From sequence record NC_061448.1: a stretch of DNA of 64,000 nucleotides; one strand, 5' to 3'. Of this stretch, positions 1 to 64,000 are shown in pieces. Made by a program: the position numbers and the translations under genes. The notes beneath the pieces are model-generated. The model was not told the origin of the DNA, did no database searches, and saw only the letters and a program-made list of their open reading frames with translations. Numbering within the stretch: position 1 is the first letter of the stretch; each line of letters begins with the position of its first letter.

Positions 1-342
1 ATACTCAGGGAAAGAAGTACCGCCAGCAGAGATAGTGCCTGTCTTAGCGATAGTGCCAGTGTCGGAGATCTGCTCAGGCGCTGCGCAATACAGGTTAGTA
101 CGCTTCTCAGTGCCTTTCATCGCAAAACGCCAGCGTTGCTTGCCAGCACCTGTGCCCGCCAGCGGGTCGATAGCGTTTGTCGCTTCCAGTACGAAAGACG
201 CAAGGTCCGTCGAAGGGAGAGTAGAAGCGATAGTGCCGTTGTAGCTCACCAGAGAGAAGCCGTTGGCCATCATATCTTCGAGGATAGAACGCCACATTTT
301 CAGGTTGCTGGTGAAGCCAGATTTCACAATCAGTTTGTTCAT
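1..342 (-). CDS. Putative virion structural protein, N-terminal part (runs off window start); paralogue of 361..1347
   Basis: Not in the ORF track. Manual translation from ATG at 342 gives MNKLIVKSGFTSNLKMWRSILEDMMANGFSLVSYNG...FVLEATNAIDPLAG...QRW, open to base 1. It aligns with MITAGFSLIAVDG...FYLLASDAVDPLYQNQKW of the upstream gene. AAGGGG SD-like sequence upstream. Confidence 0.75.
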   Translation of the reverse strand, partial: MNKLIVKSGFTSNLKMWRSILEDMMANGFSLVSYNGTIASTLPSTDLASFVLEATNAIDPLAGTGAGKQRWRFAMKGTEKRTNLYCAAPEQISDTGTIAKTGTISAGGTSFPEY

Positions 343-360
343 GAGTTGTTATCCCCTTAA

Positions 361-1347
361 TTAAGCCGCGTCGCCCAGGCCGATAGGAAGCATCAGACGC
401 ATACCACGGTTGTCTTTACCGTTAGCGTTCATGCCCAGGTATTTGGTTTTGGTTGCTGCTTTCAGAGGGTTCAACTGCACTTCGGAACCGGCAGAGAGAA
501 CGTCAGCAGACGTGTAACCCAGCATGTCCAGTGTAGCGAAGTACACATAGCGCTGAGTGTTAATCATCTGCGGGAACAGAACGATAGCGCGGTTACCTTC
601 TGCAATCATAACCTGCTGGAGCGGGTTGATGATAGGAGCAGAGTCAGGCGTAGGCTGAACAGCAGACAGTGGGACCGTAGCAGAGTAGATACCCTCTTCG
701 ATCACAGTGTAGCGCTGAATAGCTTCCGGCTTGATGGTATCAGGGTCACCGGCAAGACCACCGCCGCAGGAGAAGATAGCGAACAGAGGGCTCTGATCAC
801 CTGGGTCAGTGTCAGTGGACTGAACGCCACGCTGAACAACGAACCAGCTAAATGCAGTACCGGTGTTGTCGAAACCTTCTGCGTTGATATGCAGAGCGAT
901 ACCGTGGTCGGTAGTGATGAAGTCATACGTCAGCGGGTATGCAGACATATCAGCAGTCGCGTCCATCTTCCAGTCGTTGGTCAGGTCGATGAAGAAGTTA
1001 GCGATCAGGCCAGACTTAGACATACGACCGACTTCAACGGTAGCAGAGCGTTTCGCTGCGGTGTAATCAGTAGCGTTCACCTGATTATCAGGCAGAACGT
1101 TCACAGCCAGAGTTTTGGCAGCGTTGTCAGCAGACAACATGATGCCCCACTTCTGGTTTTGATACAGCGGGTCAACCGCATCAGAAGCCAGCAGATAGAA
1201 AGTCTTGCCGGTAGGTGTTACGGTAGTTCCTGCTTTGCCGTCAACAGCAATCAGCGAGAAGCCTGCCGTAATCATTTTGCCAACGAGATCGCGGGTCAGT
1301 GCTTCCAGACCTACGAGCTTAGTGGCGTTTACACGTTGAATAGCCAT
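361..1347 (-). CDS. Putative virion structural / tail-associated protein (328 aa)
   Basis: Full ORF with phage-typical codon usage, in the tail module downstream of the sheath, with a tandem paralogue next to it. Function inferred from context. Confidence 0.6.
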   Translation of the reverse strand: MAIQRVNATKLVGLEALTRDLVGKMITAGFSLIAVDGKAGTTVTPTGKTFYLLASDAVDPLYQNQKWGIMLSADNAAKTLAVNVLPDNQVNATDYTAAKRSATVEVGRMSKSGLIANFFIDLTNDWKMDATADMSAYPLTYDFITTDHGIALHINAEGFDNTGTAFSWFVVQRGVQSTDTDPGDQSPLFAIFSCGGGLAGDPDTIKPEAIQRYTVIEEGIYSATVPLSAVQPTPDSAPIINPLQQVMIAEGNRAIVLFPQMINTQRYVYFATLDMLGYTSADVLSAGSEVQLNPLKAATKTKYLGMNANGKDNRGMRLMLPIGLGDAA

Positions 1348-1354
1348 ATGGTTA

Positions 1355-2140
1355 TCACTCCATTACCAGATAGGTTACAGTGAGTTTCGGTTTCGACGGC
1401 GATGTACCGATATTCTTCATACGCCACGAGATAGTGTTCGTATTGTCTTTGTTAGACAAGAAGGAGTATCGGCGCAGCTTACGGACGAGAGGATTGCCTT
1501 CGCTATCCACGTCAGTAAACACACCATCATCTTCGAGAAAATTAGCAGTGGAACGGAATATATACGGGTTTCTGTCGTCACGAAGTGTACTTTGATACGC
1601 AGTCAATTCTACGTCAAAGGCGTTCAGCTTAACAGAAAGCAGCATAACCGTTTTGTTCATTGCCAGATCGAAGTCGAGTTGCTGGCCAGGGGTAATGTAG
1701 TTAGCGGCTTCATACTCTACAGTCTTACGCACACCAGCGCTTTCATTACCACTCATATCAACCCAGAACATCGTACCATTCGCGCCTGACATGAGAGTCA
1801 TACCCGCATATTCAGGTTCAGGCACTTGCTTGCTAGGGTCGAGTCCAACAACTGTCAGACCTGTTTCATCCACAGCAGTGACGAACGGCGATTCGAACTT
1901 ATAGTTGGAACCACCGAACTTCGCTTCTTCCCACGTCACGTTGTCTGTACCAAGCTGATACATCTTCTTGGTCTCAGTGACGTAACACAACATCCCAGGC
2001 TTTTTATTACCTACGGACATTGTGTCACGATCATTGAGTGTAGCTAGACAGCGCATACCCCCTCGAAGATATTTGTCTTCAAGGAGGTATGGGAGTGCTG
2101 CGGATGCTGGCAACAGGAACGAGGTCATGTTAACCGGCAT
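1355..2140 (-). CDS. Putative tail-fibre-associated structural protein (start MPVNM)
   Basis: ORF track gives 1355..2185; AAGGAG SD favours ATG at 2140. The N-terminal LLEDKYLRGG...RD...GMLCYV...YQL...W module resembles those of phage fibre proteins. Confidence 0.55.
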   Translation of the reverse strand: MPVNMTSFLLPASAALPYLLEDKYLRGGMRCLATLNDRDTMSVGNKKPGMLCYVTETKKMYQLGTDNVTWEEAKFGGSNYKFESPFVTAVDETGLTVVGLDPSKQVPEPEYAGMTLMSGANGTMFWVDMSGNESAGVRKTVEYEAANYITPGQQLDFDLAMNKTVMLLSVKLNAFDVELTAYQSTLRDDRNPYIFRSTANFLEDDGVFTDVDSEGNPLVRKLRRYSFLSNKDNTNTISWRMKNIGTSPSKPKLTVTYLVME

Positions 2141-2150
2141 CTTATTCTCC

Positions 2151-5100
2151 TTACGCGATACCTGAACCTGGGTTAGAAGAACCATAGGTCAGTTTGAACG
2201 TATACGCCAGACTGTCAAACGGGAAGTCGTTACGATAGATAACGTAATCAACACCGCCGATAGTCACTTCGGCAGGACCAGCAAAGTTGAAGTCATCGAA
2301 CTCCAACGCACCATCCCATGAACCAGCAAAGCCCTGCACAGATTCGACGAAGTAGCCATAGCCCAGAGACTTCGGCCACGCAACGTAGAAGAACACGTTG
2401 TTCGAACTTGTACTGGTATTTCCCGGACAGTTCAGGAGCTGCTGACCAGTCGTAGTCAGAGCTGTTTGCAGACCCTGTACGAACTGCGCATCGTAACCGC
2501 TGGTGGACTTGATCTTAGAGTGATAGCCGAAGCGAGCACCCAAGTCAGAGGACTGTTGCGGTTTGAGCGTAACGTCTTTCGTCGCAGTAACCGTCTTACC
2601 GTTCTTAACGTAAGAGACAGTGATGGTCACTACAGCGTCAGCAGTAACAGCGTTAGACTTCAACGAGCCACCAACAACGCTCAGGCCAGTTGCAGTACCA
2701 GACTTCACAGCTACCGACCACGTTGTACCGCTATCAGCAGTCACGTCAGGCGTAGTGCCGTCAGACAGCGTAGCAGTCGCAGTATAGGCCGTAGTCACAC
2801 CACCAATGATTGACGCAGGACCCGTGATAGTCACAGAGTCAGGAGTCGCTGGTGCCGGTGTGTTCGTTACTGTCAGGTTCGCAGTCTGCGATTGACTGTT
2901 ATACGATGCAGTACCAGTGATGATTGCTGTCTGCGTCGTGCTCACAGTGTTACCGGTGATCGTGTTGTTGCCGTTGAACGTGAAGCCTGTAGTGGAACCA
3001 GAGCTACGCGTGATAACAGGCGTCAGGTCGATCGTGGTGTTGTCAGAGAACGTCAGGCGCAGAACGTAAGTACCGGTCTCACCTTTGTTCACAGCAGTAG
3101 GACCAATCAGCTCGCGCTTAGTGATCGTTGCTGCCTGATTAATCAGCGTGACAACTTTCTCAGGTGCATACGTCTGGCCGTCAACAGTTACGTTAGCAGC
3201 ACGAAGCGTAGCAGTCTGATTCTGGCTAATCGAGTTAGCAGGTACGGTCAGCTTCGCACGAGTCGAAGTAGAACCAACAGACAGCGTTGCGTATGCAGCA
3301 CCTTGAGGCAACGACCAAGTAGGCAGAGAAGCATACTCGTTAGTCGCACCAGACAGGCGAGTAACACGCACGAAGTAATCACCAGACGCGGTACCTTCTG
3401 TCACAGAGTCGTCACCGATGATTTCGACTTTGCTCACGTCGTCAGTAGGACCAACAACAGTGAACTGGACGTTACCGGTTTTCGATACTGTACCGACAGT
3501 GGCAACTACGTTCAACTGGAACGTCAGAGTGCCATAGAAACCGCTGAGTGCTTTCTTAGTACGAATGCGCCAGCCGGTCGTGCCACCAGCAACGATCTCA
3601 AAGTATTCTTGAGCCGCAGTTGACAGCGTGTAAGACAGTTCACCGCTAGTACCCTCACGAGTAGTAGAGTCAGAGAACGTCAGGGTGCTATGCAGGTCAC
3701 GCGTTACACCGGATGCAGTACCGAAGTCATACACAGGCGATGGAGCAGCCGGTTGAACGGACAGCAGAGTGATAACGATGATGTTCTTAACGAGCACAGA
3801 CTTCTGAGCATTACGCCCATCGTAAGTCGCACGAATCAGAACAGTTGTGTCCTGAGTCACTTCGCCAGCAGACAACACACCCGTTTGAGCGATGCTTGCG
3901 ATTGCGCTGCCCTGAATCACAGTCCACGTCGGTGAAGCTACCTGACGGTCAGTACCATCAGAGAGAATTTCCCACGCAGTGAATTGCGCAGTGGTGTTCT
4001 CGTTCATCGAGTCTTGACCACGAATCTCAAGCGAGGTCACAGTCGGCGGGTTGCCAACGATAGACACAGGCAGAGTTGCAGTCTTCGTGATACCGTTTTC
4101 AGTGTACGACGCGTACAGCGTTACGCTGGTGTTAGCGATAGGCACAGCACCTACAACCAACTCAGAGTTAGCAAACGTCGCGTAGTTCGATGCAGCTTGC
4201 AGACGGAACTCGTTCGGGCTGATTGTCGCAGTGTGTCCATCAGAGTAAGTTGCCAGCACGGTGTAAGGCGTAGTGGTCTTCTCTTGCACAGATGACGGAC
4301 CGACGATCTTAATGCTCGACAGGTCAACGACAGGCACAACGTTCACGATAGTGATATCGAGGGTTGCGGTCTTCGTGATACCGTTCTCCGTGTACGTTGC
4401 AGACAGCTTCACAGGAATGTCAGAAGACACTTTACCTGCGTTGACAGTCTTGTTCACGATAGTAACGATGTCCAGACGATCTGCGGTGAACGTCGCTGGG
4501 TCTACCAGCTTGGTGTGACCATCAGAGTAAGTAGCGAGGAACGTATAGTTCGCGCTTTCTTCACTGCGAATTGTGTTCGCACCCTGAATAGCGAGAGATG
4601 ACAGCGTTACCGCAACGTCTTCTTTCAGGATAGTGACAGTCTTATTGCCGCTAACAGTTTGGTCAGCAGTGATGTACGTCGCAGTCAGAACTACAGTGCG
4701 GTTCTGAGTTGTCTCTTTCTTCGCAGTCACCACGTTGCCACTGATAGTGGTGTACGTAGTAGGAGCAGCAGTGAAAGAGTTCGGCGTAATCATTTCAGTG
4801 TCGCCGTTAGACCACGTGATCTTAAACGTGTAGGCTTCACTTGCCTGAGAAGCAATGGTAGAAGAACCCAGCACTTCGAGCAGCGTGATCAACTGCGCTT
4901 TAACAGTGACGTTCTTCGTCGCGCTAAAGGTCAGGCCGTTGTACAGATAGGTCGCAGTCAGTTTGACCACGGTATCTGTAGAGACTTTCTTCGCAGTACC
5001 TTGCAGACCAACAAGCGATAACGCATTGACGTTATCAACCGTGAAGTTGGTTGGCATGATAGTTGCGACAGCACCAGACTTGTAACGAGCAGTCACGGTG

Positions 5101-6161
5101 TAGGTCTCTTTCTGCTTATAGAACAACGTGTCAGTACCAACGATAGAGATAGACACCAGCTCGTCGTCAGGAATGAATGCGTTCTTAATCAGCAGGTCGT
5201 AGGTAGCAGTTACCCAGTTACCGTAAACAGGGTCGCGCTTACGTGCAGTGACTTTCAGCACAACGTCAGCAGCGAGGTCAGGCGCAGTCACAGTACCGTC
5301 TTGCGCGATAGTCACACCGATAACGTTCTCTTCGATGGACCACTCAACACCAGTCGGGTTGTGCTCAATGCTGTTTGACCATTCAGCGTCGATGTTCAGT
5401 TTGACGCTACTGTTATCCGACATGTAGCTCGCGTTGCCCGGCAGGCTGATACGCAAGTTCATCAGGTGAGGTGATTCCCACTCGACGTTATCAGAAGTAG
5501 GCTTAACCCACTTACCGATATACTTGTTCGGGTTAGTAGGGTCCTGATCAACGATTGACAGAACATAGCCCGGCTGCGGTTCGTTAGAGCTTGCGACTTC
5601 AACGAATGCAGTGGCGTTCAGACGAATCATTGTACGCGCATAATCAGGGTGATCGTGATTCGTTGGATAACGCGCATCGCTCATACGTGGGTCAGAGCTT
5701 GACACTGCGATAGGCAGGTCAGGGTTCGCAGGTTCAGTCTTGGTAACAATGCTACCCAGACGGCTGGTGGTCGCATGAGGAATCTCAAGGTCACCTACTT
5801 CGATACCCAGGTCAGAGGCGTTCTCTACAACGCGACGGAAGAACTGTTTCTGAGCAAACAACTGCGCGTAGTCAGTCACGGTTACCCATGAGCCGCGGTG
5901 ATTGCCGTCAGATACAGCAGAGGTACGACGCAGCACATACTGATACTGAGGGCTACCAGTGTTCGCGTCAATCCAAATCAGGTTGTACGGCTTTTCAGAA
6001 AACGATGGCTCAGTCAGAGACACAACAACCTGATGCACTTCTGTTTGATCGTTCGCATTCGGACGGAACAAGAAAGTGATTGGGTTACGTGGCGTCAGAC
6101 CGCGAGTACGAGCCAGAGCGATATACTGTTTAGCAAAGCCGTCGATCGTGGTTACGCTCAT
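2151..6161 (-). CDS. Large Ig-like (BIg2-type) repeat virion protein / tail fibre (1336 aa)
   Basis: About 10 tandem ~90-aa beta-rich units (L.S+.I.G...+.E....YT..ATYSDG....ATL.V.+), Thr/Val/Ser rich. N-terminal module shared with 6158..6790 and 6801..7439; C-terminal module shared with 7474..8169. Confidence 0.8.
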   Translation of the reverse strand: MSVTTIDGFAKQYIALARTRGLTPRNPITFLFRPNANDQTEVHQVVVSLTEPSFSEKPYNLIWIDANTGSPQYQYVLRRTSAVSDGNHRGSWVTVTDYAQLFAQKQFFRRVVENASDLGIEVGDLEIPHATTSRLGSIVTKTEPANPDLPIAVSSSDPRMSDARYPTNHDHPDYARTMIRLNATAFVEVASSNEPQPGYVLSIVDQDPTNPNKYIGKWVKPTSDNVEWESPHLMNLRISLPGNASYMSDNSSVKLNIDAEWSNSIEHNPTGVEWSIEENVIGVTIAQDGTVTAPDLAADVVLKVTARKRDPVYGNWVTATYDLLIKNAFIPDDELVSISIVGTDTLFYKQKETYTVTARYKSGAVATIMPTNFTVDNVNALSLVGLQGTAKKVSTDTVVKLTATYLYNGLTFSATKNVTVKAQLITLLEVLGSSTIASQASEAYTFKITWSNGDTEMITPNSFTAAPTTYTTISGNVVTAKKETTQNRTVVLTATYITADQTVSGNKTVTILKEDVAVTLSSLAIQGANTIRSEESANYTFLATYSDGHTKLVDPATFTADRLDIVTIVNKTVNAGKVSSDIPVKLSATYTENGITKTATLDITIVNVVPVVDLSSIKIVGPSSVQEKTTTPYTVLATYSDGHTATISPNEFRLQAASNYATFANSELVVGAVPIANTSVTLYASYTENGITKTATLPVSIVGNPPTVTSLEIRGQDSMNENTTAQFTAWEILSDGTDRQVASPTWTVIQGSAIASIAQTGVLSAGEVTQDTTVLIRATYDGRNAQKSVLVKNIIVITLLSVQPAAPSPVYDFGTASGVTRDLHSTLTFSDSTTREGTSGELSYTLSTAAQEYFEIVAGGTTGWRIRTKKALSGFYGTLTFQLNVVATVGTVSKTGNVQFTVVGPTDDVSKVEIIGDDSVTEGTASGDYFVRVTRLSGATNEYASLPTWSLPQGAAYATLSVGSTSTRAKLTVPANSISQNQTATLRAANVTVDGQTYAPEKVVTLINQAATITKRELIGPTAVNKGETGTYVLRLTFSDNTTIDLTPVITRSSGSTTGFTFNGNNTITGNTVSTTQTAIITGTASYNSQSQTANLTVTNTPAPATPDSVTITGPASIIGGVTTAYTATATLSDGTTPDVTADSGTTWSVAVKSGTATGLSVVGGSLKSNAVTADAVVTITVSYVKNGKTVTATKDVTLKPQQSSDLGARFGYHSKIKSTSGYDAQFVQGLQTALTTTGQQLLNCPGNTSTSSNNVFFYVAWPKSLGYGYFVESVQGFAGSWDGALEFDDFNFAGPAEVTIGGVDYVIYRNDFPFDSLAYTFKLTYGSSNPGSGIA

Positions 6162-6790
6162 TCATTATTCTCCAGAATGTCGGTCGCAATCAGATGGCCG
6201 TAAGACGCTTTCACTGACGTGTCGGCAATGAAGGTGGAACCATTGTCACCCACGTCTGCGTCCATGTTCACTTTGTCCTGCACAGTCTTCACTTCGACCA
6301 GAGGCTTCTCGGCGTGCATTTCATCGTGAGGCAGCGGTGTACGCTTGTCAGTGTTACGCGGGTCAGATACAGACACGAACGTAGGACGACCGACAGTAGC
6401 AGGCTCAGTAGTCAGGCGAGCGATACCATACGTGTCAACAGACGCGTTAGGAATCTCGTCACCACCACTGATATCGGATGGATCGTAATACTGCGGTGCC
6501 CAGAGCGAGTTGAAGTTCTTCACTTCTTCCCACGTATTCTGGAATCCACCAGCAGGCTCTTTCGACTTACGTGCAAGGAACTTGCGATAGAACGCGCTGT
6601 TCACTTCCATGCAAAGCCATACGACGTTCATTGGCAACACAACGCCAGCAGGTTCTGCTGAGGCCACGATGAACGTACAACTGATGTTGAGTGTCGGGTT
6701 AATCTGACGAGTGATTTGGTCTTTCGACGTATCGTCCATAAACCCCGTGACAGCCAACAGAGCAGCAGCGATTTCATTCAGTGTAGTCAT
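6158..6790 (-). CDS. Putative tail structural protein, paralogue of the N-terminus of the Ig-repeat protein
   Basis: Start moved from 6865 to ATG 6790 (GGAG SD; avoids overlap with the next gene). Shared motifs EP...P.N.+W, SDPR..D.R.P..HD. Confidence 0.65.
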   Translation of the reverse strand: MTTLNEIAAALLAVTGFMDDTSKDQITRQINPTLNISCTFIVASAEPAGVVLPMNVVWLCMEVNSAFYRKFLARKSKEPAGGFQNTWEEVKNFNSLWAPQYYDPSDISGGDEIPNASVDTYGIARLTTEPATVGRPTFVSVSDPRNTDKRTPLPHDEMHAEKPLVEVKTVQDKVNMDADVGDNGSTFIADTSVKASYGHLIATDILENNE

Positions 6791-6800
6791 AACCGCTCCG

Positions 6801-7439
6801 TTAATCAGTAGGCTGGCCGAGTTCAGATTCACGTACCTTACGCCATTGCAGCGTATTGTCTTCAAGCACCATGACTTGGTTCACAGCAGGAACAAGCTGG
6901 TCTTTGATAGGCACATGCTCTTCGCCGTAGCTACCGTTGATAGAGATCATAGTAGCAGGCTTCTCAGGGTGCGTGTGATCTTTTGGATCACGATTGTTCG
7001 TCAGCGTTTCATCGCCTTCCAGAATAGCGCGTGACTCAGCTTCTGGGTAAGACAGATAACCTACACCACGAGTGATTGAAGTCGCAAGAGGTGGAAGCGC
7101 CTGATTGATGATTTGCAGATCGTTCGGGTCATACGCTTGTTCTTCCATAGCATCGTCATAGAAGTACAGCGGAGTCCAAACGTCTTTGTACGGGTCAGCC
7201 AGGTCTTTCGTTGTGCGCTTAAACGCAGTGCGGAAAGTGGCAGACTCAGGGTCGTAATCAATCCAGATCGCATTGACCGGAAGGACTACGTAACGCGGAA
7301 CTGCATACGAGCAGTAGAACAACAGACCTAACTGCGAACCATCTTTGGGCAGACGGAACATGATTGGGTTTTTGTTCTGCTGGTGGATATTCGTAAGCAA
7401 CTCAACGTTACTGATGAACTGTTCAAGTTTCAGTTCCAT
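6801..7439 (-). CDS. Putative tail structural protein, same N-terminal-module family
   Basis: NPIMFRLP, LPVNAIWID, LATSITRG, RDPKDHTHPE match the Ig-repeat protein N-terminus. Confidence 0.65.
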   Translation of the reverse strand: MELKLEQFISNVELLTNIHQQNKNPIMFRLPKDGSQLGLLFYCSYAVPRYVVLPVNAIWIDYDPESATFRTAFKRTTKDLADPYKDVWTPLYFYDDAMEEQAYDPNDLQIINQALPPLATSITRGVGYLSYPEAESRAILEGDETLTNNRDPKDHTHPEKPATMISINGSYGEEHVPIKDQLVPAVNQVMVLEDNTLQWRKVRESELGQPTD

Positions 7440-7473
7440 TGTGTTCTCCGTTTACCAGAAGCGGTGATTAAAA

Positions 7474-8169
7474 TTATACAGGGTCGCCTGACTTAGGACT
7501 GGTCGAGCCGTATTTAATACGGAACACGTAGTCGAGACTATCGAACGGGAAGTCATTGCGATAGACAACATAATCAAAGCCACCGAGACTAACTTCCGCT
7601 GCACCTTCAAAGTTGAAGTCGTTAAACTCCATAGCGCCGTCCCATGAGCCGGAGAACCCTTGTACTGTCTCTTGGAAATATCCATAGAGTAAGCGCTTAG
7701 GCCACGCGACGTAGAAGAAGCGGTTGTTGTCAGAAGTAGATTCGTTCGGAGGGCAAGTGATTAGCTGAGGACTCGACTCACCGAGAACAGTAGTCAGAGA
7801 ACGGAAGAAGGTGTCGTTGTAGTCTTGAATCGACAACACTTTATCGTGTATGCCGAAACGAGGACCGTACTCACCGCTGAATGGCACAGACACACGTACC
7901 TTGTTCGACGTTGCGTTGAGCGTTGTGCTGACGTTATACGCCTTAGCAACAATGTCGTGCTCGCCTGTATCGAAAGGCAGAGTGAAGTCGAAGTACGCGC
8001 TGGTGCCAGTAGTCGGCATATCAAGTTTCTTGAGCACCGTACCCGCTGCATTCTCAATCTGGAGTGTGCCCCGCAAAGGCGGGTTATCCATTGCGACTAA
8101 GAAGCGCAGTTGTTTATTACGCAGCGAGAAGCAGTATTCCAAGTTACCTTGAATGGTCAAAGTAAGCAT
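7474..8169 (-). CDS. Putative tail structural protein sharing its C-terminal domain with the Ig-repeat protein
   Basis: FFYVAWPK..YGYF.E.VQGF.GSWDGA.EF.DFNF.G.AEV..GG.DYV+YRNDFPFDSL is nearly identical to the last ~130 aa of 2151..6161. Confidence 0.75.
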   Translation of the reverse strand: MLTLTIQGNLEYCFSLRNKQLRFLVAMDNPPLRGTLQIENAAGTVLKKLDMPTTGTSAYFDFTLPFDTGEHDIVAKAYNVSTTLNATSNKVRVSVPFSGEYGPRFGIHDKVLSIQDYNDTFFRSLTTVLGESSPQLITCPPNESTSDNNRFFYVAWPKRLLYGYFQETVQGFSGSWDGAMEFNDFNFEGAAEVSLGGFDYVVYRNDFPFDSLDYVFRIKYGSTSPKSGDPV

Positions 8170-8184
8170 AGAACCTCACAATAC

Positions 8185-8211
8185 AAAAAGAGGAGGACCG
8201 AAGCCCTCCTC
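8185..8211 (-). terminator. Rho-independent terminator after tail sheath gene
   Basis: Minus strand GAGGAGGGC-TTCG-GTCCTCCTC followed by TTTTT. Confidence 0.75.
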
Positions 8212-8216
8212 ATTGA

Positions 8217-9893
8217 TTACTGACTCAGAGTTGTGGAGGTACTGCCTGTCGGGTTGATGTTGAAACGATAGATCAGACGCTTCGTAGTACGCGTCGGGTC
8301 CAACACGATGTCCAGAATCAGGTCGCCGTTAGCGATAGTCTGGTTGGTGTTGTTATTCTCGTCACACACAACAACGTAGCCCTGAGAGCCGGAGCTACCA
8401 CTACGCAGACCACGAGCCAATTTGATTTCTTCGAGGAACTTCTCGACGATACCTTTCAGATAAGCACGAAGGATGTTATCGTTCGGGTCAAACAGGCCAA
8501 CGCGGCAAGTGCGCTGACAGACTTCAAGCACGTAGCCTACCATACGCTGAATCTGAATCTGCTGGAAAGCAGAGTTCTGGTTGTACTGAGTGCTCGCTTC
8601 CCACACAGCGTAACCACCACCCATAATAGCAGGCAGTTTACGAATGTAGTTCACTTGCTCACGCGTCATCGCATCGCGGTCATCCTGATCGTACTTCTGA
8701 GCGATTTCCAGAATGTCGAGAGGCGCAGATGCAGTGATACCAGCAGGTGCGAACCAGCTACCACGGTTGTTATCCGTGTACGCAAACACAGCACAAATCT
8801 GACCAACACACGCAGTCCACAGATAGCGGCCAGTGTCTTCGTCGAAGATTTTGATATCAGGCGTATACAGAGCCATGTTAGTGTCGTTGACGTTCAACGT
8901 CTGACGGCGATAACGAATCGCTTTCGACACAGACTGCTCTGCGGATGGAATGCCACAGATAACGAAACAGTTAACGTGCGCAGCAGCAGCGGCTTTCATG
9001 CCACGGTGAATGATGTAATCCTGAGTAGGACTAATCAGCAGCGTCACGCGAACTTCTTCCGGATCACCGAAGTATTCCTGATATGCTTTCGCAAAGTCAT
9101 CAGAAGTACAGGTATCACCGTCAGCACCACCTTGGAAGAAGATGAAGTCAGTGCTAAAGAAGTCGATATCGGTTGTGAAGTACGGGTTGCGAATGAAGCG
9201 GAAGTTAGAGCTTTCGTTTTCCATCGCATGATCGATACGATACTGGCGGTCGAACTCATCCGCATAATCGTACAGGCTGCACTGGTAAGAGTTTACCGGG
9301 GCGCTACCGTTCTGATAGTTCTCGTACTCGTCGATATAAAACAGCTTCGTGTTATACGACTTACGGTCGTCAAACGGGTCGAGACCCTTCGGACAGGCCG
9401 GACGAATCTGCAACGCCATCTGGTTGTTCCAGTCGCCTGGGTTTTCCAGAATAACGTAACCGATGATGTTATCGTTCAACGGGTCAGTAGGCAAGAAGCC
9501 CAGCTGATCAGGAGAATCCACACCGACGATGTTACCGTCTTCATCAGTGTAAGGGGTGATGCGAACTACTGGTTGAACAGCAGACGCGTCATCGACAGTA
9601 ACCACACCGACCGCGTATTTTGCGTTCTTAGTGATACGGACGAATTTAAGCTGGTTAGTCTGCTTCGCAACAGGCAGCGCGAGATACAGGCCAAGGCCAT
9701 ACTTGGGATCTTTTGCACCGAAGATGTTTTTCAGATCATCTTTATTACGCACATCAACACGCTGGTTTACAGGACCACGACGAGCCTGACCAACAATGCC
9801 TACTACTGCCGTAGATAAAGACGTTGCACCAACGGAGAGATCCCGTACACCAGTATAAACACCAGCAGAGGAATGCGTTGAGTTAACGGGCAT
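8217..9893 (-). CDS. Contractile tail sheath protein
   Basis: AAGGAG SD and ATG at 9893. N-terminal SAGVYTGVRDLS...VGIVGQARRGPVN, middle WFAPAG, C-terminal IQIQRM...LFDPND...VVCDENNNT...NGDLILDI...P all match sheath_1/sheath_C patterns. Confidence 0.9.
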   Translation of the reverse strand: MPVNSTHSSAGVYTGVRDLSVGATSLSTAVVGIVGQARRGPVNQRVDVRNKDDLKNIFGAKDPKYGLGLYLALPVAKQTNQLKFVRITKNAKYAVGVVTVDDASAVQPVVRITPYTDEDGNIVGVDSPDQLGFLPTDPLNDNIIGYVILENPGDWNNQMALQIRPACPKGLDPFDDRKSYNTKLFYIDEYENYQNGSAPVNSYQCSLYDYADEFDRQYRIDHAMENESSNFRFIRNPYFTTDIDFFSTDFIFFQGGADGDTCTSDDFAKAYQEYFGDPEEVRVTLLISPTQDYIIHRGMKAAAAAHVNCFVICGIPSAEQSVSKAIRYRRQTLNVNDTNMALYTPDIKIFDEDTGRYLWTACVGQICAVFAYTDNNRGSWFAPAGITASAPLDILEIAQKYDQDDRDAMTREQVNYIRKLPAIMGGGYAVWEASTQYNQNSAFQQIQIQRMVGYVLEVCQRTCRVGLFDPNDNILRAYLKGIVEKFLEEIKLARGLRSGSSGSQGYVVVCDENNNTNQTIANGDLILDIVLDPTRTTKRLIYRFNINPTGSTSTTLSQ

Positions 9894-9947
9894 GATTTGT
9901 CTCCTTATATGACTGTCTGAAATTATCGTATAAGCGACAAGAAATGC

Positions 9948-9977
9948 AAAAGGGGCAGCCGAAGCCACCCCTTTGTT
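9948..9977 (-). terminator. Repeated UUCG-loop terminator, copy 1 (core GGGTGGCTTCGGCTGCCC)
   Basis: Hairpin followed by a T-tract just after the DHH gene stop. Same core at 22040, 36602 and 54151. Confidence 0.8.
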
Positions 9978-11033
9978 TTAACAATCACAACCTACTGAAT
10001 CGAAGTCAAGTTTCAGGCCAGGATAGAGTTGGTTGAACTCTTCCAGCGACACGTTGAAACCAGCAGCACTAACATGACCGTCACCACCACGAGTACGTGC
10101 GATATAACGAGCGCTACCTTTGTGGCCTTCAGGATACCCCTGAGAGCGACAGCTAACGTACACACGGTCTGGGTCACGATGACCTTTACGCACCAGCAGC
10201 ACTGTTTGGAAGTGCGCATAGTTTTCGTAGACGTAGGTACCAGTTTCAGATGCGATGTTTTTATCGCAGGGTACCACAGCGTGTTTCACGTCGATCAGCG
10301 CGTTCGGTTCAGAGAAGAAGCTGTTCTCGTCAATCATCTGGCGAATCTTCTCGTCACGGATTTCAATGTTCTTGATACCCTGTTCGATGATCTGCTCAAT
10401 GTCGCCAGCAAGAATAATCTTGTAGGCTTTACGAACGGTCGGAGGAAGTTCAGTGTAGATATGACCACACTTCTCAACTTCCGAGAACACGTCTTTCGAG
10501 TAACCTTCGTAGAACGCGAACGCACGTTTGTTGGTGCGAATCCACAGGTCACGGTCAGACACCAGTTGTGCGATGCGAATGATGTTATCAGTGCAAGCAT
10601 ACTGGTGCTGTTGGAACTCAGACACATGCGCCATGTACGCAAGCAACGCACCACTGCCACCAGCAGCAAACGTTAGCGAGCCAGGACTTACTTCGAGCGC
10701 AGCACACTCTTTCGCATACAGTTCAAGGCTGCGGCAATCGTGATGGTCGAGTACCTTGAAGTTACCGCTGTAGCGTTTGGTGAACAGCGCCATTTGACGT
10801 TCGGTGAAAGAGAAGTCAACTACAACAACGCGTTTATACAGCGCATCTTTACCGCCTTCGAGTCCCGGAATATCTTCCATGAGAACTCCGTCAGCAGTAA
10901 CTATATCCCCTTGATCTTGTGCGTAGACAGCAGGGAAGAAGTGGAGCGTATCATTGGGATACGCAAGTGCTGTAATGGCAGCAGCGAAACTACCATCAGC
11001 ACATCCTTGATGATAAACAACAAGTGTAGTCAT
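9978..11033 (-). CDS. DHH/DHHA1-family phosphoesterase
   Basis: Motifs VYHQGCADG, VVDFS, LDHHD and C-terminal GGDGHVSAAGF. Confidence 0.85.
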   Translation of the reverse strand: MTTLVVYHQGCADGSFAAAITALAYPNDTLHFFPAVYAQDQGDIVTADGVLMEDIPGLEGGKDALYKRVVVVDFSFTERQMALFTKRYSGNFKVLDHHDCRSLELYAKECAALEVSPGSLTFAAGGSGALLAYMAHVSEFQQHQYACTDNIIRIAQLVSDRDLWIRTNKRAFAFYEGYSKDVFSEVEKCGHIYTELPPTVRKAYKIILAGDIEQIIEQGIKNIEIRDEKIRQMIDENSFFSEPNALIDVKHAVVPCDKNIASETGTYVYENYAHFQTVLLVRKGHRDPDRVYVSCRSQGYPEGHKGSARYIARTRGGDGHVSAAGFNVSLEEFNQLYPGLKLDFDSVGCDC

Positions 11034-11035
11034 GA

Positions 11036-11908
11036 CTAAACCCAGTGGTTATTAGAATTTGAGTCGGTCTCTGATTGACCTTTCGCGTGGGCAATCATGT
11101 GACGCAGGCCCTCCAGTGTCTGTTGCAGGTTGTGGCGGTACTGCGCATCAGCGACCCCTTCACCGTGATGGAATGCAATGGAGAACAGTCGCCATTCATC
11201 GGACTGTCGAAGCGCTTCAATCTTACGGTAAAGGTTCTGACGACGCTCACGCGCACGTAACAGACGTTGCACTAAATTAAGAGGTTCGTGAGATTTTGAA
11301 CACAATTCAATGTGAATTGCATCTAAACCTTCATAGTCCAGACGGGCCAGTGCGTCTTTGGCACGTAGGAACAATGCGGCACGAAGCAGCTTAACTTCAT
11401 CAGGCAGGTGACGACACTTATCAGGGTGTGTCATGCGAGCGATTGCTTTGTAGATAGCCTTACACTTACGAGTAAGTTCGGTGCGGGACCACGCTTCGTG
11501 TGCGGCTTCTGTGTCAGCATCGCCTTCGTTATCACGCGTTTCGTGGTCAGTGTCGTCCTGCTCGAAGTTGTCTTCCAGAATCTTCTTCAAGTCTTCTGCG
11601 TTCGCTTGATCTTCAAGGTCAGCAGACTCGGCCAGGTTAATCAGGATTGCTTGCAGCTCGGCGTTCAGACGCTCGACTTCCATGATAAGCGGTTTGTTGT
11701 TGGCGTTCAGCTTATCAATAATCTTGGTCACGCGTTCGCAGTCTGCACTGTAGCGCAGTTCGAGGGCTGCTACTTCTTCGAGAACTTCTTCGAGTGTCTC
11801 ACCGCCCTCAGCTTCCAGAGTTTGAAACTCCAGTTCATCGGCGAGATCAATAGACGTACCTAACAGCGCAGGGTGTTGAGGGATAACCATCAACTGAGTA
11901 TTTGTCAT
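11036..11908 (-). CDS. J-domain (DnaJ-like HPD) co-chaperone with coiled-coil flanks
   Basis: CKAIYKAIARMTHPDK...LF..AKDA matches J-domain helix II-HPD-helix III. Confidence 0.7.
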   Translation of the reverse strand: MTNTQLMVIPQHPALLGTSIDLADELEFQTLEAEGGETLEEVLEEVAALELRYSADCERVTKIIDKLNANNKPLIMEVERLNAELQAILINLAESADLEDQANAEDLKKILEDNFEQDDTDHETRDNEGDADTEAAHEAWSRTELTRKCKAIYKAIARMTHPDKCRHLPDEVKLLRAALFLRAKDALARLDYEGLDAIHIELCSKSHEPLNLVQRLLRARERRQNLYRKIEALRQSDEWRLFSIAFHHGEGVADAQYRHNLQQTLEGLRHMIAHAKGQSETDSNSNNHWV

Positions 11909-12099
11909 GGGCGCGTCAGCTCCGAGATTGGTTTAGCTACCAGTTCTGCAATGCGCGGCGGGCACTGTGGATTGCGTTTCAAATTCTTGTGCAACCACTG
12001 CAAATTGTTACCTGACGAAGACACCTCAGCGCGGAAGCTGGGCAGTTTAAGTTCGTCACGGTGTTTGGCCAGCAGCGCATTCAGTTCATTCAGCAACAT
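11905..12099 (-). CDS. Hypothetical protein (64 aa)
   Basis: AAGGA SD; 4-nt overlap with the downstream gene. Confidence 0.6.
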   Translation of the reverse strand: MLLNELNALLAKHRDELKLPSFRAEVSSSGNNLQWLHKNLKRNPQCPPRIAELVAKPISELTRP

Positions 12100-12108
12100 T
12101 GGTTTTCC

Positions 12109-12729
12109 TTAAAGAGAAGAAGTCATTAGTTCAAGAACGTTTGAAACTACATGCGCAGGTCCGATTGAAATGCCGGTGTGCGCTTGCAGATGAATACGTT
12201 TCGTAAACAGTTCAAGCGGGTCAGGCCCGCCGCCTGTCACAACGATGCGAGGTATCTTCGGAAACATCTCAAGGATGTCTCGCAGTCGTTCAATCTTATA
12301 GCTGGTGCTGTCCATAGTTACGTTGGTCAACACTAACAATGACGGTCGCTTGCTTTTGAGTTGTTCATAGTCGAAGCGATCACCGTACAGCGTTACCCAG
12401 CGAGGCTTGAGCGCCGTCTCTGCGCTGTCTTCTACAGCAGCGTTAAAGATATTCAGCGCTGCCATTTTCGCTCGGTAGTCATTCGGGAAACTGCTAATCA
12501 CCGTGATGCGTGGATCAGTCTCGAATGGATTCTGAATCATCTTCGCGAGGTGAGTAAGCTGTTTGGTCTTTGATACAACACGACCCTTGAAGTAAGGTGA
12601 CAGAGGTTTGTAATCTTGCGCTGCCTCTACCACATCAAAGTTCTCGCGCTTGCCAAACAGGAGCTGGGGGTCTACACCCAGCGTCTGCATTTGCTTTGCC
12701 ACAGCAGGTTCAAAATCGAATGTTAACAC
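12109..12729 (-). CDS. Hypothetical protein, weak resemblance to a degenerate DnaC/IstB-like ATPase
   Basis: LLVLTNV...ERLRDILE...PRIVVT resembles the DnaC Walker-B/sensor region, but no intact Walker A. CTGTAAATA motif upstream. Confidence 0.35.
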   Translation of the reverse strand: MLTFDFEPAVAKQMQTLGVDPQLLFGKRENFDVVEAAQDYKPLSPYFKGRVVSKTKQLTHLAKMIQNPFETDPRITVISSFPNDYRAKMAALNIFNAAVEDSAETALKPRWVTLYGDRFDYEQLKSKRPSLLVLTNVTMDSTSYKIERLRDILEMFPKIPRIVVTGGGPDPLELFTKRIHLQAHTGISIGPAHVVSNVLELMTSSL

Positions 12730-12749
12730 AATACCCTCCGTTGTTCATG

Positions 12750-13106
12750 TCAGGTATTTACAGATTCTGGAGCGCGTTGCCACACAACGAATCTGACGTT
12801 CAGAGCACGGTCGTCACTCAAGGCTGTTTCGCGTGGATCATGACGATAGGCGTGCTTCTGCAAATGCTTAGGTCTTTCATGAGGGAAGAATGCGTGAGCA
12901 GGATTGGGCACTGACTCATAGGTATGACCTTCGATCACAACCAGATTGTCAATACGAAGAACACCAGGAACCTCGAACACAGTCGGCAAATTGCCGGGCG
13001 TAGTTGCAGTACCAAGAACTGTCTCATGATACTCCACCAGCGCTTTCACTAATGCTCGACCTGCAACAGTAGTGAGTGTCAGGTTATACTCTGTTCTAAA
13101 TTCCAT
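12750..13106 (-). CDS. Hypothetical protein (118 aa)
   Basis: AGGAG SD; packed in the operon. Confidence 0.65.
   Translation of the reverse strand: MEFRTEYNLTLTTVAGRALVKALVEYHETVLGTATTPGNLPTVFEVPGVLRIDNLVVIEGHTYESVPNPAHAFFPHERPKHLQKHAYRHDPRETALSDDRALNVRFVVWQRAPESVNT
12755..12763 (-). promoter_or_regulatory. CTGTAAATA motif
   Basis: One of 8 exact copies; 26 nt upstream of the 12729 start. Confidence 0.6.
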
Positions 13107-13121
13107 GGTGTTCTCCTGTTA

Positions 13122-13493
13122 TTACATTAGTGGCATTTCTGGATCGACGTAGGTGTATTGGAACACGATACGCCAGCCAGATGCTACGTTTTTATCGTCG
13201 TGGAAACGGAAGCCGTAGAACATGATGATGCCCTTAGCGTCTGGCTCCAGTGTAGGCTCGTAGGTAGTAAACGCTTCTTCGAGCTTGAGTGCATCGGCAA
13301 TACTGATCGCCCATGCGTCGAGGTCAAACGGACCTTCAGGGACTTCCCACGAGATAGTATGCTTCTGCCAGTGTTCGGCTTGCATATCGGTATCTTTGGA
13401 AATCCAGTCGAGGTGTTTGAGCCCCATATGCAGAGCGACAGCACGAGGGATGCCATGCTCTTTCATGTAGCGTTGCAGTTGATCAAGACGCAT
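13122..13493 (-). CDS. Hypothetical protein (123 aa)
   Basis: AAGGA SD; packed in the operon. Confidence 0.65.
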   Translation of the reverse strand: MRLDQLQRYMKEHGIPRAVALHMGLKHLDWISKDTDMQAEHWQKHTISWEVPEGPFDLDAWAISIADALKLEEAFTTYEPTLEPDAKGIIMFYGFRFHDDKNVASGWRIVFQYTYVDPEMPLM

Positions 13494-13806
13494 TGCATGA
13501 TTCCTTAATGGTGCGTGGGAAGACTGTCACGTTAATGCGCGTGTAGTCACTGAGTTCAGGGTGCTGAACACATTCATGAGATACCAACCAGATGTTTGTA
13601 CACTCAAGCGTATCGCGCATTACCAACAGCAGGTTAGACACGACAGACACAGAGTGGACGAAGTTAGAGTAATCGAGAGTCAGAGTAACAACCTCGTTCG
13701 ACAACTCACTATCCTGTTGGTCCCATGGAGTAACGCTCATGGACAGGCGGGCTGCTTCACTCGTCAACATATCCATATCGAGAGTGTGCGGTAAACGCTC
13801 TTTCAT
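13483..13806 (-). CDS. Hypothetical protein (107 aa)
   Basis: AAGGAG SD; overlaps the next gene by 11 nt. Confidence 0.65.
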   Translation of the reverse strand: MKERLPHTLDMDMLTSEAARLSMSVTPWDQQDSELSNEVVTLTLDYSNFVHSVSVVSNLLLVMRDTLECTNIWLVSHECVQHPELSDYTRINVTVFPRTIKESCNAS

Positions 13807-13844
13807 TTAAACTCCTTATAGCTTCAAAAGAGACAGTCTATAAA

Positions 13845-14339
13845 TTAGAGAGCGAGACCTTTCAGGAGCAGACGCGCAGACGCCGTGAACTGTTTCTTCT
13901 TGAGTTCAGGAAGTTTGTTGTAGCGAGCAATGATGTCCGCAAGGCCGAGATCGTTTTCATCTTCGACAACGTTTTCTTCATCGTCCACGTAACGGCCTTC
14001 TTGACCAGAAACACCGTCATCACCTTTCTGCCAGTTAGCTTTAGTTACAGTCAACAGGAACGTACCCTGATACTCTTCCGTGAAACGAGTGCTGAGGCCT
14101 ACAGGCTTACGCACTTTGGTATGTTCGAGGTTAGCAATACGCTGCACAGCAAAGCCGTCAGGAAATTGAGCAAACACCTCAGACAGCTCAACGTCTGCTT
14201 TATTGTCAGGTGCCGGTGATTTAGCAACGAACGGCACAGAGAACGTTTCACCGCCTTCAACGTCGTACTGACCATCAAAGATGATTTTCTCGTTAGCGCG
14301 TAACGTGTTAACGATAAGAGTGTACAGTGGATCGAACAT
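13845..14339 (-). CDS. Hypothetical protein (164 aa)
   Basis: GAGGA SD; typical codon usage. Confidence 0.65.
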   Translation of the reverse strand: MFDPLYTLIVNTLRANEKIIFDGQYDVEGGETFSVPFVAKSPAPDNKADVELSEVFAQFPDGFAVQRIANLEHTKVRKPVGLSTRFTEEYQGTFLLTVTKANWQKGDDGVSGQEGRYVDDEENVVEDENDLGLADIIARYNKLPELKKKQFTASARLLLKGLAL

Positions 14340-14340
14340 G

Positions 14341-14799
14341 TTACTTCCTCAAATGGTCGGCCAGCATTTCGATATGACATGCAATCATATCTTTCTGGGC
14401 GAGAGTGAGTCGATTGAATGGAGGCAGATCAGGATAAATACCCTGCATCGCCAGATACGTTGTCTGGATGCTCGGCACAGGACGTTCACCTTTAGCAAAC
14501 ACACAGTTCTGATAAATGTATGCTGGTGGTTGTCCGTAGAACTTCTCGTCAACCAAAACAGAATCGCAACTCACCAGAACAAGGTTCTTGCCCAACTTCT
14601 CCTCAACTTCTTTCATGTTGACGAGTTTGAGCACTTCATACGTCGCATCGACAGTGCTAGTAGCAGACCCTGCGATAGATATGTCAAGGCGCAGATCCAG
14701 CGTGTAGGTTAAGCTAGGGAAAGCCGGTGACGTAACCATGTTGAAGCCCTCCTCCTTGAGGGCTTTGTGCAGCAGGTCTTCTAGATTGTTAACTGACAT
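14341..14799 (-). CDS. Hypothetical protein (152 aa)
   Basis: Translationally coupled to the helicase gene (stop/start overlap at 14799). Confidence 0.6.
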   Translation of the reverse strand: MSVNNLEDLLHKALKEEGFNMVTSPAFPSLTYTLDLRLDISIAGSATSTVDATYEVLKLVNMKEVEEKLGKNLVLVSCDSVLVDEKFYGQPPAYIYQNCVFAKGERPVPSIQTTYLAMQGIYPDLPPFNRLTLAQKDMIACHIEMLADHLRK

Positions 14800-16400
14800 T
14801 AGAATCGCCTCATGCCTAAGTTAGAAGGCTGGCCTTTCACTTTCGCTTCTGGCTCGAAGTAGTCAGGCAGTTCGCTATCAAGCGCTTCACCTCTCGACAC
14901 AACTCCCATCCAGTCACGCAGCTTCTTCGGTGTACGCTTCGCTTTCGCGTAACCAAACTTCCAGCACATCTTGAGAACGGAACGAGCACACTGCATCGAA
15001 CGATCCATCTTCGGATCAATGAACATACGAATCACAGGTGTGCGTTTGTTTTCCATCGGCGTCAGAATACGACACGACTCCTGTTTCCAGTTCGGCTCGT
15101 TGTTCATCGGCATGATGTAGTACAGCGTGTCCCACTTCGGAACGTTCAGGCCGCGCTGCATCAGCTTACGCATACCGACAACGCAACGTATCTTACCTTC
15201 ACGCGCTGCATCAATAATCGGCTTACGCTTCTTCGCTTCTTTCGCACCGCCAAGGAACACAGCAGCAACTTCTTCCATGTAATGCTCATTGATACGCTGC
15301 ACCAGACGACGCGCTTGATCAGTGAACATGATTGGGATTGCGATACTTCGACCAGCATCGAGATCTTTGATAATCCATTCAAAGATCTTATCGTTGCGGT
15401 CTGGATGATTTGCAAGGAACTTACAGAATCGCACCCAGCCACTTTTGTTGTTGTAGTTCGCTTTCGACTGCACCTTCGTTGAAGTCTTATGCAACGTTAC
15501 TTTCGGCACAAGCTCCTCAACAAACGCTTCGGCAATCACAGGCCCGAAGATAGATTCAATCAGGTAGTGACGACCGTCTTTACGCTTAGGCGTTGCAGTC
15601 AGACCGAAGCGGTACTTCATTTTCAGAGAGGCCAGTACGCGGCTGTAGCAGCTTGCGTTACCAGCGTGGCATTCATCGACGAACAGCGTACCGTAGTTCT
15701 CGTTCAGCAACTTGAGTCGCTTCTTCGAGTTCTTGCTGTCAGAGATCAGAGACTGATAGGTCACGAGGATAATCTGGAAGTTCTTATAGTCGTCCAGAGT
15801 CTTCGGGAAACCATACAGCTTCTTACCGTGCTTCTCTTCCAGCTCAGGAAGATTCGTCATCGCTTCGATAGTCTCTAAGAAACCATCGAGGAAGTCTTTC
15901 TGGTCAGCCATAATGACTGTACGGAATCCAGAGTGACATGCACCAGCAGTACCGATAACTGTCTTACCAGAACGAGGCGGTGCTTTGAACACACCACACA
16001 GTTCACCGAACATCTTCTCGAACGGCTCTTCCTGATACTCACGCAGCTTGCCCGTGAACTTCACTTTGTAGTCGTAAGGTACGCGACTCGTTCCATTCAC
16101 GAACTTCACTTCTTTCAGGCTCAACCCTGCTGTCTTCTCAAAACGGTGCATCTCACCGTACGGAATAGACACGTAACGCTTACCCTTAATCTCAGAGTAT
16201 TTCGCCAGCACGGTAATGTCGAGCAGACCGCCTTTAGAACACGAACGGCATTCTTCGGACGGTCGTATAGAACGAAACTCACAGTTCTTGCACACGGCAT
16301 TTTCGAACTCATAGTGAGTCATCTTCTTGATGATGTTGTCTGCGTCCACAACCTTAACTGGAATGTGCAGACGGCTATCGACCAATACTTTGGCAGTCAC
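14799..16400 (-). CDS. Superfamily 2 DNA helicase (UvsW/XPB-like) with N-terminal Cys4 motif
   Basis: LREYQ Q-motif, APPRSGKT, DECH, GLTAT, QRGLNVP; CKNC...CRSC near the N-terminus. Confidence 0.9.
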   Translation of the reverse strand: MTAKVLVDSRLHIPVKVVDADNIIKKMTHYEFENAVCKNCEFRSIRPSEECRSCSKGGLLDITVLAKYSEIKGKRYVSIPYGEMHRFEKTAGLSLKEVKFVNGTSRVPYDYKVKFTGKLREYQEEPFEKMFGELCGVFKAPPRSGKTVIGTAGACHSGFRTVIMADQKDFLDGFLETIEAMTNLPELEEKHGKKLYGFPKTLDDYKNFQIILVTYQSLISDSKNSKKRLKLLNENYGTLFVDECHAGNASCYSRVLASLKMKYRFGLTATPKRKDGRHYLIESIFGPVIAEAFVEELVPKVTLHKTSTKVQSKANYNNKSGWVRFCKFLANHPDRNDKIFEWIIKDLDAGRSIAIPIMFTDQARRLVQRINEHYMEEVAAVFLGGAKEAKKRKPIIDAAREGKIRCVVGMRKLMQRGLNVPKWDTLYYIMPMNNEPNWKQESCRILTPMENKRTPVIRMFIDPKMDRSMQCARSVLKMCWKFGYAKAKRTPKKLRDWMGVVSRGEALDSELPDYFEPEAKVKGQPSNLGMRRF

Positions 16401-16402
16401 AT

Positions 16403-16948
16403 CTATTTCCTTGAGTTCGGCAGACCGTACTCACGCTGATTGATGATGTTCATCGTATCGACAAGCGCTTTAAAGGCAAAGCCACACTTATCAATGTCCT
16501 TGATATACAGGTCAATCTCGTCCTTGAGTTGTTCAAGCGAATCAGCGTAGCGGTAGTATTCGGCCATAATGTTTCTGACACAGCGCTCGCGTTCTTTCGC
16601 AGCACCGACGGCTTTCAGATCTTTTGCATACGTGACCGAGGCGTAATCCTGAAATCGTTCCAACATATCATTTAACAGTTTTGAGGCTGTGTGAATGTTG
16701 GTCAGGATCTCAGTCATACGGCTTCGGTACGATTGATCTTGAATTATCGACTCGGCCAGCTTGTTCAGTGCGCTTGGGTCAGAGATGTTGAGCGTTCTGA
16801 CCTTACGCATCTTGAATAGCTTACGCGCTTCGTCTTGCAGTTCGGCGAGCGGTTGCTGAAAGATAGCATTCGTTTTATAAATGTCTCTCAGCTTCTTATA
16901 GCGCTTGTCATTCTTGACCTTTATTCGAATGCGCTTTAGGTCGTCCAT
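16403..16948 (-). CDS. Helical hypothetical protein, possibly UvsY-like recombination mediator
   Basis: Predicted all-helical, charged, next to the UvsW-like helicase. Function is inference only. Confidence 0.35.
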   Translation of the reverse strand: MDDLKRIRIKVKNDKRYKKLRDIYKTNAIFQQPLAELQDEARKLFKMRKVRTLNISDPSALNKLAESIIQDQSYRSRMTEILTNIHTASKLLNDMLERFQDYASVTYAKDLKAVGAAKERERCVRNIMAEYYRYADSLEQLKDEIDLYIKDIDKCGFAFKALVDTMNIINQREYGLPNSRK

Positions 16949-17382
16949 TAATCACCTTTATCAGTTACGAGAATCGGGCTGTCCGGAGTTTTGTTCGGCA
17001 TAGCAAAGAAGCTGCCATGCTCGTCCCGATAAATTAGCAGACCACCGGACGGACCTTCGATAGGGCAGGTGAAGTTGAATGTCTTTTCGAGAGGCGGCAT
17101 GTAGCCGACAGACACGTCATTAAACGTACACCACTTCGCAGACACTTCGAGCAGCGAACCCACAACAGTATCAGCAAGGCGCAGATACGATTGCTTGAAG
17201 TGATAGCTGTGCTCAATAGGTGCAACACTATCAATCGTGAGTTCGTTACCGTACACAGCTTTATAAATCAGGCAGAAACGACGACGCCCGCGCGGGGCAT
17301 TAGGTATTTCATACAGCACATCATGTATGAGTGAAGAAACGTCCCCAATGAGGACGTTTTTCTTGACCACCAGCTTGGTCAT
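16948..17382 (-). CDS. Hypothetical protein (144 aa)
   Basis: Coupled by overlaps on both sides. Confidence 0.6.
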   Translation of the reverse strand: MTKLVVKKNVLIGDVSSLIHDVLYEIPNAPRGRRRFCLIYKAVYGNELTIDSVAPIEHSYHFKQSYLRLADTVVGSLLEVSAKWCTFNDVSVGYMPPLEKTFNFTCPIEGPSGGLLIYRDEHGSFFAMPNKTPDSPILVTDKGD

Positions 17383-18557
17383 GCTGGCAGATACCCGAAG
17401 TACAACAGCGTGTGCGTGTCGAACTTATAGTTCAGGCTGAACGCGTTCAGGCTATTGATGTTCGCACCATGGAAGCCCATGTTGTGTCGTTCTTCACGCC
17501 CGATGTTACGCAACAACTCACGAATGATGCGCATGTCGAGCGAGGTACTAAACTCTTTCTCAACAGGCTTCGCCAGCTTCAAGCTGTCCTGTACGCTGCC
17601 GCTATCGTTACCGAACTTGAGTTTGAACTCTTGCTTCTTAACGAGGAGCTTCGCGTTCGTGTTACCTTTCTTCTCGATCAGCGTCGAGATGTTAGCGAAC
17701 GGTGCAGACAGGTCACCCTTAATCACACAACCAATCAGCGGCTTGCCGAGTTGTGCGATCATGTTGTCCATGTAACGATAGTCTTCATCCGATGCCTGAA
17801 TCGGAGGCAGTGTCAGAACGAAAGATTCGGCTTCGGCTGCGAATGAACTGCTGTCTACGTGGAACGTTACCTTCTCTTCACCGCAGAAGCGATAAATCAA
17901 ATCGAACATCTCGCCAGTCAGACTGAAACGGAACGGCTTCACTTTCTTTTTCAGTGCAGCGCGATAACGAGATGAAGTCCAGTGACCAGGGCTAACGAGG
18001 CTCAGGCTCTCACCGTCACAGATAACACGACACATCACGGTCTGACCTGTGATCGTATCTTTCAAACGAGTCAGCTTAACGCCCTGAGTCATCGCGTCGA
18101 TTACTTCACGCGTCATCTCATGACCGCCTTCGATATGGTGATGCAGACCCTGTTCAACCATCGGAATCTGTTCGGCAGATACTGGACGCAGTTTCACTTC
18201 TGCTTTGTACTTGCCCTTCTGTTCGCTGATGTTCAACGTCTTACCGTCGAACTCAACGTTCAGTTCTTTACGCTTACTGATCAGGCCGGTCAACTGAATC
18301 GGGTCGATGTTCATAACCGTGTCAGCGTCGGCAGTTGCACCCGGCACCAGATACGCAACGAACGTATCAGGAGTACGACCGAGAACGAACACGTCAGACT
18401 TATAGGTGACCAGCAGATGAATGTGCGTCAGCTTGTCGTCCGACTCAGAGAAACGCGTTACGCTATCAACACGTTTAAGAATATCTGACAGGAACGTACC
18501 GTTCAGCGTTAGGCTGCATTTCTTAGCGGGGTTCTTCGGTAATCGACAAGTCTTCAT
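17379..18557 (-). CDS. Sliding-clamp (DNA Pol III beta-like) protein
   Basis: 392 aa with three repeated helix + beta-strand units matching clamp domain periodicity; next to the DNA polymerase gene; a DnaX-like loader is present in the window. Confidence 0.6.
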   Translation of the reverse strand: MKTCRLPKNPAKKCSLTLNGTFLSDILKRVDSVTRFSESDDKLTHIHLLVTYKSDVFVLGRTPDTFVAYLVPGATADADTVMNIDPIQLTGLISKRKELNVEFDGKTLNISEQKGKYKAEVKLRPVSAEQIPMVEQGLHHHIEGGHEMTREVIDAMTQGVKLTRLKDTITGQTVMCRVICDGESLSLVSPGHWTSSRYRAALKKKVKPFRFSLTGEMFDLIYRFCGEEKVTFHVDSSSFAAEAESFVLTLPPIQASDEDYRYMDNMIAQLGKPLIGCVIKGDLSAPFANISTLIEKKGNTNAKLLVKKQEFKLKFGNDSGSVQDSLKLAKPVEKEFSTSLDMRIIRELLRNIGREERHNMGFHGANINSLNAFSLNYKFDTHTLLYFGYLPA

Positions 18558-18816
18558 CTCTATCCTCTAAAACAAATTGTAGTGTGCCCTGTATATTTAC
18601 AGCATTCAGGCGCTTGCCCGACGCTGCTATCAGGCCATTCAGAACGCCGACAAGGTCAGCGCTGTAGCAGTTCTCTGCGATCTGGTGAACGTAAATATCA
18701 TCAGGTACATCGCCCGGGTTAAGCTGCCAAGCAGTACGCAAGGCAGCACCCATGAATGCCGGACGTTCTACCAGATGCTTGTTCAGGAACGAACATACAT
18801 CTTCTGCCGTCATCAT
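18523..18816 (-). CDS. Hypothetical protein (97 aa)
   Basis: Lies between polymerase and clamp, overlapping both. Confidence 0.55.
   Translation of the reverse strand: MMTAEDVCSFLNKHLVERPAFMGAALRTAWQLNPGDVPDDIYVHQIAENCYSADLVGVLNGLIAASGKRLNAVNIQGTLQFVLEDRDEDLSITEEPR
18594..18602 (-). promoter_or_regulatory. CTGTAAATA motif upstream of the clamp gene
   Basis: Exact copy, 37 nt from the start. Confidence 0.6.
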
Positions 18817-21800
18817 TTTTTCGCAATCCCCTTAAGTGCCAGCTTGAGCATGGACTTACTGATCTTGACTTTCTTGCCAGTGGTTCCACCAGCAGCGGCA
18901 GCGGCTTTCTTCTTCGCTTCCTCTGCTTCGTATGCCTCAAACTTCTTAACGTTCTTCGGAAGTTCTTTGAGCCATTCTTCGACGTTCTTCTTGTCTTTGT
19001 TGGTGAGAGGATTGACTTTATCCATGCTGCGAATCTTAATGCCATTCGCCCACAGTTGCTTCTTCATCCAATCAGACATGAGGTGATACTGATCTTCCAT
19101 GATGGAGTCAGTTGTCTTCTCAACGTCGAGGTCAGGTTCGTTAAGCTCGTCGCGTTTAATCTCCAGACCCTTCTGGATAAGTTTACGCAGACCAACATAA
19201 GAGAAGTCCCAACCGCCAACGTCTTTTTCAGACGCACCGATTTCGAAGTCGATCTCAGGCACAGACGTGAACTCAAACCCTGGATGACGCTTCTGTACTT
19301 TCTCAACCACAGCGCTTGTCATAGCGCGTTCGATCATATCAAGCGCAAGGAAGATCCACTTGTAGTCACAGTCAACGGTTAAGGAGTCGTGTACCGATAC
19401 GTTCATATCAAAGTCAGGGTACTCGCCGTTCGCTTTCCAGTATTCATACTTCATACGATCAAGAATACGAATCGCGGACATCATCAAGTCAGAACCGAAG
19501 CCCTGTACTGGACTGTTTACTGCACGTCGGTCACACGCTGCATGAACCATGTTCGCTTCTTTGTGCGACTCAGGTAACATCAAGCCCCACAAGTGACGAC
19601 GACGACCGACAGGCGATTCGACGAAGAAGTTCTCGTGTGCAAACTTCTTAATCTTATCAAACCATTTTAAGCCTACAGGGAATCGCGTTAAGAACTTGCC
19701 TTTGATTTCGGCAATCTCTTTCACGTCACGACCGGTAGACTTCGCAAGACCTTTATCGCCCTGCTGATAAATCAAGCCGAAGATAACTGTCTTAACCGCG
19801 TTACGCACAGACTTCGTTACGTCCATTACGTTTGGAATACCGAAGAAGTATGCGGCGTTGATTTTGTGAACGTCACCTTCTGCCTCGACGCGGTGTCCTA
19901 CCCACGGATCTGGCACAGTACGATAACGATGACGCAACGTTCGACCCTGTTCGAATACGTCTGCTACGCCTTGGTCACCCGAGATGATTGACCAACCACG
20001 AACTTCGTGCGCTGAGTAGTCGACCTTGATTAACAGGCGATTCTTACGCGCAATCAGAATACGTTTGATCAACTTACCCATCTCACTACGCGACGGTACC
20101 TGTTGCAAGTTCGGGTCAGACGCAGAAGTACGTCCCGTTACAACTCCGAGGTAACCATACGTCGGTCGAATTGAACGGTCGTGCTTGAAGTCTTCTGATT
20201 CTCCCCAGAGCTTGAGCAAGCTGTTAACGTAGGCGTTCTTGAGCTTGTACGCTTTTCCGAGTTTAGTGTATAGCGCAACAAGAGGCACATCCTTATACGC
20301 CTCCTGGAAGTCCTTGTCCAGTTTGCCCGACTTCTTACCGTTCTCACGTAATTGCTCGCTCTCTTTGAGTGGCTTGAGTTTCATCACGTCGAAGAACAGA
20401 ATCTGTTTGTGTTCTGCTTTCGACATATCGAACTTGGTCACTTCGACTTTGCCCATAAGACCCATCTTAGGAACATTGTCGTCTTTGCAAATAACCTTGT
20501 TCGCAGCCTTAACTTCCGGGCTGTTCATGAACTCACGCTCTACGTTTCGAATCTCTTCGTTGATAGGGCTGTTCGGCAGATTGAGCTTAAACAGGTAGTC
20601 GATATCCGCACCGGCACCTGTTGTCTCAAGTATCGAGAACGCATGAATCTGGTCGGAGATTTGCTCACTGACCATCGACTCATACTTCTTGTACTTAATG
20701 TCGTTCGCTCGAAGCATCTGCTTCTCTGCAATGCGGAACGGCACGATAACGTCGAGGCCAGCATACTCCTGCACTGACTCGTCGAGGTCAACGTCTGCAA
20801 TCGTTGCTCGCATCTCTTTACCGAACGACACTTCATGATACACCTGACAACCGAACTGCATCGTCAGGTTCGCCAAGTTGTAATAACCGTTACCAGTTAC
20901 CATCAACAACGACTTGGCGTTTTCATCGAACGCGAACTCACCCGCCTGAATATCCCAGACGTTCGCAGCGTAACTACGAATGCCAAAGTTAGAGCGCATT
21001 ACGTTCAGGTCGAACTTCGCGTTTGTGTAGATCTGATACTTGTTCTCGTTGTCCTCGAAATAGTCTTTGAACAACTCGCGTACCTTACGCAACTCTTTCG
21101 GGCTGAACGGACTATCGCGGTGATAGATTGGAACGACATACGCTTTCTGACCGTCAGAGGATAACTGCACCGTCAAGATTTTATTCTTGATACGATTCAG
21201 GTTCTCTGTTTCGGTATCGACTGCAACCTTCTTGGCGCGCTTCATACGCTTCAAGATTTTCTCAAGTTGCTTGACCTTCGTTACATACACGAGGTCCCAG
21301 TTACGCTTCTTACCACACGTAACTTCGTCGATCTTATAACGCATCCCCTTGTTCAACCACGGCAACATCCAACGTGCCATGTAACCGAGAGTGTACGATG
21401 AACCGCTAATGTGCATCGGGTTCAACACGGTGTGATAGCTCACGTTCGGCAGATGGATGAAGCTGTGCTTCTTACCCTCATGCTTGAGCTTCGTCGGAAT
21501 CTCAACACCGTACCAGTGCTCGTAGTGATCTTTCGAGAACTGAATCTTTTCGTTGTTCAACGCTTTGAACGGCGCTTTACCAAACGTCAGAACATAGTCG
21601 GGTTTGTATTCGACAATCAGATCACGAATACGATTAGCGAACGCTTGGTCTGCGTCCTCTTTGAACTGTTCACCCTTGTCATACGTCTTGAACATATTGT
21701 ACGAGACAACAAGGAAGTTCCAATCGTCGAGCGTGGTCTTTGTAGGGAACACGTCTTCGAGATACTGCATCTGGTTCAGGAACAACTCGCCTTCTGTGCT

Positions 21801-21980
21801 GCTAAATATTTTCCCGTTACGCAAGTCATCAGTCGGCATATGATCGAGGACGAGTAGTGCTTTACCACCCTTGGCGCTTTTACTTACGCCTTTTAGTATT
21901 CGAACACCGTCGTATGTTTGCTGCTCGGCAAACTGCTCAGGTGGATCGAAGTCAAGAGCTACGTGCTTGATTTTCACCAT
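18813..21980 (-). CDS. polA: Family A DNA polymerase with N-terminal UDG-like domain and 3'-5' exonuclease
   Basis: Exonuclease motifs VAVDTET, NAKFDL, YAGLD. Polymerase motifs TGRTSASDPNLQQVP, VDYSAHEVR, RNAVKTVIFGLIY, NSPVQG, VHDSL. N-terminal EYKPDYVLTFGK...LPNVSYH resembles family-4 UDG. Confidence 0.95.
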   Translation of the reverse strand: MVKIKHVALDFDPPEQFAEQQTYDGVRILKGVSKSAKGGKALLVLDHMPTDDLRNGKIFSSTEGELFLNQMQYLEDVFPTKTTLDDWNFLVVSYNMFKTYDKGEQFKEDADQAFANRIRDLIVEYKPDYVLTFGKAPFKALNNEKIQFSKDHYEHWYGVEIPTKLKHEGKKHSFIHLPNVSYHTVLNPMHISGSSYTLGYMARWMLPWLNKGMRYKIDEVTCGKKRNWDLVYVTKVKQLEKILKRMKRAKKVAVDTETENLNRIKNKILTVQLSSDGQKAYVVPIYHRDSPFSPKELRKVRELFKDYFEDNENKYQIYTNAKFDLNVMRSNFGIRSYAANVWDIQAGEFAFDENAKSLLMVTGNGYYNLANLTMQFGCQVYHEVSFGKEMRATIADVDLDESVQEYAGLDVIVPFRIAEKQMLRANDIKYKKYESMVSEQISDQIHAFSILETTGAGADIDYLFKLNLPNSPINEEIRNVEREFMNSPEVKAANKVICKDDNVPKMGLMGKVEVTKFDMSKAEHKQILFFDVMKLKPLKESEQLRENGKKSGKLDKDFQEAYKDVPLVALYTKLGKAYKLKNAYVNSLLKLWGESEDFKHDRSIRPTYGYLGVVTGRTSASDPNLQQVPSRSEMGKLIKRILIARKNRLLIKVDYSAHEVRGWSIISGDQGVADVFEQGRTLRHRYRTVPDPWVGHRVEAEGDVHKINAAYFFGIPNVMDVTKSVRNAVKTVIFGLIYQQGDKGLAKSTGRDVKEIAEIKGKFLTRFPVGLKWFDKIKKFAHENFFVESPVGRRRHLWGLMLPESHKEANMVHAACDRRAVNSPVQGFGSDLMMSAIRILDRMKYEYWKANGEYPDFDMNVSVHDSLTVDCDYKWIFLALDMIERAMTSAVVEKVQKRHPGFEFTSVPEIDFEIGASEKDVGGWDFSYVGLRKLIQKGLEIKRDELNEPDLDVEKTTDSIMEDQYHLMSDWMKKQLWANGIKIRSMDKVNPLTNKDKKNVEEWLKELPKNVKKFEAYEAEEAKKKAAAAAGGTTGKKVKISKSMLKLALKGIAKK

Positions 21981-22019
21981 CTAGTCCTATCAGAGTGTAT
22001 AACACAAATTGATGGCTGT

Positions 22020-22028
22020 TATTTACAG
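22020..22028 (-). promoter_or_regulatory. CTGTAAATA motif upstream of the DNA polymerase gene
   Basis: Exact copy directly after a terminator, 40 nt from the start. Confidence 0.7.
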
Positions 22029-22039
22029 ATTTAGAAATG

Positions 22040-22068
22040 AAAAAAGGGCAGCCGAAGCCACCCTTTTT
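22040..22068 (-). terminator. Repeated UUCG-loop terminator, copy 2
   Basis: AAAAAGGGTGGC-TTCG-GCTGCCCTTTTTT on the minus strand. Confidence 0.8.
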
Positions 22069-22071
22069 GGA

Positions 22072-23058
22072 TTAAAGTTTACGCAGACCTTTCTTGATAG
22101 CCGCGTTGACTTGCGCTGCTGTTGGGTCTTTCGACGCAAACAGATCAATGACGTTCTTGATTGAGTCCAGCTCACCCAGATGAATCTGGACGTTCTGCAC
22201 TTTCTTCAAGTGGTCAGCAACAAACGTCATCAGCCAGCCTTTCTGCTTCATAACGACAGCGACCTCAAGGTCCTTGTACGAGAAGGAGAACTTGTTGCCA
22301 GATGCGTGGAGCACTTTACCTGCACCGGGAATAGGTTCTACTGCACGAACGAAGTCCGGTGCATACTTCGTAGCGGTCTTAGTACGCAGTACAGAGTATG
22401 CCGGGTCGAATGTTTTCTGCGGAATCTTCGACTTCATTTTAGAGCCAGGAGTTCCGCCTGTTTGTTTCTGGTCTGGGTTCTGCGTCCACGTCAGTCCTTC
22501 GTCCAGACAGTTCTGACCGGTCATCGCTTCCTGAAGGATGACACGCTTGTCCTTACCTGTTTCAACGTTCTTGTCAGCTTCTGCTTCGGTCTTGAACGGA
22601 CCTTTGATGATAATGTCGTTCGCATGACGAGTGTGGTCAATGACGTACCACTTGTTGCGTTCGATCTTACCGTTCGCGTCCATGGTGCTGGCACGTACTG
22701 GACGAGTCGTCTTAGCAGGAGCGTTCTGCTGGATAGCGACAGGCTTGATCTTGATTGCACGAAGACCATTGATGGTAGCCACCAGCGTCTTCGCTTTGTA
22801 CAGGTTCTTCACGGCGGTAACGAGATTCTTACCGGCAGCTTTCTTCGCAAATGCAGTAGTCGCATCTGCATCGTTCAGCAGGTCGAGAACAGCAGACAGC
22901 TTTGCAGTGTCCAGCTCTTTGATTTTCACCAGCTCGTCAATCTTCTTGATCAGAACTTTAGCGTTCTTACCGAAAAGGATTTCAGCGTTGGCTACTTGCT
23001 TCTTGTTGGCAGCGGAGACTGATACCACCGTGCCTGACGGGAGAGTCATTTCGTACAT
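22072..23058 (-). CDS. Lys/Ala-rich hypothetical protein with N-terminal VVSVSAA motif (candidate internal head protein)
   Basis: AAGGA SD, strongly biased codons, own terminator. Confidence 0.6.
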   Translation of the reverse strand: MYEMTLPSGTVVSVSAANKKQVANAEILFGKNAKVLIKKIDELVKIKELDTAKLSAVLDLLNDADATTAFAKKAAGKNLVTAVKNLYKAKTLVATINGLRAIKIKPVAIQQNAPAKTTRPVRASTMDANGKIERNKWYVIDHTRHANDIIIKGPFKTEAEADKNVETGKDKRVILQEAMTGQNCLDEGLTWTQNPDQKQTGGTPGSKMKSKIPQKTFDPAYSVLRTKTATKYAPDFVRAVEPIPGAGKVLHASGNKFSFSYKDLEVAVVMKQKGWLMTFVADHLKKVQNVQIHLGELDSIKNVIDLFASKDPTAAQVNAAIKKGLRKL

Positions 23059-23067
23059 TGCTGTTCC

Positions 23068-23619
23068 TTATCGTTTCTTGGTCCAGTTGTTTTGTTTCAC
23101 TGGCGCAGGTGAAGTGTTTTCTTCGTTGATTTCTTCCTCGTCGTCTTCTTCGAGGTCTTCTTCAACTTCCTGTTCAGGCTCTGGTTCAGCTTCTTTCACA
23201 GGTGCAGGGACGATCACAGACGCAGCCAGTGGCGATTGAGACACAGTATTTACAGTAGCGACAGGCTCTGCTTCTGCGGCCTTACGCGCTTCTGCTACTT
23301 CACCTACAGCGTGTGCGTGAATCACATCAACAGTCAGCAGCGCACCCTTCTCTTTCAGGATTGCATCTGCTTTCTCTTGATCCCACTGGTCCCAGATAAT
23401 GTCCAGAGTCTTATAGCCCCAGTTCATGCCCTTAGGCAGTTTACCGCGACCGTTGAAAGGCAGACCGTTCGAAGGGGTAGCTGGCTCGAACTCGTCCATC
23501 ATTTCCCACTTACGTTTTGCCTCGATACACTTCGGGCCCCACACGCCATCGCAAGCTCCGTCGTACAGACCGAGCATAGTCATGATGACTTGCAGCTTCT
23601 GGTAGAATTTATTCAGCAT
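23068..23619 (-). CDS. Peptidoglycan-binding (PG_binding_1-like) protein with acidic C-terminal tail
   Basis: LQVIMTMLGLYDGACDGVWGPKCIEA matches the PG_binding_1 pattern; E/D-rich tail. Confidence 0.6.
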   Translation of the reverse strand: MLNKFYQKLQVIMTMLGLYDGACDGVWGPKCIEAKRKWEMMDEFEPATPSNGLPFNGRGKLPKGMNWGYKTLDIIWDQWDQEKADAILKEKGALLTVDVIHAHAVGEVAEARKAAEAEPVATVNTVSQSPLAASVIVPAPVKEAEPEPEQEVEEDLEEDDEEEINEENTSPAPVKQNNWTKKR

Positions 23620-23634
23620 GGTGAATCCTCTAAC

Positions 23635-23662
23635 AAAGGAGGGGCCGAAGCCCCTTACCTTT
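23635..23662 (-). terminator. Probable terminator after the SNF2 gene
   Basis: AGGGGC-TTCG-GCCCCT hairpin followed by CCTTTGTT. Confidence 0.6.
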
Positions 23663-26600
23663 TAGACTGATTTGTTTTTCGACGCGGTCAGTTTCAACTT
23701 GTCGATGCCTTGAATCGCTTTCTTGATGTTCGTGATGGTGTAGCCAGCTTTCACAATCTTGTTGATTCGAGCTTTCGCACCAGCAGCGTTTTTCACGAAG
23801 CCGATCCACATACCCGGTGACAGGTCGAACGTACCGAACTTACGAGTGTTAGGCACTTTCGTTCCGACGAAGCGTTTCATCTGCGGGTTCGTTTTCAGGT
23901 CGAACATGATACGCAGACGATCTTCCATCACCATTGGATATGCCTTGACGTGTTTCTTGTCAGTGGCAGACTTGTGACGCACAAGGAAGAACTGCTGCAA
24001 CTGCGACTGCAACTTGACGGCCAGTTTGTAGTTGAAGCCCATTCGAGAATGCGTTTCGTCGAAGCTATCCTGAATGAACTCCAGACGCTTCTCGGACATG
24101 CGGTCGAATGACAGTTTCTTACCTTCGATGAAGTCGAGCATTGCAACGAAGTCATCGTAGTACGCACAGTCGTAATAGACGTAATCACCAAACTCGGTGA
24201 AGTCGAAACCTTTCAGAGCTTTCGCATCAGGGTCAGTCGCGTCAGCATACAGAGCAACGAATCCGTTGTACACTGTAGGCGTCAGCTCCAGAGCCATGTC
24301 TGCGCCGCCCATATCGTCGAGAGGCACGATGGTTCCCGGCTTAGCACGACGAGTAGTGTTGTCCAACACTTTCAGTTCAGACGGCTTACGGCGACGAACT
24401 TTCTTGGCAGCTTCTTCAACACCTTCGTTGATAGGCTTACCTTCTTCCTTGTTCGCAACACGCTTGGCAACGCGAGCAGCTTTACGCGCTTGCGCTTCCA
24501 CCTTCTTCTCTGTCTCTTTCGTGTCGGCAGTCTGCGTTTCGTCGAGAACGGTGTCTTCAACTTCAACACGGTTCGCTTCGGCAGTAGCACGTTTGCGGTC
24601 TTTCTCATTCGCCCACGGCTTACGCTGTTCGAAGAAACGTTTCAGATCGTTCTTGTCTACCTTAGTAGCAATGTGAACTTTCGTCGCAGGAACTGCAACG
24701 GTCTCACCAGTGCCAGCCAGACGAATACGAACGGTACTGATAGGGCTATCGCCACGCAGCTTACCATCAACCATACGCACAGTCACAGACACGACAACAC
24801 CGTTACCGAACTCAGTCACGACAGGTGCACGATTCAGAGAATCTTTCAGCCCTTCGCCGCTTGTGAAGTTACGGTTACGTGCCCAGTCCAGAATACGCTC
24901 AGTGCCCCAGCCATTACGATCAGGGATCTTCTGGTTGGCAACGAGAGGCGTCTGCTCCATAACACGGAAGTCATTCAGAGCCGGAGTTGACGGCAGCGCT
25001 TGCATTGCTGCAATCGTTGTCTTACGCATCTCTTGGAACTCTTGTGACTCGATTTCGTTCAGGTCGCGCTTCGCATGGAAGTACGGCAGGAAGTCATCCA
25101 TCGTGTTGTTATCGATCAGCAGCTTCGCGCTCATTTTGATCGGGTCCAGTTTGTACTGGTCGAGTGCTTCGTAGCGCTGGTTGCCTTTCTCGTCGAAGCG
25201 AGTCTTCTCAAGGGTCTTCCACATCAGACGAGCGACCTTACCAACTTCCAAGGTCTTGTTCGTCATAACCCAGTCGATGAACACAACTTCACGAGCCATG
25301 TCGCCCGGCTTACCGTTCTCGTCCAACTTCGCAGCAGCAACGTCAGGACGGAAGATACGCGCAGTAGACTGATCGTAAGTACCCGGTGACCACGGAGTAT
25401 CGCAGCGGATGATACGGCTACCCATCTGCATGTTGTGGCCTTCGGAGATTGCCTGTTCGTTCGCAATCAGAATCTGAACGTTGTTGTCAGTTTTGAATGC
25501 GTCGAGGTTAGCGTCTTTGTTCTGGCCGAGCTTACCAACTTCACCGTGATACACCACAGCAACTTTCTTATAGTTAGCTGGCAGTGCATTATAGATGGCG
25601 TTAGCAGCACGAACATAACGTGTGAAGACAATCAGTTTACCCTGCACTTCCGGCTTCCAGTATTCTGGATCATCAGGCGGCGGAGTCATCGAAGGCGGCA
25701 GGTCTTGACGTTGGAACTCGTCGGACTGCTTACGCGCCAGATACTTCTGTCCGTTGTAGACAGCGATATCCAGTTCACGAGGCTGCACACCCGGTTTCCA
25801 TTCGAAGATCTGTTGCTCTTTGATCATCGGGTCACGCTCAGGCTGCACTTCGAAGTGCTTCTTGATGCGGTCGATGATGGTCAGTACCTTAGCAGAAACG
25901 AAGTTGGTAACACCAGCAGCTTCAAACGTCATACGTGCAACGTCATCGCCCATTGGGTCAGTCAGCATCATCTCCATACGCTGGAAGTACATGTTCAGGT
26001 CAGCGTTACCCGCCAGCAGTGCGCCGAGGTCATCGCCTTCTTCGATTTCGTCTTCGTCAATGTCAGACGTGCTATCGCTTTCAGCACCACCAGCATCTTC
26101 GTCGTCGTCATCGTTAGAGCCGCCAGATTTCTTCTTGGCGTTCTTAGCCGCTTCGTCCAACTTCTCCAGCACTTCTGCGTACATTGCGTTGTACACTTCT
26201 TGGTGCAGAGCAGAGTTAGGAACTGACGGGTCATCGATCTCAACCTGAATGAAGGTATCAATCGGGTTAGGCAGCATGAATGCCCAGTGCTTACGCTTGA
26301 ACGAGATGAACGCTGTATGGTTTGCCATACGTGAGTGCGCACGACGAATCATTTCAATGTCGTCTTTCGCGCCGTCATATGCAACGTCCAGTGAGTCACC
26401 GAACATAGCAGGCGTCATCAGTGCAGCCTGACCAACAATGTCACGCACACGGTCAGTTACCAGCGTACCAGTAGCGATACGAGCATAGCGAACAGACGGA
26501 GCAGTGAAGACCGCTTTGGTGTTGAAGTGAACCTGAGAACCAGATTGACCACCAGAGAAGTTTTTCACTTTGTGCGATTCATCGAGCAGCACATAGCTGA

Positions 26601-29514
26601 ACTTGAAGCGGTTAACGAACTCTACAGCACCACGCACACGAACACGCACACCGCCAATATCAACGTTGAACGTACCAGTTTGCAAATAGCTCAGGCCGAC
26701 GATGAAGATTGTGTTACGAGGTGACTGAGAGATCACATCGTACATACGTTCTTCGCCCCACGTGTTCACGGTGTCAGCAGTGATAGGCACTGCGTTCCAA
26801 CCGTTAACGATTTTGTGGAGGTCGTCACACCAGTTCGCTACGAGGTTAGACGGGCAGATGATCAGAGGACGAATTGTTTCTTCACCCAGGTCATCAAGCT
26901 CTTTGATAAGAGCAGCAATATCGGTCAGGCCAATAATCGTCTTACCACCGCCAGGCGCGATAAAGATTGTTGCGTAACGCGGACGACGACGCAGAGTTTT
27001 GTGCGCTTCGACCTGATGCGGCAGTAACGCTGCACCGTCTTTCAGACCCGGAATACGGATATCGTCAATCGTGATACCGCTGTCAGGTTTCAGGCGTTCG
27101 ATCTCAGTCTCAGCCGCTTCGAAAATCTCAAGAGACTTAGGAATCACATCGCTGTACATCGTAGCGAACGGCAGGATGATCTGTTGCAGACGACCAGAAC
27201 CCGGAGCTTCTTCGGTCTCAATCAGAGAACTGAACAGCTTCTTACGGTCAGCACGTACAAGCGCCTGAGTCATTTCACGATACACAGCACCACCGAAGTA
27301 GTTGTTGAGTCGTGCCATATCAGACAGCTTAGACTTCTCACCCATCACGAAGTAGTGAGTGTGCGACGGCAGAGATTCGGTTGCAGCCGTAATGCTTCCC
27401 ATCTCAGACAGAGAGGTTGCAATCAGGTTAGAGCCTCGCAGACCAGCAGCATCGTTCAGCACACGAATCATGATACGAATCATGGTCAGTGCAGGACGCT
27501 CGTTCGACATGTCAGGCACAGAGAAGTCATTAGCAATGAGGTTCTCGTACAGACCGCGATCCATCGGGCTTTCTTCAAGGGACGCGTTCTCTGCATCCAT
27601 GCCGATTGCTTTACGTGCGTTTTCCACCAGCGTTTTCAGGTCAGGAACTTGTTTGCTCTTGAGCATGAACTCGTAGGTCTGACACGTCTGCGCAATGATG
27701 TTCAGCAGCTCAGGCAGGTTAGAACCTTCGGTGGAGTTGTACTTGATCGTGGACTCACTCACACTCTCAATCAACTTACCGTTACCGGATTCAACTTTAG
27801 CAGCTTCAACCATCGTGTCGAATGACGGACGATACAGTGCCATGCCACCAGACGCTTGGTTGTGGTAGATGTTGCCAACCACGTTCGACACAGAACGGAA
27901 GTTCGGTGCTTCACCCGGCTCTGCGAAGTCGTAGCCTAAAGCATCAGCAACGTCGAGCGAGTTCGGTGCTTTCATACCGACAGTACGCGTTTCGTTAACT
28001 GCCAGCCCGCCACCATTAGAGGTGTTTACGATCAGCGAGAAGTCAGGGTCGATACCGATACACACGTCGCTGAAACGAGACAGAGACTTGGCTTTCGCCT
28101 GAATGTCACGGTCGAAGTCCAGATTGTTGTTCTGGATAGCGAACATGTTGGTACGCAGCGTGTCGTGCTCAGTAGACAGCGGAATGCCTTTCTCGAACAG
28201 GTCTTCAAGCACACCGTTCAATGAGGTTTCGTAGGTCTTCACCATCTCAACGTCAATGTCTTCACGACGAGGCAGAATAGCCATCGTGCCGTTTGGCATG
28301 ATAGTCATACCATTCTCGTCTGCGACCACATCGTTCACGGCGTAACCGAACTTTTCACGCAGCTTCTTCAACTCAGGCAGAGAAGTCGCAGACGTTACAT
28401 AGCGCGGGATACGTGCAGCACGAGTGATACCAGTACGAGTAGAACCAGCAACACGGAAGTAATAGCTCGCCCAGCCCTGGAACCAACGATACAGACACAT
28501 GGTCTGCGTATCAGCACCCTGAGAGACATACTCAACCATCTCTTTCTCGAAGTTAACAATCAGACCGCCTTCAACGCGAACGTCGGTGGCCAGTGCTACT
28601 TCGTTGAAATCGACAGGAGTGTCGTGGCTAATCTTCATCGCCTGAATCTTACGATCAATCATCTGTTTCCCAGGGATTGAACGAATGCCGATAGTCATGA
28701 AGTCGCCCAGACCATCAACTACAGACTTATCCAGATTGCGGAACAGGTCAATGTCAATGTTGTGCATTGACGGGTGGATAGAACGCAGCGCAGCATTGTA
28801 CACAGACCAGTCTTTATCCAGAGGGATGCGGATCATCTTGGTGTCGAATGCGTTACTGTTGGTGCGCTCAACGCCGAAGATATCCTTGTACAGAGTCTTC
28901 GCTACACGGATTGCTTGTTGTGCAATGTCCGCGCTGTAAGTGCGCAGGTTAGCGCTTTCGAAGTTCGCATCGTTGTCAACGCGAGGACGGTCGCTACCCT
29001 GATTGTTCAGAACGTTGAAGTTACCGTTCGAAGCAAGTGGGCTGGTGGGGCACGGAGTACCAGACATGATAATGTCTTTACCGCCAGGGAAGCGCGTACT
29101 GTTTTCGATGATAGCACCAGAGGAAGAAGACAGGTGCTCGGCGAGAGCAGTCTTAATCTCACGGCTGAGCTTATCACCGTTCAGCATCATGTTAATCTTG
29201 AGCGTCGCCGCATCAACGTTGTTCTTAACACGCTTAACGAAATCTTCAGGCGCAACTTCCAGCATGTCCTCGAACTCTGCACCGTTGATAACGATGTAGT
29301 TGATCAAGTCGAACGCTGCATAGATGCGAGCTACGGTTGACGCGGTGAACACTGCGAGGGCTTCGTAGTTACGACGAGACTTCCCTGTAGCGTACATTTT
29401 CGACATTTTAGCGTCGAACTCGGGCGGCAACGGACGAATAGCAAGCGCCTGATTAAACGTATCGGCGATTTGCTGAGTCGCTGTTGCTGACACACTAATC
29501 ATCTGATTCATCAT
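23662..29514 (-). CDS. Giant SNF2-family ATPase/helicase (1950 aa)
   Basis: LLPHQ, APGGGKT, LLDESH, ATGT, SEGHNMQ, WSPGTYDQSTARIFR. About 820-aa unknown N-terminal extension and about 450-aa C-terminal extension. Confidence 0.9.
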   Translation of the reverse strand: MMNQMISVSATATQQIADTFNQALAIRPLPPEFDAKMSKMYATGKSRRNYEALAVFTASTVARIYAAFDLINYIVINGAEFEDMLEVAPEDFVKRVKNNVDAATLKINMMLNGDKLSREIKTALAEHLSSSSGAIIENSTRFPGGKDIIMSGTPCPTSPLASNGNFNVLNNQGSDRPRVDNDANFESANLRTYSADIAQQAIRVAKTLYKDIFGVERTNSNAFDTKMIRIPLDKDWSVYNAALRSIHPSMHNIDIDLFRNLDKSVVDGLGDFMTIGIRSIPGKQMIDRKIQAMKISHDTPVDFNEVALATDVRVEGGLIVNFEKEMVEYVSQGADTQTMCLYRWFQGWASYYFRVAGSTRTGITRAARIPRYVTSATSLPELKKLREKFGYAVNDVVADENGMTIMPNGTMAILPRREDIDVEMVKTYETSLNGVLEDLFEKGIPLSTEHDTLRTNMFAIQNNNLDFDRDIQAKAKSLSRFSDVCIGIDPDFSLIVNTSNGGGLAVNETRTVGMKAPNSLDVADALGYDFAEPGEAPNFRSVSNVVGNIYHNQASGGMALYRPSFDTMVEAAKVESGNGKLIESVSESTIKYNSTEGSNLPELLNIIAQTCQTYEFMLKSKQVPDLKTLVENARKAIGMDAENASLEESPMDRGLYENLIANDFSVPDMSNERPALTMIRIMIRVLNDAAGLRGSNLIATSLSEMGSITAATESLPSHTHYFVMGEKSKLSDMARLNNYFGGAVYREMTQALVRADRKKLFSSLIETEEAPGSGRLQQIILPFATMYSDVIPKSLEIFEAAETEIERLKPDSGITIDDIRIPGLKDGAALLPHQVEAHKTLRRRPRYATIFIAPGGGKTIIGLTDIAALIKELDDLGEETIRPLIICPSNLVANWCDDLHKIVNGWNAVPITADTVNTWGEERMYDVISQSPRNTIFIVGLSYLQTGTFNVDIGGVRVRVRGAVEFVNRFKFSYVLLDESHKVKNFSGGQSGSQVHFNTKAVFTAPSVRYARIATGTLVTDRVRDIVGQAALMTPAMFGDSLDVAYDGAKDDIEMIRRAHSRMANHTAFISFKRKHWAFMLPNPIDTFIQVEIDDPSVPNSALHQEVYNAMYAEVLEKLDEAAKNAKKKSGGSNDDDDEDAGGAESDSTSDIDEDEIEEGDDLGALLAGNADLNMYFQRMEMMLTDPMGDDVARMTFEAAGVTNFVSAKVLTIIDRIKKHFEVQPERDPMIKEQQIFEWKPGVQPRELDIAVYNGQKYLARKQSDEFQRQDLPPSMTPPPDDPEYWKPEVQGKLIVFTRYVRAANAIYNALPANYKKVAVVYHGEVGKLGQNKDANLDAFKTDNNVQILIANEQAISEGHNMQMGSRIIRCDTPWSPGTYDQSTARIFRPDVAAAKLDENGKPGDMAREVVFIDWVMTNKTLEVGKVARLMWKTLEKTRFDEKGNQRYEALDQYKLDPIKMSAKLLIDNNTMDDFLPYFHAKRDLNEIESQEFQEMRKTTIAAMQALPSTPALNDFRVMEQTPLVANQKIPDRNGWGTERILDWARNRNFTSGEGLKDSLNRAPVVTEFGNGVVVSVTVRMVDGKLRGDSPISTVRIRLAGTGETVAVPATKVHIATKVDKNDLKRFFEQRKPWANEKDRKRATAEANRVEVEDTVLDETQTADTKETEKKVEAQARKAARVAKRVANKEEGKPINEGVEEAAKKVRRRKPSELKVLDNTTRRAKPGTIVPLDDMGGADMALELTPTVYNGFVALYADATDPDAKALKGFDFTEFGDYVYYDCAYYDDFVAMLDFIEGKKLSFDRMSEKRLEFIQDSFDETHSRMGFNYKLAVKLQSQLQQFFLVRHKSATDKKHVKAYPMVMEDRLRIMFDLKTNPQMKRFVGTKVPNTRKFGTFDLSPGMWIGFVKNAAGAKARINKIVKAGYTITNIKKAIQGIDKLKLTASKNKSV

Positions 29515-30005
29515 TCACCCAGTTTGGTATAGTTGTCGATTACTGATTGCCACACGCTTGGTACAGGCAGGCGTCGATCAGCAGCGATATCGGACAGCAC
29601 TACTGCCAGAGCATAGGCGCGAAGAGGGTTAAGCCCTTCGAACTTATCGCGCGTAAACACAGACATGAGTTGATCGTTAGTCAGTGTCTGATATTGAGCG
29701 CGGTACTCTGCCACGTAAGCACGGTACTTGCCGTCATCAACTGGCGTTGTATCAGGTACGCTTCGAATGGACAGCAGCGCTTTCGCAAGAGCATCCATAA
29801 TCAAGAGCAGATCAGCCTGATCATACGGAGTGATATCCGGCACGTTAGAACGGCCCAGCAGTTCGAGAACTGACTCAGGCAGTTGAATAGGCGTTTGCGC
29901 CTCGGACAAAGACTTCATGATTCCGTCTGCCGCATTTGCGTAGCGCTTATCGCTTGTCGCAATGCTGGACAGCAGAGTATGAAGCCGCGAGTTTACGTCA
30001 ATCAC
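29511..30005 (-). CDS. Hypothetical protein (GTG start)
   Basis: AGGAG SD upstream of GTG at 30005; the track's 30128 start overlaps the upstream gene. Confidence 0.6.
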   Translation of the reverse strand: MIDVNSRLHTLLSSIATSDKRYANAADGIMKSLSEAQTPIQLPESVLELLGRSNVPDITPYDQADLLLIMDALAKALLSIRSVPDTTPVDDGKYRAYVAEYRAQYQTLTNDQLMSVFTRDKFEGLNPLRAYALAVVLSDIAADRRLPVPSVWQSVIDNYTKLGE

Positions 30006-30015
30006 GGTTCTTCTC

Positions 30016-30798
30016 CTAAATAAATATGCTCTTGACCAAAGTGTTGAGCCTCTTCTCCACAGCATGACGTTTGTACGAGGACAGGAAGCAACATAGTCTG
30101 CGTGATTGTAGGTGCAGCGCAATCGCATTACCCTTCACTCGCATACAATCCACACCCAGGTCAAGACTCCAAGGATGCCACGCACGAGGCGCAAGCATTG
30201 CCTGTTGAATTGTTGGGTAAGTGTCCGGCACAACAGGCAATGGAGACTTTGCCAGTTTCTTAGTCAAATTATCAGTTTTGAACAAAGCCTTTGGTTCTTT
30301 GTTCGAAAACCAGTAAGGAACCTGCTTGTGAAGTATCTCCCCAACTTTAGGGATACCCCCACGAGTTGTCTGAGGCACATACACCAGATAAATATCGATC
30401 GTGGTGTTGATGCAGTTGGCAACTCGGTTATAGTCGCTATCGGTTCGACTATGTACTTCCGCCAGACGAAACTTGTTGCTGAACTCAATACGTTGCAGCC
30501 ACTGTTTCAGGTCACGCTGTTGGAGTTTCAGCAGCGTCTTCGCCTGTTCGATAGAGTGCTTCGTGATTGGCGGTACAGGACGAATCAGAAACTGAGTGCT
30601 GGTCTTTGCGAGAGAAGACAAGAAGCCTTCAACTACGCGCTGCATACCGAGAGGCTGAGGCAGTGAGTGAAACAGATCAACCGCAGTCTGCGTAGAGATG
30701 TATGCTCCCCACGCTTCGATATACTCAGGGCTAACGCAGTCAGGGAAGTTGCGTAAGTCCAACCCTACGTCTGAGCCATAACGTTTCAAACGACTCAC
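30016..30798 (-). CDS. Hypothetical protein (260 aa)
   Basis: GGAGG SD; 4-nt overlap with the HNH gene. Confidence 0.6.
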   Translation of the reverse strand: MSRLKRYGSDVGLDLRNFPDCVSPEYIEAWGAYISTQTAVDLFHSLPQPLGMQRVVEGFLSSLAKTSTQFLIRPVPPITKHSIEQAKTLLKLQQRDLKQWLQRIEFSNKFRLAEVHSRTDSDYNRVANCINTTIDIYLVYVPQTTRGGIPKVGEILHKQVPYWFSNKEPKALFKTDNLTKKLAKSPLPVVPDTYPTIQQAMLAPRAWHPWSLDLGVDCMRVKGNAIALHLQSRRLCCFLSSYKRHAVEKRLNTLVKSIFI

Positions 30799-31160
30799 CG
30801 TTTACCTCCATGAAGCAATCTTGAACCACGGCGGTTGTCAGAGCCAATCTGGTTGTTGTCACAGTTATGGCACAACAGTTCAAGGTTGTGCTTCATGTTC
30901 GAACCGCCTTTGGCATGTCCAACTTTGTGGTTAAGAATAAGCTGTGCGGTTGGTACGCCACAGCGCTCACAGAATTGACCACGCTCGTCGATGATACTCA
31001 TTTTAAGACGAGTCCAGTCAGCTCTGTCCATGCGAACGTGTGTGCCAGCGCGAGCACGTTCAAATCCAGTAACACCTGCAAGACGCTGTGACGTAGACAG
31101 GCTTCTGCCTCGACCACCCATAGTTCTTGCAGCAATACCACCCTTAGGTCTGTATGCCAT
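30795..31160 (-). CDS. HNH endonuclease (zinc-binding HNHc type)
   Basis: CERCG...LNHKVGHAKGGSN...NLELLCHNC. Confidence 0.85.
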   Translation of the reverse strand: MAYRPKGGIAARTMGGRGRSLSTSQRLAGVTGFERARAGTHVRMDRADWTRLKMSIIDERGQFCERCGVPTAQLILNHKVGHAKGGSNMKHNLELLCHNCDNNQIGSDNRRGSRLLHGGKR

Positions 31161-31183
31161 ATTGTTCTCCTAGATAACAGTTC

Positions 31184-31192
31184 TATTTACAG
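31184..31192 (-). promoter_or_regulatory. CTGTAAATA motif upstream of the HNH gene
   Basis: Exact intergenic copy. Confidence 0.65.
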
Positions 31193-31194
31193 AC

Positions 31195-32025
31195 TTAGGC
31201 GCTCGCACTGAATATCTGTACGGTCTTCGTCAGACCCGCTTGATAGGACTGTTCAATGTCTTTCGCTGCACGACGGACGATGTTCTCTACTGCGTTTTGT
31301 GCTGCGTTCACAAGCTCAATAGGCAGGTTCTTTTTATTCCACGCATTGACTTGGTGGAACACGCTCACCAGAATAGTACCTGACGATTCAGCGAACGGAC
31401 CGAGAACTTCTTCGTTCAGAATCTCACCCAGCTGACCAACATCGCGCAACGCACGAAGGTCTGCGATGATCTCACGCATCTGGTCATAGAGTTTCATCAG
31501 TGCATAAACATCGCGGCTTTGCTTCTTATCCAGATACAACTTCTCGCACTCACGTGCCATAGCCTGACACTGCGTAAACATCGTCATGTATTCTTGTATC
31601 TGATCATTCTCTTGCTTGATAACGTCAGGTACATCGGCCATAGCTTCGAGGAACTGACCTTCTAGTGCGGCCACATCCTTGCTCAAACTCTTTTTATCTT
31701 TCTTCTTTTTCTTCTTGATCGTGTCTACTGCGTTCTCTTTCTTTTTCTTTTTCTTCGGCTTCTTCACAGACTCGGCATCAGGAGCAGGAAGAGCCTTGAT
31801 TGCCCTTTGAGTAGCTGCAATGTCAGAATAGAAATCACCAGCATCGGTGTTCTGAGGCAGCAAATCCTTCGAAGGATCAGACTTCTTTTTCTTCTTGACC
31901 TTAACGCCTTTGCTAACTGTCTTAGCTTTCTTGACGGTGGTCTTAGCTTTAACTTTCGCTTTGCTCTTTTTCTTTTCGACAGGCTGTGCGAAAGAGCCAA
32001 TGTCATCCAAGCTTATGGCCGCCAT
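31195..32025 (-). CDS. Hypothetical protein with poly-Lys N-terminal half and helical C-terminal domain
   Basis: KKKKSKAKVKAK, KKPKKKKKKE and KKKKKKDKK tracts; GAGG SD. Confidence 0.65.
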   Translation of the reverse strand: MAAISLDDIGSFAQPVEKKKSKAKVKAKTTVKKAKTVSKGVKVKKKKKSDPSKDLLPQNTDAGDFYSDIAATQRAIKALPAPDAESVKKPKKKKKKENAVDTIKKKKKKDKKSLSKDVAALEGQFLEAMADVPDVIKQENDQIQEYMTMFTQCQAMARECEKLYLDKKQSRDVYALMKLYDQMREIIADLRALRDVGQLGEILNEEVLGPFAESSGTILVSVFHQVNAWNKKNLPIELVNAAQNAVENIVRRAAKDIEQSYQAGLTKTVQIFSASA

Positions 32026-32047
32026 GTGAAAATCCTCGATAGAAATG

Positions 32048-32075
32048 AAAAAGGGAACCCCGCGAGGCTCCCTTT
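32048..32075 (-). terminator. Rho-independent terminator
   Basis: AAAGGGAGCC-TCGC-GGGGTTCCCTTTTTCATTTC on the minus strand. Confidence 0.65.
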
Positions 32076-32084
32076 AGGGTTTGA

Positions 32085-32891
32085 TTAGAAGCTGTGACCT
32101 TTGATGATCGCTGCAATCTTACCGTAGTATTCCGGGCTGTAGCGGAACACTTTAGCGTAGTAGTCCAGCAGCTTCGGTACGTCAACGCCAGCGGCAGCAG
32201 ACACGCTATCGATCTCTGGGAACTGGCGCTCGTCCAGCTCGGTGCCAGACAGCACAGCTACCATGCTCATGGAGCTGATCTGTTCTTCGGTACCCTGCTC
32301 GTCAACAACGAGGAAGGAATTGTCGTCAGTCACGTTAGCAGCAACGAAACCAACTTTCAGATCACCAGAGTTAGACACGAAGCTAATCATGTCGCCACCA
32401 ACAGCGCCGGCCAGTACCAGTTCGTTCTGCGCGATAGCATGTGCCAGAGTAGGCATAGAGCTTGACAGCGCGACAGCAGAAGCACCAGACACAGAACGAA
32501 TCATATCGATCAGTTCAGAGTTGTCGTTAGCGCTGGATTCGCGTACCAGAACGTCTTCACCGCTTTCGCTGCGACGTACTGCCCACATGCGCTCTGACTT
32601 GTCCATGTACATGTTCTTGGACAGCGCCTGGAACTCGTCACCCATCTGAGACACAGGGATAACGTCCTGCATACGATTCAGAATGGTACGAACGAAGCTG
32701 GTGGTTTTACCCTGATCGATCATAGACGATGCACCAGCAACAGGCATGTATTCGCGGTTGCAGGAAGCGCTTACGATAGCACCGAAGTTGTCTGCGATGT
32801 TCTCGCCGACGTTGTGAGTCACTTGCACGATGGCCACGCTCTGGTTGTCGTTAAGCGGGTCGATCTGTTTGATGAAAGCCTTCATTGTCAT
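32085..32891 (-). CDS. Hypothetical protein, probably virion (268 aa)
   Basis: AGGAG SD, highly biased codons, TAATTT upstream. Confidence 0.65.
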   Translation of the reverse strand: MTMKAFIKQIDPLNDNQSVAIVQVTHNVGENIADNFGAIVSASCNREYMPVAGASSMIDQGKTTSFVRTILNRMQDVIPVSQMGDEFQALSKNMYMDKSERMWAVRRSESGEDVLVRESSANDNSELIDMIRSVSGASAVALSSSMPTLAHAIAQNELVLAGAVGGDMISFVSNSGDLKVGFVAANVTDDNSFLVVDEQGTEEQISSMSMVAVLSGTELDERQFPEIDSVSAAAGVDVPKLLDYYAKVFRYSPEYYGKIAAIIKGHSF

Positions 32892-32933
32892 CTCCTGAAT
32901 GTTTCGACAATATGAAATTAGTAAACTTAGGGT

Positions 32934-34130
32934 TTAGCCTGTCACGCGATACCGCGCATTGACCCAGATACTGCGGTTACCAACAGTAGCCCATTTGGTG
33001 GTTGGGCTGTTTGTGATGCCGAGCTTGCCAAGTGCGCGAGCACCGTCAATCGCACCAGAACCCTGAGAACCATCACCGTCGTTGATTCCGGCCTTAGACA
33101 GTTTGTTCTTCAAGTTCGTAACAGGACCTTGAATCTCCGTTTCGAGTCTGCCTAAAGCAGCTTCGATAGAAGGTGTTCGGTCCATGTTTAAGTTAACGAC
33201 TTGACCAGTGAAGTCAAACGCTAACTGTCCTTCTGCCTGTAGCTGGGCTGCAAGTGCATAGTAGCAACTACAGATTACCCAGCCGTTCAGGATAGTACCC
33301 TGCATGTTCGTACCGTTAAAGCCGGTAACACGAGGGCCGATAGTGTTGAACAGCGCAAGACCACGATACAGGTAGTTCATGATGTCGGCTTGAGTGTACT
33401 CCAGTTCAGGAATAACGTTCATAGCGCGAGCTTTGTTGATGTGGTCTTCAACCATCGACGCTGCGATAAGAATCTGAGGCGTTACTGCCCACAGCTTATA
33501 CGTCAGCATCTTAGTGGTCTTGCGTGTTGCAGAGGTGTAGTGTGCGATTAAGCTGATAGGCTCAAGGCGACGAGTCGCAACCCACACAGGCACTTGAAAC
33601 ACACAGGTCTTGGCGCGGTTAACAATCATCTTCACACCCGCATCGCCGGAGTCGATATCGGATGCAACGATTTGGTTGTTGAGTGCGAGTTGGAATCTCA
33701 GCTTATCACCACGCGTGTCAAAGTGAAACGGCAACGTCATCTCAAACGTTTCGTTGTCACCGAACAGCGTCACAATATCTGTCACACGGTTCTCAGTCAG
33801 TGGCTCGACGGTGAGCTCCTGACTCGACTGCATGATTCCTTCTTCGGACTCATAGCGCCATTTGACTGTCAGACGTTTATCGTCCACCAGCCCCATGTTC
33901 GGTATTGCAACATCAGCAGTCCAGTAGCCCGGCACTTCACCGGGCGTTGCGACTACTTGAGCCAGCACTGATTTGTCTTCGGGGTCAATGAGACTTACTA
34001 CAGGTCCCATGTCATCCGATAGAGGATAAACAGGCTGGTCTAGATCATCGAAGAAACTCTCTTCAAGGACCAGTACGTTACCTTCTGTTGTGCGCATATC
34101 AGTCTGCCTTAGTGAGTCCCAGATACTCAA
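32934..34130 (-). CDS. Hypothetical protein, possibly head/neck structural (398 aa)
   Basis: Long ORF in a probable late operon; function not recognised. Confidence 0.6.
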   Translation of the reverse strand: MSIWDSLRQTDMRTTEGNVLVLEESFFDDLDQPVYPLSDDMGPVVSLIDPEDKSVLAQVVATPGEVPGYWTADVAIPNMGLVDDKRLTVKWRYESEEGIMQSSQELTVEPLTENRVTDIVTLFGDNETFEMTLPFHFDTRGDKLRFQLALNNQIVASDIDSGDAGVKMIVNRAKTCVFQVPVWVATRRLEPISLIAHYTSATRKTTKMLTYKLWAVTPQILIAASMVEDHINKARAMNVIPELEYTQADIMNYLYRGLALFNTIGPRVTGFNGTNMQGTILNGWVICSCYYALAAQLQAEGQLAFDFTGQVVNLNMDRTPSIEAALGRLETEIQGPVTNLKNKLSKAGINDGDGSQGSGAIDGARALGKLGITNSPTTKWATVGNRSIWVNARYRVTG

Positions 34131-35205
34131 TCAGATTGCGTAGCTGGTCGTTATACCCACCTTCAATAAGCGCTCGTGCCATTGCAACGTGGTTCGAGTT
34201 CGCTGTACGCACTACCTTAGCCTGATACTCAGGAACGTTCTGCATGTTCTGACTCAGGTTGTAGAAGTAACTGCGCACGAAGTTGGTTCGCTCAACGTTG
34301 CTTGCTTCCATGTCGCTTGTGTCTTGCGTAGGAGTCAGCAGCAGATAGAGCGCTGCAAGCAGTTCAGGACTTTGATCAATGACAGGCGATGCCAGCGAAG
34401 CAGCAATCTTCATCAGGCCCTTCGCAACAAAATCAACCACAGTCTTTTCGATGAACTCCGTACCGGCTTTACCTACGTTAGGCAGATACAGTCCAGGCAA
34501 GATGAAGATACAGAAGTAAAGAGGAAAGTCTTTACGCATCACGTCGGGGATAAGCATCTCCGAGTAGTCTTTCCAGATGTTGATATTGAAGTGCCATTCA
34601 TCGTAAGGCACAGTACGCATCAGGTTCGACACAGACAGGTCTTTCACGAGGTTCGCCTGCGATGCAAGATCGCGAGCGCTCTGCGAAGGAGCAAGGTTAG
34701 AACTCGACACAAGCTGAACGTAGTTGCGTGTCACAGCACCTACAGAGTTGTACACAACGTTCAACATCTCAACACCATTACCGTTCAGGCCAAAGATGAC
34801 AGAACGAGGAAGACCGATAGTGATGTACTCGTTATTGTTCTCGACACCCCACAGTCTCCAGTAGCGGCCACGACCAAGTTGAGTCATAGGCGGCGGGAGA
34901 ATACGATTAGCGCGAGGTTTCAGGCAGAACGTGAACGCAATGCCACTGTCAATCATGATCACTGAATCATCAGGACGATTCGAATAACCCATCGACATGT
35001 TGTTGTCAGTGCTGTACACGTTTACCAGAGTGAAGTTCAGAGCCTTGGTGAAAGGCATCTGCGCTTCAATCAAATAGCCGAGAACTTGACGAACGATAGT
35101 ATCAAGCACATAAGGAGAAGCGTTACGCATTTGATTCGGACGATACTGCCCGCTATACGTATTCTCCTTGAATGTGCGATCTACCTTGAAGTGCGTCAAC
35201 GCCAT
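34099..35205 (-). CDS. Hypothetical protein (368 aa)
   Basis: Long ORF coupled to its neighbours. Confidence 0.65.
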   Translation of the reverse strand: MALTHFKVDRTFKENTYSGQYRPNQMRNASPYVLDTIVRQVLGYLIEAQMPFTKALNFTLVNVYSTDNNMSMGYSNRPDDSVIMIDSGIAFTFCLKPRANRILPPPMTQLGRGRYWRLWGVENNNEYITIGLPRSVIFGLNGNGVEMLNVVYNSVGAVTRNYVQLVSSSNLAPSQSARDLASQANLVKDLSVSNLMRTVPYDEWHFNINIWKDYSEMLIPDVMRKDFPLYFCIFILPGLYLPNVGKAGTEFIEKTVVDFVAKGLMKIAASLASPVIDQSPELLAALYLLLTPTQDTSDMEASNVERTNFVRSYFYNLSQNMQNVPEYQAKVVRTANSNHVAMARALIEGGYNDQLRNLIEYLGLTKAD

Positions 35206-36494
35206 TACTTAACAGACTGTTTCAGCAGGCGTTTCTGTTGCGGGTTCAGGCCCATGACGTCTGCAATCTCGTCGATCTTACGCAGAGTCAGGACGCCCTT
35301 CGCAGTGCCACCGCTACCAGTCAGTGAGACTTTAACGAACTCACGACCGTTACGGCCAGTTACCATCTGATGCACGATGCTGTTCTTGCCGCCGCGACCA
35401 GCGCGAAGTGCGGTAGATGCCATGCCCAGGATTTCGGTAACAGCTTCTTTCTTCTCGGTAGGGCTGAGGCCCGGAGCGAGTCGAACGTACAGGCTGTCGT
35501 TCTGCACACGCACGTTGTCGAAGATTTCTTTCTTACGACCGCGAATGGTGTGTTGCTGATTGCCCAGCAGCGTCGTGTCACGCAGGTTCTGCGTTGAACG
35601 ATTGATAGGCTTACGCTCGCTGTAGTTCAAGAATCCGTCGAGAGCCATCAGGTGGTTGATGGTACGCTTCATCTCAGGAGCAGTTGCAATCTGACGACCC
35701 ATAGGGAATGAGCCAGGGACTTTCTCGTCAACGAGTGACGTCAGGAAGTTTTCGCTGATACCGCTTGCGACCGCGATCGTGGTAGACAGTACCAGAGCAT
35801 AGTTCGGGTAGTGCATACCGTCTGAGTTCACGAAGTTATCAATGAACACATAGGTCTGGAAGCAGATAGGGTCAGTGCCGGACGCGATGAAAGTACGAGT
35901 ACGAATCTTCGAATAGTCTTCTTTATTCAGAATCTTCGACAGGTAGTTAGCGATAGTCGCAGCCAGCTTGGTGTGTTCTTTAGGAGCGCCGTTCTTAACG
36001 TCGATGCTCATAAGTTTAACCAGTTTGGTCTGCTGATCTTTCGCCTGTGCGATAACGTTAAGCAGAGACTTCGCGGCGGTGTTCTGATCTTTGAACGCGC
36101 TGAAAGTTTTGCTGCTGAGAATCTGGTACGCAACAGACAGTTCACCGATTGCCTGACTGAGTTGACTCACCTGATTGTTGTACTGCGCTTTGTTGCGTAC
36201 ATCGGTGATGTCAATCTTAGACAGGTCGATAACCTGATTCAGGTCAATCGCTTTTGTCTGCTTGCCTTTGATGGAGCCTTCGATATCGGACAGCTCAATA
36301 GCTTTAGCGCTGACAGACAGAAGGTGCTTAGGGATAACGACGCTTTGTGCAGTCGCTACTACGCGGTCGAGCACGTTACGGAACTCTTTCGCTGTACGAG
36401 CACCGCGCAGGGCAGCCATGTTCCCAGAGCTATAGTCAACAGATGCGCTGATACTGCTAACTTCATTGTTTTTGGCAGTCTTAGCCATGATCAT
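35205..36494 (-). CDS. Hypothetical protein with N-terminal SSISAS motif (candidate head protein)
   Basis: GAGGA SD, TAATTT upstream, basic composition. Confidence 0.65.
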   Translation of the reverse strand: MIMAKTAKNNEVSSISASVDYSSGNMAALRGARTAKEFRNVLDRVVATAQSVVIPKHLLSVSAKAIELSDIEGSIKGKQTKAIDLNQVIDLSKIDITDVRNKAQYNNQVSQLSQAIGELSVAYQILSSKTFSAFKDQNTAAKSLLNVIAQAKDQQTKLVKLMSIDVKNGAPKEHTKLAATIANYLSKILNKEDYSKIRTRTFIASGTDPICFQTYVFIDNFVNSDGMHYPNYALVLSTTIAVASGISENFLTSLVDEKVPGSFPMGRQIATAPEMKRTINHLMALDGFLNYSERKPINRSTQNLRDTTLLGNQQHTIRGRKKEIFDNVRVQNDSLYVRLAPGLSPTEKKEAVTEILGMASTALRAGRGGKNSIVHQMVTGRNGREFVKVSLTGSGGTAKGVLTLRKIDEIADVMGLNPQQKRLLKQSVK

Positions 36495-36601
36495 CCTCTA
36501 CTGGGTCTAGTAATCATATCGAGTAAAAATTAGCGACTAAGGGCTGATTTACCCAACATAGTGTTCGTACTGACTTTACAAAATTTAGGGCATGTGAACG
36601 C

Positions 36602-36631
36602 AAAAAGGGGCAGCCGAAGCCACCCCTTTTT
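36602..36631 (-). terminator. Repeated UUCG-loop terminator, copy 3
   Basis: AAAAAGGGGTGGC-TTCG-GCTGCCCCTTTTT on the minus strand. Confidence 0.8.
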
Positions 36632-36661
36632 GTTTGTAGTGACGTCTATCGACCAGGTCGA

Positions 36662-37342
36662 TTAGCCGACGTTCACTTTACCTTTTGCTTTAGTCTTCGC
36701 CGCTTTCTTAGCGCCAGCTTTCTGCGCTGCGGTACCAGTGTGCTTCACGGCTTTCTGAGTGGTTTCTTTACCACCTTTCAGACGCGGCATTGGTTTCAGC
36801 TTAGGCTTCTTCAGGGTAACAGCTTTCGGTGCTACCTTCGGAGTTACCAGCTTACCGTTTTTGATCTGCGGCTTACGCGCTTTGCGAGCGGCCAGACGAG
36901 CTTTCTGTTTAGCGATCAGGTTGCTGTAGCCAGCTTTCTGTTTCGCTTTCAGGTTGCTCAGTGCGATGCTCTGACGTTTCAGCAGCAGCTTACGGATTTT
37001 ACCCTGGGAAACAGCGGTAGCTTTCAGGCCAGCCTGATATTTAGCCAGACGCTCTTTCAGGCGCTGCTCGATAGACTTCGCTTTGCCTTTTTTAGCTTGC
37101 TTACGCAGGTGGGTTGAACGCTCGTTGTCGAACTTTTTGTCGGCAGCGGTTTTCTTGGTGCTTGCTTTCTTCGGCTTAGTAGCCTTAGGAGCAGAGGTCT
37201 TTTTACCAGTTGCTTTTTTCGGCTTAGCAGCTTTAGGAGCAGCGGCTTTTTTACCGGATGCTTTTTTGGTGCCAGCTTTCTTAGCTTTAGAACCGCCTTT
37301 AACTGGGTCGGTCGGAGAAGTCAGTTTGCGTTTTACGGCCAT
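36662..37342 (-). CDS. Histone-H1-like Lys/Ala-rich basic protein (226 aa)
   Basis: KKAAAPKAAKPKKATGKKTSAPKATKPKKAS repeats, almost no acidic residues, extreme codon bias, own terminator. Confidence 0.75.
   Translation of the reverse strand: MAVKRKLTSPTDPVKGGSKAKKAGTKKASGKKAAAPKAAKPKKATGKKTSAPKATKPKKASTKKTAADKKFDNERSTHLRKQAKKGKAKSIEQRLKERLAKYQAGLKATAVSQGKIRKLLLKRQSIALSNLKAKQKAGYSNLIAKQKARLAARKARKPQIKNGKLVTPKVAPKAVTLKKPKLKPMPRLKGGKETTQKAVKHTGTAAQKAGAKKAAKTKAKGKVNVG
37164..37259. repeat. 48-nt tandem duplication encoding a 16-aa Lys/Ala/Pro unit
   Basis: Units start at 37164 (gctttcttcggcttagtagcc...) and 37212 (gcttttttcggcttagcagct...). Confidence 0.8.
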
Positions 37343-37462
37343 GGTTGTATCCTCAAGTTACAATTGAACTTTCGTCCTGTGGACATTAAGTTTTGAAATC
37401 AGCATGTAAAAATTAGTATAATCCCTGAAACTTTTATCAGGAAATTTCCTAAATCTTTTTTT

Positions 37463-38539
37463 TTACATAGCAGTATACCCTATTTCAGATAACACCGCGT
37501 TAAGTTCCTTCCGAGCACTAACCCGCAAGGACTTTTTAATTCCCGAAGCCTTGAGATACTCCTTAAGGCCATCGCGTGGATCAATATCCGCGAGCGTTAA
37601 CTCGCTAACATCGACTGTATCTATATTATCGAGATCGACGCGTTTATTCGTGGAATTTATTTGGGAAATGTTCGGTACGCGAGTACGGATATCTGCCGGT
37701 ATCGACACGGTGTCCTTAACAATAACACGGTATCTAATCGCAGGGTTTACTTCCAGACGTGACCAGTCTTTCTGATTCTCTATTGCAACTGTCTCTAACC
37801 TGAATCCGGGTTTGCTGTCAATGAACTTCTGTTGAACAATCAGCTCGCCCTTCTTGTAGAACGCACGAATGTGAAGGAACCCTTTCGGCAGTGCTTCCCC
37901 AAACGTTTTCTGGTACGGTGAACCACAGTAAGTGAAGCGCTTTGCCTCAAGCACCTGATACAGGTGAATGTGACCACTGATTGTATAATCGCGTGGGTCA
38001 ACTTTAATATCTTTCTTCGCTTTAAGCGGGCGACCGTTATCACCCAGCGCACCGATAGCTTCTACGTGGCAGAAGTTCAGGCACGGCTTCTTATGCTTAA
38101 TGCTTTCTTTCGCAGGGTGCGGCAGGAAGTTAACGACAACACCATCAATCTCTACCTGCTCAGGTCTGAGGTAGATGTGCAGCGACTTGAGGAAGTCCCA
38201 TTCACAGAACGTCTTAATCAAGTCCATGCTGGTGGAGGTCATGTCTGCCCAGTCGTGGTTGCCACCGCAGTACCACGTTTCAACAACGCCCTCGTACTTG
38301 AGGAAGAACTGGAGCAGCTTGCGCTTAGTCTCGTCTTCCATCTTAAACTTATCGGTGATATCGCCTGGAACGATAACGTGACGAATCCCGTGCTCAACTG
38401 CATACTGATAAATGCGGTCAATTGTTTCAAGCTGACGATCAACGTGATCAGTAGGGAAGTGATTCGACAGGCCTTCGAAGTGCCAGTCAGAGGTCGTAAT
38501 CGCTTCTAAGATCTCAGATACTTTTTTCTTTTTCATCAC
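37463..38539 (-). CDS. sbcD: SbcD/Mre11-like metallophosphoesterase nuclease
   Basis: TSDWH, PGDITD, GGNHD, NFCH, SGHIH, YCGSPYQKTFGE. Confidence 0.9.
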   Translation of the reverse strand: MMKKKKVSEILEAITTSDWHFEGLSNHFPTDHVDRQLETIDRIYQYAVEHGIRHVIVPGDITDKFKMEDETKRKLLQFFLKYEGVVETWYCGGNHDWADMTSTSMDLIKTFCEWDFLKSLHIYLRPEQVEIDGVVVNFLPHPAKESIKHKKPCLNFCHVEAIGALGDNGRPLKAKKDIKVDPRDYTISGHIHLYQVLEAKRFTYCGSPYQKTFGEALPKGFLHIRAFYKKGELIVQQKFIDSKPGFRLETVAIENQKDWSRLEVNPAIRYRVIVKDTVSIPADIRTRVPNISQINSTNKRVDLDNIDTVDVSELTLADIDPRDGLKEYLKASGIKKSLRVSARKELNAVLSEIGYTAM

Positions 38540-38565
38540 TACAGTCCACAGTTTTCTTTGACTGC

Positions 38566-38574
38566 TATTTACAG
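38566..38574 (-). promoter_or_regulatory. CTGTAAATA motif upstream of sbcD
   Basis: Exact copy, 27 nt from the start. Confidence 0.65.
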
Positions 38575-39330
38575 ATCGTAGGTCGCCTTTAGGTAGGTTT
38601 GTACCTTAGGTCGAGTACCCGCCACCAGCTGCCCAAAGTCGAGTTCTTCTGGCTTGAAACGGAACAGTCTGCCGTTCTGCACACATTCAAACTTAGCTAA
38701 GGCTTTCACGCTGTCTGCTTCATTGGTCTGATAGAACACGCGCATGTCAGACGAACCATCAACGATACGATAGCTGTAGGACGAGGCGTTGACCGAGATA
38801 CCGTTATTGCGCAGATACTTAAATGACATAGCGGTGGCCATGACCGTATAGGTATTAATTGTCACTCTGCTTGCGGCAGTGGCATTATACGTTGTAGCAA
38901 CCTCATTGATCAGAGTTGTGAGAATAGTAAGCGAAGGTGACTCTGAACCTGTTGAGGCAGCGCATCTACCGTAAGACCAGTTATGTGCAAACGCATGATC
39001 AATGAGAAACACTGTGTTCTTTGTGGACCATGACATATTGAAATAGGAGTCACCTCGCGAACATCCATCAGAAACAGTAGTGCCCACATGGAACTGATCG
39101 TCAGATGTAGGAAACGCACTTGGGTATGCCCACTTTAGATTCGAGGCGTAACGTACACCACCAGCAACTCCCTGTACAGTGTTAGCTTGGCCAGCAAGTC
39201 CTAACGTGAACAGTGCCTTGTTGACAACAGACGCAGCAGTACCTTGAGTGAGAGATGTGTCTTGGTCGAACGCATACACTTGAGGACAAAGAGGAGTGAA
39301 TACACCGTAATTCGAAATGTGATACTGCAT
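38569..39330 (-). CDS. MQY-family paralogue 1 (putative fibre/receptor-binding protein)
   Basis: Start at MQYH (39330, GAGG SD). N- and C-terminal motifs shared with four other ORFs. Confidence 0.65.
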   Translation of the reverse strand: MQYHISNYGVFTPLCPQVYAFDQDTSLTQGTAASVVNKALFTLGLAGQANTVQGVAGGVRYASNLKWAYPSAFPTSDDQFHVGTTVSDGCSRGDSYFNMSWSTKNTVFLIDHAFAHNWSYGRCAASTGSESPSLTILTTLINEVATTYNATAASRVTINTYTVMATAMSFKYLRNNGISVNASSYSYRIVDGSSDMRVFYQTNEADSVKALAKFECVQNGRLFRFKPEELDFGQLVAGTRPKVQTYLKATYDL

Positions 39331-39348
39331 GATGCACCTCTTGAAATG

Positions 39349-39380
39349 AAAATGGGCAGCATACGCCACCCATTTATTTT
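39349..39380 (-). terminator. Terminator variant of the repeated hairpin
   Basis: AAATGGGTGGC-GTAT-GCTGCCCATTTTCATTTC on the minus strand. Confidence 0.7.
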
Positions 39381-41262
39381 ACTTCTTAGCTTTGAGTCGC
39401 GCTCTACGCGCTTTAGCTTCGACACGCATCTCGGCAACCTCTTCAAGAGCCTGAGCCAATGCAATCTCCAGTGCGCGATCACAAATAGCGTCAATGATTT
39501 GTTGAGGGTTCTCTTGTGTATCGAGAAGCAAATACAGAGGATGACCCAACTGAATTGCATCAGGGTACAATTCCTCACGCGCCTCTGCAATACACAAGTC
39601 ATCATCGAGGTGGTACAGAGCTACGTGCATCTCGGAGATCTTGAACTTGTATTTCTTATTCTCAAACATCGGACGAAGTTTATTGCGGAAGTCTGATCGT
39701 GTGTCGATTGCAATGTACTTGTAACCGGCAAACACTTTCTTCGCAGCACTGAAATAACGCTTGTCGATTATGGCCTCGTGTCGTTCCATGCTCGCTTGGT
39801 TAGCAGCAGGACAAGCAGGTGTCATGTTTGCTAACGAACCAATAGCAGGAGCCAGAACGTATTCAGCATACATGTTATTGCTTCCCATGTATTCTTCATC
39901 AACGTAACGCACCTGCACACCGCCAGTGTTAATGCGTGACGCATGGAACCAGAACATGCTCTCAGGATTCACGGAGTATTTAGCGAATGACCAAATCTGA
40001 GATAGCGCAGCAGGATAAGACCAGCGCGTCAGATCTTCGGTCTTCATATTGAACAGATCGACTTCATCGAAGTTAGCATCGAGGAAACTCTTACGCTGTG
40101 CTTGCGGTAGTCGGTCAATGAACATGTGCATCGCTCGCGTTCTTCCGGACAAGTGGCTCCAAAGTCTAGGCACAACAACATCATCTACACCGAACTTCTC
40201 AAATACGGTATCGAGAAGCCGACCGAAATCGTCATAATGCTTACCGCCCAACAAAGCAGCAACACAACGCACGTAGAACTTAGGCTGTCCCCATTTCTCT
40301 CGCGCAAACATCATAGCGAGCTGAGGATAACGATCCAGCGCGTCAACAACAATCTCTTCATTGTTTGAAGTACGCGGTGCGTCGATGATGCCACGAACAA
40401 ACCCATTAATATCGCCACGCAGCAACGGACTTTCTAGGTCATAGTTGAACTGAGTGCTACGCTGATCAGCATACAGCTTGCTACCAAGCTCATACATTCC
40501 CTTACGCTCGTTAGCAGCAATGAAAGGGTTGATATGTTCGTCCAACCAATCTTGCAGTACGTGAACGAAAGGCATCTTAGAATCAGGGTAGGCGTACTCG
40601 ACCAGATACAGCGCGTTCACTTTCTCTGAGCCCACGAAACGTTCAGACGCTTTAGCTTTTGTCTGCTGGAAGTAAGGCTTAGCGAGACAGCGACCAATAG
40701 GCTTGTTGATGTTTTTGTCAGACGGGTCAATCAGGTAAGCAATCAACGTACCACCAGCAATGTCTTGTTTGACAAACTTCTTATTCGAGCCTGTCTTCAA
40801 GTTCATGCAGCTCACCCACCCACGGTCAGTGGACATGCCAGCAATATCATACGGGTGCATTGAGATGCAGATAAGTTGACGGTTGCGTGTCGCATTGACC
40901 ATAGACTTACGATTCGGGTCCGAGTCAAACATCTTCTTGAGTTCGGGATTCTTTGACAGCACACGACCAATCTTAACGATGCGACCATGTGAGTCTTTGC
41001 CTGTACCTGCGAGGTAGTCAACGAGGACAATATCCTTTTCCATCAGCGCGTCAACGATTTGAATCGGAGGCTTGATGTTCTGTGCGAGATTGTTGACTAC
41101 GCGGTCCGTCTTCGCGTCGATGTAGATGCGCATGGCCTTGTGGCCTTTCTTGCCGCTAATCTTCTCAAACAGATTCAGCAGCGCAATGTTAGGCTTCCAC
41201 CCCTTTCTATATTTGCGATACAACGAGGGTGGGAGAGCAGACAGACTGACTTGTATTTCCAT
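39379..41262 (-). CDS. Hypothetical protein with MEIQVSLSA N-terminus (about 627 aa)
   Basis: Start moved to the ATG at 41262 (the track's start overlaps the SLOG gene). Contains a compact conserved-looking block ISMHPYDIAGMSTDRGWVSCMNL...GTLIAYLI. Confidence 0.7.
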   Translation of the reverse strand: MEIQVSLSALPPSLYRKYRKGWKPNIALLNLFEKISGKKGHKAMRIYIDAKTDRVVNNLAQNIKPPIQIVDALMEKDIVLVDYLAGTGKDSHGRIVKIGRVLSKNPELKKMFDSDPNRKSMVNATRNRQLICISMHPYDIAGMSTDRGWVSCMNLKTGSNKKFVKQDIAGGTLIAYLIDPSDKNINKPIGRCLAKPYFQQTKAKASERFVGSEKVNALYLVEYAYPDSKMPFVHVLQDWLDEHINPFIAANERKGMYELGSKLYADQRSTQFNYDLESPLLRGDINGFVRGIIDAPRTSNNEEIVVDALDRYPQLAMMFAREKWGQPKFYVRCVAALLGGKHYDDFGRLLDTVFEKFGVDDVVVPRLWSHLSGRTRAMHMFIDRLPQAQRKSFLDANFDEVDLFNMKTEDLTRWSYPAALSQIWSFAKYSVNPESMFWFHASRINTGGVQVRYVDEEYMGSNNMYAEYVLAPAIGSLANMTPACPAANQASMERHEAIIDKRYFSAAKKVFAGYKYIAIDTRSDFRNKLRPMFENKKYKFKISEMHVALYHLDDDLCIAEAREELYPDAIQLGHPLYLLLDTQENPQQIIDAICDRALEIALAQALEEVAEMRVEAKARRARLKAKK

Positions 41263-41320
41263 GGGTGATCTCTGTGTTCGGGTGATGGTAAAAATTAGCG
41301 TAGAAATGACAAACGCCCCG

Positions 41321-41830
41321 TTAGGAGCGTCTGTTGAATTTAAGCCAGTCATTCCACCAATAAGTAATAGGCTTGCTCTGGCGTTGAGCGTAGTCGATAC
41401 AGTTCTGTGTCCCCGATGGTGCACCACAACACAATGAGATTAGACGATCAGTTTCATCCACCATATAGTGATTGCGTTTGTTTAGAGCGAAACCCGCTTG
41501 ACCGTCCATGTGTTCCCAGTCTTCTTTCGATGTGACTATTCTTACTTCATGACTTTTATTGAGAAGACCGTCAAGCTCAAACACACTACTAACAGGCCAG
41601 CGTGAGTTGAACCCGGGATAAGGCAAACAGGAAATAACTTTGTGCCCTTGTTCTATTGCAGCAGTGGCGATTGCCATATCGAAACCGAGCGCACAGCCTA
41701 CAAAGATTAGTGCGTCTGATTCGACAGTAAGCATCTTGCGTTGAGCAAACTTATAGAGGCGGCGTTTTGCCTCAGGGCCGAAGCCACCAAGAGATTGAGG
41801 GCGATGACCAGTAAAGGATATCTTTTCCAT
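41321..41830 (-). CDS. SLOG-superfamily (YspA-like) protein
   Basis: SFTGHRP, GCALGFD, KRNHYMVD, GAPSGTQNCIDYA. Confidence 0.85.
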   Translation of the reverse strand: MEKISFTGHRPQSLGGFGPEAKRRLYKFAQRKMLTVESDALIFVGCALGFDMAIATAAIEQGHKVISCLPYPGFNSRWPVSSVFELDGLLNKSHEVRIVTSKEDWEHMDGQAGFALNKRNHYMVDETDRLISLCCGAPSGTQNCIDYAQRQSKPITYWWNDWLKFNRRS

Positions 41831-41836
41831 GACTGG

Positions 41837-41845
41837 TATTTACAG
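41837..41845 (-). promoter_or_regulatory. CTGTAAATA motif upstream of the SLOG gene
   Basis: Exact intergenic copy, only 7 nt from the ATG. Confidence 0.6.
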
Positions 41846-41848
41846 AAC

Positions 41849-42715
41849 CTACATAGCGATCAGGCGTTGTGTCCGTGAGAAGTCGATTGTATAAGACGTA
41901 CCTGCAACGCAGTCATCTTCAACATCGTAGTCGATTCCCTTCTTCAACTTGATCAGACTCTTACCATCAGCAGTACACAGCAAACCATCAGTCAGGTTGA
42001 ACACTTCGTCGTGAGTAACAAGATACTGATCTATTCTAGGTGAACGTCGGTCTGCTTCAACGCTAGGGTACACAATACTTGGACCATATCCTGTGTCAGA
42101 GATAGACATGCTGGTGGGGTATGCGAAGTGCGTGTACCCACTCTGCATTACGAAGTAGTTATTCTCACCCTGAGCAATCGTACCGCCAGATGGAGATGAT
42201 CCCGGAGTGTAGGTACCTGTAGCAGACGTCGAGACAATACTGCCGTTAACAGTTACCATCTGGACATTGCAATACACTGTATAAGTTCGAGAAGAAGGTA
42301 TGCCTGATCGTACACCAAGCATTGCCATATATGTAGGTCGGTTCCCTAAATTCGATGGGTACAGACAAATAATGCGGTTGCCATTAGTGGGTATGCCTGT
42401 ACCTGCTTGCCACTGCGCATGAGTGCCATAGTAAGGTGCAGCAGAACGAGCATGTGCAGCCAGGTCCGAAGCGTCCACACGTCCTATGTCTTTAGGCAAC
42501 TCCGTTAGGTAATACGTACTCCCTTTCTGACCACGAGTAATCATCGTCCTAGAGTTGGCGGAAAGAACAGTTCGTGCATTTCGCAACACTTCACACAGCG
42601 TCGGATTATCAGTGGCTTTATTGAAATCAATGCTGTCCAACGTAGGGTCGAAAAAGAATATGTCAGGTGTGGTGGGTTTTGTCCACGAGCTACCTGCTGC
42701 CGCTAAATATTGCAT
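41849..42715 (-). CDS. MQY-family paralogue 2
   Basis: MQYLAA...PDIFFFD...RNARTVL...RGQ...YYLT; C-terminal GIDYDVEDDCVAGT. Confidence 0.65.
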   Translation of the reverse strand: MQYLAAAGSSWTKPTTPDIFFFDPTLDSIDFNKATDNPTLCEVLRNARTVLSANSRTMITRGQKGSTYYLTELPKDIGRVDASDLAAHARSAAPYYGTHAQWQAGTGIPTNGNRIICLYPSNLGNRPTYMAMLGVRSGIPSSRTYTVYCNVQMVTVNGSIVSTSATGTYTPGSSPSGGTIAQGENNYFVMQSGYTHFAYPTSMSISDTGYGPSIVYPSVEADRRSPRIDQYLVTHDEVFNLTDGLLCTADGKSLIKLKKGIDYDVEDDCVAGTSYTIDFSRTQRLIAM

Positions 42716-42755
42716 AAGTCCTCCTTGTTAGCACTTCCTTGTGCTGCGCCTAATG

Positions 42756-43121
42756 TTAGGCCACTACTTCGAGTTCGTGATCTTTAGAGTTCCAAACGAG
42801 TTCACGAATGTTACGCGGCATGATGATGCAGCCACTTGATGCTGTGCCTGGAGCTTTAATGCTATCGCCGTGCATCTGAAACGCAGAGCGACCGAACATT
42901 ACGTTCTCAGCAGCAGGACTCAAATCCATTGCATACGGCCCTGTCTTCTTACTGGTGCGAGGAGCATTCAGCGTATAGTGACCTACAGGCAGCGGACCCA
43001 TACCCACGATGTTCTGTGACTCGTGTTTGTTTTTGTGTTCGCCTTTACCTGCGTAGCCAGTAGCGACAAGTTTACCGGCGCTGTTATACAGACGACCGGT
43101 TGTTTGCTCATACTTCCACAT
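42756..43121 (-). CDS. Tlde1/DUF2778-like L,D-transpeptidase-fold protein
   Basis: GYAGKG...N...GMGPLPVGHY...GRSAFQMHGDS...ASSGCII (His...Cys catalytic motif). Confidence 0.8.
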   Translation of the reverse strand: MWKYEQTTGRLYNSAGKLVATGYAGKGEHKNKHESQNIVGMGPLPVGHYTLNAPRTSKKTGPYAMDLSPAAENVMFGRSAFQMHGDSIKAPGTASSGCIIMPRNIRELVWNSKDHELEVVA

Positions 43122-43130
43122 ATATGCTCC

Positions 43131-43991
43131 TTATAGCTCTGTGTGGGTTGTTACAAAGTCAATAAATGGACGACTGCCCGGAATCAGATTATCTTCAACC
43201 GTGAAGTCAATGTCTCTTTCGAATTTCCAGAACGTGGTAGAGGAAAGTGGAAAGAGTCCGAAGTGGATGTTCACTGTCTCAGGTTCAAACAGTAACTCCG
43301 TTGAATGGAAAGAGTCTGTGACTTTACTATTTCCCCACTCACATGCAGTACCAGACGATGTGCTTTGATAGCGCGTAGCGTACATGCAGTCCAGCAGAGG
43401 AATCGTGTTCATGATGTTGTATTCAGGTGTCACCGAGTAGCCGCCTGAATAAGTCACGTCCAAATAAGAGTTTACTTTTGCAGGCGCTTTGCCGTATTCA
43501 CCGCTATACGAATCCATATAGTAACCCGCCCACTGAGAGGAGCTTCTACGGTTTATGGAGAACGTAGGCATACGCATCTTGGCATGACCAATGCCGGGGT
43601 TGATAACAAAGTTTCGTTTCAACGGATATGTGTAGATTGCCTCAGACACTGCATAATCAAACACAGACCATTCAGTAGATTGTCCATCAGAGGCTAATGA
43701 TGCAAAGTCTTCACTTGTACGCAGCGCAGCAGCGATGACTGTATTCTGTTCTACAGGTACAGCACTACGTGAGGTGAAGGAGTTACGCATCTGGGTGAAG
43801 TAATACTTCTCTTCGGTTTGTCCACGCACAGGGTTCAACTGAAAACCACCACCGAGAGTTGTTCGAGCACTACGGAATATTTCCTCCATTGTGTCTTCAC
43901 TGATTTGAGGCAGGTCATCATCGTCAGAGAGGAACACAGTTGTTGGTTGAGAGGGTTTTGTGATTGGAGCGAAACTGGATAAATATTGCAT
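43131..43991 (-). CDS. MQY-family paralogue 3
   Basis: Start at MQYLSS (43991). RSARTTLG...LNPVRGQ...YYFT; C-terminal DIDFTVEDNLIPGSRP. Confidence 0.65.
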   Translation of the reverse strand: MQYLSSFAPITKPSQPTTVFLSDDDDLPQISEDTMEEIFRSARTTLGGGFQLNPVRGQTEEKYYFTQMRNSFTSRSAVPVEQNTVIAAALRTSEDFASLASDGQSTEWSVFDYAVSEAIYTYPLKRNFVINPGIGHAKMRMPTFSINRRSSSQWAGYYMDSYSGEYGKAPAKVNSYLDVTYSGGYSVTPEYNIMNTIPLLDCMYATRYQSTSSGTACEWGNSKVTDSFHSTELLFEPETVNIHFGLFPLSSTTFWKFERDIDFTVEDNLIPGSRPFIDFVTTHTEL

Positions 43992-44031
43992 GTTATATAC
44001 CTTGGTTTTTATTGTGGAACCACGGCATAGC

Positions 44032-44064
44032 AAAAAAGGGCCTACACCTTTCGATGCAAGCCCT
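44032..44064 (-). terminator. Rho-independent terminator with GAAA loop
   Basis: AGGGCTTGCATC-GAAA-GGTGTAGGCCCT-TTTTT; the G-U pairs form only on the minus strand. Confidence 0.75.
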
Positions 44065-44071
44065 GTCGGTG

Positions 44072-44209
44072 TCAGACTATAACTGTCTTGATCACATTAC
44101 GGTTCTTCTTTGGGTCGAACCATACTTCTTCGATAATCTTGCCCATGCCGAAGTTAATCATCTGCACCGTGCGTCGTTTGACTAAGAGCAGACGTTTTGA
44201 CTGGAACAT
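44072..44209 (-). CDS. Small hypothetical protein (45 aa), below the ORF-track cutoff
   Basis: AAGGAG SD overlapping the upstream stop; MFQSKRLLLVKRRTVQMINFGMGKIIEEVWFDPKKNRNVIKTVIV. Confidence 0.5.
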   Translation of the reverse strand: MFQSKRLLLVKRRTVQMINFGMGKIIEEVWFDPKKNRNVIKTVIV

Positions 44210-44211
44210 GA

Positions 44212-44721
44212 TTACTCCTTAATCATCTTGACTCGCGTATGATCAAAGATGCCGAAGGTAGGCACGTCATGATGCTCACCTTCGTTACCCTTAATAGAAT
44301 CATAACCAGCAAGTTTTAGGATTTTGCTGATCTCAGTATACTCGTCCCACCACATGTACACTCGCTTGTGTTGATTAGCAGGTATGTGTTTGTTCAGAGC
44401 ATCCAGACGACCAACGAGCGTAAGCGCTTCATCTTTGCCGACCAGATGTAACTGGAAAGCCTCCATGATAAGTTGCTTAACGCGTCTATAAATCTCAGCG
44501 AACCGTACTTCCGTCCACAGAGAACGGAACTTCAGGCTTGCATATCTGCCTGGGTCCGCATGAAACTTGTAGAGGCGCCCGTCCTCCGCATACTTCTCAG
44601 CATACGCACGATCAGGGGTTACCCAAGTCATGTGTTGCTTCTTAGCATGTTCATCTGACCAGTCTTCTGCAAGACCGCGATAGTAGATTGTGGGCGCACT
44701 CAGGCTAACGAAGATCTGCAA
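44212..44721 (-). CDS. ADP-ribosyltransferase-fold protein (ART-PolyVal-like) with MQIFVSLSA N-terminus
   Basis: YYRG...TWVTPDRAYAEKYA...GRLY...LAGYDSI...FGIFD pattern; TTG start. Confidence 0.55.
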   Translation of the reverse strand: MQIFVSLSAPTIYYRGLAEDWSDEHAKKQHMTWVTPDRAYAEKYAEDGRLYKFHADPGRYASLKFRSLWTEVRFAEIYRRVKQLIMEAFQLHLVGKDEALTLVGRLDALNKHIPANQHKRVYMWWDEYTEISKILKLAGYDSIKGNEGEHHDVPTFGIFDHTRVKMIKE

Positions 44722-44724
44722 CGG

Positions 44725-45762
44725 TTACTTGCTCAGACGTTTGAACTTAGCACCGGTAGCGCTGTAAGTAACGCTGAGGACGCCAGGGATTTCAAAGCCG
44801 TCTTTCTTACGAACGACTGGAATCTTTTTGTCTTCGAAGTGATGACGCATCTCGGTAACAACGACACCAGCACCGTTACCCAGTGACTTACCTTCGGAGT
44901 TGGTGATCGTGCCGCTTGCTTTGGTGAAGTCTGCTTTAGCGCCTACAGTTCTCAGAATGGCCTTAGAGCGCTTCTGAACTTTGTCGCCCAGCTTCGCGTC
45001 TGCACGAGCGCTCAGTTCGATCTCGCTGTTGTTCATCCACTCTGCGTTCTTTTTGTCTGCGCGTTTTTTCAGACCAGCATCGGCTTTACCGCCAAGCTGT
45101 TCTTCGCGTTTCTTTTTCAGAGCTTTTGCTTTAGCAGGGGTGTGTGCACCGCCAACGCCACCGTCAGTCATGCGTGCCTTGGTGCGTTTGATAGCAGCAG
45201 CGTTGCCTGGCTTCTTGGAGACTTTGACGCCGATCTGCTCGAACGTTTCAGGCTTCATGAACTTAGGCTTGAACGTACCGCGCTTTCCAGTTACACCGAA
45301 CTCAGTCAGTTTGATTGCACGAATAGCTTTCAGAGACTTAGCCAGACCTGGACCTGACGCAACAATATCAGTAGCAGAGAACGGAAGATTCAAACCACCC
45401 AGACCTACTTTCTTCGCAATTTTATTAGCAGTGCGAAGCGCGATCTTGGCGCGACGAATCTCTGTAGCAGATTTGGTCTTTTCTGCTTTATAAGTTTCTT
45501 TCAGGGCAGTCTTACGAGGACCCTTAGGAGTTTGATTGGCTTTAGTGAAAGCAGTCGCAGCCTTCACTCGGGCATTGAGACCGTCAACCGCAGCTTTCTT
45601 CGCGTATTTCAGAGAGTTCACAATCTCCTGCAAGTCTGATTTCTTGTCTGATGGGATCACCAGAGTCTGAGCACCGCCAATCTTAGCAACTTTGTAGCTA
45701 GGTTTCTTAGCAGCAGACTCAGATACAACAGCCTGTTCGATATTGATTTTGATAAGTGCCAT
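44725..45762 (-). CDS. Lys/Ala-rich basic protein with N-terminal VVSESAA motif (candidate internal head protein)
   Basis: Very basic; N-terminus resembles that of 46378..46716. Confidence 0.65.
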   Translation of the reverse strand: MALIKINIEQAVVSESAAKKPSYKVAKIGGAQTLVIPSDKKSDLQEIVNSLKYAKKAAVDGLNARVKAATAFTKANQTPKGPRKTALKETYKAEKTKSATEIRRAKIALRTANKIAKKVGLGGLNLPFSATDIVASGPGLAKSLKAIRAIKLTEFGVTGKRGTFKPKFMKPETFEQIGVKVSKKPGNAAAIKRTKARMTDGGVGGAHTPAKAKALKKKREEQLGGKADAGLKKRADKKNAEWMNNSEIELSARADAKLGDKVQKRSKAILRTVGAKADFTKASGTITNSEGKSLGNGAGVVVTEMRHHFEDKKIPVVRKKDGFEIPGVLSVTYSATGAKFKRLSK

Positions 45763-45773
45763 TTGATTATTCC

Positions 45774-46376
45774 TTACACCAGAGGTCGGCCTGGCGTATC
45801 GAAGTTTTTACCGGCTGAGTAATCACCCAGCGCCTGATATAAAGAGTTACGCAACATCTGATTGATGATATCCGAGTTGTGTGCCGAAGCGTCTTTGAAA
45901 GCCACCTCGATCGATTCTGTTCTTGGATTCACTACAGCGTAACGTAACGGAGCGATCTGCTGCGCACCACACCACGCGTCAACTTTGATCTGCAAGTCAG
46001 GCGTGAGAGGAATGCGGAAGTCAGAGAGCTGAAACACAACACTCTGAATTGGAGGAGGAGATGACTGCGATGGAACAGGTCCGTCACCCAGTTTCTCCAT
46101 AGTCATAGCGGCAGAATACACAGAGGAGAATTTCGTTCTCAGTGTATTTGTCTCTACGAGCTTATAGCTATTCGATGCAAGCCCCTGACGACGGAGCTTG
46201 GCGATCTTAACAACGTAATCACCAGAGTCGTCAGCGGCGAATGCAACGTAAGCGTAGACAGCGAAGCCAGATTCTTCTCGAAGCAGCTTATGATCGAGGG
46301 CACGGGCACCCAAGATACGATTAAACTGAATCAAGTCCATCTGGACTCCGCGTGAAAGCGATACGTAGATCTGCAT
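45774..46376 (-). CDS. Hypothetical protein with MQIYVSLS N-terminus
   Basis: Coupled to the upstream gene. Confidence 0.6.
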   Translation of the reverse strand: MQIYVSLSRGVQMDLIQFNRILGARALDHKLLREESGFAVYAYVAFAADDSGDYVVKIAKLRRQGLASNSYKLVETNTLRTKFSSVYSAAMTMEKLGDGPVPSQSSPPPIQSVVFQLSDFRIPLTPDLQIKVDAWCGAQQIAPLRYAVVNPRTESIEVAFKDASAHNSDIINQMLRNSLYQALGDYSAGKNFDTPGRPLV

Positions 46377-46377
46377 A

Positions 46378-46716
46378 TTAGCGCAGGCGAGCGAGCGCCT
46401 TTTTAGCGTCTGCCAGAGTCAGTTCGTTTGTGTCGTCATCATCGAACTCAGGCTCCAAACGAATGTCGATGCCAGAGATATTGTAGCCGATCTCTTCGTC
46501 TTCGTCTTTGGTGATCATGCCGAAGCGCGCCGTACCATTTTTGTAGCTGATGAAGCGGAAATCAACAATGTCGTTTGCGCTACCCAGATCAGACGGCATA
46601 CCATCGTCCAGAAGTTCAAAGAACTCTTTCTTGGTCAGCTTTCCAAACACAGCATTGATAGCAGCAGCGGACTGTGACTTAACAGCTTCTTCCAGATTCA
46701 GTTTGATAAGAGACAT
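46378..46716 (-). CDS. Hypothetical acidic protein with N-terminal MSLIKLNLEEAVKSQSAA
   Basis: N-terminus aligns with MALIKINIEQAVVSESAA of 44725..45762. Confidence 0.65.
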   Translation of the reverse strand: MSLIKLNLEEAVKSQSAAAINAVFGKLTKKEFFELLDDGMPSDLGSANDIVDFRFISYKNGTARFGMITKDEDEEIGYNISGIDIRLEPEFDDDDTNELTLADAKKALARLR

Positions 46717-46718
46717 GG

Positions 46719-47291
46719 TTAGTTTACTCCAACTTGTTTAGTGATTGTGATAACACGCTGGTACCAACCATAAATGTTATCTTCCTGAGTTTCGTCTGCC
46801 TTAGCGATGTTCTTCAACTTCGCAATGCGGCAACCGTTGTAGGCATATGCCAGAACTTTAATATCACGCACTTTGCAGTACGCGTCCAGCGCAGCGATAG
46901 TTTTCGGACCAATGTTCGCAGCAGGAGCAAAGTCTGGATAGAGTCTGCCTCGGCTGTTCAAGATGTTCAATTGGTCTTGCAGCTCCGCGATTGCTGCTGG
47001 TGGCCCTGAGTTCACTGCGTAGTCGAATACCCACAGTGCCAGTTCCTGACTGTACTTCGCAAGCTGATCGCACTTGCAGAAGTCCCAGAAGTTAGCGCTG
47101 TAGATCGCATACGCAATCTCATAAGGCAGGTCTTGCATCGCACCCTTGTAGCCATAGGCACGAGCATTCTTTTCAGTGACGCCCCAACGAGTAGGACCGC
47201 CACGGTCAGCAGAACGGTTCGTGTATTTCTCGCCACCTTCGCGATCAATAACTTCCGCAATAGCTTTCTTTCTAAACGTCAATGCGTCCAT
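46719..47291 (-). CDS. Glycoside hydrolase family 108 lysozyme with C-terminal PG-binding domain (endolysin)
   Basis: REGG..YTN...DRGGPTRWGVT (EGG-Y motif), FDYAVNSG, C-terminal YGWYQR. Confidence 0.9.
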   Translation of the reverse strand: MDALTFRKKAIAEVIDREGGEKYTNRSADRGGPTRWGVTEKNARAYGYKGAMQDLPYEIAYAIYSANFWDFCKCDQLAKYSQELALWVFDYAVNSGPPAAIAELQDQLNILNSRGRLYPDFAPAANIGPKTIAALDAYCKVRDIKVLAYAYNGCRIAKLKNIAKADETQEDNIYGWYQRVITITKQVGVN

Positions 47292-47325
47292 AATAAATCC
47301 TCTTTTAGACGAACTAAAATTAGCG

Positions 47326-48171
47326 TTAGATGAACAACTTTGACTGTTTGAACTTCATCTTAGGGCGAGTGCCTGGGTCAGACACAATCGCATCAAAATC
47401 AGTCGTATCGAGTTTGCAGAACGCACGAATCTGAGGACTGTAGAAGAATGCTTTGTCCAACACAGGTGATTCGTCTACGCCTGCCTGATTCTGAGCGAAC
47501 ACACCAGTATACAGAGGACTGCCTGCAATTCCCGGCTGACCGTTAGCACCGTTGGCAGTAAGCGAAGTAGGGAAGCCCATCATCGCATAGCCGAAGTTAG
47601 GTGTTTCAGTGGCATACACGGTGATGAACTTACAGGCACCAGTAGATCCACCAGCGCTCGGAGTAGATGCAGCAGTCTCGCCAGTTGCTCGCACGTATCG
47701 AACAGCTATATAGCCTGTAGCATACTGACCGTAAGGACAGTTACCATCATGCAATTGGATCGGAGGCATCGTAATCGTTTGACCACCAATCATGCCTGTC
47801 GTCAGGAAGACCGTAGTTGATCCTCCTGTGTTCATAATCGAGTAGGACTGCGCCTGTGCGATGCTCGCATTACCGCTTAGACCTCTCGATGAATCCTGCT
47901 GCACGATATCCGTATCGTTGTTAAGCGCAGAAGACGAAGGGTGAATGTACTTCAAACAGGTGAAGTGATAGTTGTTTGACTTACGACCACGAATAGGATT
48001 GAGAAATCCATTGAAGCCCAACACTGCTCGCGCTGTCCTTGCGAGTGTGTTTGCTTTTGCCATATCAGTCAGGACAGAGAAGTCAGACTGCTCACGGCTG
48101 TCGTATAGGAATACGTTCGGGTTTGTGGCGGACGGTCCCGCCAGTCCGAAAAAAGAAGAAAGGTACTGCAT
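47326..48171 (-). CDS. MQY-family paralogue 4
   Basis: MQYLSSFFG...PNVFLYD...ARAVLG...LNPIRG...YHFT; C-terminal DFD...PGTRP. Confidence 0.65.
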   Translation of the reverse strand: MQYLSSFFGLAGPSATNPNVFLYDSREQSDFSVLTDMAKANTLARTARAVLGFNGFLNPIRGRKSNNYHFTCLKYIHPSSSALNNDTDIVQQDSSRGLSGNASIAQAQSYSIMNTGGSTTVFLTTGMIGGQTITMPPIQLHDGNCPYGQYATGYIAVRYVRATGETAASTPSAGGSTGACKFITVYATETPNFGYAMMGFPTSLTANGANGQPGIAGSPLYTGVFAQNQAGVDESPVLDKAFFYSPQIRAFCKLDTTDFDAIVSDPGTRPKMKFKQSKLFI

Positions 48172-48202
48172 AGTATCACCTCAAGTATAATGTGCTTCGG
48201 TC

Positions 48203-49087
48203 CTATATACGCAAGTTAGTTGACTTGAATCTAAAAGGCGCACGGGTTCCGGGGACGAGATTCGGAGAAACGTCATAGTCGTTCTGATCTAACATCACCA
48301 GAGTGTTGAATGCTTTCCAAAAGAAAAGGCCGAACGTCAGATTAACTGTTTCGTCCTCTGCTTCTCTTGGTCCCCAGAACAGTCCGTCGCTTCTGTATGG
48401 CAAGTACATGTCCGCGTAGTTACCTCTGTCAGTAGCTACAGACAATGCTTTCATTGCCATTGCAAATCGAAAGTTAACAGTCGATACGGTGTACACGTCA
48501 GCAGGAGCTATCGAAGGATTGTTGTAACCTGTCACGAATTGATCAGAGTTAGTTGCAGGTCGATCGATGATTGCACCATTGTACGATCTGTAGTGAATCG
48601 TACTTGGGAATCTTCCCCATTGAGTGTCTGTGCCAGTAGTGGCGGCTGCCGCACACTTAGGGAAATGCAGTTTCACGTCGAACGGACAGTTGACGACTAT
48701 CGTACCTTTAGTGATCGTATAGTCAGGGAAGTACAGTGCTCTGGTAGCATCATAACTTTGATAGTCAGTAGACACAGCATCAGAGACATGCAGGGAAAAC
48801 CCAACTGTATTCTCTTGGGTTATAGGTTCGTATGTTGCCGGCGCCCAGTCTTTATCTGCCGCGTATTTGGCAAACGTAGGGAAGTATTTATTCCCATACT
48901 GACCAGCAACAGGATTAAGTTGACTGCCTATACCTAGAAACGCTCGCGCTTTATGTGCATTCGCTTTCGCAAACGTCAGGTCACGCATCTGAGCTTTAGT
49001 CAATCCGTCCTTGTCATCAAACAAAAGAACGTTGGGCATTGTCATCACAGGACTGGCAAGGCCAAAGAGGGCAGCTATGTATTGCAT
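48203..49087 (-). CDS. MQY-family paralogue 5
   Basis: MQYIAALFG...PNVLLFD...ARAFLG...LNPVAGQ; C-terminal DYD..PNLVPGTR. Confidence 0.65.
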   Translation of the reverse strand: MQYIAALFGLASPVMTMPNVLLFDDKDGLTKAQMRDLTFAKANAHKARAFLGIGSQLNPVAGQYGNKYFPTFAKYAADKDWAPATYEPITQENTVGFSLHVSDAVSTDYQSYDATRALYFPDYTITKGTIVVNCPFDVKLHFPKCAAAATTGTDTQWGRFPSTIHYRSYNGAIIDRPATNSDQFVTGYNNPSIAPADVYTVSTVNFRFAMAMKALSVATDRGNYADMYLPYRSDGLFWGPREAEDETVNLTFGLFFWKAFNTLVMLDQNDYDVSPNLVPGTRAPFRFKSTNLRI

Positions 49088-49153
49088 GAGTTCTACCTCA
49101 AGTGAAGATCGGAAGGTTCTACGCGTTGAGATAAAATTAGCTCCGAAAACGAC

Positions 49154-49173
49154 AAAAGGGGCCGAAGCCCCTT
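49154..49173 (-). terminator. Rho-independent terminator
   Basis: AAGGGGC-TTCG-GCCCCTTTT on the minus strand. Confidence 0.75.
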
Positions 49174-49513
49174 AGAATGTCCAACGTGTTGACCAAGCGA
49201 TTAAGCCTGAGAGAATGCCAATGTGCGACAGATAGCCGAACTCCAAAACATAACCTTTGACGTAACGGTTGAGTCCACAGGCATATGCACTATCATACAT
49301 GGCAGTAAGCATCGTGAATGACAGCACGTAGATCGTAACTTGCCACTTGGCCATCTCTACTGCTTCATAACAAAACATCATTAGCAACAGCGGGACGACC
49401 ATTATGTGTATCACACGTTTCGTTTCAGTCATGTTGATATTGAACACGACACGCCGCATCAGGAACGAAGCGAGTATCGACACCAACATTAACGCCTGGT
49501 AATCTGCTGACAT
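49172..49513 (-). CDS. Small membrane protein (about 4 hydrophobic segments)
   Basis: Strongly hydrophobic 113 aa; exact start uncertain. Confidence 0.55.
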   Translation of the reverse strand: MSADYQALMLVSILASFLMRRVVFNINMTETKRVIHIMVVPLLLMMFCYEAVEMAKWQVTIYVLSFTMLTAMYDSAYACGLNRYVKGYVLEFGYLSHIGILSGLIAWSTRWTF

Positions 49514-49812
49514 ACTCGGTCCACTTGATCTTGTGTTACGTTAGGACGACTCTTACGAAGTTCGAGAGCCAATGCAGCACGTTCGCCTATACGCGCCATA
49601 GACTCCAGATCTTCATCGGAGTAACCTTCCATCATATCCACCACAGTACGCAAACGGCTATGCTGCTCCGGCGTCAGGTCAAAAACAGAAGACAAACGCG
49701 ACAGGCCTGTGCCGAAAGCAGTTGCTACTTTGTTCCAGATTCGAGGAGCGTTCTCGTCTACCTGAACCATCAACGTACCATGACGCTCTACGTCATGAAT
49801 GTTTCGACTCAT
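49489..49812 (-). CDS. Hypothetical protein
   Basis: Start probably MSRNI, just after the upstream stop. Confidence 0.55.
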   Translation of the reverse strand: MSRNIHDVERHGTLMVQVDENAPRIWNKVATAFGTGLSRLSSVFDLTPEQHSRLRTVVDMMEGYSDEDLESMARIGERAALALELRKSRPNVTQDQVDRVCQQITRR

Positions 49813-49813
49813 A

Positions 49814-50527
49814 TCACACACCCTGATTAGCGAGATAGGTATCGGTGATGTTCGAGGTCTTCTCTACGTTACCACGAATGTAACCGATTTCGAATACCTG
49901 AACGTTGTGTTTGACAACTGCTTCACCGACTGTCTCACACGCACCGCTGTTCAGATCAAGGAAAGCCTGACACAAACGTTCTGCAACAGGCTTGGCTAAG
50001 ATCTTCATCAGCGTGTGCTTTTGAATCGCAGACAGCTTGATAGGCAGCGCGTCGATTTCACGTTCGATGTTCTTACGACCACCGTTGTAGATCCAACGAC
50101 AGATGGTTGCAGTCAAAGGTTTCTGGTGAGTCTTCGACGGCAACGTGTAGATGTAAGTCATCAGGCGATAGAACAGGCTGCCGTCGATTGCACGTTTCTT
50201 GAGGTCATCCAGATACTGACCAACAGGAACGAGCTTGGCTTTCTGCGGTTCCATTTGATCGAGTGTGAGATCAACGTCGAGGCCATAACGACGCAGCGTT
50301 TCAGAATGACCGAACACATACACGATATGATCAGGCATGTCACGAATCGCTACGGCATTGCGAGAATACTCTTTCGTACCTACAACGAACAGGTACTTAC
50401 GATATTTCTTAGAAGGGTCAATGGTGCCACCCTGAGGAACGAATGTCACTCGGTCAGCTTGTCCCTTCTTTCTGAGCCAGCCCAGAACTTGCTCTGGGCT
50501 TTGTCGCGTTACTGCGATTACAGGCAT
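49814..50527 (-). CDS. Hypothetical protein (237 aa)
   Basis: GGAG SD; in the SbcC operon. Confidence 0.65.
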   Translation of the reverse strand: MPVIAVTRQSPEQVLGWLRKKGQADRVTFVPQGGTIDPSKKYRKYLFVVGTKEYSRNAVAIRDMPDHIVYVFGHSETLRRYGLDVDLTLDQMEPQKAKLVPVGQYLDDLKKRAIDGSLFYRLMTYIYTLPSKTHQKPLTATICRWIYNGGRKNIEREIDALPIKLSAIQKHTLMKILAKPVAERLCQAFLDLNSGACETVGEAVVKHNVQVFEIGYIRGNVEKTSNITDTYLANQGV

Positions 50528-50529
50528 CG

Positions 50530-50850
50530 TTACTCCACCGTGTTCAGAGCTTTAGCCGTGTACTCGCGCAGAGTACGTTCGATGTTTGTTGCCAACGTAG
50601 GATGACAGATCAGCTGGTGGTCTTTCATGTACACACGCAGCGACGGTCGCATCACCTTACGCACTTGCGGATAGAGGCCGAAGATTTTATGCAGAGGCGT
50701 TTTGTAGTAGAACTCCTCTTGCTCCTCCATGCAGTTGTGATTAGCAACAACTTCATATTTGGCAAAGATGCCTGGGTTGCGATTGATATACGCAGGGTCG
50801 AGAGGTACGCTACCCTTCTCGTGCTTGTTGTCAAGCTGACCGAAGATCAT
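50530..50850 (-). CDS. Hypothetical protein (106 aa)
   Basis: Coupled to sbcC. Confidence 0.6.
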   Translation of the reverse strand: MIFGQLDNKHEKGSVPLDPAYINRNPGIFAKYEVVANHNCMEEQEEFYYKTPLHKIFGLYPQVRKVMRPSLRVYMKDHQLICHPTLATNIERTLREYTAKALNTVE

Positions 50851-53186
50851 TACATCACCTTACGCGTAAGAGAAGACCGGCCTTGTTTCTTGGTCACAGT
50901 CCACTGATTGTTAGAGAAGTGCTCAACGTCATTCGGAGTTATCCAGTAGATGTTCGGGATAATCTGTTTGAGTATCGGCAGGAAGTTATTGATGATATGC
51001 TCACTGACTGCTGGGCTGCAACTGTTATCAGGCTCGTCGAGAATGATAAAGTTCGTGCGACGGTTAGCAGGGATGAACGGCATGATCGCTACAGCAAACA
51101 AGAGGCGGAAGCAGTTTGTCTCTGCACCACTCATGATTGCAATGTCGGTTGTCTTCTTAGAAGACACACGCGTAACGGTCGCACCAACACCTTGCTTGGT
51201 CGTGAACAAATCGAAACGCATAGGCTCAGGGAATACGAGAGCGCTGTATTCATTCAGCTTTGCTTCAATCTGTTTGATACGACCTTCAACAGCTTTCAGT
51301 TTGAGAGCGTTGTTGCTATAAGCCTTGTACAGCACCTCGAACACTTTGCGCTTATCGATCAGCGGTTGCAGGTCTGCGAGTTTGCCACGAAGTTCACGCA
51401 ACGTTTCTTCGTAGTGCTCATGCTCCTGAATACGCATCTGGATGTTCTGCGCTTTGCGTTCTTTCTTCTCAATATCGGTTATCAGCTTTTCAACTTCTGC
51501 GCTAACCGTTTTGTACTCAACATCAATCGAGAAGAAGTCACGCTCAGGCTTACCGATACCTTTCATTGCAGCACGAAGGTCTTTCAGAATCTCAAGGTCC
51601 TTGATTCGGTTCTTGATCGTCTTACGAGCTTTCTTCGGTTGCTTCACTGCTTTAGGTTTCTTGAGCGCGTCACGCTTCGCCACCAGCTTCTCGTACTTCT
51701 TCGCTGTCTCGAATTGTTCTTCGATAGAATCCAGCGCTGTGCTGATTGCCGCAAGTTTCTTCTCAAGGTCTTTGCGCTTATGCTTAGGCTTCTTCACCTT
51801 GTCGTCTTGCAACGCGGTGAGTTCAGCATTCAACTTGTGATAGTCGATTGCCTCAATACATTCATCAATGATTGCCTGAGCTTTCGTTGCAGCGCGGGCC
51901 ATAGCTTTCAGGTTAACACCCTGACCGCAAGTAGGACAGGAGTTGCCGTCGTGATCGTGTTCTTCAAAAGCACGATACGCCTGAACTATTGCTTTGGATT
52001 CTGCTCGGGCATCTTGTGCCTCTTCCTGAGTTCGTTTAGGAGCTTTGAGCTTAGACAGCTTTTTACTGAGCTTGTCAACTGCTTCTCGCCACTCGTCGTA
52101 TTCTTCTTGTTGTTCATCGACCTTCTCCAGTAACTCCTCAAGGCTTTCTTCTTCCTTGACAAGGCGACTATGTTCTTTACGCAGCTTCTTGTTATCAAGC
52201 GCTGTCACATCACCGAGAGCTTTGATTTTCTTTTTGACGTCGGCCAGTTCAGACTGATACTCGTCCAGAGCTTCAATGAAGTCATCGTAACGGTCGTGCT
52301 CCAACAGCAGACCACGCAGGTTATTGAGTTCACCTTTCAGGTCGTCTGTCTCAACGCCGAGCACATCCAGCTCACGCTGGAGCTTCTCGTACTTCTTCGC
52401 GTTACTGCGCTGTGCACCGAGATCGATAAGCAGTTCAGACAGTTCGTTACGCCGCGCTTTCATCTTGTCAGAGTGCTTGATGATTGCTTTCAGCGTATTC
52501 TTTTCTTCGGCGTGAATGTTGAGAACGTTCTGCTTGCGCTGGGTAACGTCCAGCATATCAGCCAGACCCTTCGATTCTGTCTCAGCGTCTTTCGCTAAGT
52601 CCAGTTTCTTCTTCAACGCCTGACGAATGTTGTCGAAGATATCCAGGTTGAATAACGAAGTCAGGTACGTCAGGCGTTCAGCAGGAGTAGCGCGTTGGAA
52701 CGGATGCTGAATCTGCGACTGAATGTACGCGTAGCTGTAGAACTCGTCACGCGTTAACGGCCAGTGCTTTGTCACCCAAGAGCGAGCAACATCCTGACGA
52801 TCTACTTTCTGGTTCTCACCGTTGTAGAATACCTGATACTTTGATTTGGTTTGAACGATACGAACTTCACCACCGAGAGGTGATTGCCATGCCAACTCGA
52901 TTGAGCTGTCTTTACCGAGCATGTTCCCCTTGTCTTTCTTCTTCATCGCAAGAGGATCAGCTTCATACAGCAGAGTCGGGATAGCACCGAACAGGAGGCT
53001 TTTGCCTACACCGTTCGTATTGTCTTTAACGTTCGGACTGTCGAGGTTCTTACCACAAATGGTTGCGAAGCCTTCACTGTCCAGTGTAGCAATATCAAGT
53101 TCTTCGTAAACACCAACGTCACGCAGATGGATTTCTTTCAACCCTATCCCGTGGTGCTGTTTTTGCTTTTGCTTCGCTTTGCCCAT
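50850..53186 (-). CDS. sbcC: SbcC/Rad50-like SMC ATPase
   Basis: Walker A GKN...NGVGKS, Q-loop IQSQ, coiled coils with CPTC zinc hook, signature MSGAE, Walker B IILDEPD. Confidence 0.92.
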   Translation of the reverse strand: MGKAKQKQKQHHGIGLKEIHLRDVGVYEELDIATLDSEGFATICGKNLDSPNVKDNTNGVGKSLLFGAIPTLLYEADPLAMKKKDKGNMLGKDSSIELAWQSPLGGEVRIVQTKSKYQVFYNGENQKVDRQDVARSWVTKHWPLTRDEFYSYAYIQSQIQHPFQRATPAERLTYLTSLFNLDIFDNIRQALKKKLDLAKDAETESKGLADMLDVTQRKQNVLNIHAEEKNTLKAIIKHSDKMKARRNELSELLIDLGAQRSNAKKYEKLQRELDVLGVETDDLKGELNNLRGLLLEHDRYDDFIEALDEYQSELADVKKKIKALGDVTALDNKKLRKEHSRLVKEEESLEELLEKVDEQQEEYDEWREAVDKLSKKLSKLKAPKRTQEEAQDARAESKAIVQAYRAFEEHDHDGNSCPTCGQGVNLKAMARAATKAQAIIDECIEAIDYHKLNAELTALQDDKVKKPKHKRKDLEKKLAAISTALDSIEEQFETAKKYEKLVAKRDALKKPKAVKQPKKARKTIKNRIKDLEILKDLRAAMKGIGKPERDFFSIDVEYKTVSAEVEKLITDIEKKERKAQNIQMRIQEHEHYEETLRELRGKLADLQPLIDKRKVFEVLYKAYSNNALKLKAVEGRIKQIEAKLNEYSALVFPEPMRFDLFTTKQGVGATVTRVSSKKTTDIAIMSGAETNCFRLLFAVAIMPFIPANRRTNFIILDEPDNSCSPAVSEHIINNFLPILKQIIPNIYWITPNDVEHFSNNQWTVTKKQGRSSLTRKVM

Positions 53187-53380
53187 TAGATATACTCGTA
53201 GGTCTTTTCTTGAATCAGGCCTTTACCGTGAGTCTGTTCGAACACTTCGATTTCATCGGCAGTGTACTCTTCGGCTGACTCTGCGATCACGTCATACGCA
53301 TACGATTCATCGCGCGTGTCGGACTCAACAGGTTTTAAGATTCGCCATACAGGGAGTTGTACTGGTTCGCGCTTTAACAT
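53186..53380 (-). CDS. Hypothetical protein (64 aa)
   Basis: Stop/start coupling on both sides. Confidence 0.55.
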   Translation of the reverse strand: MLKREPVQLPVWRILKPVESDTRDESYAYDVIAESAEEYTADEIEVFEQTHGKGLIQEKTYEYI

Positions 53381-53586
53381 TAGTGGAATACCGCCGTTGG
53401 TTCAACCCACAGTTCAGCCGCATACTTCTTGCGGAGTTCGTTCAGCACTGCTTCTGTTACAGGGCTTGGGGAAGAGAAGATGCACTGAGGTGTCTTCTCC
53501 TCTTGTCCAGTTACTGGATTGATATCGGTGTCGTGACGCATTACGTTCCAGCGTTTGTTCACGCGGATATTGATAGTCTGTTCCAC
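53380..53586 (-). CDS. Hypothetical protein (68 aa)
   Basis: First gene after a CTGTAAATA motif; GTG start. Confidence 0.55.
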   Translation of the reverse strand: MEQTINIRVNKRWNVMRHDTDINPVTGQEEKTPQCIFSSPSPVTEAVLNELRKKYAAELWVEPTAVFH

Positions 53587-53623
53587 AGCAGGTACCTATT
53601 ATTTCAGTATGAATGATACTCGT

Positions 53624-53632
53624 TATTTACAG
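53624..53632 (-). promoter_or_regulatory. CTGTAAATA motif upstream of the sbcC operon
   Basis: Exact copy following a terminator. Confidence 0.7.
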
Positions 53633-53649
53633 TTTTTAAGGGTATAGAC

Positions 53650-53685
53650 AAAAAGAAGGGCCACCAGCAATGGCAGCCCCGCTTT
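53650..53685 (-). terminator. Probable terminator
   Basis: Imperfect GC-rich hairpin followed by TTCTTTTT on the minus strand. Confidence 0.5.
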
Positions 53686-54134
53686 CAATAACGTCTTGGT
53701 TTCTTCGGCTTTTTAGGGCGTACTGATTTAGGACGCTTGATACGCTGTAGCGCTTTACGTGCCTCAGCGATTTGAGTAGACAGTGCTGCGCGTTGCTTCT
53801 TCGTCGCATCAGTATCTTGGTCCGTGCCTTTCAGTTTCTCAAGGCGATTCCACTCTTTGACCAAGCGATCCACGACAGCAGCACGAGAGACACGTTGCTG
53901 GTTAGTGCGCACAATATCCTGCTGCGTCTTGACCGAGCGTTGACTGTCTAACACTTTGGTTCGTGCAGACTCAATACCTTTCGTGTCACCCTCAGACTGT
54001 TTCTCGTTGAGCGCTTTACGGGCAGCGTTGTTTCTGCGCTGTGCTCCCTTGAGATCGTCACGCGAGTTCTCTAAACTGACTTTCGTTTCTTCGAGCGGGC
54101 TGGAACGCACACTCAAGCTAACCATGATTTCCAT
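53685..54134 (-). CDS. Basic coiled-coil protein with MEIMVSLSV N-terminus
   Basis: GGAG SD before ATG at 54134; the track's start lies inside a terminator. Confidence 0.65.
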   Translation of the reverse strand: MEIMVSLSVRSSPLEETKVSLENSRDDLKGAQRRNNAARKALNEKQSEGDTKGIESARTKVLDSQRSVKTQQDIVRTNQQRVSRAAVVDRLVKEWNRLEKLKGTDQDTDATKKQRAALSTQIAEARKALQRIKRPKSVRPKKPKKPRRY

Positions 54135-54150
54135 AACGGCTCCAAAAATG

Positions 54151-54177
54151 AAAAAGGGCAGCCGAAGCCACCCTTTT
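54151..54177 (-). terminator. Repeated UUCG-loop terminator, copy 4
   Basis: AAAAGGGTGGC-TTCG-GCTGCCCTTTTTCATTTTT on the minus strand. Confidence 0.8.
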
Positions 54178-54264
54178 GTAGATGGCGCGCTATGCACCCG
54201 ACTGTTAAGTCTACTACGGTTATTTTACCTCGCAGTAGTCAGCGAGGAGATTGGGATCACCTCC

Positions 54265-54801
54265 TCATGCTGATTGAAGATCGACAACTTCCTCGTCTTC
54301 TATGTCAGCGGCAGACCACGAACGAAGCACGGACGCATTGCCGCGATTGCCTGTCAGCATTGACTTAACTGCTGGTTTAGCATCGCGTTCTGCATAGTGG
54401 TCGATAAGAGCTTTGTCATTAGCGAACCACATAATGGAGTGACCACCTTTAGGGCAGATCAAGAATTGAGTTGGACGCTGCGGTACATTGAGCGTCATGT
54501 ATAAATCGCCGACGCCGTTAGGACCCATCATAGGCATCGGCTTCATAACTTGTGAGAAGTCATGCGCGTCTTTAAGACGAACATCACCCAGTAACCAGAC
54601 AGCACCCTCTTCACCTTCACGCACAGCAGACAACGTGCCTTTGCGCGTAGTGATAGACCCGAATACGTCTTGATCGAATCGTGCAAGGCCAAAGATAAGC
54701 GATGCGAGTTTCTTCAAATCAGGTGTGGTACATGGACTGTCGATTTTCGCCATGCCCTCAGACCCAACTGTAATCTTCGAGAGTGATACAAAGATTTCCA
54801 T
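54265..54801 (-). CDS. Hypothetical protein with MEIFVSLSK N-terminus
   Basis: Stand-alone gene, TAATTT upstream. Confidence 0.65.
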   Translation of the reverse strand: MEIFVSLSKITVGSEGMAKIDSPCTTPDLKKLASLIFGLARFDQDVFGSITTRKGTLSAVREGEEGAVWLLGDVRLKDAHDFSQVMKPMPMMGPNGVGDLYMTLNVPQRPTQFLICPKGGHSIMWFANDKALIDHYAERDAKPAVKSMLTGNRGNASVLRSWSAADIEDEEVVDLQSA

Positions 54802-54868
54802 TATTGTCTTCCAGAGCTGTATGATTAATTGTGGTTAAAATTATCAACGAGTCAGACATTTCTGAAAT

Positions 54869-54900
54869 AAAAATGGGCAGCACTTTGGCCACCCATTTTT
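54869..54900 (-). terminator. Terminator variant after dnaX
   Basis: AAAAATGGGTGGCC-AAA-GTGCTGCCCATTTTTATTTC on the minus strand. Confidence 0.65.
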
Positions 54901-54910
54901 CACTTATTTA

Positions 54911-56200
54911 TCACTTCTTCTTTTTCTTTTTCTTCTTCTCTTTGGGTTCGTCGTCTTCTTCATCGTCGTTACCCAAATCAACAACGAGCTTACCGCTGTA
55001 GATGTTCGCCATCACTTCGGTAATGCCTGTCTCCAACATAATGTCAGCAGGTACCGAAGTCGAGTTGAATGCGACTTCTGCATCAGCCAGAGCTTTCTGC
55101 AAATACACCAGACTCACCAGATTGACTTTGATGTTGTCCTTCTTGACCATGTTCATGAACATCTTGAGGCCAGCAGACTGCCACTTGTTCGTTTCGGCGT
55201 AATGCCCCAGCACACCGTGAATGATCCAACGTGCTTTCGCTACGATTGCACGAGGGTTATTCGCTTCACGCAGGAACTGAATCACACCAATCAGATCCAT
55301 CGAGAGATAAGCGCCAATCATCTGAACTGCTTTCGCTTCCATGTCGATCTCTGGATCAGCAGCAGCGAGTTCGGCAACGAGGTTCTTATCGAAGTCTTCA
55401 CCGCCACGCACAGAAGCGTAGATGTTTTGCAGCATGGTGATTGCACCACGCATCTGACCACCAGCGTACTCTGCTACCTGATGCAATGCAGATTCGGCTT
55501 TCTCACGCGCCTTGTCTTTCTTCGGCAGAATATCAAGCTGACCACTGATTTCAATCAGGCGCTTATGAATCACGTCAGTCGCAATCGGTCGGATTGGCAG
55601 TTGCGTCATACGACTGATCATCGTGCCTTTCATCTTCTCAGGGTTCGTCGTTACGAAGATGAAGACTACGTGCGCTGGTGGCTGTTCAGTAATCTTGAGC
55701 AGCTTGGATTCAGCAGCACTGGACATGAGGTGTGATTCATCGAAGATAAACACACGACGCTTGAACATCGGACTAAGCGGTGCTGAGTCAACAATCTTCT
55801 GGCTGCCGTCCACTTTACCGGACTCACCGCCCATGTCGTGCTCTTGCTCGTCAGGGTGTGCGCCACGGTCGTGCATCTCACACGAACGACACTTGCCACA
55901 GGCAGAGAACGAATCACAGTTAATGTACTTCGCTACCAGACGTGCGAACGTTGTTTTGCCAGAACCGAGGTGGCCAGTGATGATCATCGTTGATGGAATC
56001 GTTTTCGACTTCTGCCAACCTTTCATGATCTTCACGATGTGGTCTTGACCAACGTAGTCTTCAATACGCTTCGGTCGGAATTGATCTGCAAAGTTAACAG
56101 TGGTCAACTCAACAGACTCAGAAGAACCGCCTTTCTTCTTCGATGGTTTGTCATCACCGAAGGAACGCGCTTTCTTCTTTTTCTTTTCTTCTTTCGCCAT
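54911..56200 (-). CDS. dnaX: Clamp-loader ATPase, DNA Pol III gamma/tau (DnaX)-like
   Basis: RPKRIEDYVGQDHI, GHLGSGKTT, C...CGKCRSC zinc module, IFDESH, SRM (SRC-like), GQMRGA. Confidence 0.88.
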   Translation of the reverse strand: MAKEEKKKKKARSFGDDKPSKKKGGSSESVELTTVNFADQFRPKRIEDYVGQDHIVKIMKGWQKSKTIPSTMIITGHLGSGKTTFARLVAKYINCDSFSACGKCRSCEMHDRGAHPDEQEHDMGGESGKVDGSQKIVDSAPLSPMFKRRVFIFDESHLMSSAAESKLLKITEQPPAHVVFIFVTTNPEKMKGTMISRMTQLPIRPIATDVIHKRLIEISGQLDILPKKDKAREKAESALHQVAEYAGGQMRGAITMLQNIYASVRGGEDFDKNLVAELAAADPEIDMEAKAVQMIGAYLSMDLIGVIQFLREANNPRAIVAKARWIIHGVLGHYAETNKWQSAGLKMFMNMVKKDNIKVNLVSLVYLQKALADAEVAFNSTSVPADIMLETGITEVMANIYSGKLVVDLGNDDEEDDEPKEKKKKKKKK

Positions 56201-56238
56201 TTTACTTTCGCCCTATAGTTTTGATGCGTTACATCAGG

Positions 56239-56247
56239 TATTTACAG
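56239..56247 (-). promoter_or_regulatory. CTGTAAATA motif upstream of dnaX
   Basis: Exact copy following a terminator. Confidence 0.7.
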
Positions 56248-56256
56248 TATTTAGAC

Positions 56257-56292
56257 AAAAAGAAAGGACCACATCCAAACTGGAGGGTCCTT
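56257..56292 (-). terminator. Probable terminator
   Basis: AAGGACCCTCCAG...GATGTGGTCCTT followed by TCTTTTT on the minus strand. Confidence 0.55.
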
Positions 56293-56339
56293 AGTTAATA
56301 CAAAGTGAATGATAACGCATCGGCAGTGGGCGCTGACGA

Positions 56340-56537
56340 TTAGGCAAAGCACATCTCCCAGCGTGGTACAACGCGGAAGAACTGCTTAAAGTTGGACGGC
56401 GGATTATTCTTGATTGACTCAAGTTTCTGTTCCACAACGTCATAATCTTTTATGCCACTCTCAACAGTGTGAGTGGTGAACGTACCGTCAGCCTGAATCA
56501 AGTCGGCGACAACACGGTAGCTTGGTTTACGAAGCAT
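56340..56537 (-). CDS. Hypothetical protein (65 aa)
   Basis: AGGAG SD; CTGTAAACA variant upstream. Confidence 0.6.
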   Translation of the reverse strand: MLRKPSYRVVADLIQADGTFTTHTVESGIKDYDVVEQKLESIKNNPPSNFKQFFRVVPRWEMCFA

Positions 56538-56630
56538 CTATTCTCCTGTGCTAAAATTTCTCGTTCTTCTGAATTATGTTTACAGTTTACTGCGAGTAGT
56601 CACACAAGAATAAAGTCAGATAAATCTTAA

Positions 56631-56929
56631 ACTCCAATAGGCTCTCAGAGAAAACATATTGGAGTCCACCCTCGCCAGATGACGGTCTAGCCAGGGCTTT
56701 CTCCCCGTGTCTTTCGAATGCACCGACACGGTAGCGCTTGCGGTCTTACGCCCTCTGCGGCAGCGAACGTTTCGGCAGGTAGCGGAGTTCGCAGCCTAGA
56801 GCAGCCGCTTTCGGCCATAGCGATAACGCGGTGTTACGCTTGGCCTAGGGTGACTCAGGGCCGAGTCTGTACAAAAAAAAAAAAGAGTTCGGCCTATCCC
56901 CAAATTCGGCAAAAGAAACAGGCCGAACT
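56631..56929. other. Structured non-coding element (candidate ncRNA, attenuator or origin)
   Basis: At least seven inverted-repeat helices and an A12/T12 run in a ~470-nt gene-free gap (see findings). Confidence 0.5.
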
Positions 56930-57007
56930 AAACACTCAGCGCAAACTCCTTATGCACTGTTTTGTACTGTTACAAATTAGAAACATTCCGAAATAATCAG
57001 ACAATTC

Positions 57008-57595
57008 TTAGTTCAACATTGGACGCAGTTGTTTTAAGAAATGTTGCTTATCGAACGACGTAATTCGGTACGGATGATCGATATGTTCGTTCCATCCTTT
57101 GGTGAACAGCATCACGTTACGAGGCAGCACCAGTTGTTCTCCGACGCGAGTGAACTTGTCACGCACCGCAGTGACAGGATTGTCGTCAACAAGAATCCAA
57201 GTGCCCTCACCGTACTTCTCATTCAGGTAAGCAATCTTGTCAGGGTGTTGGCGACTGTCCAGAACGTCGATGTGATCGAACAACGACAGGTGCTTCTCCA
57301 GAACCTTACGCGTGTTGCGTTCACCTTTCGCATGATAACCGCGATGCGTACAAATGCCGACGCTGAATCCTTCACGCACCAACATCGCTACAGTCTGAAT
57401 GAAGTACGGACGCATGTTAGCATCCAGCATGAAGCGTCCGTCTTCCAGCATGTCAACGAAAGGTTGCTTGCCGTTCTCTGGAGTGATGTACGTGTCAAGG
57501 CCAGGGTGGATTCCCCAGTTCATCAGATGACACAGCATGAAGTTATGCGTATCAAACGCCGTGTCGTCCATGTCGAAGAAAATATGTTTGATCAT
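57008..57595 (-). CDS. HAD-superfamily 5'(3')-deoxyribonucleotidase-like phosphatase
   Basis: IFFDMDDT, ICTHR, DKIAY, LVDDNP. Confidence 0.8.
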   Translation of the reverse strand: MIKHIFFDMDDTAFDTHNFMLCHLMNWGIHPGLDTYITPENGKQPFVDMLEDGRFMLDANMRPYFIQTVAMLVREGFSVGICTHRGYHAKGERNTRKVLEKHLSLFDHIDVLDSRQHPDKIAYLNEKYGEGTWILVDDNPVTAVRDKFTRVGEQLVLPRNVMLFTKGWNEHIDHPYRITSFDKQHFLKQLRPMLN

Positions 57596-57939
57596 TAATG
57601 CCTCGTGCTTTTAACTACCAGAGGAATATCGTTGATGAAGGCGAGAGTCAACAACTCGCTGTTATAGCGCAGTCGCATTTCATCGGCATTCATCACAACA
57701 ATAATGTCGGCGAGAGGATCTACCTTGAAGATTGGAACCTCGATAAGTGTGGCAGCATCTGGATCTTCTTCGTCGTCGATAACGAAGTAGCCGCCATACA
57801 TTAACACCGTGTCACCGGAATCGACAAGATGACCAACGATTGCATCGTCACCGTCCATGATCATGTGCAGTGGCTGGTCGATGTAATAACCGCTGTCATC
57901 GTCTGCTCCGAATTCGAAATCGAAGTCCTCGTCGCCCAT
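57595..57939 (-). CDS. Acidic hypothetical protein (114 aa)
   Basis: GAGG SD; coupled to the downstream gene. Confidence 0.6.
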   Translation of the reverse strand: MGDEDFDFEFGADDDSGYYIDQPLHMIMDGDDAIVGHLVDSGDTVLMYGGYFVIDDEEDPDAATLIEVPIFKVDPLADIIVVMNADEMRLRYNSELLTLAFINDIPLVVKSTRH

Positions 57940-57943
57940 ATAG

Positions 57944-58519
57944 CTATGCCCTCAAATCAACCAAGATTGATGCAGACAAATCTCGGAGCATGTCACGACC
58001 GAGAGGTGTGTACATCGTTTGAGCTACCACAATGCGTTCAAGGAAGAGGCGTGAGCTGATAACATCTCTGCCTGTTTTCTGTTGAACGAAGTCGATGATG
58101 GAAGATGGAGGTTGAATGAGGAACGTTAAGATCTCGGCATCGTGAAGTACGTTGCCCATCTCTGTCACAGGACGCATCTCTGTTTCCTGATCGAGTATGT
58201 AAGAGATCACACGGTCTTCATTACCAATATTGCGATGTGTTTTAAAGAACCTACGTGCAGCACTAACGGTCTGCATAAAGTCGTAGTCCGAAGAAGTCGG
58301 CATACGGAGAAAGAGGGAAGCGAGCAGCAGATTTATTTCTAACTTCGGACCCTGCTCAATGTTCAGCATGGCGTGTGAGGTTAACACGACATTCAGCGAG
58401 AAGTCACGAGTGTAGAGTGGGTGAGAGGTCGCTGTCTGATCGAAGTAGTCAAGGGCTTGACGTAACCCTTGACGATTCAACAGGTGCTCTGCTTTAATCC
58501 GAGATAAGCGCTGCATCAT
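57944..58519 (-). CDS. Hypothetical helical protein, possibly a degenerate HD domain
   Basis: Helical layout with LHDAEIL; the canonical HD pair is not intact. Confidence 0.35.
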   Translation of the reverse strand: MMQRLSRIKAEHLLNRQGLRQALDYFDQTATSHPLYTRDFSLNVVLTSHAMLNIEQGPKLEINLLLASLFLRMPTSSDYDFMQTVSAARRFFKTHRNIGNEDRVISYILDQETEMRPVTEMGNVLHDAEILTFLIQPPSSIIDFVQQKTGRDVISSRLFLERIVVAQTMYTPLGRDMLRDLSASILVDLRA

Positions 58520-59490
58520 TCGCCGCTACTAATCTCTTTCAGGCTGTTCTTGATTGCCTTACGCAACGTCTTGCCTGTGTCGATGCCGTCGATGTGTCGA
58601 GCGAACACGTTGGCGAACAGCGTGGTTGGATTTTTCATAATCGCTTTATCGAGGTCAGGACGACCCTCAGCAATTTGCATTTCACCTGGCCAGAGTTCTG
58701 CTACTGCCGCGCTGTCAGTCGCTGCGATCATTTCCAGTTCTCGGACAGAGATAGAGTTCTGTCGTGCGATAGTGCGGAAGATCATATCAACGAAAGGCAG
58801 CAGGTCTTCGGACACAACGTTCTTAACGTCTTTCGCGTCACCAGCTCGCTGGAAGTCTTCGAGCAGACCAGTAAGAGTGCTCAGGTTCAGACGCTGCACG
58901 TTGCGCAGTTTCTTGAACAGCAGCATCCACTTGACCTTGCGCTTAGAACTCAGCAGGTGCGTCCACACTGATTCGCCGAGAGCGATCATCAGTTTGTTGT
59001 AGACGTCAACCGATACGCAGTCACGATCAACGAACACATTGATCTCGTCGTGCCATTCGTCCTTGCGGAACTTAGAGCGGAACGAGTGTGTCTTCGAACC
59101 AGACTGCTGGATGAAGTTGATCGTTTTACATCGGCGAATCGCTTCATGCAGATTGTACTTCTCGATAATCTTCGGAAGTTTCTTTACTGCGATGCGACAC
59201 GCTTTAGCGACTTCGGCTTCACGCCCGAAAAGAGACAGACGAGGCAAGCCACCGTAAACTGGCATTGATGCGTACGGTCTTACCGTCACACCACACACTG
59301 ACATTCCCGGTTCAGGGTCTGGACCCAAGACAGCGAGAACGTCACCAGCTTTCGGACTGAACTTTATTGTTTCTGGATCTGGTGTACTGAGACTCTTGGC
59401 CAACAGACCAACAGTGTTGCCGGTAGCCAGAACCAGATGATTCTTATTACCCTGCCTGACGACAAGATAATCGTTTTCACTATGTTTCAT
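58516..59490 (-). CDS. Hypothetical protein (324 aa)
   Basis: Long ORF with typical codon usage; AAGG SD. Confidence 0.65.
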   Translation of the reverse strand: MKHSENDYLVVRQGNKNHLVLATGNTVGLLAKSLSTPDPETIKFSPKAGDVLAVLGPDPEPGMSVCGVTVRPYASMPVYGGLPRLSLFGREAEVAKACRIAVKKLPKIIEKYNLHEAIRRCKTINFIQQSGSKTHSFRSKFRKDEWHDEINVFVDRDCVSVDVYNKLMIALGESVWTHLLSSKRKVKWMLLFKKLRNVQRLNLSTLTGLLEDFQRAGDAKDVKNVVSEDLLPFVDMIFRTIARQNSISVRELEMIAATDSAAVAELWPGEMQIAEGRPDLDKAIMKNPTTLFANVFARHIDGIDTGKTLRKAIKNSLKEISSGE

Positions 59491-59498
59491 AACGACCT

Positions 59499-60023
59499 TT
59501 ATTGCGGTATTGAATCAACGATGTTATAGACGTGAACTTCGGCAGTGTGACCAGTGCGGAAGATACGTCCTTCGGTTTGTTCGAACGTTGCTGGGCGCCA
59601 GTCTTGTTGGCACTCAAGGGAAACGAGAACTTGCTCCTCCCACATGTCACCGTCTTCAAGTTTGTCGGCGATCATTCTGACAGCAGCAGGTCGGTCAAGA
59701 CCCAGATGCGCAAGCTCTGCGATAATTACATGAGGCTTGGTGCGATCTGCAATTTCGTCGATAGCCCATTCGAGTTCGGCAAGAGAGCGAACCTGAAATG
59801 ATTCGACTTCTGTGTTGCCTGAATACTCGTCTGGTCCGAAATAAACAATTTCAAAATCGTTGACGTCGGTTTGCGTGACAAAAAAGTGAGGCGCGTCCAC
59901 CATAATAGAAGGTGCGGCGCGCATCTGGAGAAAGCCCATATACGGATGAGGTATATCGCGGGCTTCTACCGAACAAGACTTCCCAGCAAGGCTTTCGATT
60001 ATGCTGTGTGCGAGATTATTCAT
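59499..60023 (-). CDS. Hypothetical protein
   Basis: GAGGT SD favours ATG at 60023 (MNNLAHS). Confidence 0.55.
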   Translation of the reverse strand: MNNLAHSIIESLAGKSCSVEARDIPHPYMGFLQMRAAPSIMVDAPHFFVTQTDVNDFEIVYFGPDEYSGNTEVESFQVRSLAELEWAIDEIADRTKPHVIIAELAHLGLDRPAAVRMIADKLEDGDMWEEQVLVSLECQQDWRPATFEQTEGRIFRTGHTAEVHVYNIVDSIPQ

Positions 60024-60030
60024 AGTAACC

Positions 60031-60222
60031 TCATTTCTCAGGAGGAGTGAATGGGCTCTGAGTATAGTTATACCCATAGCTCACCATTTTGTTTTGTTGA
60101 CGCTTGGCGTTCTGCTTGCGCTTGAGTTCGGCGTCACGTTTGTCCAGCTCGTCAAAGATACCTACGCGACGGGCGTAACGAAACTTAGGATGCACGGAGA
60201 TATGTTTGACGATAGCTGTCAT
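60031..60222 (-). CDS. Small basic hypothetical protein (63 aa)
   Basis: GAGGA SD; CTGTAAACT variant upstream. Confidence 0.55.
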   Translation of the reverse strand: MTAIVKHISVHPKFRYARRVGIFDELDKRDAELKRKQNAKRQQNKMVSYGYNYTQSPFTPPEK

Positions 60223-60262
60223 TCGTTATTCCTCTATGTTTGATTGCTGTTAGTTTACAGTA

Positions 60263-60787
60263 TCAATCACTCTTGCCCATCAGACGCTCAAGTGCGTAGG
60301 CAAAGTAATCGTCCCACGTAGCGAAACCGTCTTTGGCTAACATACGGTCAAACTCGCGGTCAGACTTAGATCCCTTAGGAAAGCGAATCTTGTTGGACAA
60401 TCGCTGCAAACGGTCATACATGAATCGAGACTGCTTGACGATCGGATTCTTTTCCGGCAAATGGTTCTGCAACAGCTTGTAGCTGAACACCAACGGGAAA
60501 TCTTTGTTAGGCACTGTATCACCCAACAGACGATGCACCGTGTTCAGGTACTGCTCGATTTGCGCGTGACATTCCGGGTGAGCGTAGTACCAGTCGTCCA
60601 GTGATGCAAGTCCATAAGTTTCCTCGTAGACCATAGCATCATACATGACCATGAGAATCGGCTTCTCTTCCTTCTTTTCTTTGTACGCCTGAAACAAAAC
60701 TGGGCAAGTCCCATATTTGTTTTGCAGCATCGTTTCCAAGATTGCTGCGAAGCGCACAACTTCATATTCGGTAAGTACCTTACTCAT
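60263..60787 (-). CDS. Hypothetical protein (174 aa)
   Basis: GGAG SD, directly after the 554-aa ORF. Confidence 0.6.
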   Translation of the reverse strand: MSKVLTEYEVVRFAAILETMLQNKYGTCPVLFQAYKEKKEEKPILMVMYDAMVYEETYGLASLDDWYYAHPECHAQIEQYLNTVHRLLGDTVPNKDFPLVFSYKLLQNHLPEKNPIVKQSRFMYDRLQRLSNKIRFPKGSKSDREFDRMLAKDGFATWDDYFAYALERLMGKSD

Positions 60788-60790
60788 ACT

Positions 60791-62455
60791 TCACTCCGAG
60801 AATATCTTTTTGTCAGAAAACTTCTTGAGCACAAACTCGGCACATTCGCTCGTTACGCTGTCTCCTTCAACGCAGAGTAGCGCACCATCGTGCTCAAGGG
60901 AATACACACCCTTGACGTTCGGACAATTAAGAATAGCGTCAAACAAATACAGACTCTCCCAGCCAGATAGCATGTGGTTGAGAATGCGTTTGTCAATCTT
61001 CTTGCCTGTATCGTCAGGATCAGGATCATAGTTAGATCCTGTTGGGCACTGGAGTACCCCATACTCGGGTCTTCGTGCATTTTTATTTTTGCGGAACTTA
61101 GACCGGTATACACCAAGCAATTCTTTGATCGCAAGATACAGAGGAGTCATCCTCGTGTTCCAGTCTAAGATTTCCTCTTTCACTCTCGAAGCTGGCACGA
61201 AGCGAGCTAACTCTTTATAGACGTTGCTGTACTTCGTTGGTTCAAGTTGACCTGCCGAGAAGATTGTACCGTACAAACAAACCTTGGCTGCGCGTCTGTC
61301 CAATTTCATTATGCGGCTAATGTCATCCACAGAACTAATCTGGTTGAACATCGCACACTCAATACCGTAAGCGTCGAACTCTCTACGCAACACGTTGAAC
61401 TGGCTGGACTTCATATCCCAGTTAGTCCCTATCGTGTAACATTGCTCTTTAAGGTCTGACGGTAAGTTCTGGAACCCACCACCGACTTCAAACAATCGCC
61501 CGCCAATCTGAGACAGCCTGTATTTCGGCCAATAACGAACGACTAGAGGTTTCTCGCTAACGATCTGAACAGGACCCGACACTATCGTATCGAGTAACGT
61601 CTTCACCTGCAGGTATTGCTTCTTCGCCTTGTGATTAGCGATCAACGATTTGTCTTCTAAATAAGCAAGTATGGGATCGATGTTCACTTCATTGGGCATC
61701 AGCTTATCAAGTACCTTGCGATAAAGAGCACGGCCATTAAGCACCTTAGAGTTTCCTCGGTCCCGGTTACGATCAAGCGAACTAAGATCGTGCGTCGGGC
61801 GTTTGAAAGGTAGCTTAGAATTTTTCTGAATCTGCGACCACACCGTTACCCCGTAATCTTCTCGCAATATCTTGAGAGGACTATAGAATCGAATGCGGTA
61901 CAGAATATCGTAATGCGACTGAGGACTAAAATGCCCGTACATGCCGTCTAAGATTTCAGGACGCATCCTAAACTCTCGACTAAGGCGCTTTTCCTTGTTG
62001 TACGGTTTCGTTTCAAACACATACTCCATCAACCACTCAAGAGATCTACCGTATGTGCCTTTCTTCGACTTAGCATATCGCCCGACAGCAACATTATCGC
62101 CACCACGCTTGTGTCCAAAGACCATTGGCAGCTTTTCTTTCCCTAATGAGCTTGGAAACGGCACCCAGACCCGTCCAAACTTCTTTTTCTTGTGTTTACG
62201 CGCAGGATAAAGACTGCATTGAAGAATGTGCCAGAAGAATAAGTTCAATTGAGCACGAAACTCACGTTGGTCCGCATCAGGCCCATCGTACGGGCAAGCG
62301 TTTATAACGTTGTCTCGCACCCAAATAACGACTTCCTTCTCCTGGTACGAGGGATTCGTGATCAACACGGGCCCTTGTCCGGAAACGATTCGTTTTTTCA
62401 TGTTCACATCATGATTACCTGATTTTTCTATCGTTTCTTTTACAGAATCAGACAA
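60791..62455 (-). CDS. Divergent family-A-polymerase-like protein lacking exonuclease domains
   Basis: Motifs in Pol A order: GRLFEVGGGFQNLP, NWDMKSSQFNVL, RRAAKVCLYGTIF, LNHMLSGWES, YSLEHDGAL. Start codon uncertain (TTG 62455 or ATG 62402). Confidence 0.55.
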   Translation of the reverse strand: MSDSVKETIEKSGNHDVNMKKRIVSGQGPVLITNPSYQEKEVVIWVRDNVINACPYDGPDADQREFRAQLNLFFWHILQCSLYPARKHKKKKFGRVWVPFPSSLGKEKLPMVFGHKRGGDNVAVGRYAKSKKGTYGRSLEWLMEYVFETKPYNKEKRLSREFRMRPEILDGMYGHFSPQSHYDILYRIRFYSPLKILREDYGVTVWSQIQKNSKLPFKRPTHDLSSLDRNRDRGNSKVLNGRALYRKVLDKLMPNEVNIDPILAYLEDKSLIANHKAKKQYLQVKTLLDTIVSGPVQIVSEKPLVVRYWPKYRLSQIGGRLFEVGGGFQNLPSDLKEQCYTIGTNWDMKSSQFNVLRREFDAYGIECAMFNQISSVDDISRIMKLDRRAAKVCLYGTIFSAGQLEPTKYSNVYKELARFVPASRVKEEILDWNTRMTPLYLAIKELLGVYRSKFRKNKNARRPEYGVLQCPTGSNYDPDPDDTGKKIDKRILNHMLSGWESLYLFDAILNCPNVKGVYSLEHDGALLCVEGDSVTSECAEFVLKKFSDKKIFSE

Positions 62456-62461
62456 CTCTGA

Positions 62462-62560
62462 ATCCCGTACAGCTACAGCGGAGCTACTACAGGACAGCTG
62501 GGCTACAGCGGGCTTGCTACAACGCTCGTGGTACGCTTGAACATTACTACTACAGGTACA
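62462..62560. repeat. Iteron-like CTAC/GCTACAG direct repeats
   Basis: GCTACAGCGG at 62472 and 62502; CTACTACAGG at 62484 and 62547; further CTAC cores. Confidence 0.55.
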
Positions 62561-62740
62561 TCTTTAGGCGGCACGTTTTGAGATAGCTAAAATCGAGAAG
62601 ATCGCAGCTTTAACAGCCCGAACATATACCCTCAGGCGCTCTATCAAGCAAAGTAGCAGGTCAATTTAGGTCGTCTAAACCGTGTAAATTTTCCGACAAA
62701 AGCAGTACATTTTTCACCCAAATGCCCTGTTTTGTCACTA

Positions 62741-62785
62741 AAAATGAGGATAAACCGAATAAATTCAAAGGTTTATCCCCTTTTC
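62741..62785 (-). terminator. Probable terminator after the 62802 gene
   Basis: GGATAAACC...GGTTTATCC inverted repeat followed by TCATTTTT on the minus strand. Confidence 0.6.
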
Positions 62786-62801
62786 GAAACGAAAAATCAG
62801 A

Positions 62802-63461
62802 TTATTTTTTCTGTGAAACGCGTTTTCCGAGCTTAACGCCGATTTGAGTCAGGATGCGTTTGACAGTCTCGCCGTCGTGTTCTGCCATTGCAGAAGCTAA
62901 ACGTTCGCCCTGTTCGCGCGATAGCTCTGGCATAACCATTTTAAGCATCTGCGAACGCATCTTAGCAGACTTCGAGCGCCCTTTTGAGACAGACACGCCC
63001 TCGTTCGCAGTCAACGCACTACTAATCGCTTTCTGCACACGACGATCACCGAAAATGTCGCCGAATACATCACCGAACAGGTCTTTGAACGACAGTCCGC
63101 CGCTCATAATGTCGTTCTTAGTGAAACGAACAGGCTGTCCGAGTGCATTCACTTTATCGCAATGCACGGACTCAACTTCATTCGTTGTGCGTCCACCAGC
63201 ACGGAAGTTCTCGTCAGGGCGTGACGCTTTGCCCTCTGCGCCTGGCTTAGTGTTGCCGTTACGCAGATCTGCATCGCCTTCGACAGCTTTATCAGGGTCA
63301 AACATGTCGTCAGCTTTCGCGCTCTGATTCGCGTCGAACGGAATCTTACCTGTCAGCTTGTTTGGATCTGGCCAGCTATCAGGAATGTCAGACGCAGGCT
63401 GAGGCTTGTTTGTCATATCGCCGTTCGCTTCACCGCTCAAGCTAATCGTAATACGTGCCAT
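62802..63461 (-). CDS. Hypothetical protein with MARITISLSG N-terminus (candidate head protein)
   Basis: AGGAG SD before ATG at 63461; low-complexity Pro/Asp/Ala N-terminal half. Confidence 0.65.
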   Translation of the reverse strand: MARITISLSGEANGDMTNKPQPASDIPDSWPDPNKLTGKIPFDANQSAKADDMFDPDKAVEGDADLRNGNTKPGAEGKASRPDENFRAGGRTTNEVESVHCDKVNALGQPVRFTKNDIMSGGLSFKDLFGDVFGDIFGDRRVQKAISSALTANEGVSVSKGRSKSAKMRSQMLKMVMPELSREQGERLASAMAEHDGETVKRILTQIGVKLGKRVSQKK

Positions 63462-63471
63462 TGTTTTTCTC

Positions 63472-63999
63472 CTAGAGAATTTTGAAGCCTTTGAAAATGT
63501 TGTACGCAATCTCTTTGCGCTGTACAGGACGAGTGACGCACACCCATTCCCACTGATCGTTCTTCGCTGTGCGTTTCTTCGGTGCTTCCATTACTTTCAG
63601 CACGTAGTTTTTGAAAGGCAGAACGAGAATGTCTTCTGGTTCAATCGCACCGCTACGCGCTGGCAGCACGACCGTGATGTTACCAACAGTCAGCTCCTGA
63701 TCGTAGTTTAACACGTTTGCTTCTTCGCTCATGTTGCCCTTGACAGGCGGAACACCCAAGTCGAAGATCATTGTGACGTGCGTGAACGCTTCAATCCCTT
63801 TGATGCGAATCGTTACGTGCTTGCCTCGCCACGGCTCCAGATTCTTCGCTGTCAGTTCGACTTCAACGCCGTTCACAAGCAGCATAGGACGTGGGAAAGC
63901 AGGTAACATACTTTCGTTTAGACGTACCGAATAAGTCGCCTGCGTAAAGTATTTTGGGATAAGCTGATCAAAATCAGCGTAACCTTCTTTGCGAACTTG
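63472..63999 (-). CDS. C-terminal part of a probable virion (head-completion/neck-like) protein, 5'-truncated by the window
   Basis: The frame stays open from the track's ATG at 63909 to the window edge (QVRKEGYADFDQLIPKYF...). Function is inference. Confidence 0.55.
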   Translation of the reverse strand, partial: QVRKEGYADFDQLIPKYFTQATYSVRLNESMLPAFPRPMLLVNGVEVELTAKNLEPWRGKHVTIRIKGIEAFTHVTMIFDLGVPPVKGNMSEEANVLNYDQELTVGNITVVLPARSGAIEPEDILVLPFKNYVLKVMEAPKKRTAKNDQWEWVCVTRPVQRKEIAYNIFKGFKIL

Positions 64000-64000
64000 T

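Follow-up and report, generated by a model that had tools for sequence, protein, structure and literature searches.

A short N-terminal peptide on unrelated proteins of Erwinia phage pEa_SNUABM_1 is a candidate head-packaging label ending in a predicted maturation-protease site

The DNA analyzed here is a 64 kb window (record positions 124001–188000) from the genome of the jumbo phage pEa_SNUABM_1 (Alexandravirus). Its six-frame translation contains five copies of the motif [EQ]-I-x-V-S-L-S, every one of them immediately after a start codon and on the minus strand, and six further proteins of the window carry a looser or longer version at or near the N-terminus (Table 1). All eleven of these N-termini had been listed in an initial annotation and were recovered where it placed them, on the minus strand. 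With a degenerate DNA back-translation of the strict motif, 5 matches were observed in the window against 0.26 expected, and none of 100 dinucleotide-preserving shuffles yielded five or more. The relaxed pattern [VILM]-S-x-S lies inside the first 28 residues of 12 of the 69 window proteins; for internal windows of 28 residues, the fraction is 2.8% (binomial p=4 × 10–7). The tag serines are drawn from both codon families (AGC/AGT/TCG/TCA/TCT) and the leucine codons vary among the strict copies (CTG/CTT/TTG/CTC), from which it follows, as had been claimed, that conservation acts on the peptide and not on the DNA. The bodies behind the tag are indeed unrelated to each other: pairwise BLASTP of 15 tagged proteins from residue 21 onward gave no match at E ≤ 0.01. 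Within the tag, positions 3, 5, and 7 make up an alternating hydrophobic pattern, while positions 6 and 8 hold small residues.

Table 1. Tagged proteins of the window, all encoded on the minus strand, so that the start codon lies at the higher coordinate; arrows mark predicted cleavage points.
Protein	Length (aa)	Gene	Leader or site	Position of leader or site	Orthologue leaders	Remarks
gp189	627	39379..41262 (-)	strict, MEIQVSLS	41239-41262	MEIVVSLS (Yoloswag); MEIEVSLS (JA29); MRIQLAVA (Lu11)	followed by conserved core beginning ALPPSLYRKYRKGW
gp195	169	44212..44721 (-)	strict, MQIFVSLS	44698-44721		TTG start
gp197	200	45774..46376 (-)	strict, MQIYVSLS	46353-46376		
gp209	149	53685..54134 (-)	strict, MEIMVSLS	54111-54134	MEILISLS (Yoloswag); MQVLISLS (JA29)	terminator-like hairpins on flanks
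gp210	178	54265..54801 (-)	strict, MEIFVSLS	54778-54801	MQIVFSLS (JA29); no tag (Yoloswag)	
gp221	219	62802..63461 (-)	variant, MARITISLS↓G	63435-63461	MKLKINLSES (Yoloswag)	
gp177	1950	23662..29514 (-)	variant, MMNQMISVS↓A	29488-29514	MQIFSTS↓AA (JA29); MGSLFTLNSLS↓AA (PaBG gp202)	SNF2-type helicase
gp175	328	22072..23058 (-)	N-proximal site, ...GTVVSVS↓AA	23014-23058	...KVDSVS↓AT (JA29)	
gp196	345	44725..45762 (-)	long leader, MALIKINIEQAVVSES↓AA	45715-45762	MKVTLDLSAEIQSTS↓AAA (JA29)	
gp198	112	46378..46716 (-)	long leader, MSLIKLNLEEAVKSQS↓AA	46669-46716		
gp185	429	35205..36494 (-)	...NNEVSSIS↓AS	36447-36494	...VINSIS↓TS (Yoloswag); ...EAQLS↓AS, P3 Ser absent (JA29)	weakest candidate

At two of these genes the start codon itself deserves comment. 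That of gp195 is fixed because an in-frame stop lies two codons upstream, and the tag-bearing ATG of gp197, one base past the gp198 stop, has the RefSeq start 36 nt downstream of it; at least one gene start (gp197) is hence corrected here. The proteins gp196 and gp198 have in common a second, longer leader, M-x-LIK-x-N-x-E-x-AV-x-S-x-S↓AA, the resemblance being confined to their first 18 residues. Over the whole genome, there are at least 10 N-termini of the 8-residue strict type plus six looser ones. Those outside the window include strict-type gp233 (MEIYVSLSQ) and gp242 (MEILVSLSH), both located among early/middle-type genes, and also gp121 (MMINVSLSA), gp134 (MLILLSESA), and gp150 (MVLSVSASY). 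Established domains follow in some cases: gp134 has a KMPT-N domain, and the Nudix domain of gp121 begins at residue 21. The PaBG homologue of gp121 lacks the leader and starts with MAVRKQSG, which corresponds to ...KKPRKQSG in the Erwinia protein. In both Lu11 and PaBG, the annotated topoisomerase I is tagged too. The earlier statement that no replication protein bears the tag consequently stands for the core replisome and fails for DNA enzymes generally, given the SNF2 helicase and the Lu11 and PaBG topoisomerases. An ART-like enzyme, which had also been counted among the tagged proteins, found no support in Pfam and fold searches, and a fold search with the gp189 domain brought up nothing significant in the PDB, the weak matches being GNAT-like only (E > 0.1). 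A promoter-like motif, CTAATTT[TC][TA]A, is common to gp142, gp150, gp185, gp186, and gp189; it gives weak, partly circular support to co-regulation.

The candidate cargo protein gp189 belongs to a widespread family in which the end of the leader differs by lineage. The leaders in this family are mostly of 8 residues and stand directly ahead of a conserved core (A-L-x-P-S-x-Y-R); in the AF2 model of gp189, residues 1–7 stay outside the fold, with pLDDT values under 50. Homologues such as that of Atu_ph07 keep the core and have different leaders, and among distinct N-termini of the family the leader ends in SxS in 14, in AxA in 7–8, and in [IL]xE, the T4-type site, in 14–16. The ending in gp189 goes along with that of the tags around it: on the gene strand of 17 loci with an SxS leader, 67 tags are S-type and 2 are A-type (1 and 3, respectively, on the control strand), nine AxA loci have 87 A-type and 2 S-type tags, and 13 xE loci have a single S-type and no A-type tag. 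The tag is a free add-on module, as shown by the unstructured leader of gp189, the different leaders of homologues with the same core, and the leaderless Nudix homologue of PaBG. Its persistence in different genera, with divergence at position 4 and in the bodies, argues against an origin by chance or duplication. Hidden paralogy or a common N-terminal domain was considered and rejected, as the bodies are dissimilar, different domains follow, and the tag is unstructured in the AF2 model.

The same small-x-small sites recur in head proteins. The gene adjoining that of the major capsid protein (MCP) codes for a very acidic scaffold-like protein, gp142, in which S.S is found 23 times where 7.4 would be expected (z about 6); the JA29 scaffold-like protein has 27 against 11.3. 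In Lu11 and PaBG, it is A.A that is in excess in this protein (31 against 16.3 and 27 against 13, respectively), and in each of the four the opposite site type is unenriched. The scaffold enrichment extends to IMG/VR genomes (z=5.2–6.3 for S-type and 3.8–7.0 for A-type), and aligned scaffold positions alternate between SxS and AxA; no enrichment of [ILVA].E was found in scaffold proteins of the gp142 family. In S-type phages, the putative MCP site reads VHSTS↓A, VHSHS↓G, or EVSES↓H; A-type phages have QVATA↓S or QMATA↓S at this place, and most phiRSL1-like contigs have VFASA↓E (QVLKA↓E in phiRSL1 itself). The S-x-S site of the MCP falls at 19% of the protein length, a predicted propeptide boundary; in PaBG, maturation is known to lighten the MCP by about 20% (PMC7412058). 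In the Pseudomonas phage Lu11 and metagenomic relatives, tags (MKIQLAVA), scaffold sites, and MCP site are jointly A-x-A. From genome to genome, tags, scaffold, and MCP sites accordingly change between S and A in concert; as the S-type phages are possibly a single clade, this covariation may represent few independent events. The tags have two features of their own: positions 2–5 (E/Q, I, V) are conserved far beyond the need of the scaffold and MCP sites, and P1′ can be A, R, V, K, Q, H, or Y, while in scaffold and MCP sites it is mostly A, S, G, or T.

The most likely enzyme to cut the S-x-S sites is gp144, which is predicted to have the fold of T4 gp21 and herpesvirus assemblin. An AF2 model of gp144, built from an IMG/VR copy (pLDDT 81, pTM 0.80), retrieved T4 gp21 (5JBL) as the sole credible match in a PDB search (probability 0.91, E=0.02, target-normalized TM=0.50), a match of moderate strength. 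In keeping with this, His124 and Ser181 are invariant in 25 homologues, the PHROG annotation is ‘head maturation protease’, and the protein's own N-terminus reads MTQSVKSES↓F. The grammar of the S-x-S sites also agrees, except at P1, with that of SPN3US gp245 (P4 Val, P3 Ala, P1 Glu, P1′ Ser; PMC10052503).

It is possible, if unlikely, that the S-x-S sites are head-maturation sites cut by a different enzyme, the HExxH metallopeptidase gp143, acting alone or as a second protease, in which case the tag would still mark head-associated substrates. The gp143 gene lies between those of the gp21-like protease and the scaffold-like protein, and its product combines a KMPT-N domain (E=2 × 10–28), the domain that tagged gp134 also has, with a HELAH motif. 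Homologues of it directly follow the protease in all S-type genomes examined, and none was detected within 8 kb of the protease in any A-type or phiRSL1-like genome examined; a related peptidase domain is encoded, too, at a more distant locus classed as S-type by its leaders. This link with the S-type may, however, reflect shared ancestry only. The component kept in S-type, A-type, and phiRSL1-like phages alike is the gp21-like protease, and the hydrophobic P4, small P3, and small P1′ are the grammar of the gp21 family. In the S-type branch, gp143, a peptidase of the metallo type, may have been added to the maturation machinery as a second enzyme.

Published virion data from PaBG cover an orthologue of one tagged protein and a protein with a similar leader. 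The PaBG orthologue of the helicase gp177, gp202, is the 221 kDa band of the virion proteome, and gp83 is a virion protein as well (PMC7412058). The latter begins with MLIKINLLEAVAAKA, a leader that matches those of gp196 and gp198. We rejected gp83 as a homologue of gp196, since the bodies are unrelated and the leader alone matches, and likewise PaBG gp191 as a homologue of gp186 for want of body homology. The PaBG tail-module virion proteins gp257, gp261, and gp263 are without the tag.

Taken with the virion helicase orthologue, several independent comparative lines, namely the S-x-S excess in the scaffold-like protein with the boundary site in the MCP, the joint S-to-A switch, the [I/L]-x-E leaders on the same family elsewhere, and the gp21-fold protease, agree with the proposal of the initial annotation that S-x-S is a capsid-targeting or maturation signal akin to the T4 capsid-targeting sequence (CTS). 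We consider it probable that M-[E/Q]-I-x-V-S-L-S is a modular head-packaging label ending in a site of the phage's own maturation protease. The variable P1′ of the tags and the place of gp233 and gp242 among early/middle-type genes count against this reading. Under this model, the label would draw a protein into the scaffold/core while the prohead assembles, its V-S-L-S end being the small-x-small cleavage site. The head maturation protease would then cut gp142 into pieces at the same type of site and take the first ~68 residues off the MCP (...VHSTS↓AA), and the label would be cleaved away after residue 8, with the mature cargo remaining in the capsid. Predicted as cargo are, among others, the Nudix hydrolase and the SNF2 helicase, the protein of the gp189 family, and several ORFans of acidic or basic character; part of this cargo presumably enters the cell together with the DNA. 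In relatives, the protease and its full substrate set would have co-evolved, the sites becoming A-x-A in Lu11-like phages or [I/L]-x-E in T4-like ones.

The leader might instead be a removable propeptide only, serving for example enzyme inactivity or trimming for stability, with packaging determined elsewhere in each protein. The small-x-small covariation, which argues for recognition by a protease and not directly for targeting, leaves room for this, yet we regard it as improbable: a prohead protease works inside the prohead, so that its substrates must be there already; the tagged bodies share nothing else usable as a packaging signal; and positions 2–5 are conserved beyond a minimal S-x-S. 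Less probable still is a docking strand that stays uncleaved, or a signal serving another destination or process, such as a membrane, a replication factory, or a degron. The alternating hydrophobic residues would suit β-strand addition and gp233 and gp242 lie outside the structural modules, but neither notion explains the S-to-A switch made jointly with the scaffold and MCP sites or the [I/L]-x-E at the same position in T4-like lineages. Among such destinations, the Sec pathway (signal peptidase I, A-x-A rule) was rejected. A Sec signal peptide has a charged n-region and a hydrophobic core of about 10–15 residues before its small-x-small site, whereas the leader has 8 residues, too few for this, often with an acidic position 2, and the motif recurs inside the scaffold-like protein, where sites cannot be those of a signal peptidase. 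That the shared N-terminus is no signal at all, but chance, a duplication relic, or an mRNA-level translation element, is hardly credible even though several tagged genes are missing a clear Shine-Dalgarno sequence and gp195/gp196 and gp197/gp198 resemble a duplicated gene pair, in view of the motif excess, the two serine codon families, and the unrelated bodies with their unrelated established domains (Nudix, KMPT-N, SNF2). An mRNA or DNA element was rejected specifically on the codon usage and on the replacement of Ser by Ala in relatives.

The packaging label proposed here has partial counterparts in known systems. In T4, a CTS of 10–20 residues on the internal proteins and Alt is removed by the prohead protease gp21 (Mullaney and Black, 1996, as cited in PMC5694885). 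Like it, the Erwinia tag is a short N-terminal peptide on otherwise unrelated proteins, predicted to end in a site of a gp21-family protease; in both, one motif type would serve for the scaffold/core cuts and the MCP propeptide, and the tagged genes lie in variable clusters. Unlike it, the tag has another sequence with P1 Ser (Ala in Lu11-like phages) in place of Glu, occurs in phages of the Alexandravirus/Lu11/PaBG group, and has a putative cargo that includes large enzymes (the 1950 aa SNF2 helicase, Nudix, and the annotated topoisomerase I of Lu11/PaBG); it is known from sequence, its targeting and cleavage being predictions. In phiKZ, 201phi2-1, and SPN3US, propeptides of head and ejection proteins are cleaved at S/A/G-x-E (SPN3US gp245: V-A-x-E↓S; PMC5694885, PMC10052503). 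These, too, are jumbo-phage head proteins with a gp21-like protease, P4 Val, small P3, and P1′ Ser/Ala, and the identical N-termini of certain paralogues are thought to be CTS-like, as with the Erwinia tag. Their propeptides, however, are mostly over 100 residues and end in Glu, against an Erwinia leader of 8 (or 16) ending in Ser/Ala; cleavage C-terminal to Glu does not apply here, the last residue of the tag, scaffold, and MCP sites being Ser, or Ala in relatives. In phage P1, the N-terminus of DarB, a giant helicase-methyltransferase of the Dar anti-restriction system, directs this protein into capsids. The likeness is of a very large helicase-type enzyme with N-terminal packaging information; we know of no short consensus tag described across the P1 Dar cargo. 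The maturation and release sites of herpesvirus assemblin are (V/L/I)-x-A↓S. With a small P1 (Ala) and P1′ Ser, these closely resemble the Lu11-type sites L-A-V-A↓S and V-A-T-A↓S, and the enzyme belongs to the same protease superfamily; unlike the Erwinia tag, they lie in the scaffold and in the protease itself and are not N-terminal labels of cargo. Fold homology between assemblin and phage prohead proteases is on record (Cheng et al., 2004, as cited in PMC10052503).

A search of the literature on Alexandravirus, Y3, AD1, Lu11/PaBG, phiRSL1 processing, and prohead-protease specificity (the Y3 proteome paper lying outside its scope) found no published description of the tag, and the Matilda preprint has no processing data. 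On the comparative evidence, the tag is probably a new version of the T4 CTS. About 16 hypothetical proteins of pEa_SNUABM_1 and hundreds in cultured and metagenomic relatives would thereby become a testable class of capsid-packaged and probably injected cargo, including a Nudix hydrolase, a 220 kDa SNF2 helicase, an annotated topoisomerase I (Lu11, PaBG), and acidic ORFans that could counter host defences. More tentatively, and with slightly less than even confidence, we suggest that large phages encoding gp21-like head proteases, a broad clade, use the 8-residue label as a programmable address system, in which P1 specificity was switched among Glu, Ser, and Ala and the MCP, scaffold, and a fast-turning-over cargo of injected enzymes and ORFans were rewritten together. 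On that reading, the packaged proteome of each such phage could be predicted from its tag alone, and the label would be a portable handle by which foreign proteins could be loaded into these capsids. Apart from this, the tag is in itself a very short candidate for directing proteins into the capsids of jumbo phages. The P1 residues Glu, Ser, and Ala would make a natural three-way case of a protease co-evolving with all its substrates. A small-x-small specificity is likewise predicted for an uncharacterized branch of the gp21/assemblin family, along with the maturation sites in the MCP and scaffold; as candidate substrate peptides for gp144 and gp143, we note MEIFVSLSKITV and GELVHSTSAANPL.

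The window matches Erwinia phage pEa_SNUABM_1, of the genus Alexandravirus (NC_061448.1; 266,939 bp), with 100% identity, and subtracting 124,000 from a record position gives the window position. The phage is a member of the Lu11/PaBG/AD1/Y3/Yoloswag group of jumbo myoviruses (PMC7412058); its major capsid protein (MCP) family also takes in phiRSL1-like phages. Every window gene lies on the minus strand; besides many hypothetical proteins, these genes encode DNA polymerase A (gp174), an SNF2-type helicase of 1950 aa (gp177), a head-tail connector (gp183) and an endolysin. All eleven N-termini from which the initial annotation had proposed a capsid-targeting or maturation signal were recovered at the coordinates it gave. 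In six-frame translation of the window, the strict tag [EQ]-I-x-V-S-L-S occurs five times (gp189, gp195, gp197, gp209 and gp210), each time immediately after a start codon and nowhere else; its back-translated pattern has five matches against 0.26 expected, a count reached in 0 of 100 shuffles. As the annotation had held, the peptide rather than the DNA is conserved: since both Ser codon families are used and the Leu codons vary, selection acts at the peptide level. The TTG start of gp195 is fixed by an in-frame stop two codons upstream, and gp197 very likely begins at the tag-bearing ATG at 46376, one base past the gp198 stop, rather than at the internal Met used in RefSeq (46340). From residue 21 onward, no pairwise match was found among 15 tagged proteins. 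The tagged set, with its unrelated bodies, differs in this from five paralogues of about 250-295 aa that all open MQY[LIH] and are homologous over their full length (BLASTP E down to 1e-17); the ORFs of two of these, gp188 and gp193, extend further upstream, so that the internal MQY probably marks the true start of each.

The motif extends beyond the window: a degenerate scan and a regex scan, covering the rest of the genome piecewise, added five tagged or variant N-termini, namely gp233 (MEIYVSLSQ), gp242 (MEILVSLSH), the Nudix hydrolase gp121 (MMINVSLSA), gp134 (MLILLSESA) and gp150 (MVLSVSASY). The looser [VILM]-S-x-S is found within the first 28 residues of 12 of the 69 window proteins, as against 2.8% of internal windows (p=4e-7). 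gp196 and gp198 have in common a distinct leader of 16-18 residues, M-x-LIK-x-N-x-E-x-AV-x-S-x-S↓AA (arrows mark predicted cut points), and nothing else. In an IMG/VR contig (3300033997_000092, locus L110), six genes directly downstream of the protease open with a 10-residue variant (MKIKVFVSES↓A, MKINVMISES↓A, MKVLVSLNS↓A), in which, as in the gp196/gp198 leader, the beta-strand-like and S-x-S parts stand out as distinct elements.

The tag is a modular add-on. The Pfam NUDIX domain of gp121 starts at residue 21, and the PaBG Nudix protein opens MAVRKQSG, aligning with residues ~17-22 of gp121, so the PaBG version lacks a leader. The widespread gp189 family has a conserved core opening A-L-x-P-S-x-Y-R, kept behind different leaders in Atu_ph07 and many metagenomic homologues; when the gp189 N-domain is modelled with AlphaFold2 (pLDDT 77), residues 1-7 come out unstructured (pLDDT below 50). 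Orthologues in other genera have diverged in their bodies and at position 4 yet retain the tag (gp189: MEIQVSLS, MEIVVSLS, MEIEVSLS; gp209: MEIMVSLS, MEILISLS, MQVLISLS; gp233: MEIYVSLS, MEIIVSIS, MHVLISLS). The Yoloswag orthologue of gp210 (gp201) starts MSGLIVKN, so individual cargo genes can gain or lose tags. The gp189-family domain, with invariant H-P-Y-D...M-S-T-x-R-x-W-x-S-C-M, is common in large phages and often present as tandem paralogues, two or three at a time; it belongs to no Pfam family, and comparison of its fold with the PDB gave weak GNAT-like matches but nothing significant. Terminator-like hairpins directly flank gp209, and a similar hairpin plus TGGAG precedes gp134, gp210 and gp242, so that several tagged genes look like self-contained cassettes. 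A promoter-like CTAATTT[TC][TA]A has 7 matches genome-wide, 6 of them 11-74 nt upstream of genes (gp189, gp186, gp185, gp142, gp150, gp222), weak evidence because the motif was built from four of these sites.

Coordinates of features in pEa_SNUABM_1 and related loci
Feature	Coordinates	Strand	Remark
gp197 missed N-terminal stretch	window 46341-46376	minus	upstream of RefSeq start
gp189	window 39379-41262	minus	family loci L016-L090
Hairpins flanking gp209	window 54152-54177, 53657-53680	minus	terminator-like
CTAATTT[TC][TA]A sites	window 41289-41298, 37407-37416, 36524-36533; record 109747, 118895, 188611	minus (window sites)	promoter-like
MQY paralogues gp188, gp191, gp193, gp200, gp201	window 38569-39330, 41849-42715, 43131-43991, 47326-48171, 48203-49087	minus	
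gp143	record 109774-110907; L004 9974-11107		KMPT-N plus HExxH metallopeptidase
gp134	record 101194-101868; L004 1394-2068		second KMPT-N protein, between tail-tube paralogues; MLILLSES↓A
Six variant-leader genes	L110 8685-15027		
Yoloswag gp201	L015 20007		untagged gp210 orthologue

The same S-x-S grammar recurs in head proteins. The MCP gp140 has a candidate site, ...GELVHSTS↓AANPL, ending at residue 68 of 365 (19%), and maturation removes about 20% of the mass of the PaBG MCP (PMC7412058). gp142, a very acidic, scaffold-like protein annotated 'ATPase' and encoded between protease and MCP, contains 23 S-x-S against 7.4 expected (z about 6), and its JA29 homologue 27 against 11.3. The Lu11 and PaBG homologues lack this enrichment and are instead rich in A-x-A (31 against 16.3 and 27 against 13 expected); for mixed S-x-A/A-x-S motifs any enrichment is weak, S-x-A reaching a z of about 2.5 in gp142. 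Single sites switch type within the alignment: one position holds VQSQS↓A, FQSES↓S or VAVA↓S, another ESQS↓G, ASES↓S, RATA↓S or EATA↓G. The protease gp144 itself opens MTQSVKSES↓F.

Tag type tracks genome type. At least 13 neighbouring Lu11 genes open MKIQLAVA, MKIQLALA or MKIMLATA, and this A-x-A-ending (A-type) set includes the gp189 orthologue (MRIQLAVA↓AVPLSIARPY) and an annotated topoisomerase I (MNVHIAVA). Unbiased N-terminus clustering of IMG/VR contigs likewise gave S-x-S-ending (S-type) tags in some and A-type tags (MEMMLALA, MKIQIAIA and others) in others. An IMG/VR scan with the gp189-family alignment yielded 75 loci, where the peptide preceding the core is mostly 8 residues and ends in S-x-S (14 distinct N-termini), A-x-A (7-8) or [I/L]-x-E (14-16). 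On the gene strand, 17 SxS loci carry 67 S-type tags and 2 A-type ones, against 1 and 3 on the opposite strand; 9 AxA loci carry 87 A-type and 2 S-type; 13 xE loci carry 1 and 0 of these two kinds, some of the loci having shared Glu-ending leaders of their own. Another scan, using the protease as query, gave 57 loci; the scaffold-like protein is S-x-S-enriched in every S-type genome (z=5.2-6.3) and A-x-A-enriched in every A-type one (z=3.8-7.0), a comparison that takes in eleven contigs whose tag type was already known from the gp189-family scan. The MCP site reads VHSTS↓A, VHSHS↓G or EVSES↓H in S-type phages, QVATA↓S, QMATA↓S or QIATA↓A in A-type phages, and VFASA↓E in most phiRSL1-like contigs.

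The structural proteome of PaBG includes gp202 (221 kDa), gp83 and the tail-module proteins gp257, gp261 and gp263 (PMC7412058, Table 1). By size, PolA synteny and tblastn (E=5e-175), gp202 is the orthologue of gp177, and it opens MGSLFTLNSLS↓AA; gp83 opens MLIKINLLEAVAAKA, a leader of the gp196/gp198 type, on a body not alignable with theirs. The three tail-module proteins lack the tag.

We consider the tags to be probable head-packaging leaders trimmed by a protease. If they are, gp144 is the favoured enzyme. No Pfam family matches it, but its PHROG carries the annotation 'head maturation protease'; its AF2 model (pLDDT 81, pTM 0.80) has T4 gp21 (5JBL) as sole credible PDB match (probability 0.91, E=0.02; next best 0.06 or lower), and His124 and Ser181 are invariant across 25 homologues. 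Herpesvirus assemblin shares this fold and cuts at (V/L/I)-x-A↓S. V-A-x-E↓S, preferred by SPN3US gp245 of the same family (PMC10052503), follows the grammar of the V-S-x-S↓A and L/V-A-x-A↓S sites of pEa_SNUABM_1/Lu11-type phages except at P1. A more doubtful candidate is gp143, a KMPT-N/HExxH protein encoded directly after gp144 and before the scaffold-like gene. Every S-type genome has a homologue of gp143, and none lies within 8 kb of the protease in any A-type genome; this distribution may reflect function or only shared ancestry. The arrangement would operate much as in T4, where 10-20-residue N-terminal capsid-targeting leaders carry internal proteins and Alt into the core and are then removed by gp21 (PMC5694885). 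The tag differs from those leaders in sequence, length (8 residues), P1 (Ser or Ala), phage family and cargo, and a literature search found no published description of it. In other lineages (IMG/VR loci L054, L081-L083, L077, L038 and L052), neighbouring genes share recurrent N-termini such as MxFKSFITE, MRLKSFQEY, MKYKEFY, MxxIKIPASV and MQMLAVK, which suggests that lineage-specific address tags are common and discoverable through N-terminus clustering.

Follow-up and report, generated by a model that had tools for sequence, protein, structure and literature searches.

Large orphan structured non-coding RNAs such as GOLLD and ROOL, which occur in phages and bacteria, came to light through comparative genomics. 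Phage T4 yields the stable small RNAs species 1 and bands C and D as tRNA-processing products of its tRNA cluster; phi29 pRNA is a component of the packaging motor and engages in intermolecular loop pairing; and the T4 gene 32 leader pseudoknot is a small translational operator at the 5′ end of the mRNA it regulates. ToxI consists of 36-nt repeats in tandem, and Pectobacterium phages use ToxI or pseudo-ToxI against ToxIN. Sponges of the CsrB/RsmB type carry about 10–20 GGA motifs, and Erwinia, Dickeya and Yersinia hosts use Rsm/Csr.

Here we describe a locus that resembles each of these in part. The DNA analysed (the window) is a 64,000-nt stretch of NC_061448.1, from the Erwinia jumbo phage pEa_SNUABM_1 (SNUABM_1). 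Its 470-nt intergenic gap at 56538–57007, flanked by a HAD/PNK-like phosphatase gene on one side and a 65-aa gene plus the clamp loader on the other, houses a folded RNA of ~350 nt, pseudoknot included, on the minus strand. The element spans ~56629–56980 and so runs past 56929, where a first-pass annotation had ended it. Its features and neighbours, in minus-strand order, are as follows.

57008..57595, minus strand: upstream neighbour, a 195-aa HAD-type phosphatase like a polynucleotide kinase phosphatase domain (phrog_16292, 1.3e-25; phrog_415 'polynucleotide kinase', 1.1e-14)
56974..56980, minus strand: promoter-like CTAATTT, probably late class, directly 3′ of the phosphatase-like stop codon; the same in 22 aligned relatives
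56937..56959, minus strand: hairpin H0, 7-bp stem with Shine-Dalgarno-like GGAG loop UAAGGAGUU; 100% of cells paired, compensatory changes in 3/7 pairs
56886..56929, minus strand: terminator-like hairpin T; 94.7% of cells paired, compensatory changes in 5/12 pairs
56873..56884, minus strand: U12 tract 3′ of T (A12 on the plus strand); length 6 to 12 among close relatives
56852..56867, minus strand: P1 hairpin, GACUC/GAGUC; stem invariant in 22/22, loop length variable
56813..56845, minus strand: P2 hairpin with invariant apical GUAACACCGCGU, from per-sequence folds
56740..56808, minus strand: P3/P4 domain, outer GCGG/CCGC and inner GCUCU/AGAGC; 94.6% paired versus 25–48% with slid partners, compensatory changes in 8/20
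56705..56737, minus strand: H-type pseudoknot of S1 (GCGC/GUGC) and S2, the latter formed by the S1 loop CCGUGUC with downstream GACACGG; A/U-rich linker L3
56701..56704, minus strand: conserved GGAG directly 3′ of the pseudoknot; GGGGAG or GGGGGA in all lineages
56668..56697, minus strand: P6 hairpin, CCGUCA loop inside invariant GACCGUCAUC; P6a 98% paired, P6b compensatory in 5/6
56629..56667, minus strand: P7 hairpin, arms ACTCCAATA at 56631–39 and 56657–65; 95.9% paired, compensatory in 7/17
56573..56585, minus strand: promoter-like CTGTAAACATAAT of the replication-gene class, for the 65-aa gene and clamp loader
56340..56537, minus strand: downstream neighbour, a 65-aa protein with no function assigned; the clamp loader follows at 54911–56200

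GOLLD and ROOL share with our element a multi-helix architecture of several hundred nucleotides, frequent carriage by phages, definition by covariation, invariant loops and the lack of an assigned function; ours is much smaller, is confined to one enterobacterial jumbo phage group and matches nothing in Rfam 15. Like the T4 small RNAs and phi29 pRNA it is phage-encoded, structured and non-coding, with its own predicted phage transcription signals, but we found neither homology to them nor a similar context: ARAGORN called no tRNA or tmRNA gene in the 64-kb window, in keeping with the first-pass remark that the element is not tRNA-shaped. The T4 gene 32 operator is likewise a phage pseudoknot in a replication-gene region and potentially read by a protein; here, by contrast, the pseudoknot forms just one part of an RNA with seven helices, and two lineages have a terminator between it and the next gene. 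ToxI and pseudo-ToxI offer a parallel as pseudoknot RNAs of phages of soft-rot and fire-blight Enterobacterales, with a possible decoy role, and the element contains a GCUACCU string that we presume it has in common with the ToxI repeat. Unlike ToxI, it has no Rfam ToxI match and no tandem repeat of ~34–36 nt, Tandem Repeats Finder returning none over 56500–57050 at a minimum score of 30. The GGAG loop of H0 recalls the GGA/GGAG hairpin loops of CsrB and RsmB, but the element has no excess of GGA, with 5 in 340 nt against 5.78 ± 2.08 in shuffles.

The minus strand folds better than chance (z = −4.81, none of 200 shuffles being equal) and the plus strand much less so (z = −2.36), which, together with compensatory changes that keep the helices in relatives, bears out the first-pass claim of a real multi-helix element. 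Three plain MAFFT alignments had 91.6%, 94.6% and 92.3% of cells paired, against 25–49% for slid partners; both sides had changed in 22/39, 8/20 and 8/37 pairs, and in each alignment the covariation score exceeded that of all 500 shuffles. Paired cells contained 190 G-U and 17 A-C combinations, which shows the fold under selection to be that of RNA from the minus strand, not of the DNA; this disposes of the DNA secondary-structure signal that had been among the options first offered. The same survey had described a G+C-rich core between A+T-rich flanks, and we measured G+C fractions of 0.56–0.63 and 0.31–0.41, respectively.

Most of the helices first read from the letters are real. Those that stood are P7 as given above, CCGTGTC at 56705–11/56725–31 (now S2), GCGAAC at 56763–68/56787–92 (P4), the nested GCCA/TGGC, AGCG/CGCT and TAAC/GTTA pairings (P2), GACTC at 56852–56/56863–67 (P1) and, beside A12 at 56873–84, the 10-bp hairpin at 56886–95/56920–29. 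Two of the nine are not conserved. AGGGC/GCCCT at 56693–97/56750–54 is not kept in relatives, and its bases belong to P6 and P3; CCTAG/CTAGG at 56795–99/56845–49 lacks one arm in phB78, SNU30, SNU22 and SNU28, and the other arm reads TTTGC in the Alexandra clade. Overlooked in that list were the S1 × S2 pseudoknot, H0 at 56937–59 and the long-range P3.

The ~240-nt core comprises P1, P2, the P3/P4 domain, the H-type pseudoknot, P6 and P7. P1 is neutral on pairing because its stem is invariant in all 22 sequences. P2 is predicted in every lineage despite different stems (for example, AGCG/CGCU versus AGUG/CACU); MAFFT misregisters the Snuvirus and Y3 rows there, and support for P2 comes from the per-sequence folds. 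In the P3/P4 domain a bulged GUAAGA and a GCUACC that caps the long, variable P4 are invariant, while P4 itself is 99% paired with both sides changed in 5/8 pairs. Both pseudoknot stems are complementary in 12 representatives of nine lineages, through eight sequence versions of S1 and eight of S2; the tool count on the MAFFT alignment gave 90.9% paired cells for S1 and 85.6% for S2. At the base of P7, ACUCCAA/UUGGAGU does not vary in any lineage, and the stem above it covaries. In fHe-Yen9-02, Salmondvirus JA29 and contig L052 the GGAG segment after the pseudoknot could instead pair, over 10–11 contiguous bp, with the 5′ strand of P7 that contains CUCC, the paired sequences differing among these three lineages, whereas in the remaining lineages, Alexandravirus included, this alternative pairing is only 4 bp long. 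A further closing helix between the U tract and GAGAAA was predicted by single-sequence folding; both of its sides are invariant, and the U tract is missing in JA29 and L052.

Covarying stems thus carry a set of invariant loops and junctions: GUAACACCGCGU, GCUACC, GUAAGAC, GGGGAG, GACCGUCAUC and ACUCCAA/UUGGAGU. The motif ACCGY occurs four times against 0.64 expected (13 of 2000 shuffles reached as many), by eye in the loops of P2 and P6 and on the P3 strand next to the GUAAGA bulge, with the fourth copy mostly within S2. Across the phage genome, sequences complementary to the conserved loops were no commoner than chance, bar one 13-nt match to the P2 loop.

Homologues sit at the same position in ~55 phage records that span seven genera of jumbo phages infecting Erwinia, Dickeya and Yersinia, one copy per genome; syntenic carriers are Alexandravirus, Snuvirus, Sasquatchvirus, Yoloswagvirus, Rivsvirus, Salmondvirus and Yersinia phage fHe-Yen9-02, and two more are IMG/VR contigs. 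The phosphatase gene accompanies the RNA in every lineage. The 65-aa gene is less faithful: tblastn found no homologue in Salmondvirus records, though the RNA is present there, and none is annotated within the JA29 gap. Two loop-based patterns run on IMG/VR and one run on JGI metagenomes recovered only close Alexandravirus relatives and chance matches (L028, L037 and L039), one of the two IMG/VR patterns being mis-spaced and unable to match SNUABM_1 itself, and BLAST with the JA29 and fHe-Yen9-02 versions gave matches confined to their own genera. A loose pattern hit at least 120 loci of unrelated taxa among bacterial genomes, where the best of the 80 listed (L072–L151) scored 27.5 bits with model R1, no better than the pattern itself buys, which makes this a limited test of bacterial genomes. 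Phages PaBG and Lu11 have no gap ahead of the clamp loader and no R1 match in their whole genomes.

None of the 4227 covariance models of Rfam 15 reached its gathering score anywhere in the window, and E-value mode (up to 10) over 56500–57050 returned two chance-level matches, ctRNA_pT181 at 20 bits (56 needed, E 5.7) and SNORD107 at 16 bits (50 needed, E 5). Nor does the gap hold an open reading frame conserved across the 22 relatives: the longest moves between strands and frames and measures anything from 41 to 92 aa, even at 95% identity, and frame-breaking indels of 1 and 2 nt are common. In 46 records of close relatives nothing is annotated under the element, while the records of three more distant relatives wrongly assign parts of it to small proteins; the short hypothetical ORFs marked in the corresponding gap are Yoloswag gp203 and gp204, fHe-Yen9-02 106c and SNUABM_5 00214. 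Of the options first proposed, an uncharacterised phage ncRNA agrees best with covariation in seven genera, the lack of an ORF and the lack of an Rfam match, which support the element as a previously undescribed non-coding RNA family.

To place the RNA in its transcriptional setting, we considered the short motifs around it. The TAATTT noted in the first-pass annotation is part of the recurrent CTAATTT at 56974–80; this 7-mer was found in 11 upstream regions where 1.0 would be expected, 16 of its 22 genomic copies lie 29–74 nt ahead of a ribosome-binding site and start codon, and the genes it precedes include those of the tail sheath and endolysin. Its enrichment and position suggest that CTAATTT is a promoter, and since the class is found before tail sheath and endolysin genes the RNA is probably expressed late. 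A second motif, CTGTAAA, is present in 23 upstream regions (2.9 expected), ahead of genes for DNA polymerase, sliding clamp, ligase, SSB and primase; the Lu11 record labels the same motif before its clamp loader a putative middle/late promoter, and in every lineage the gene downstream of the RNA has a promoter-like copy to itself. No sigma-70 promoter (TTGACA, 16–18-nt spacer, TATAAT, at least 9/12 matches) was found on the minus strand over 56200–57200, and the candidate promoter of the RNA is the phage-specific motif. Phages of this group encode their own sigma-70-like factor (PMC7412058). Relatives in four metatranscriptome runs gave gene-spanning contigs over the whole region, one of 18.6 kb, that carry no strand, end or level information.

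Hairpin T has the form of an intrinsic terminator, with a stem of at least 12 bp, one C and then U12 (56873–56929, minus strand), as the first reading of hairpin and U12 had proposed; a simple terminator scan missed it because its loop exceeds the scan maximum of 8 nt. Compensatory pairs (UUCGG/CCGAA versus UCUGG/CCAGA in Y3, for example) and 94.7% paired cells indicate that selection maintains the stem, and the U tract varies in length as would be expected of a terminator tail and of homopolymer slippage. Seven of nine lineages (Alexandravirus, Snuvirus, Sasquatchvirus, Yoloswagvirus, Rivsvirus, L071 and fHe-Yen9-02) have T on the 5′ side of the core, and a U tract of 5–12 follows it in all seven. 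JA29 and L052 keep the core but have neither T nor a U-run ahead of it. L052 shows, in this order, CTAATTT, the core, a strong terminator, the CTGTAAA motif and the next gene; JA29 likewise has a strong terminator 3′ of the core, and a separate promoter-like motif serves its next gene. In Alexandravirus the sole good terminator is the one upstream of the core, and no strong one lies between P7 and the next gene. A hairpin with a GGAG or GGA loop was seen by eye at the H0 position in Yoloswag, SNUABM_5, fHe-Yen9-02 and L052. We rejected a small ORF behind the GGAG of H0, there being no conserved start codon at usable spacing by eye in the alignment of 22.

We consider it about an even bet (roughly 0.5) that the element is a stand-alone phage ncRNA, probably late and of a new family, whose conserved loops let it act in trans, possibly with a GGAG/CUCC switch. 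Transcription would start from CTAATTT just behind the phosphatase gene, on the minus strand and probably late, giving a transcript whose 5′ end is H0, with a loop that would mimic a Shine-Dalgarno sequence. T and its U tract would come next and be read through into the ~240-nt core with P1, P2, the three-way P3/P4 domain, pseudoknot, P6 and P7. Because stems vary while loop and junction sequences stay fixed, we infer that the folded RNA serves in trans as a scaffold or decoy, displaying fixed loops to a protein or RNA partner. The GGAG beside the pseudoknot and the P7 3′ strand would compete for the CUCC of the P7 5′ strand, a competition that could make the 3′ domain a two-state switch. Counting against this reading, seven of nine lineages place a good terminator-like hairpin between presumed promoter and core; the main product might be just a ~100-nt RNA of H0 and T, and the core would then need read-through or processing.

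More tentatively, the element may represent a new functional RNA class confined to enterobacterial jumbo phages of the PaBG group, expressed late, in which the pseudoknotted core detects a protein or small ligand and thereby flips the GGAG/CUCC switch. If so, it could serve to turn off or redirect earlier gene expression, to tie up a host factor or defence nuclease, or to work as a ribozyme with the phosphatase.

A doubtful but possible alternative is a cis-acting leader, in which the element would be the long 5′ UTR of late CTAATTT transcripts that continue into the 65-aa gene and clamp-loader operon. It would govern stability, processing or read-through, with GGAG/CUCC pairing as a riboswitch-like or protein-operated platform and P7 plus UUUAAGAUUU as a weak terminator. 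The element is co-oriented with the replication genes and directly upstream of them in all lineages, its 3′ end could form mutually exclusive helices, its pseudoknot adjoins a GGAG as in translational operators and in riboswitch or attenuator leaders with pseudoknot aptamers, and Alexandravirus has no strong terminator from P7 to the next gene. Its domain is, however, far larger than a pseudoknot riboswitch and matches no Rfam riboswitch model, and by eye no AUG, GUG or UUG follows the conserved GGAG at ribosome-binding-site spacing. A riboswitch or attenuator sensor is transcribed before its terminator, whereas here the strong terminator precedes or is separated from the structured domain; in seven lineages T is made ahead of the core, so its outcome cannot depend on the core, and with terminators following the core in JA29 and L052 the attenuator or antitermination leader initially suggested is unlikely for the multi-helix core. 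Alexandravirus's one good terminator precedes the core, P7 has no U tract behind it in Yoloswag, SNUABM_5, JA29 and L052, the downstream gene has its own CTGTAAA motif everywhere, and in Yoloswag and SNUABM_5 an additional ORF of ~110 aa separates the RNA from that motif. Linkage to the clamp loader cannot separate action in cis from action in trans because these genomes are collinear.

It is unlikely that the gap holds two adjacent things, a functional ~100-nt small RNA (H0, T and U tail) and a core that is a read-through or processed by-product. Motif, hairpin and U-tailed terminator do form a classic bacterial small RNA layout, with covariation in both H0 and T, but the core is conserved equally and covaries far more, so it demands a function of its own, and JA29 and L052 retain it without T or a U-run upstream.

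A catalytic or repair-linked role seems improbable, whether as a self-cleaving or self-processing ribozyme or as a substrate or guide of the HAD/PNK-like phosphatase in the manner of the Y-RNA-like RNAs beside RNA-repair genes. The compact pseudoknotted core with its invariant unpaired nucleotides would suit it, as would strict synteny with the polynucleotide-kinase-phosphatase-like gene in all lineages; yet such synteny, common to the whole collinear genome block, is weak evidence, no Rfam ribozyme or Y RNA matched at E up to 10, and RNA ligase, Ro and RtcB homologues were not seen among the neighbours tested.

We regard as highly improbable an origin-associated primer or R-loop RNA comparable to ColE1 RNA II or the T4 oriF/oriG transcripts, which could draw on the element's place amid the replication gene cluster, between promoters of that class. 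The cumulative GC-skew turning point lies at ~190–195 kb, at least 10 kb away, the locus shows neither repeats nor iterons, nor any AT-rich unwinding element other than ordinary promoter regions, and a primer RNA needs no pseudoknot and loops conserved at the RNA level.

That there is no RNA here, and that the gap holds a DNA signal in the form of a cruciform or a site bound by protein, a transcript of the plus strand, or small ORFs like the ones marked in the records of some relatives and the 92-aa plus-strand ORF of SNUABM_1, is already contradicted by the G-U excess, the much weaker plus-strand fold and ORFs conserved in neither strand, frame nor length and broken by 1- and 2-nt indels.

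Support for the fold, with seven core helices and a pseudoknot across seven genera, equals that of many Rfam families, and the element could be deposited as a new family; the analysis also yields, as a by-product, two candidate classes of promoter in this group of phages. Jumbo phages that infect fire-blight and soft-rot pathogens are under development for biocontrol; their genes are mostly unknown and their RNA genes ignored. With a late-class motif inside a replication cluster, a hairpin that may mimic a Shine-Dalgarno sequence, invariant ACCGY loops and a possible switch, this RNA offers a test case for how large lytic phages use structured RNA, for which very few examples have a known mechanism.

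The 470-nt gap of Erwinia phage pEa_SNUABM_1 (MZ443776, Alexandravirus, 266.9 kb; record base 180400 corresponds to window base 56400) carries, with a probability of about 0.9, a real, conserved and structured RNA on the minus strand, to which all neighbouring genes also belong. The gap bears no annotation in this record or in 46 phage records with close relatives.

The gap, its neighbours and the RNA fold, listed 5' to 3' on the minus strand (window positions)
57008-57595, minus: upstream neighbour, a 195-aa HAD-type phosphatase resembling the phosphatase part of polynucleotide kinase
56538-57007: gap holding the RNA, 470 nt
56937-56959, minus: hairpin H0, loop UAAGGAGUU
56886-56929, minus: hairpin T, followed by U12
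56852-56867, minus: helix P1
56813-56845, minus: helix P2, capped by the invariant GUAACACCGCGU
56740-56808, minus: helices P3/P4, with a bulged invariant GUAAGA and an invariant GCUACC near the P4 tip
56705-56737, minus: H-type pseudoknot
56701-56704, minus: GGAG
56668-56697, minus: helix P6, loop CCGUCA
56629-56667, minus: helix P7, invariant base ACUCCAA/UUGGAGU
56340-56537, minus: downstream neighbour, a 65-aa protein without known function
54911-56200, minus: clamp loader, next after the 65-aa gene

Re-reading the sequence placed seven of the first-pass annotation's nine helices at the coordinates given, along with its A12 run and TAATTT motif, and computed G+C fractions of 0.56-0.63 agree with its G+C-rich core between A+T-rich flanks; in the alignment, helices AGGGC/GCCCT and CCTAG/CTAGG are lost in relatives. 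The minus-strand RNA folds at -125.2 kcal/mol, much better than shuffled sequence (z = -4.81, matched by 0 of 200 shuffles); with z = -2.36, the plus strand does not stand out. Independent single-sequence folds of ten relatives gave the same architecture, and further diverged members are also predicted to form multi-helix folds. The homopolymer after T (56873-56884) is 12 nt long here and in SNUABM_39, 11 in AD1 and 9 in SNUABM_2, and most relatives have 6; this variation in length could tune termination, or may simply result from slippage or sequencing uncertainty.

Gap identity is 70-100% across the 46 records, which comprise Alexandravirus, Snuvirus-like phages and Sasquatchvirus Y3, and conservation within Alexandravirus is about that of the flanking genes. 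A search anchored on the flanking order of phosphatase, gap, optional 65-aa gene and clamp loader brought up diverged versions in Yoloswag, Rivsvirus SNUABM_5, Yersinia phage fHe-Yen9-02 and Salmondvirus JA29, JA11, JA13 and JA33; these score 52-81 bits against R1, a covariance model of the RNA 3' half, which finds one copy per genome and added two members from IMG/VR contigs, L071 and L052. PaBG (L207) and Lu11 (L208), members of the phage group that infect Pseudomonas, have no R1 match, and ahead of their clamp loader both the phosphatase and the RNA gap are missing; in PaBG a DUF2829 gene occupies that position. Bacterial genomes, screened to a limited extent, yielded no convincing member among the matches listed. 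Public runs place relatives of the phage in wastewater, straw and food-fermentation samples. Six runs with near-identical sequence are recorded as RNA, five of them metatranscriptomes (assembled contigs); in one run an 18.6-kb contig spans the whole stretch, which bears on phage occurrence, not on a transcript.

Pairing is retained through compensatory sequence change, as counted on plain MAFFT alignments that were not fitted to the structure.

Base pairing in MAFFT alignments and with slid partners
Pseudoknot, P6 and P7 (25 sequences, 7 genera): 91.6% of cells paired; slid 32-49%; 22 of 39 pairs changed on both sides
P3/P4: 94.6% of cells paired; slid 25-48%; 8 of 20 pairs changed on both sides
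H0, T, P1 and P2: 92.3% of cells paired; slid 26-41%; 8 of 37 pairs changed on both sides

For the pseudoknot, P6 and P7, 0 of 500 shuffles reached the observed values; such counts are not probabilities, the sequences being related, and it is the slid-partner control together with the number of independent lineages that makes chance an unreasonable explanation. In 12 representatives the pseudoknot stems are fully complementary, with eight different sequences per stem (among them CCGUGUC/GACACGG, CCCUC/GAGGG, CCCGC/GCGGG, CCCAC/GUGGG and CCUCU/AGAGG), and the crossing linker, A/U-rich in all of them, measures 7-9 nt. In H0 100% of cells are paired and three of seven pairs show compensatory change, and T has such change in 5 of 12; the P1 stem is invariant and thus uninformative on pairing. 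MAFFT puts P2 out of register in two genera, but the helix forms in every lineage, with differing stem sequences.

Paired cells contain 190 G-U and 17 A-C combinations, and therefore selection has acted on the minus-strand RNA, which runs in the direction of the neighbouring genes; a plus-strand RNA, or the DNA secondary-structure signal that had been suggested earlier, acting as a cruciform, would give the reverse bias or none. Nor is the gap protein-coding: from relative to relative its longest ORF lies on differing strands and in differing frames and measures 41-92 aa, the pEa_SNUABM_1 version, 92 aa on the plus strand, is shortened to 44 aa in 95%-identical phages, and indels of 1 and 2 nt are frequent. 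Small hypothetical proteins annotated in the Yoloswag, fHe-Yen9-02 and SNUABM_5 gaps mostly overlie the RNA, and mis-annotation is the probable explanation, except for an extra ORF of ~110-120 aa that looks real, between P7 and CTGTAAA in Yoloswag (L040, 616-939, minus) and SNUABM_5 (L042, 694-1053, minus), membrane-like by eye and absent from Alexandravirus.

Apart from RBS and terminator words, a k-mer survey upstream of 218 RBS-preceded ORFs of the genome picked out two motifs as enriched, CTAATTT (11 observed, 1.0 expected) and CTGTAAA (23 observed, 2.9 expected). Both typically lie 30-50 nt ahead of a start codon, in many cases directly behind a terminator.

Examples of both motifs in the window
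13848, 32921, 36533, 41298, 47323 and 49140, minus: CTAATTT
12763, 18602, 22028, 31192, 60260 and 62445, minus: CTGTAAA

They are candidates for two promoter classes. CTGTAAA precedes genes for DNA polymerase, sliding clamp, ligase, SSB, primase, methyltransferase, HNH endonuclease and the 65-aa protein; CTAATTT precedes those for tail sheath, endolysin and large proteins without known function. Because of this enrichment, position and gene content, because the Lu11 record labels a CTGTAAATA motif before the clamp loader a putative middle/late promoter, and because phages of this group carry a sigma-70-like factor of their own (PMC7412058), we infer that CTAATTT is a late-class promoter element. 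At the RNA it is invariant, 7 nt after the phosphatase stop codon and ~15 nt before H0. In L052 CTAATTT is followed by the core RNA, a strong terminator, CTGTAAA and the next gene, and JA29 likewise has a terminator after the core; as read from the sequence, this arrangement is that of an RNA gene in its own right. The remaining seven lineages have the terminator-like hairpin T after H0 and before the core, which is the main weakness of a single-RNA model.

Across lineages the stems drift and the loops are fixed, as is typical of RNAs that a protein or a second RNA recognises by their sequence. Every lineage retains GUAAGAC (GUAAGC in fHe-Yen9-02), GGGGAG and ACUCCAA/UUGGAGU, and ACCGY occurs four times (0.64 expected): by eye, one copy is in the P2 loop, one next to the GUAAGA bulge of P3, one in the P6 loop and the fourth mostly within pseudoknot stem S2. 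Because loops are fixed while stems drift, we prefer a reading in which the RNA would act in trans, recognised sequence-specifically by a protein or RNA partner; an independent trans-acting RNA of this kind has roughly even odds. That it is instead a cis-acting leader we consider unlikely, and all remaining readings are minor. The pseudoknot next to GGAG and an alternative pairing are riboswitch-like features, but a classical attenuator, as suggested at first pass, is disfavoured by the order in which the elements lie. In fHe-Yen9-02, JA29 and L052 the segment after the pseudoknot pairs with the P7 5' strand over 10-11 contiguous bp, differing in sequence in each and mutually exclusive with P7, a possible conformational switch; the remaining lineages have only GGAG:CUCC (4 bp) available, able to stack on P6, and a third GGAGU lies in the H0 loop. 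A CsrB-like sponge, a ToxI-like repeat array and an origin-like element were rejected, since GGA is not enriched, tandem repeats were not found and GC skew is against it, respectively.

The invariant P2 loop (UAACACCGCGUUA) has a 13-nt perfect complement at 37488-37500 (minus), in the 3' end of an SbcD-like nuclease gene (37463-38539); the 10-nt core of the complement, ACGCGGUGUU, is shared by SNUABM_3, Alexandra, SNUABM_22, Y3 and SNUABM_7. Such a match would rarely be expected by chance in the genome; the site is coding and the gene conserved anyway, and the match is only a lead towards a trans target. In Erwinia phage pEp_SNUABM_52 (L022) the P2-loop sequence GTAACACCGC (10 nt) is tandemly duplicated relative to near-identical Y3, giving two copies of the invariant motif.

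No Rfam family matches the RNA, as the search proposed at first pass established, and its closest resemblance is to orphan structured non-coding RNAs from comparative genomics. Phage-encoded structured non-coding RNAs have precedents as a kind of thing; as a family of sequence and structure, this one is new.

Follow-up and report, generated by a model that had tools for sequence, protein, structure and literature searches.

Why does a jumbo phage equipped with a replicative DNA polymerase of its own also carry a second protein that resembles the same polymerase family? The question is raised by gp220 of the Erwinia jumbo phage pEa_SNUABM_1, which lies in a 64,000-nucleotide stretch of record NC_061448.1 (the whole of the DNA analysed, hereafter the window). 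The gene is labelled "hypothetical protein" in the deposited record, and an initial annotation, made from the sequence alone, described its product as a minimal family-A-polymerase-like protein.

The gene, its start and its surroundings

The longest open reading frame at the locus, 60791..62455 on the minus strand, encodes 554 amino acids from a TTG at 62455, and this was the extent originally assigned to the gene. The frame is real and its 3' end is exact, but the deposited start is a GTG at 62407 (538 aa) and most homologs begin at the in-frame ATG at 62401 (536 aa), which makes the assigned 5' end some 16-18 codons overlong. Translation probably begins downstream of the TTG, at the GTG or the ATG. 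The GC content of the gene is low and its codon usage is the least typical of the window; its codon-adaptation score (0.569) is the lowest among the window's 55 long open reading frames (0.707 ± 0.067), in line with the rare codons remarked on earlier.

Table 1. Features of the gp220 locus, in coordinates of the window
Feature	Coordinates	Strand	Description
gp220 coding sequence	60791..62407	minus	538 aa plus stop; pEa_SNUABM_1; deposited as MPK71_gp220
N-terminal accessory domain, residues 1-223	61739..62407	minus	mostly helical; one beta-hairpin (131-134/144-148)
Minimal A-family polymerase domain, residues 224-538	60794..61738	minus	two-helix short thumb, beta-hairpin, palm, fingers
Pre-motif GGRLFEVGGGFQNLP	61460..61504	minus	R304 and Q313, both invariant; Pol I counterpart TGRLSS..PNLQNIP (R668, Q677)
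Motif A NWDMKSSQFNVL	61388..61423	minus	catalytic D331, at end of strand 328-332
Motif B / O-helix RRAAKVCLYGTIFS	61256..61297	minus	[R/K]371xxxK375; Y379 at F762 position; F383-S384 at Y766-G767 position
Helix-Q motif LNHMLSGWES	60953..60982	minus	family consensus LQGxE; G482 aligned to Pol I G850
Motif C SLEHDGAL	60878..60901	minus	H506-D507; Pol I counterpart H881-D882
Non-coding gap upstream of gp220	62408..62801	minus	394 nt
Terminator-like hairpin of preceding gene	62742..62784		within gap
Sigma-70-like site	62709..62738		within gap
Two blocks identical in phage Y3	62667..62688 and 62558..62579		within gap
CTGTAG repeats	62470..62555		within gap

The gap with short repeats that had been noted upstream of the gene is present, at about 186.4-186.8 kb of the record, and it possibly serves as a promoter and leader or as a binding site. 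It holds no Rfam family and no tRNA, and the folding signal of the gp220 leader is marginal (z = -2.05). Each of the two blocks identical in phage Y3 occurs once in the window, which rules them out as a recurring promoter motif.

The gene is found in 57 phage records, all of 250-267 kb and all with the gene in the same slot, which is syntenic across Erwinia, Dickeya and Yersinia jumbo phages and sits within a replication and recombination gene cluster. Orthologs in several genera, at 20-92% identity, retain the active-site residues, and the shared slot and the retained active site indicate long vertical inheritance under selection. In the tree, the phage proteins form a clade of their own (SH-aLRT 96), apart from a mobile-element group. 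At tblastn sensitivity, the family is absent from PaBG/Lu11 relatives. The neighbourhood includes a RuvC-like Holliday-junction resolvase, a Cas4-like PD-(D/E)XK nuclease, an SbcC-type exonuclease (SbcCD) and a clamp loader. The full Pol A previously located at 18813..21980 is confirmed by Pfam (DNA_pol_A, 3.7e-53; DNA_pol_A_exo1, 2.8e-16), and the phage also encodes, besides the clamp loader, a DnaG-type primase, gp229. Next to gp220 lies neither a D5-like helicase nor a recombinase nor a conserved small OB-fold partner, and in the phages the gene is not flanked by an integrase, transposase or resolvase of mobile-element type. Upstream, gp221 and gp222 are conserved. Downstream, gp219 belongs to no Pfam or PHROG family and has no homolog beside the gene in JA11 or pEa_SNUABM_5; it is unsupported as a partner of gp220, since it is conserved no further than phage Y3.

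Predicted polymerase fold and N-terminal domain

Five motif strings, originally matched by eye to Pol A, were all found at the checked coordinates, in columns that do not vary among the 15 aligned family sequences; judged by this conservation, they are the invariant core of the family and not chance matches. Among 92-124 distant relatives, R304, D331, K375, G482, E484, H506, D507 and G508 are invariant (E484 in 124/124 sequences). These relatives were picked on the patterns GR[hydrophobic] and HD[GSEAD], so that the invariance of R304, H506 and D507 is in part built in by the selection, whereas that of D331, K375, E484 and G508 is independent of it. Both catalytic aspartates do appear to be retained, as had been proposed: D331 and D507 are invariant and occupy the places of Pol A motifs A and C in the model. 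Family-wide, G508 stands in place of Pol I E883. The SQ pair of motif A is conserved, as in Pol I DYSQ; the hhalign register of this motif against Pol I is ambiguous (mis-registered), which extends to the steric-gate position (N338 or Q336) and so to the preference for dNTPs or NTPs. For motif B, hhalign returned the same alignment as the reading by eye, with the Tyr as the 762-equivalent and the Phe as the 766-equivalent, and R/K371, K375 and Y379 align to Pol I R754, K758 and F762. The end of the O-helix is F383-S384 in gp220, Met/Phe-Gly in the wider family and Y-G in Pol I.

Structure prediction and a fold search, the check suggested for the polymerase assignment, returned a right-hand family-A polymerase fold. 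The AlphaFold (AF2) model has pLDDT of 82-92 across residues 230-530, and all 28 PDB chains matched by Foldseek at E ≤ 1e-3 are family-A DNA polymerases (Klenow best, 1.3e-5). Two thumb helices (243-254 and 259-277) precede the strands at 280-307 that bear R304; D331 ends strand 328-332, and H506-D507 sit in the turn of a 498-504/508-513 hairpin. After gp220's own family, the best BFVD matches include TV-Pol-D5-type proteins that serve replication in virophages and algal viruses (PoV 1.3e-7, Zamilon 4e-5, Qinghai Lake virophage 7e-4).

The homology of gp220 to Pol A is visible only at the profile-profile and fold level. With hhalign, the 92-sequence alignment matched a three-sequence Pol A alignment through every motif (probability 77%, E 2.1e-5, 204 collinear columns), and it weakly matched E. 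coli Pol I alone (E 2.6e-3), pairing R304 with R668, K375 with K758, Y379 with F762, G482 with G850 and H506-D507 with H881-D882. The phage's own Pol A, used as a single sequence, gave no signal, and Pfam PF00476 (DNA_pol_A) matched neither gp220 nor any of the 92 relatives. Searches of PDB sequences with phmmer and hmmsearch (alignments A1 and A2) recovered no polymerase, just a designed HTH repeat and noise. On the predicted structure, gp220 is a family-A polymerase-fold protein that is neither a classical Pol I nor a T7-type RNA polymerase.

Neither Pfam nor the fold search with the N-terminal domain revealed an exonuclease domain, which bears out the earlier statement that gp220 has none. 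The N-terminal region is indeed without exonuclease motif or fold, but it ends near residue 223, not 280. Modelled and fold-searched alone, this domain had no significant match (best E 0.41), and its weak matches are mostly MarR, RQC and A49 winged helices. The beta-hairpin may lie within a winged-helix-like unit, and the weak matches no more than hint that the domain binds DNA. It is homologous to the N-terminal domains of the bacterial protein P0049 and of gp030 of Microcystis phage Ma-LMM01, and is common to the TV-Pols of bacterial mobile elements.

Relationship to the TV-Pol family

The TV-Pols, described by Iyer, Abhiman and Aravind (2008, Biol Direct 3:39; PMC2579912), are characterized by a thumb of two helices, a beta-hairpin whose Arg is absolutely conserved, a pair of conserved Asp residues, and fingers that are based on a helix-turn-helix and bear an RxxxK motif; they are never fused or linked to nuclease domains. 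All of these traits were found in gp220. The minimal core is present, with the two-helix thumb, the R304 hairpin and D331 plus D507; in the fingers, position 371 is R/K in 14/15 phage sequences, K375 is invariant and the segment preceding K375 gives weak HTH matches; and Pfam and the fold search returned no nuclease. Very probably gp220 is a TV-Pol, one of the subset whose members carry an accessory domain at the N terminus. The family-A-like identity first proposed is thus supported, although the TV-Pol family had gone unrecognised.

Ma-LMM01 is named as a TV-Pol host (PMC2579912). Its gp030 ORF matches alignment A2 over 424 columns (probability 99.8%, E 9.9e-30) and the jumbo-phage-only alignment with a probability of 92% (E 6e-7). 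Because the phage is the one named, two transposase genes adjoin gp030 and the motifs are present, we infer that Iyer et al. were referring to gp030. A profile search recovered 310 cluster representatives with the same polymerase core, and P0049 aligns to the phage proteins over nearly its full length in BLASTP (1e-17 to 1e-14). A genome scan with the tight alignment A3 found cyanobacterial and other MAG loci, not the species in the 2008 paper; the broad alignment A2 offered no conserved stretch usable for such a scan.

The usual setting of a TV-Pol is a mobile element with a D5-like helicase, or with a resolvase, integrase or transposase (PMC2579912). The neighbours of the bacterial relatives, which include resolvase, integrase, transposase, Rha/KilAC, GIY-YIG and N6 methylase genes, fit this description. 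The mobile-element setting holds for the bacterial and cyanophage relatives, not for the jumbo-phage gp220 loci; it is the usual association of TV-Pols and not a structural criterion. Members of the subset such as that of Ma-LMM01 share with gp220 the core, the Arg hairpin, the two aspartates, the [R/K]xxxK motif and the N-terminal domain. Yet gp220 occupies a fixed slot in a 267-kb lytic jumbo phage with a complete replisome, lacks an adjoining recombinase, transposase or D5-like helicase, and groups with the other phage proteins in a separate clade. The N-terminal domain of the subset was predicted to be all-helical (PMC2579912), whereas the gp220 model is mainly helical with a beta-hairpin. 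In the TV-Pol-D5 fusions of virophages and polinton-like viruses (Sputnik V13 / Zamilon type), which match gp220 structurally as well as or better than Pol I (1e-7 to 7e-4), the polymerase module is joined to a D5-like helicase on its C-terminal side and is the only replicase; gp220, which lacks a helicase, appears accessory.

Very probably, gp220 thus adds to a family of polymerases that was known but has hardly been characterised, and that had gone unannotated in these Erwinia phages. The 57 phage records read "hypothetical" except for two of pEa_SNUABM_5 labelled "putative helicase", a label that we checked and found unsupported. PHROG 30690 matches gp220 (E 1.6e-215) under the label "unknown function", searches of Pfam, NCBIfam and PADLOC gave zero matches for gp220 and its relatives, and we found no paper or library naming the family in jumbo phages. 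For the databases, the correction is that a gene listed as "hypothetical" or "putative helicase" very probably encodes a TV-Pol-type polymerase.

Candidate roles and rival explanations

Because the phage already has a replicase, namely a Pol A with proofreading, along with a DnaG primase and a clamp loader, gp220 would appear to be an auxiliary enzyme. The best explanation, held with moderate confidence, is an auxiliary TV-Pol with an N-terminal domain, most likely a primase-polymerase, whose role is probably to start or repair DNA synthesis and not bulk replication. Its chemistry would be that of a minimal nucleotidyl-transferase, with an Arg-bearing beta-hairpin, two metal-binding aspartates and HTH-like fingers, and with no proofreading or 5' nuclease domain. 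Such an enzyme would most likely be a DNA-templated DNA polymerase of low processivity that starts chains de novo and initiates synthesis at particular sites (an origin or a restart), the N-terminal domain holding the template as a separate MP/SSB subunit does in CcPol; alternatively, it may fill gaps in recombination-dependent replication and repair. The primase-polymerase or initiator role, taken by itself, we put at slightly less than an even chance. TV-Pols are predicted on contextual grounds to prime, as ancestral-like enzymes that both prime and extend (PMC2579912), and this prediction, together with CcPol-MP, matches the primase or initiator that the initial annotation offered as one option; the single-subunit RNA polymerase offered as another is disfavoured, there being no T7 RNAP profile signal. 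A canonical primase of Toprim or AEP fold was rejected for gp220: the fold is of Pol A type, and the DnaG-type primase is a separate gene. With a canonical DnaG already in the phage, a second primase is not obviously needed, which speaks against a priming role.

CcPol-MP, of the staphylococcal SCCmec element, is an A-family primase that uses dNTPs (Bebel et al. 2020, PMC7581432), one of the PolA-SSB primases (Rice 2023), and is the sole relative shown to prime de novo. Like gp220, its polymerase is exonuclease-less and is encoded outside the main replisome. CcPol differs in having no TV-Pol N-terminal domain, in keeping exonuclease-domain remnants and Pol I E710 and F762, and in its HDE signature, where gp220 has HDG and QGxE; it also depends on a linked helicase and on an OB-fold protein as its separate subunit, whereas gp220 has no conserved small neighbour. 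The classical family A enzymes (Klenow, T7 DNA polymerase, Pol theta) are the best structural matches of gp220 and have the catalytic Asp, Lys and Arg at the same positions. Compared with these, gp220 has a much shorter thumb, a polymerase domain of ~315 aa against ~400, no 3'-5' exonuclease, HDG in place of HDE in motif C, F-S in place of Y-G in the O-helix, and an invariant Glu in the QG motif.

The sequence of gp220 fits either priming or extension. It could be a strictly primer-dependent polymerase for repair, translesion synthesis or recombination-linked gap filling, without priming, that works alongside the RuvC-like resolvase, the Cas4-like nuclease and SbcCD. Clustering with the Holliday-junction resolvase, the PD-(D/E)XK nuclease, the SbcC-type exonuclease and the clamp loader is what such an enzyme might be expected to show, as is the lack of proofreading; no conserved small partner protein adjoins the gene, and CcPol without its partner extends primers only (PMC7581432). 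Set against this are the context-based prediction that TV-Pols prime (PMC2579912) and the conserved N-terminal domain, which could stand in for a template-binding partner, and we regard a purely gap-filling enzyme as unlikely, if credible. We consider it improbable that gp220 is a mobile-element replicase that the phage captured and that takes no part in phage replication, whether as a selfish or decaying passenger or repurposed against host defences or competing elements. The nearest non-phage relatives do reside in integrative or transposable elements, and the codon usage, low GC and absence of the family from PaBG/Lu11 relatives also favour this reading. Other features count against it: the phage genes lack flanking mobile-element-type integrases, transposases and resolvases, keep one slot and an intact active site across several genera at 20-92% identity, form a clade apart from the mobile-element group (SH-aLRT 96) and match no known defence-system model.

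A-family DNA polymerases and T7-type RNA polymerases have a common palm/fingers fold, so gp220 might also be a divergent single-subunit DNA-dependent RNA polymerase, transcribing a subset of phage genes or making RNA primers. The fold search did return T7 RNAP and POLRMT, with E values of 4e-3 to 1e-2, but about 38 DNA polymerase structures rank above the first of them. The DxxxSQ spacing after the motif A Asp is, by eye, nearer to T7 RNAP than to Pol I; profile similarity to T7-type enzymes is nevertheless lacking, with hhalign giving E 0.11 and a probability of 0.5% against T7 RNAP, compared with E 2e-5 against Pol A, and Pfam RNA_pol does not match gp220. In T7 RNAP, the O-helix Tyr-Gly pair Y639-G640 reads the 2'-OH. 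Its counterpart is Phe-Ser in gp220 and, across the wider family, Met/Phe-Gly. At ~315 aa, the polymerase domain is also much smaller than the T7-type enzymes, and it is devoid of promoter-recognition modules. An ancestral primase (RNA polymerase) activity was proposed for TV-Pols by Iyer et al. (PMC2579912), but CcPol uses dNTPs (PMC7581432) and related phages reportedly redirect the host RNAP via a phage sigma factor (PMC7412058). Together these points leave an RNA polymerase very unlikely.

As a probable TV-Pol, gp220 helps to define a clade, conserved and passed on vertically, among lytic phages of Erwinia, Dickeya and Yersinia that can be cultured and whose laboratory hosts are tractable; the clade is linked to >300 cluster representatives from bacterial mobile elements that carry no annotation. 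Among the relatives, the distant CcPol-MP is the only one ever assayed, and none that carries the N-terminal domain has been. The phage clade is thus a clean system in which to ask whether an A-family polymerase can prime alone, what the N-terminal domain does, and why a phage with a full replisome retains a second polymerase without proofreading. A more specific version of the primase-polymerase reading, to which we give only a slim chance, is that the single polypeptide is an origin-specific leading-strand initiator working beside DnaG, its winged-helix-like N-terminus replacing the separate SSB subunit of CcPol-MP and recognising the conserved, repeat-bearing stretch upstream of the gene. 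Were this true, a third type of primase chemistry, that of the A family, would operate alongside DnaG, and a side prediction is that E484, the invariant Glu of the QGxE motif, now does the work of the Glu that motif C lost in becoming HDG.

The gp220 gene and its polymerase fold

The 1665-nt ORF matches Erwinia phage pEa_SNUABM_1 at 100% identity (NC_061448.1, Alexandravirus, 266,939 bp; record position minus 124,000 gives window position). There it is MPK71_gp220, a 'hypothetical protein' of 538 aa with an annotated GTG start, and residues are numbered on this protein. The TTG start at 62455 proposed in the initial annotation is probably 16-18 codons too far upstream, given the deposited GTG at 62407 and the in-frame ATG (62401) at which most homologs start. 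The claim of rare codon usage is upheld, with the codon-adaptation score of gp220 the lowest among 55 long ORFs of the window (0.569 vs 0.707 ± 0.067). All five polymerase motifs read from the sequence were found and their coordinates verified; they coincide with invariant columns in an alignment of gp220 and 14 homolog clusters, every one of them from Y3/Alexandra-like jumbo phages.

gp220 has no match in Pfam, NCBIfam, PADLOC or among PDB sequences, and in PHROGs it falls into family 30690, 'unknown function'. The structure prediction suggested at the outset bears out the structural interpretation: an AlphaFold2 model computed from the family alignment (mean pLDDT 77; residues 230-530 at 82-92) has a family-A polymerase fold, with secondary-structure elements in the order of Pol A topology. 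Foldseek against the PDB returned 28 matches at E ≤ 1e-3, 28 of 28 being family-A DNA polymerases (Klenow at 1.3e-5, Pol theta, Taq, T7 DNA polymerase). Next comes DpoZ (E 1.0e-3), and the T7 and mitochondrial RNA polymerases (RNAPs) first appear at rank 39.

The family profile, scored against 1.84 billion cluster representatives, retrieved 310 proteins at E ≤ 1e-3 (86 at E ≤ 1e-10) that share the C-terminal ~250 residues. In a broader alignment of 92 sequences, R304, D331, K375, G482, E484, H506, D507 and G508 are all invariant; selection of the members required GR[hydrophobic] and HD[GSEAD], which makes the invariance of R304, H506 and D507 in part a product of that choice; that of D331, K375, E484 and G508 is not. 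By hhalign, this alignment matches E. coli Pol I alone weakly (E 2.6e-3), yet collinearly, pairing R304 with R668, Q313 with Q677, K375 with K758, Y379 with F762, F383 with Y766, G482 with G850 and H506-D507 with H881-D882. With three aligned Pol A sequences as the target (Klenow polymerase domain, T7 DNA polymerase and gp174 of this phage) the probability is 77% (E 2.1e-5, 204 columns); T7 RNAP yields no signal (E 0.11). gp220 is neither a classical Pol I nor a single-subunit RNAP.

Motif C is HDE in Pol I and HDS in T7 RNAP, whereas in the gp220 family it is always HDG, with Gly at the position of Pol I Glu883. Across 124 sequences Glu484 of the QGxE motif never changes, and we speculate that it may be a relocated third carboxylate replacing the one missing from motif C. 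Two residues are candidates for the equivalent of the Pol I steric gate: N338, which never varies within the phage clade but does outside it, and Q336, found almost universally; motif A has two extra residues and is mis-registered by hhalign.

The N-terminal domain had been described as ~280 aa without exonuclease motifs. The absence of an exonuclease holds, with none in the fold search, but the boundary lies near residue 223. Modelled alone, residues 1-240 (mean pLDDT 70, core 72-91) form mostly helices, plus a hairpin at 131-134/144-148. The fold search with this model returned no significant match (best E 0.41); among the weak ones winged-helix DNA binders (MarR, BLM RQC, A49 tandem WH) predominate, which only suggests that the modelled domain may bind DNA.

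Features of gp220, its surroundings and related loci (window coordinates unless a record or locus stretch is named; L001, pEa_SNUABM_1 neighbourhood; L022, Dickeya phage JA11; L026, Erwinia phage pEa_SNUABM_5)
Feature	Position	Strand	Remark
gp220	60791..62407	-
Helices	243-254, 259-277		gp220 AlphaFold2 model
Beta-hairpin region	with R304		gp220 AlphaFold2 model
Strand	328-332		model; D331 at its end
Helical fingers	helix 371-384		model; K375/Y379/F383
Long helix	468-494		model; H478/G482/E484
Hairpin	498-504/508-513		model; D507 in turn
Pre-motif	G302-G303-R304-L-F-E307, G309-311, F312-Q313, P316, L319-K320		invariant, gp220 + 14 clusters
Motif A	N329-W-D331-M, S335-Q336, N338		invariant, gp220 + 14 clusters
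Motif B	K375, Y379, T381, F383		invariant, gp220 + 14 clusters
QGxE helix	H478, G482, E484		invariant, gp220 + 14 clusters
Motif C	S503, E505-H506-D507-G508-A-L		invariant, gp220 + 14 clusters
QGxE to motif C	gp220 476-510; 60878..60982
Upstream gap	62408 to 62801		394 nt
CTGTAG repeat cluster	62470..62555
22-nt blocks	62558..62579, 62667..62688	-	non-coding; identical in phage Y3
Hairpin and T-run	62742..62784		at gap start
gp221	62802..63461
gp222	L001:11682-12791
gp229	L001:17259-18317 (NC_061448.1 193049..194107)		just outside window
gp231	L001:18681-19665
gp174	18813..21980	-	1055 aa
gp177	23662..29514	-	1950 aa
JA11 gp200	L022:12001-13635
pEa_SNUABM_5 gp225	L026:4938-6605
GR7B gene	MT366760.1 109426..110523
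GR11A gene	MT366761.1 67208..68251

TV-Pol affiliation and distribution among phages

The TV-Pol family, defined in 2008 by Iyer, Abhiman and Aravind, comprises minimal A-family polymerases found in transposons and viruses; they have a thumb of two helices, a hairpin with Arg, two Asp and HTH-type fingers with RxxxK (PMC2579912). They are never linked to nucleases, and are either fused to a D5-like helicase or carry an uncharacterised domain N-terminal to the polymerase, the latter kind accompanying resolvases, integrases or IS605/IS630 transposases (PMC2579912).

Several lines of evidence assign gp220 to the subset that has an N-terminal domain. The distant relative P0049 (489 aa), from a bacterial island with serine resolvase, ArdC and RadC genes, matches the jumbo-phage proteins over nearly full length (BLASTP, 1e-17 to 1e-14), which means that the homology extends to the N-terminal domain. 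Further bacterial homologs occur in Nostoc, Nodularia, Calothrix and various MAGs, beside genes for tyrosine integrase, Rha/KilAC antirepressor, GIY-YIG endonuclease and N6 methylase. P0049 also matches gp030 (506 aa) of Ma-LMM01, a cyanophage named in the 2008 paper (PMC2579912); gp030 adjoins two transposase genes and is, we infer, the ORF meant there. The broader alignment matches gp030 with a probability of 99.8% (E 9.9e-30, 424 columns), and the jumbo-phage-only alignment with 92% (E 6e-7). In a viral structure library, replication proteins of TV-Pol-D5 type from virophages and algal viruses are among the best matches after gp220's own family. Weak HTH matches in the segment before the O-helix lysine (gp220 ~350-375; pEa_SNUABM_5 gp225 309-332), to a designed CAP-repeat protein in the PDB and to Pfam HTH_Crp_2 and Sigma70_r4 at E ~0.01, fit the proposed HTH origin of TV-Pol fingers.

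A tblastn search places the gene in 57 phage records, each from a 250-267 kb phage of Erwinia, Dickeya or Yersinia, at a constant map position. The order resolvase / gp222 gp221 / gap / TV-Pol ... peptidase ... clamp loader is kept in Y3, JA11 and pEa_SNUABM_5. A quick maximum-likelihood tree unites the proteins of the Erwinia, Dickeya and Yersinia phages in one clade (SH-aLRT 96), nested in a phage-like group of 30 sequences that is separate from 95 mobile-element-type sequences including Ma-LMM01. A 'near' member, P0019, lies on an 83-kb phage-like contig and adjoins flap endonuclease, ThyX and PhoH. gp220 fits best into the TV-Pol family, a group that is known but has hardly been characterised, as a new clade resident in phages. 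The searched literature, including a 2021 comparative survey from the same laboratory, makes no mention of TV-Pols in jumbo phages.

The 'putative helicase' gp225 of pEa_SNUABM_5 has no helicase domain and is a full-length, syntenic TV-Pol ortholog (hhalign probability 99.2%, E 8.8e-20); its motif C is EFDG, with Phe for His, and its O-helix (K..NFGG) is more Pol I-like. In JA11 gp200, the annotated start (405 aa) loses most of the N-terminal domain; the true protein probably has ~530 aa, since the tblastn match to gp220 is unbroken from residue 15. 'Hypothetical' genes of the Vibrio coralliilyticus phages vB_VcorM_GR7B and GR11A (195-208 kb) match P0049, a TV-Pol of bacterial type (E 3e-14 and 3e-11, respectively), so TV-Pols are present in other large phages too.

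Replisome context and possible roles

The phage encodes its own replisome. As first annotated, gp174 is a true Pol A, in which Pfam finds both the polymerase domain (3.7e-53) and a 3'-5' exonuclease domain (2.8e-16). It is the main family-A DNA polymerase, deposited as 'hypothetical protein'; Pol A of this phage group reportedly also bears an N-terminal UDG domain (PMC7412058). The DnaG-type primase is gp229 (CHC2 zinc ribbon at 1.2e-8, Toprim_2 at 6.9e-6), again a 'hypothetical protein' in the record; its Y3 and JA11 counterparts carry a primase annotation. A clamp loader is encoded, and recombination nucleases lie nearby. Related phages reportedly use host RNAP with a phage sigma-70 factor (PMC7412058). 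This context makes gp220, which is under purifying selection, an accessory polymerase without proofreading.

Tentatively, and at somewhat less than even odds, we favour for gp220 the role of a DNA primase-polymerase or initiator of auxiliary kind. Biochemistry offers a single precedent, the staphylococcal SCCmec enzyme CcPol-MP, an A-family polymerase that primes de novo with dNTPs given a separate ssDNA-binding subunit (PMC7581432; PMC10061031); it is a reasonable inference only that the N-terminal domain of gp220 would supply template-holding in cis. A primer-dependent repair or gap-filling polymerase is the next candidate, though an unlikely one, and a passenger or conflict-related enzyme is less probable still.

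Least probable is an RNA polymerase. T7 RNAP reads the 2'-OH through the hydroxyl of a Y-G pair. gp220 has Y379 at the F762/T7-DNAP-Y526 position. Where the Y-G pair is expected it has F383-S384, which argues against an RNAP-type mechanism, as does the missing hhalign signal.

The upstream gap and neighbouring genes

The repeat-rich gap reported upstream of gp220 is confirmed, with short repeats, including 3 of the window's 12 CTGTAGYWR sites in one cluster. It contains a sigma-70-like site, and the hairpin and T-run at its start resemble a gp221 terminator. Each of two 22-nt blocks occurs once in the window; both are identical in phage Y3, though the flanking proteins are only ~73% identical. 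The gap holds no Rfam family or tRNA, and its leader folds marginally better than shuffled sequence (z = -2.05). A promoter/leader, a regulatory site and a binding site are candidate roles.

Beyond the gap, gp221 and gp222 are kept beside the TV-Pol in Y3, JA11 and pEa_SNUABM_5. Both are labelled function unknown in PHROGs; gp222 is 58-78% identical, far above TV-Pol conservation, and the two are possible TV-Pol partners. gp231 bears the label 'CRISPR/Cas system associated'; it is a Cas4-like PD-(D/E)XK nuclease (PF12705, 7e-8), with no CRISPR context found in the stretch examined. In the 'DNA helicase' gp177, only SNF2-related and Helicase_C domains are recognisable, the remainder being ~1500 residues.
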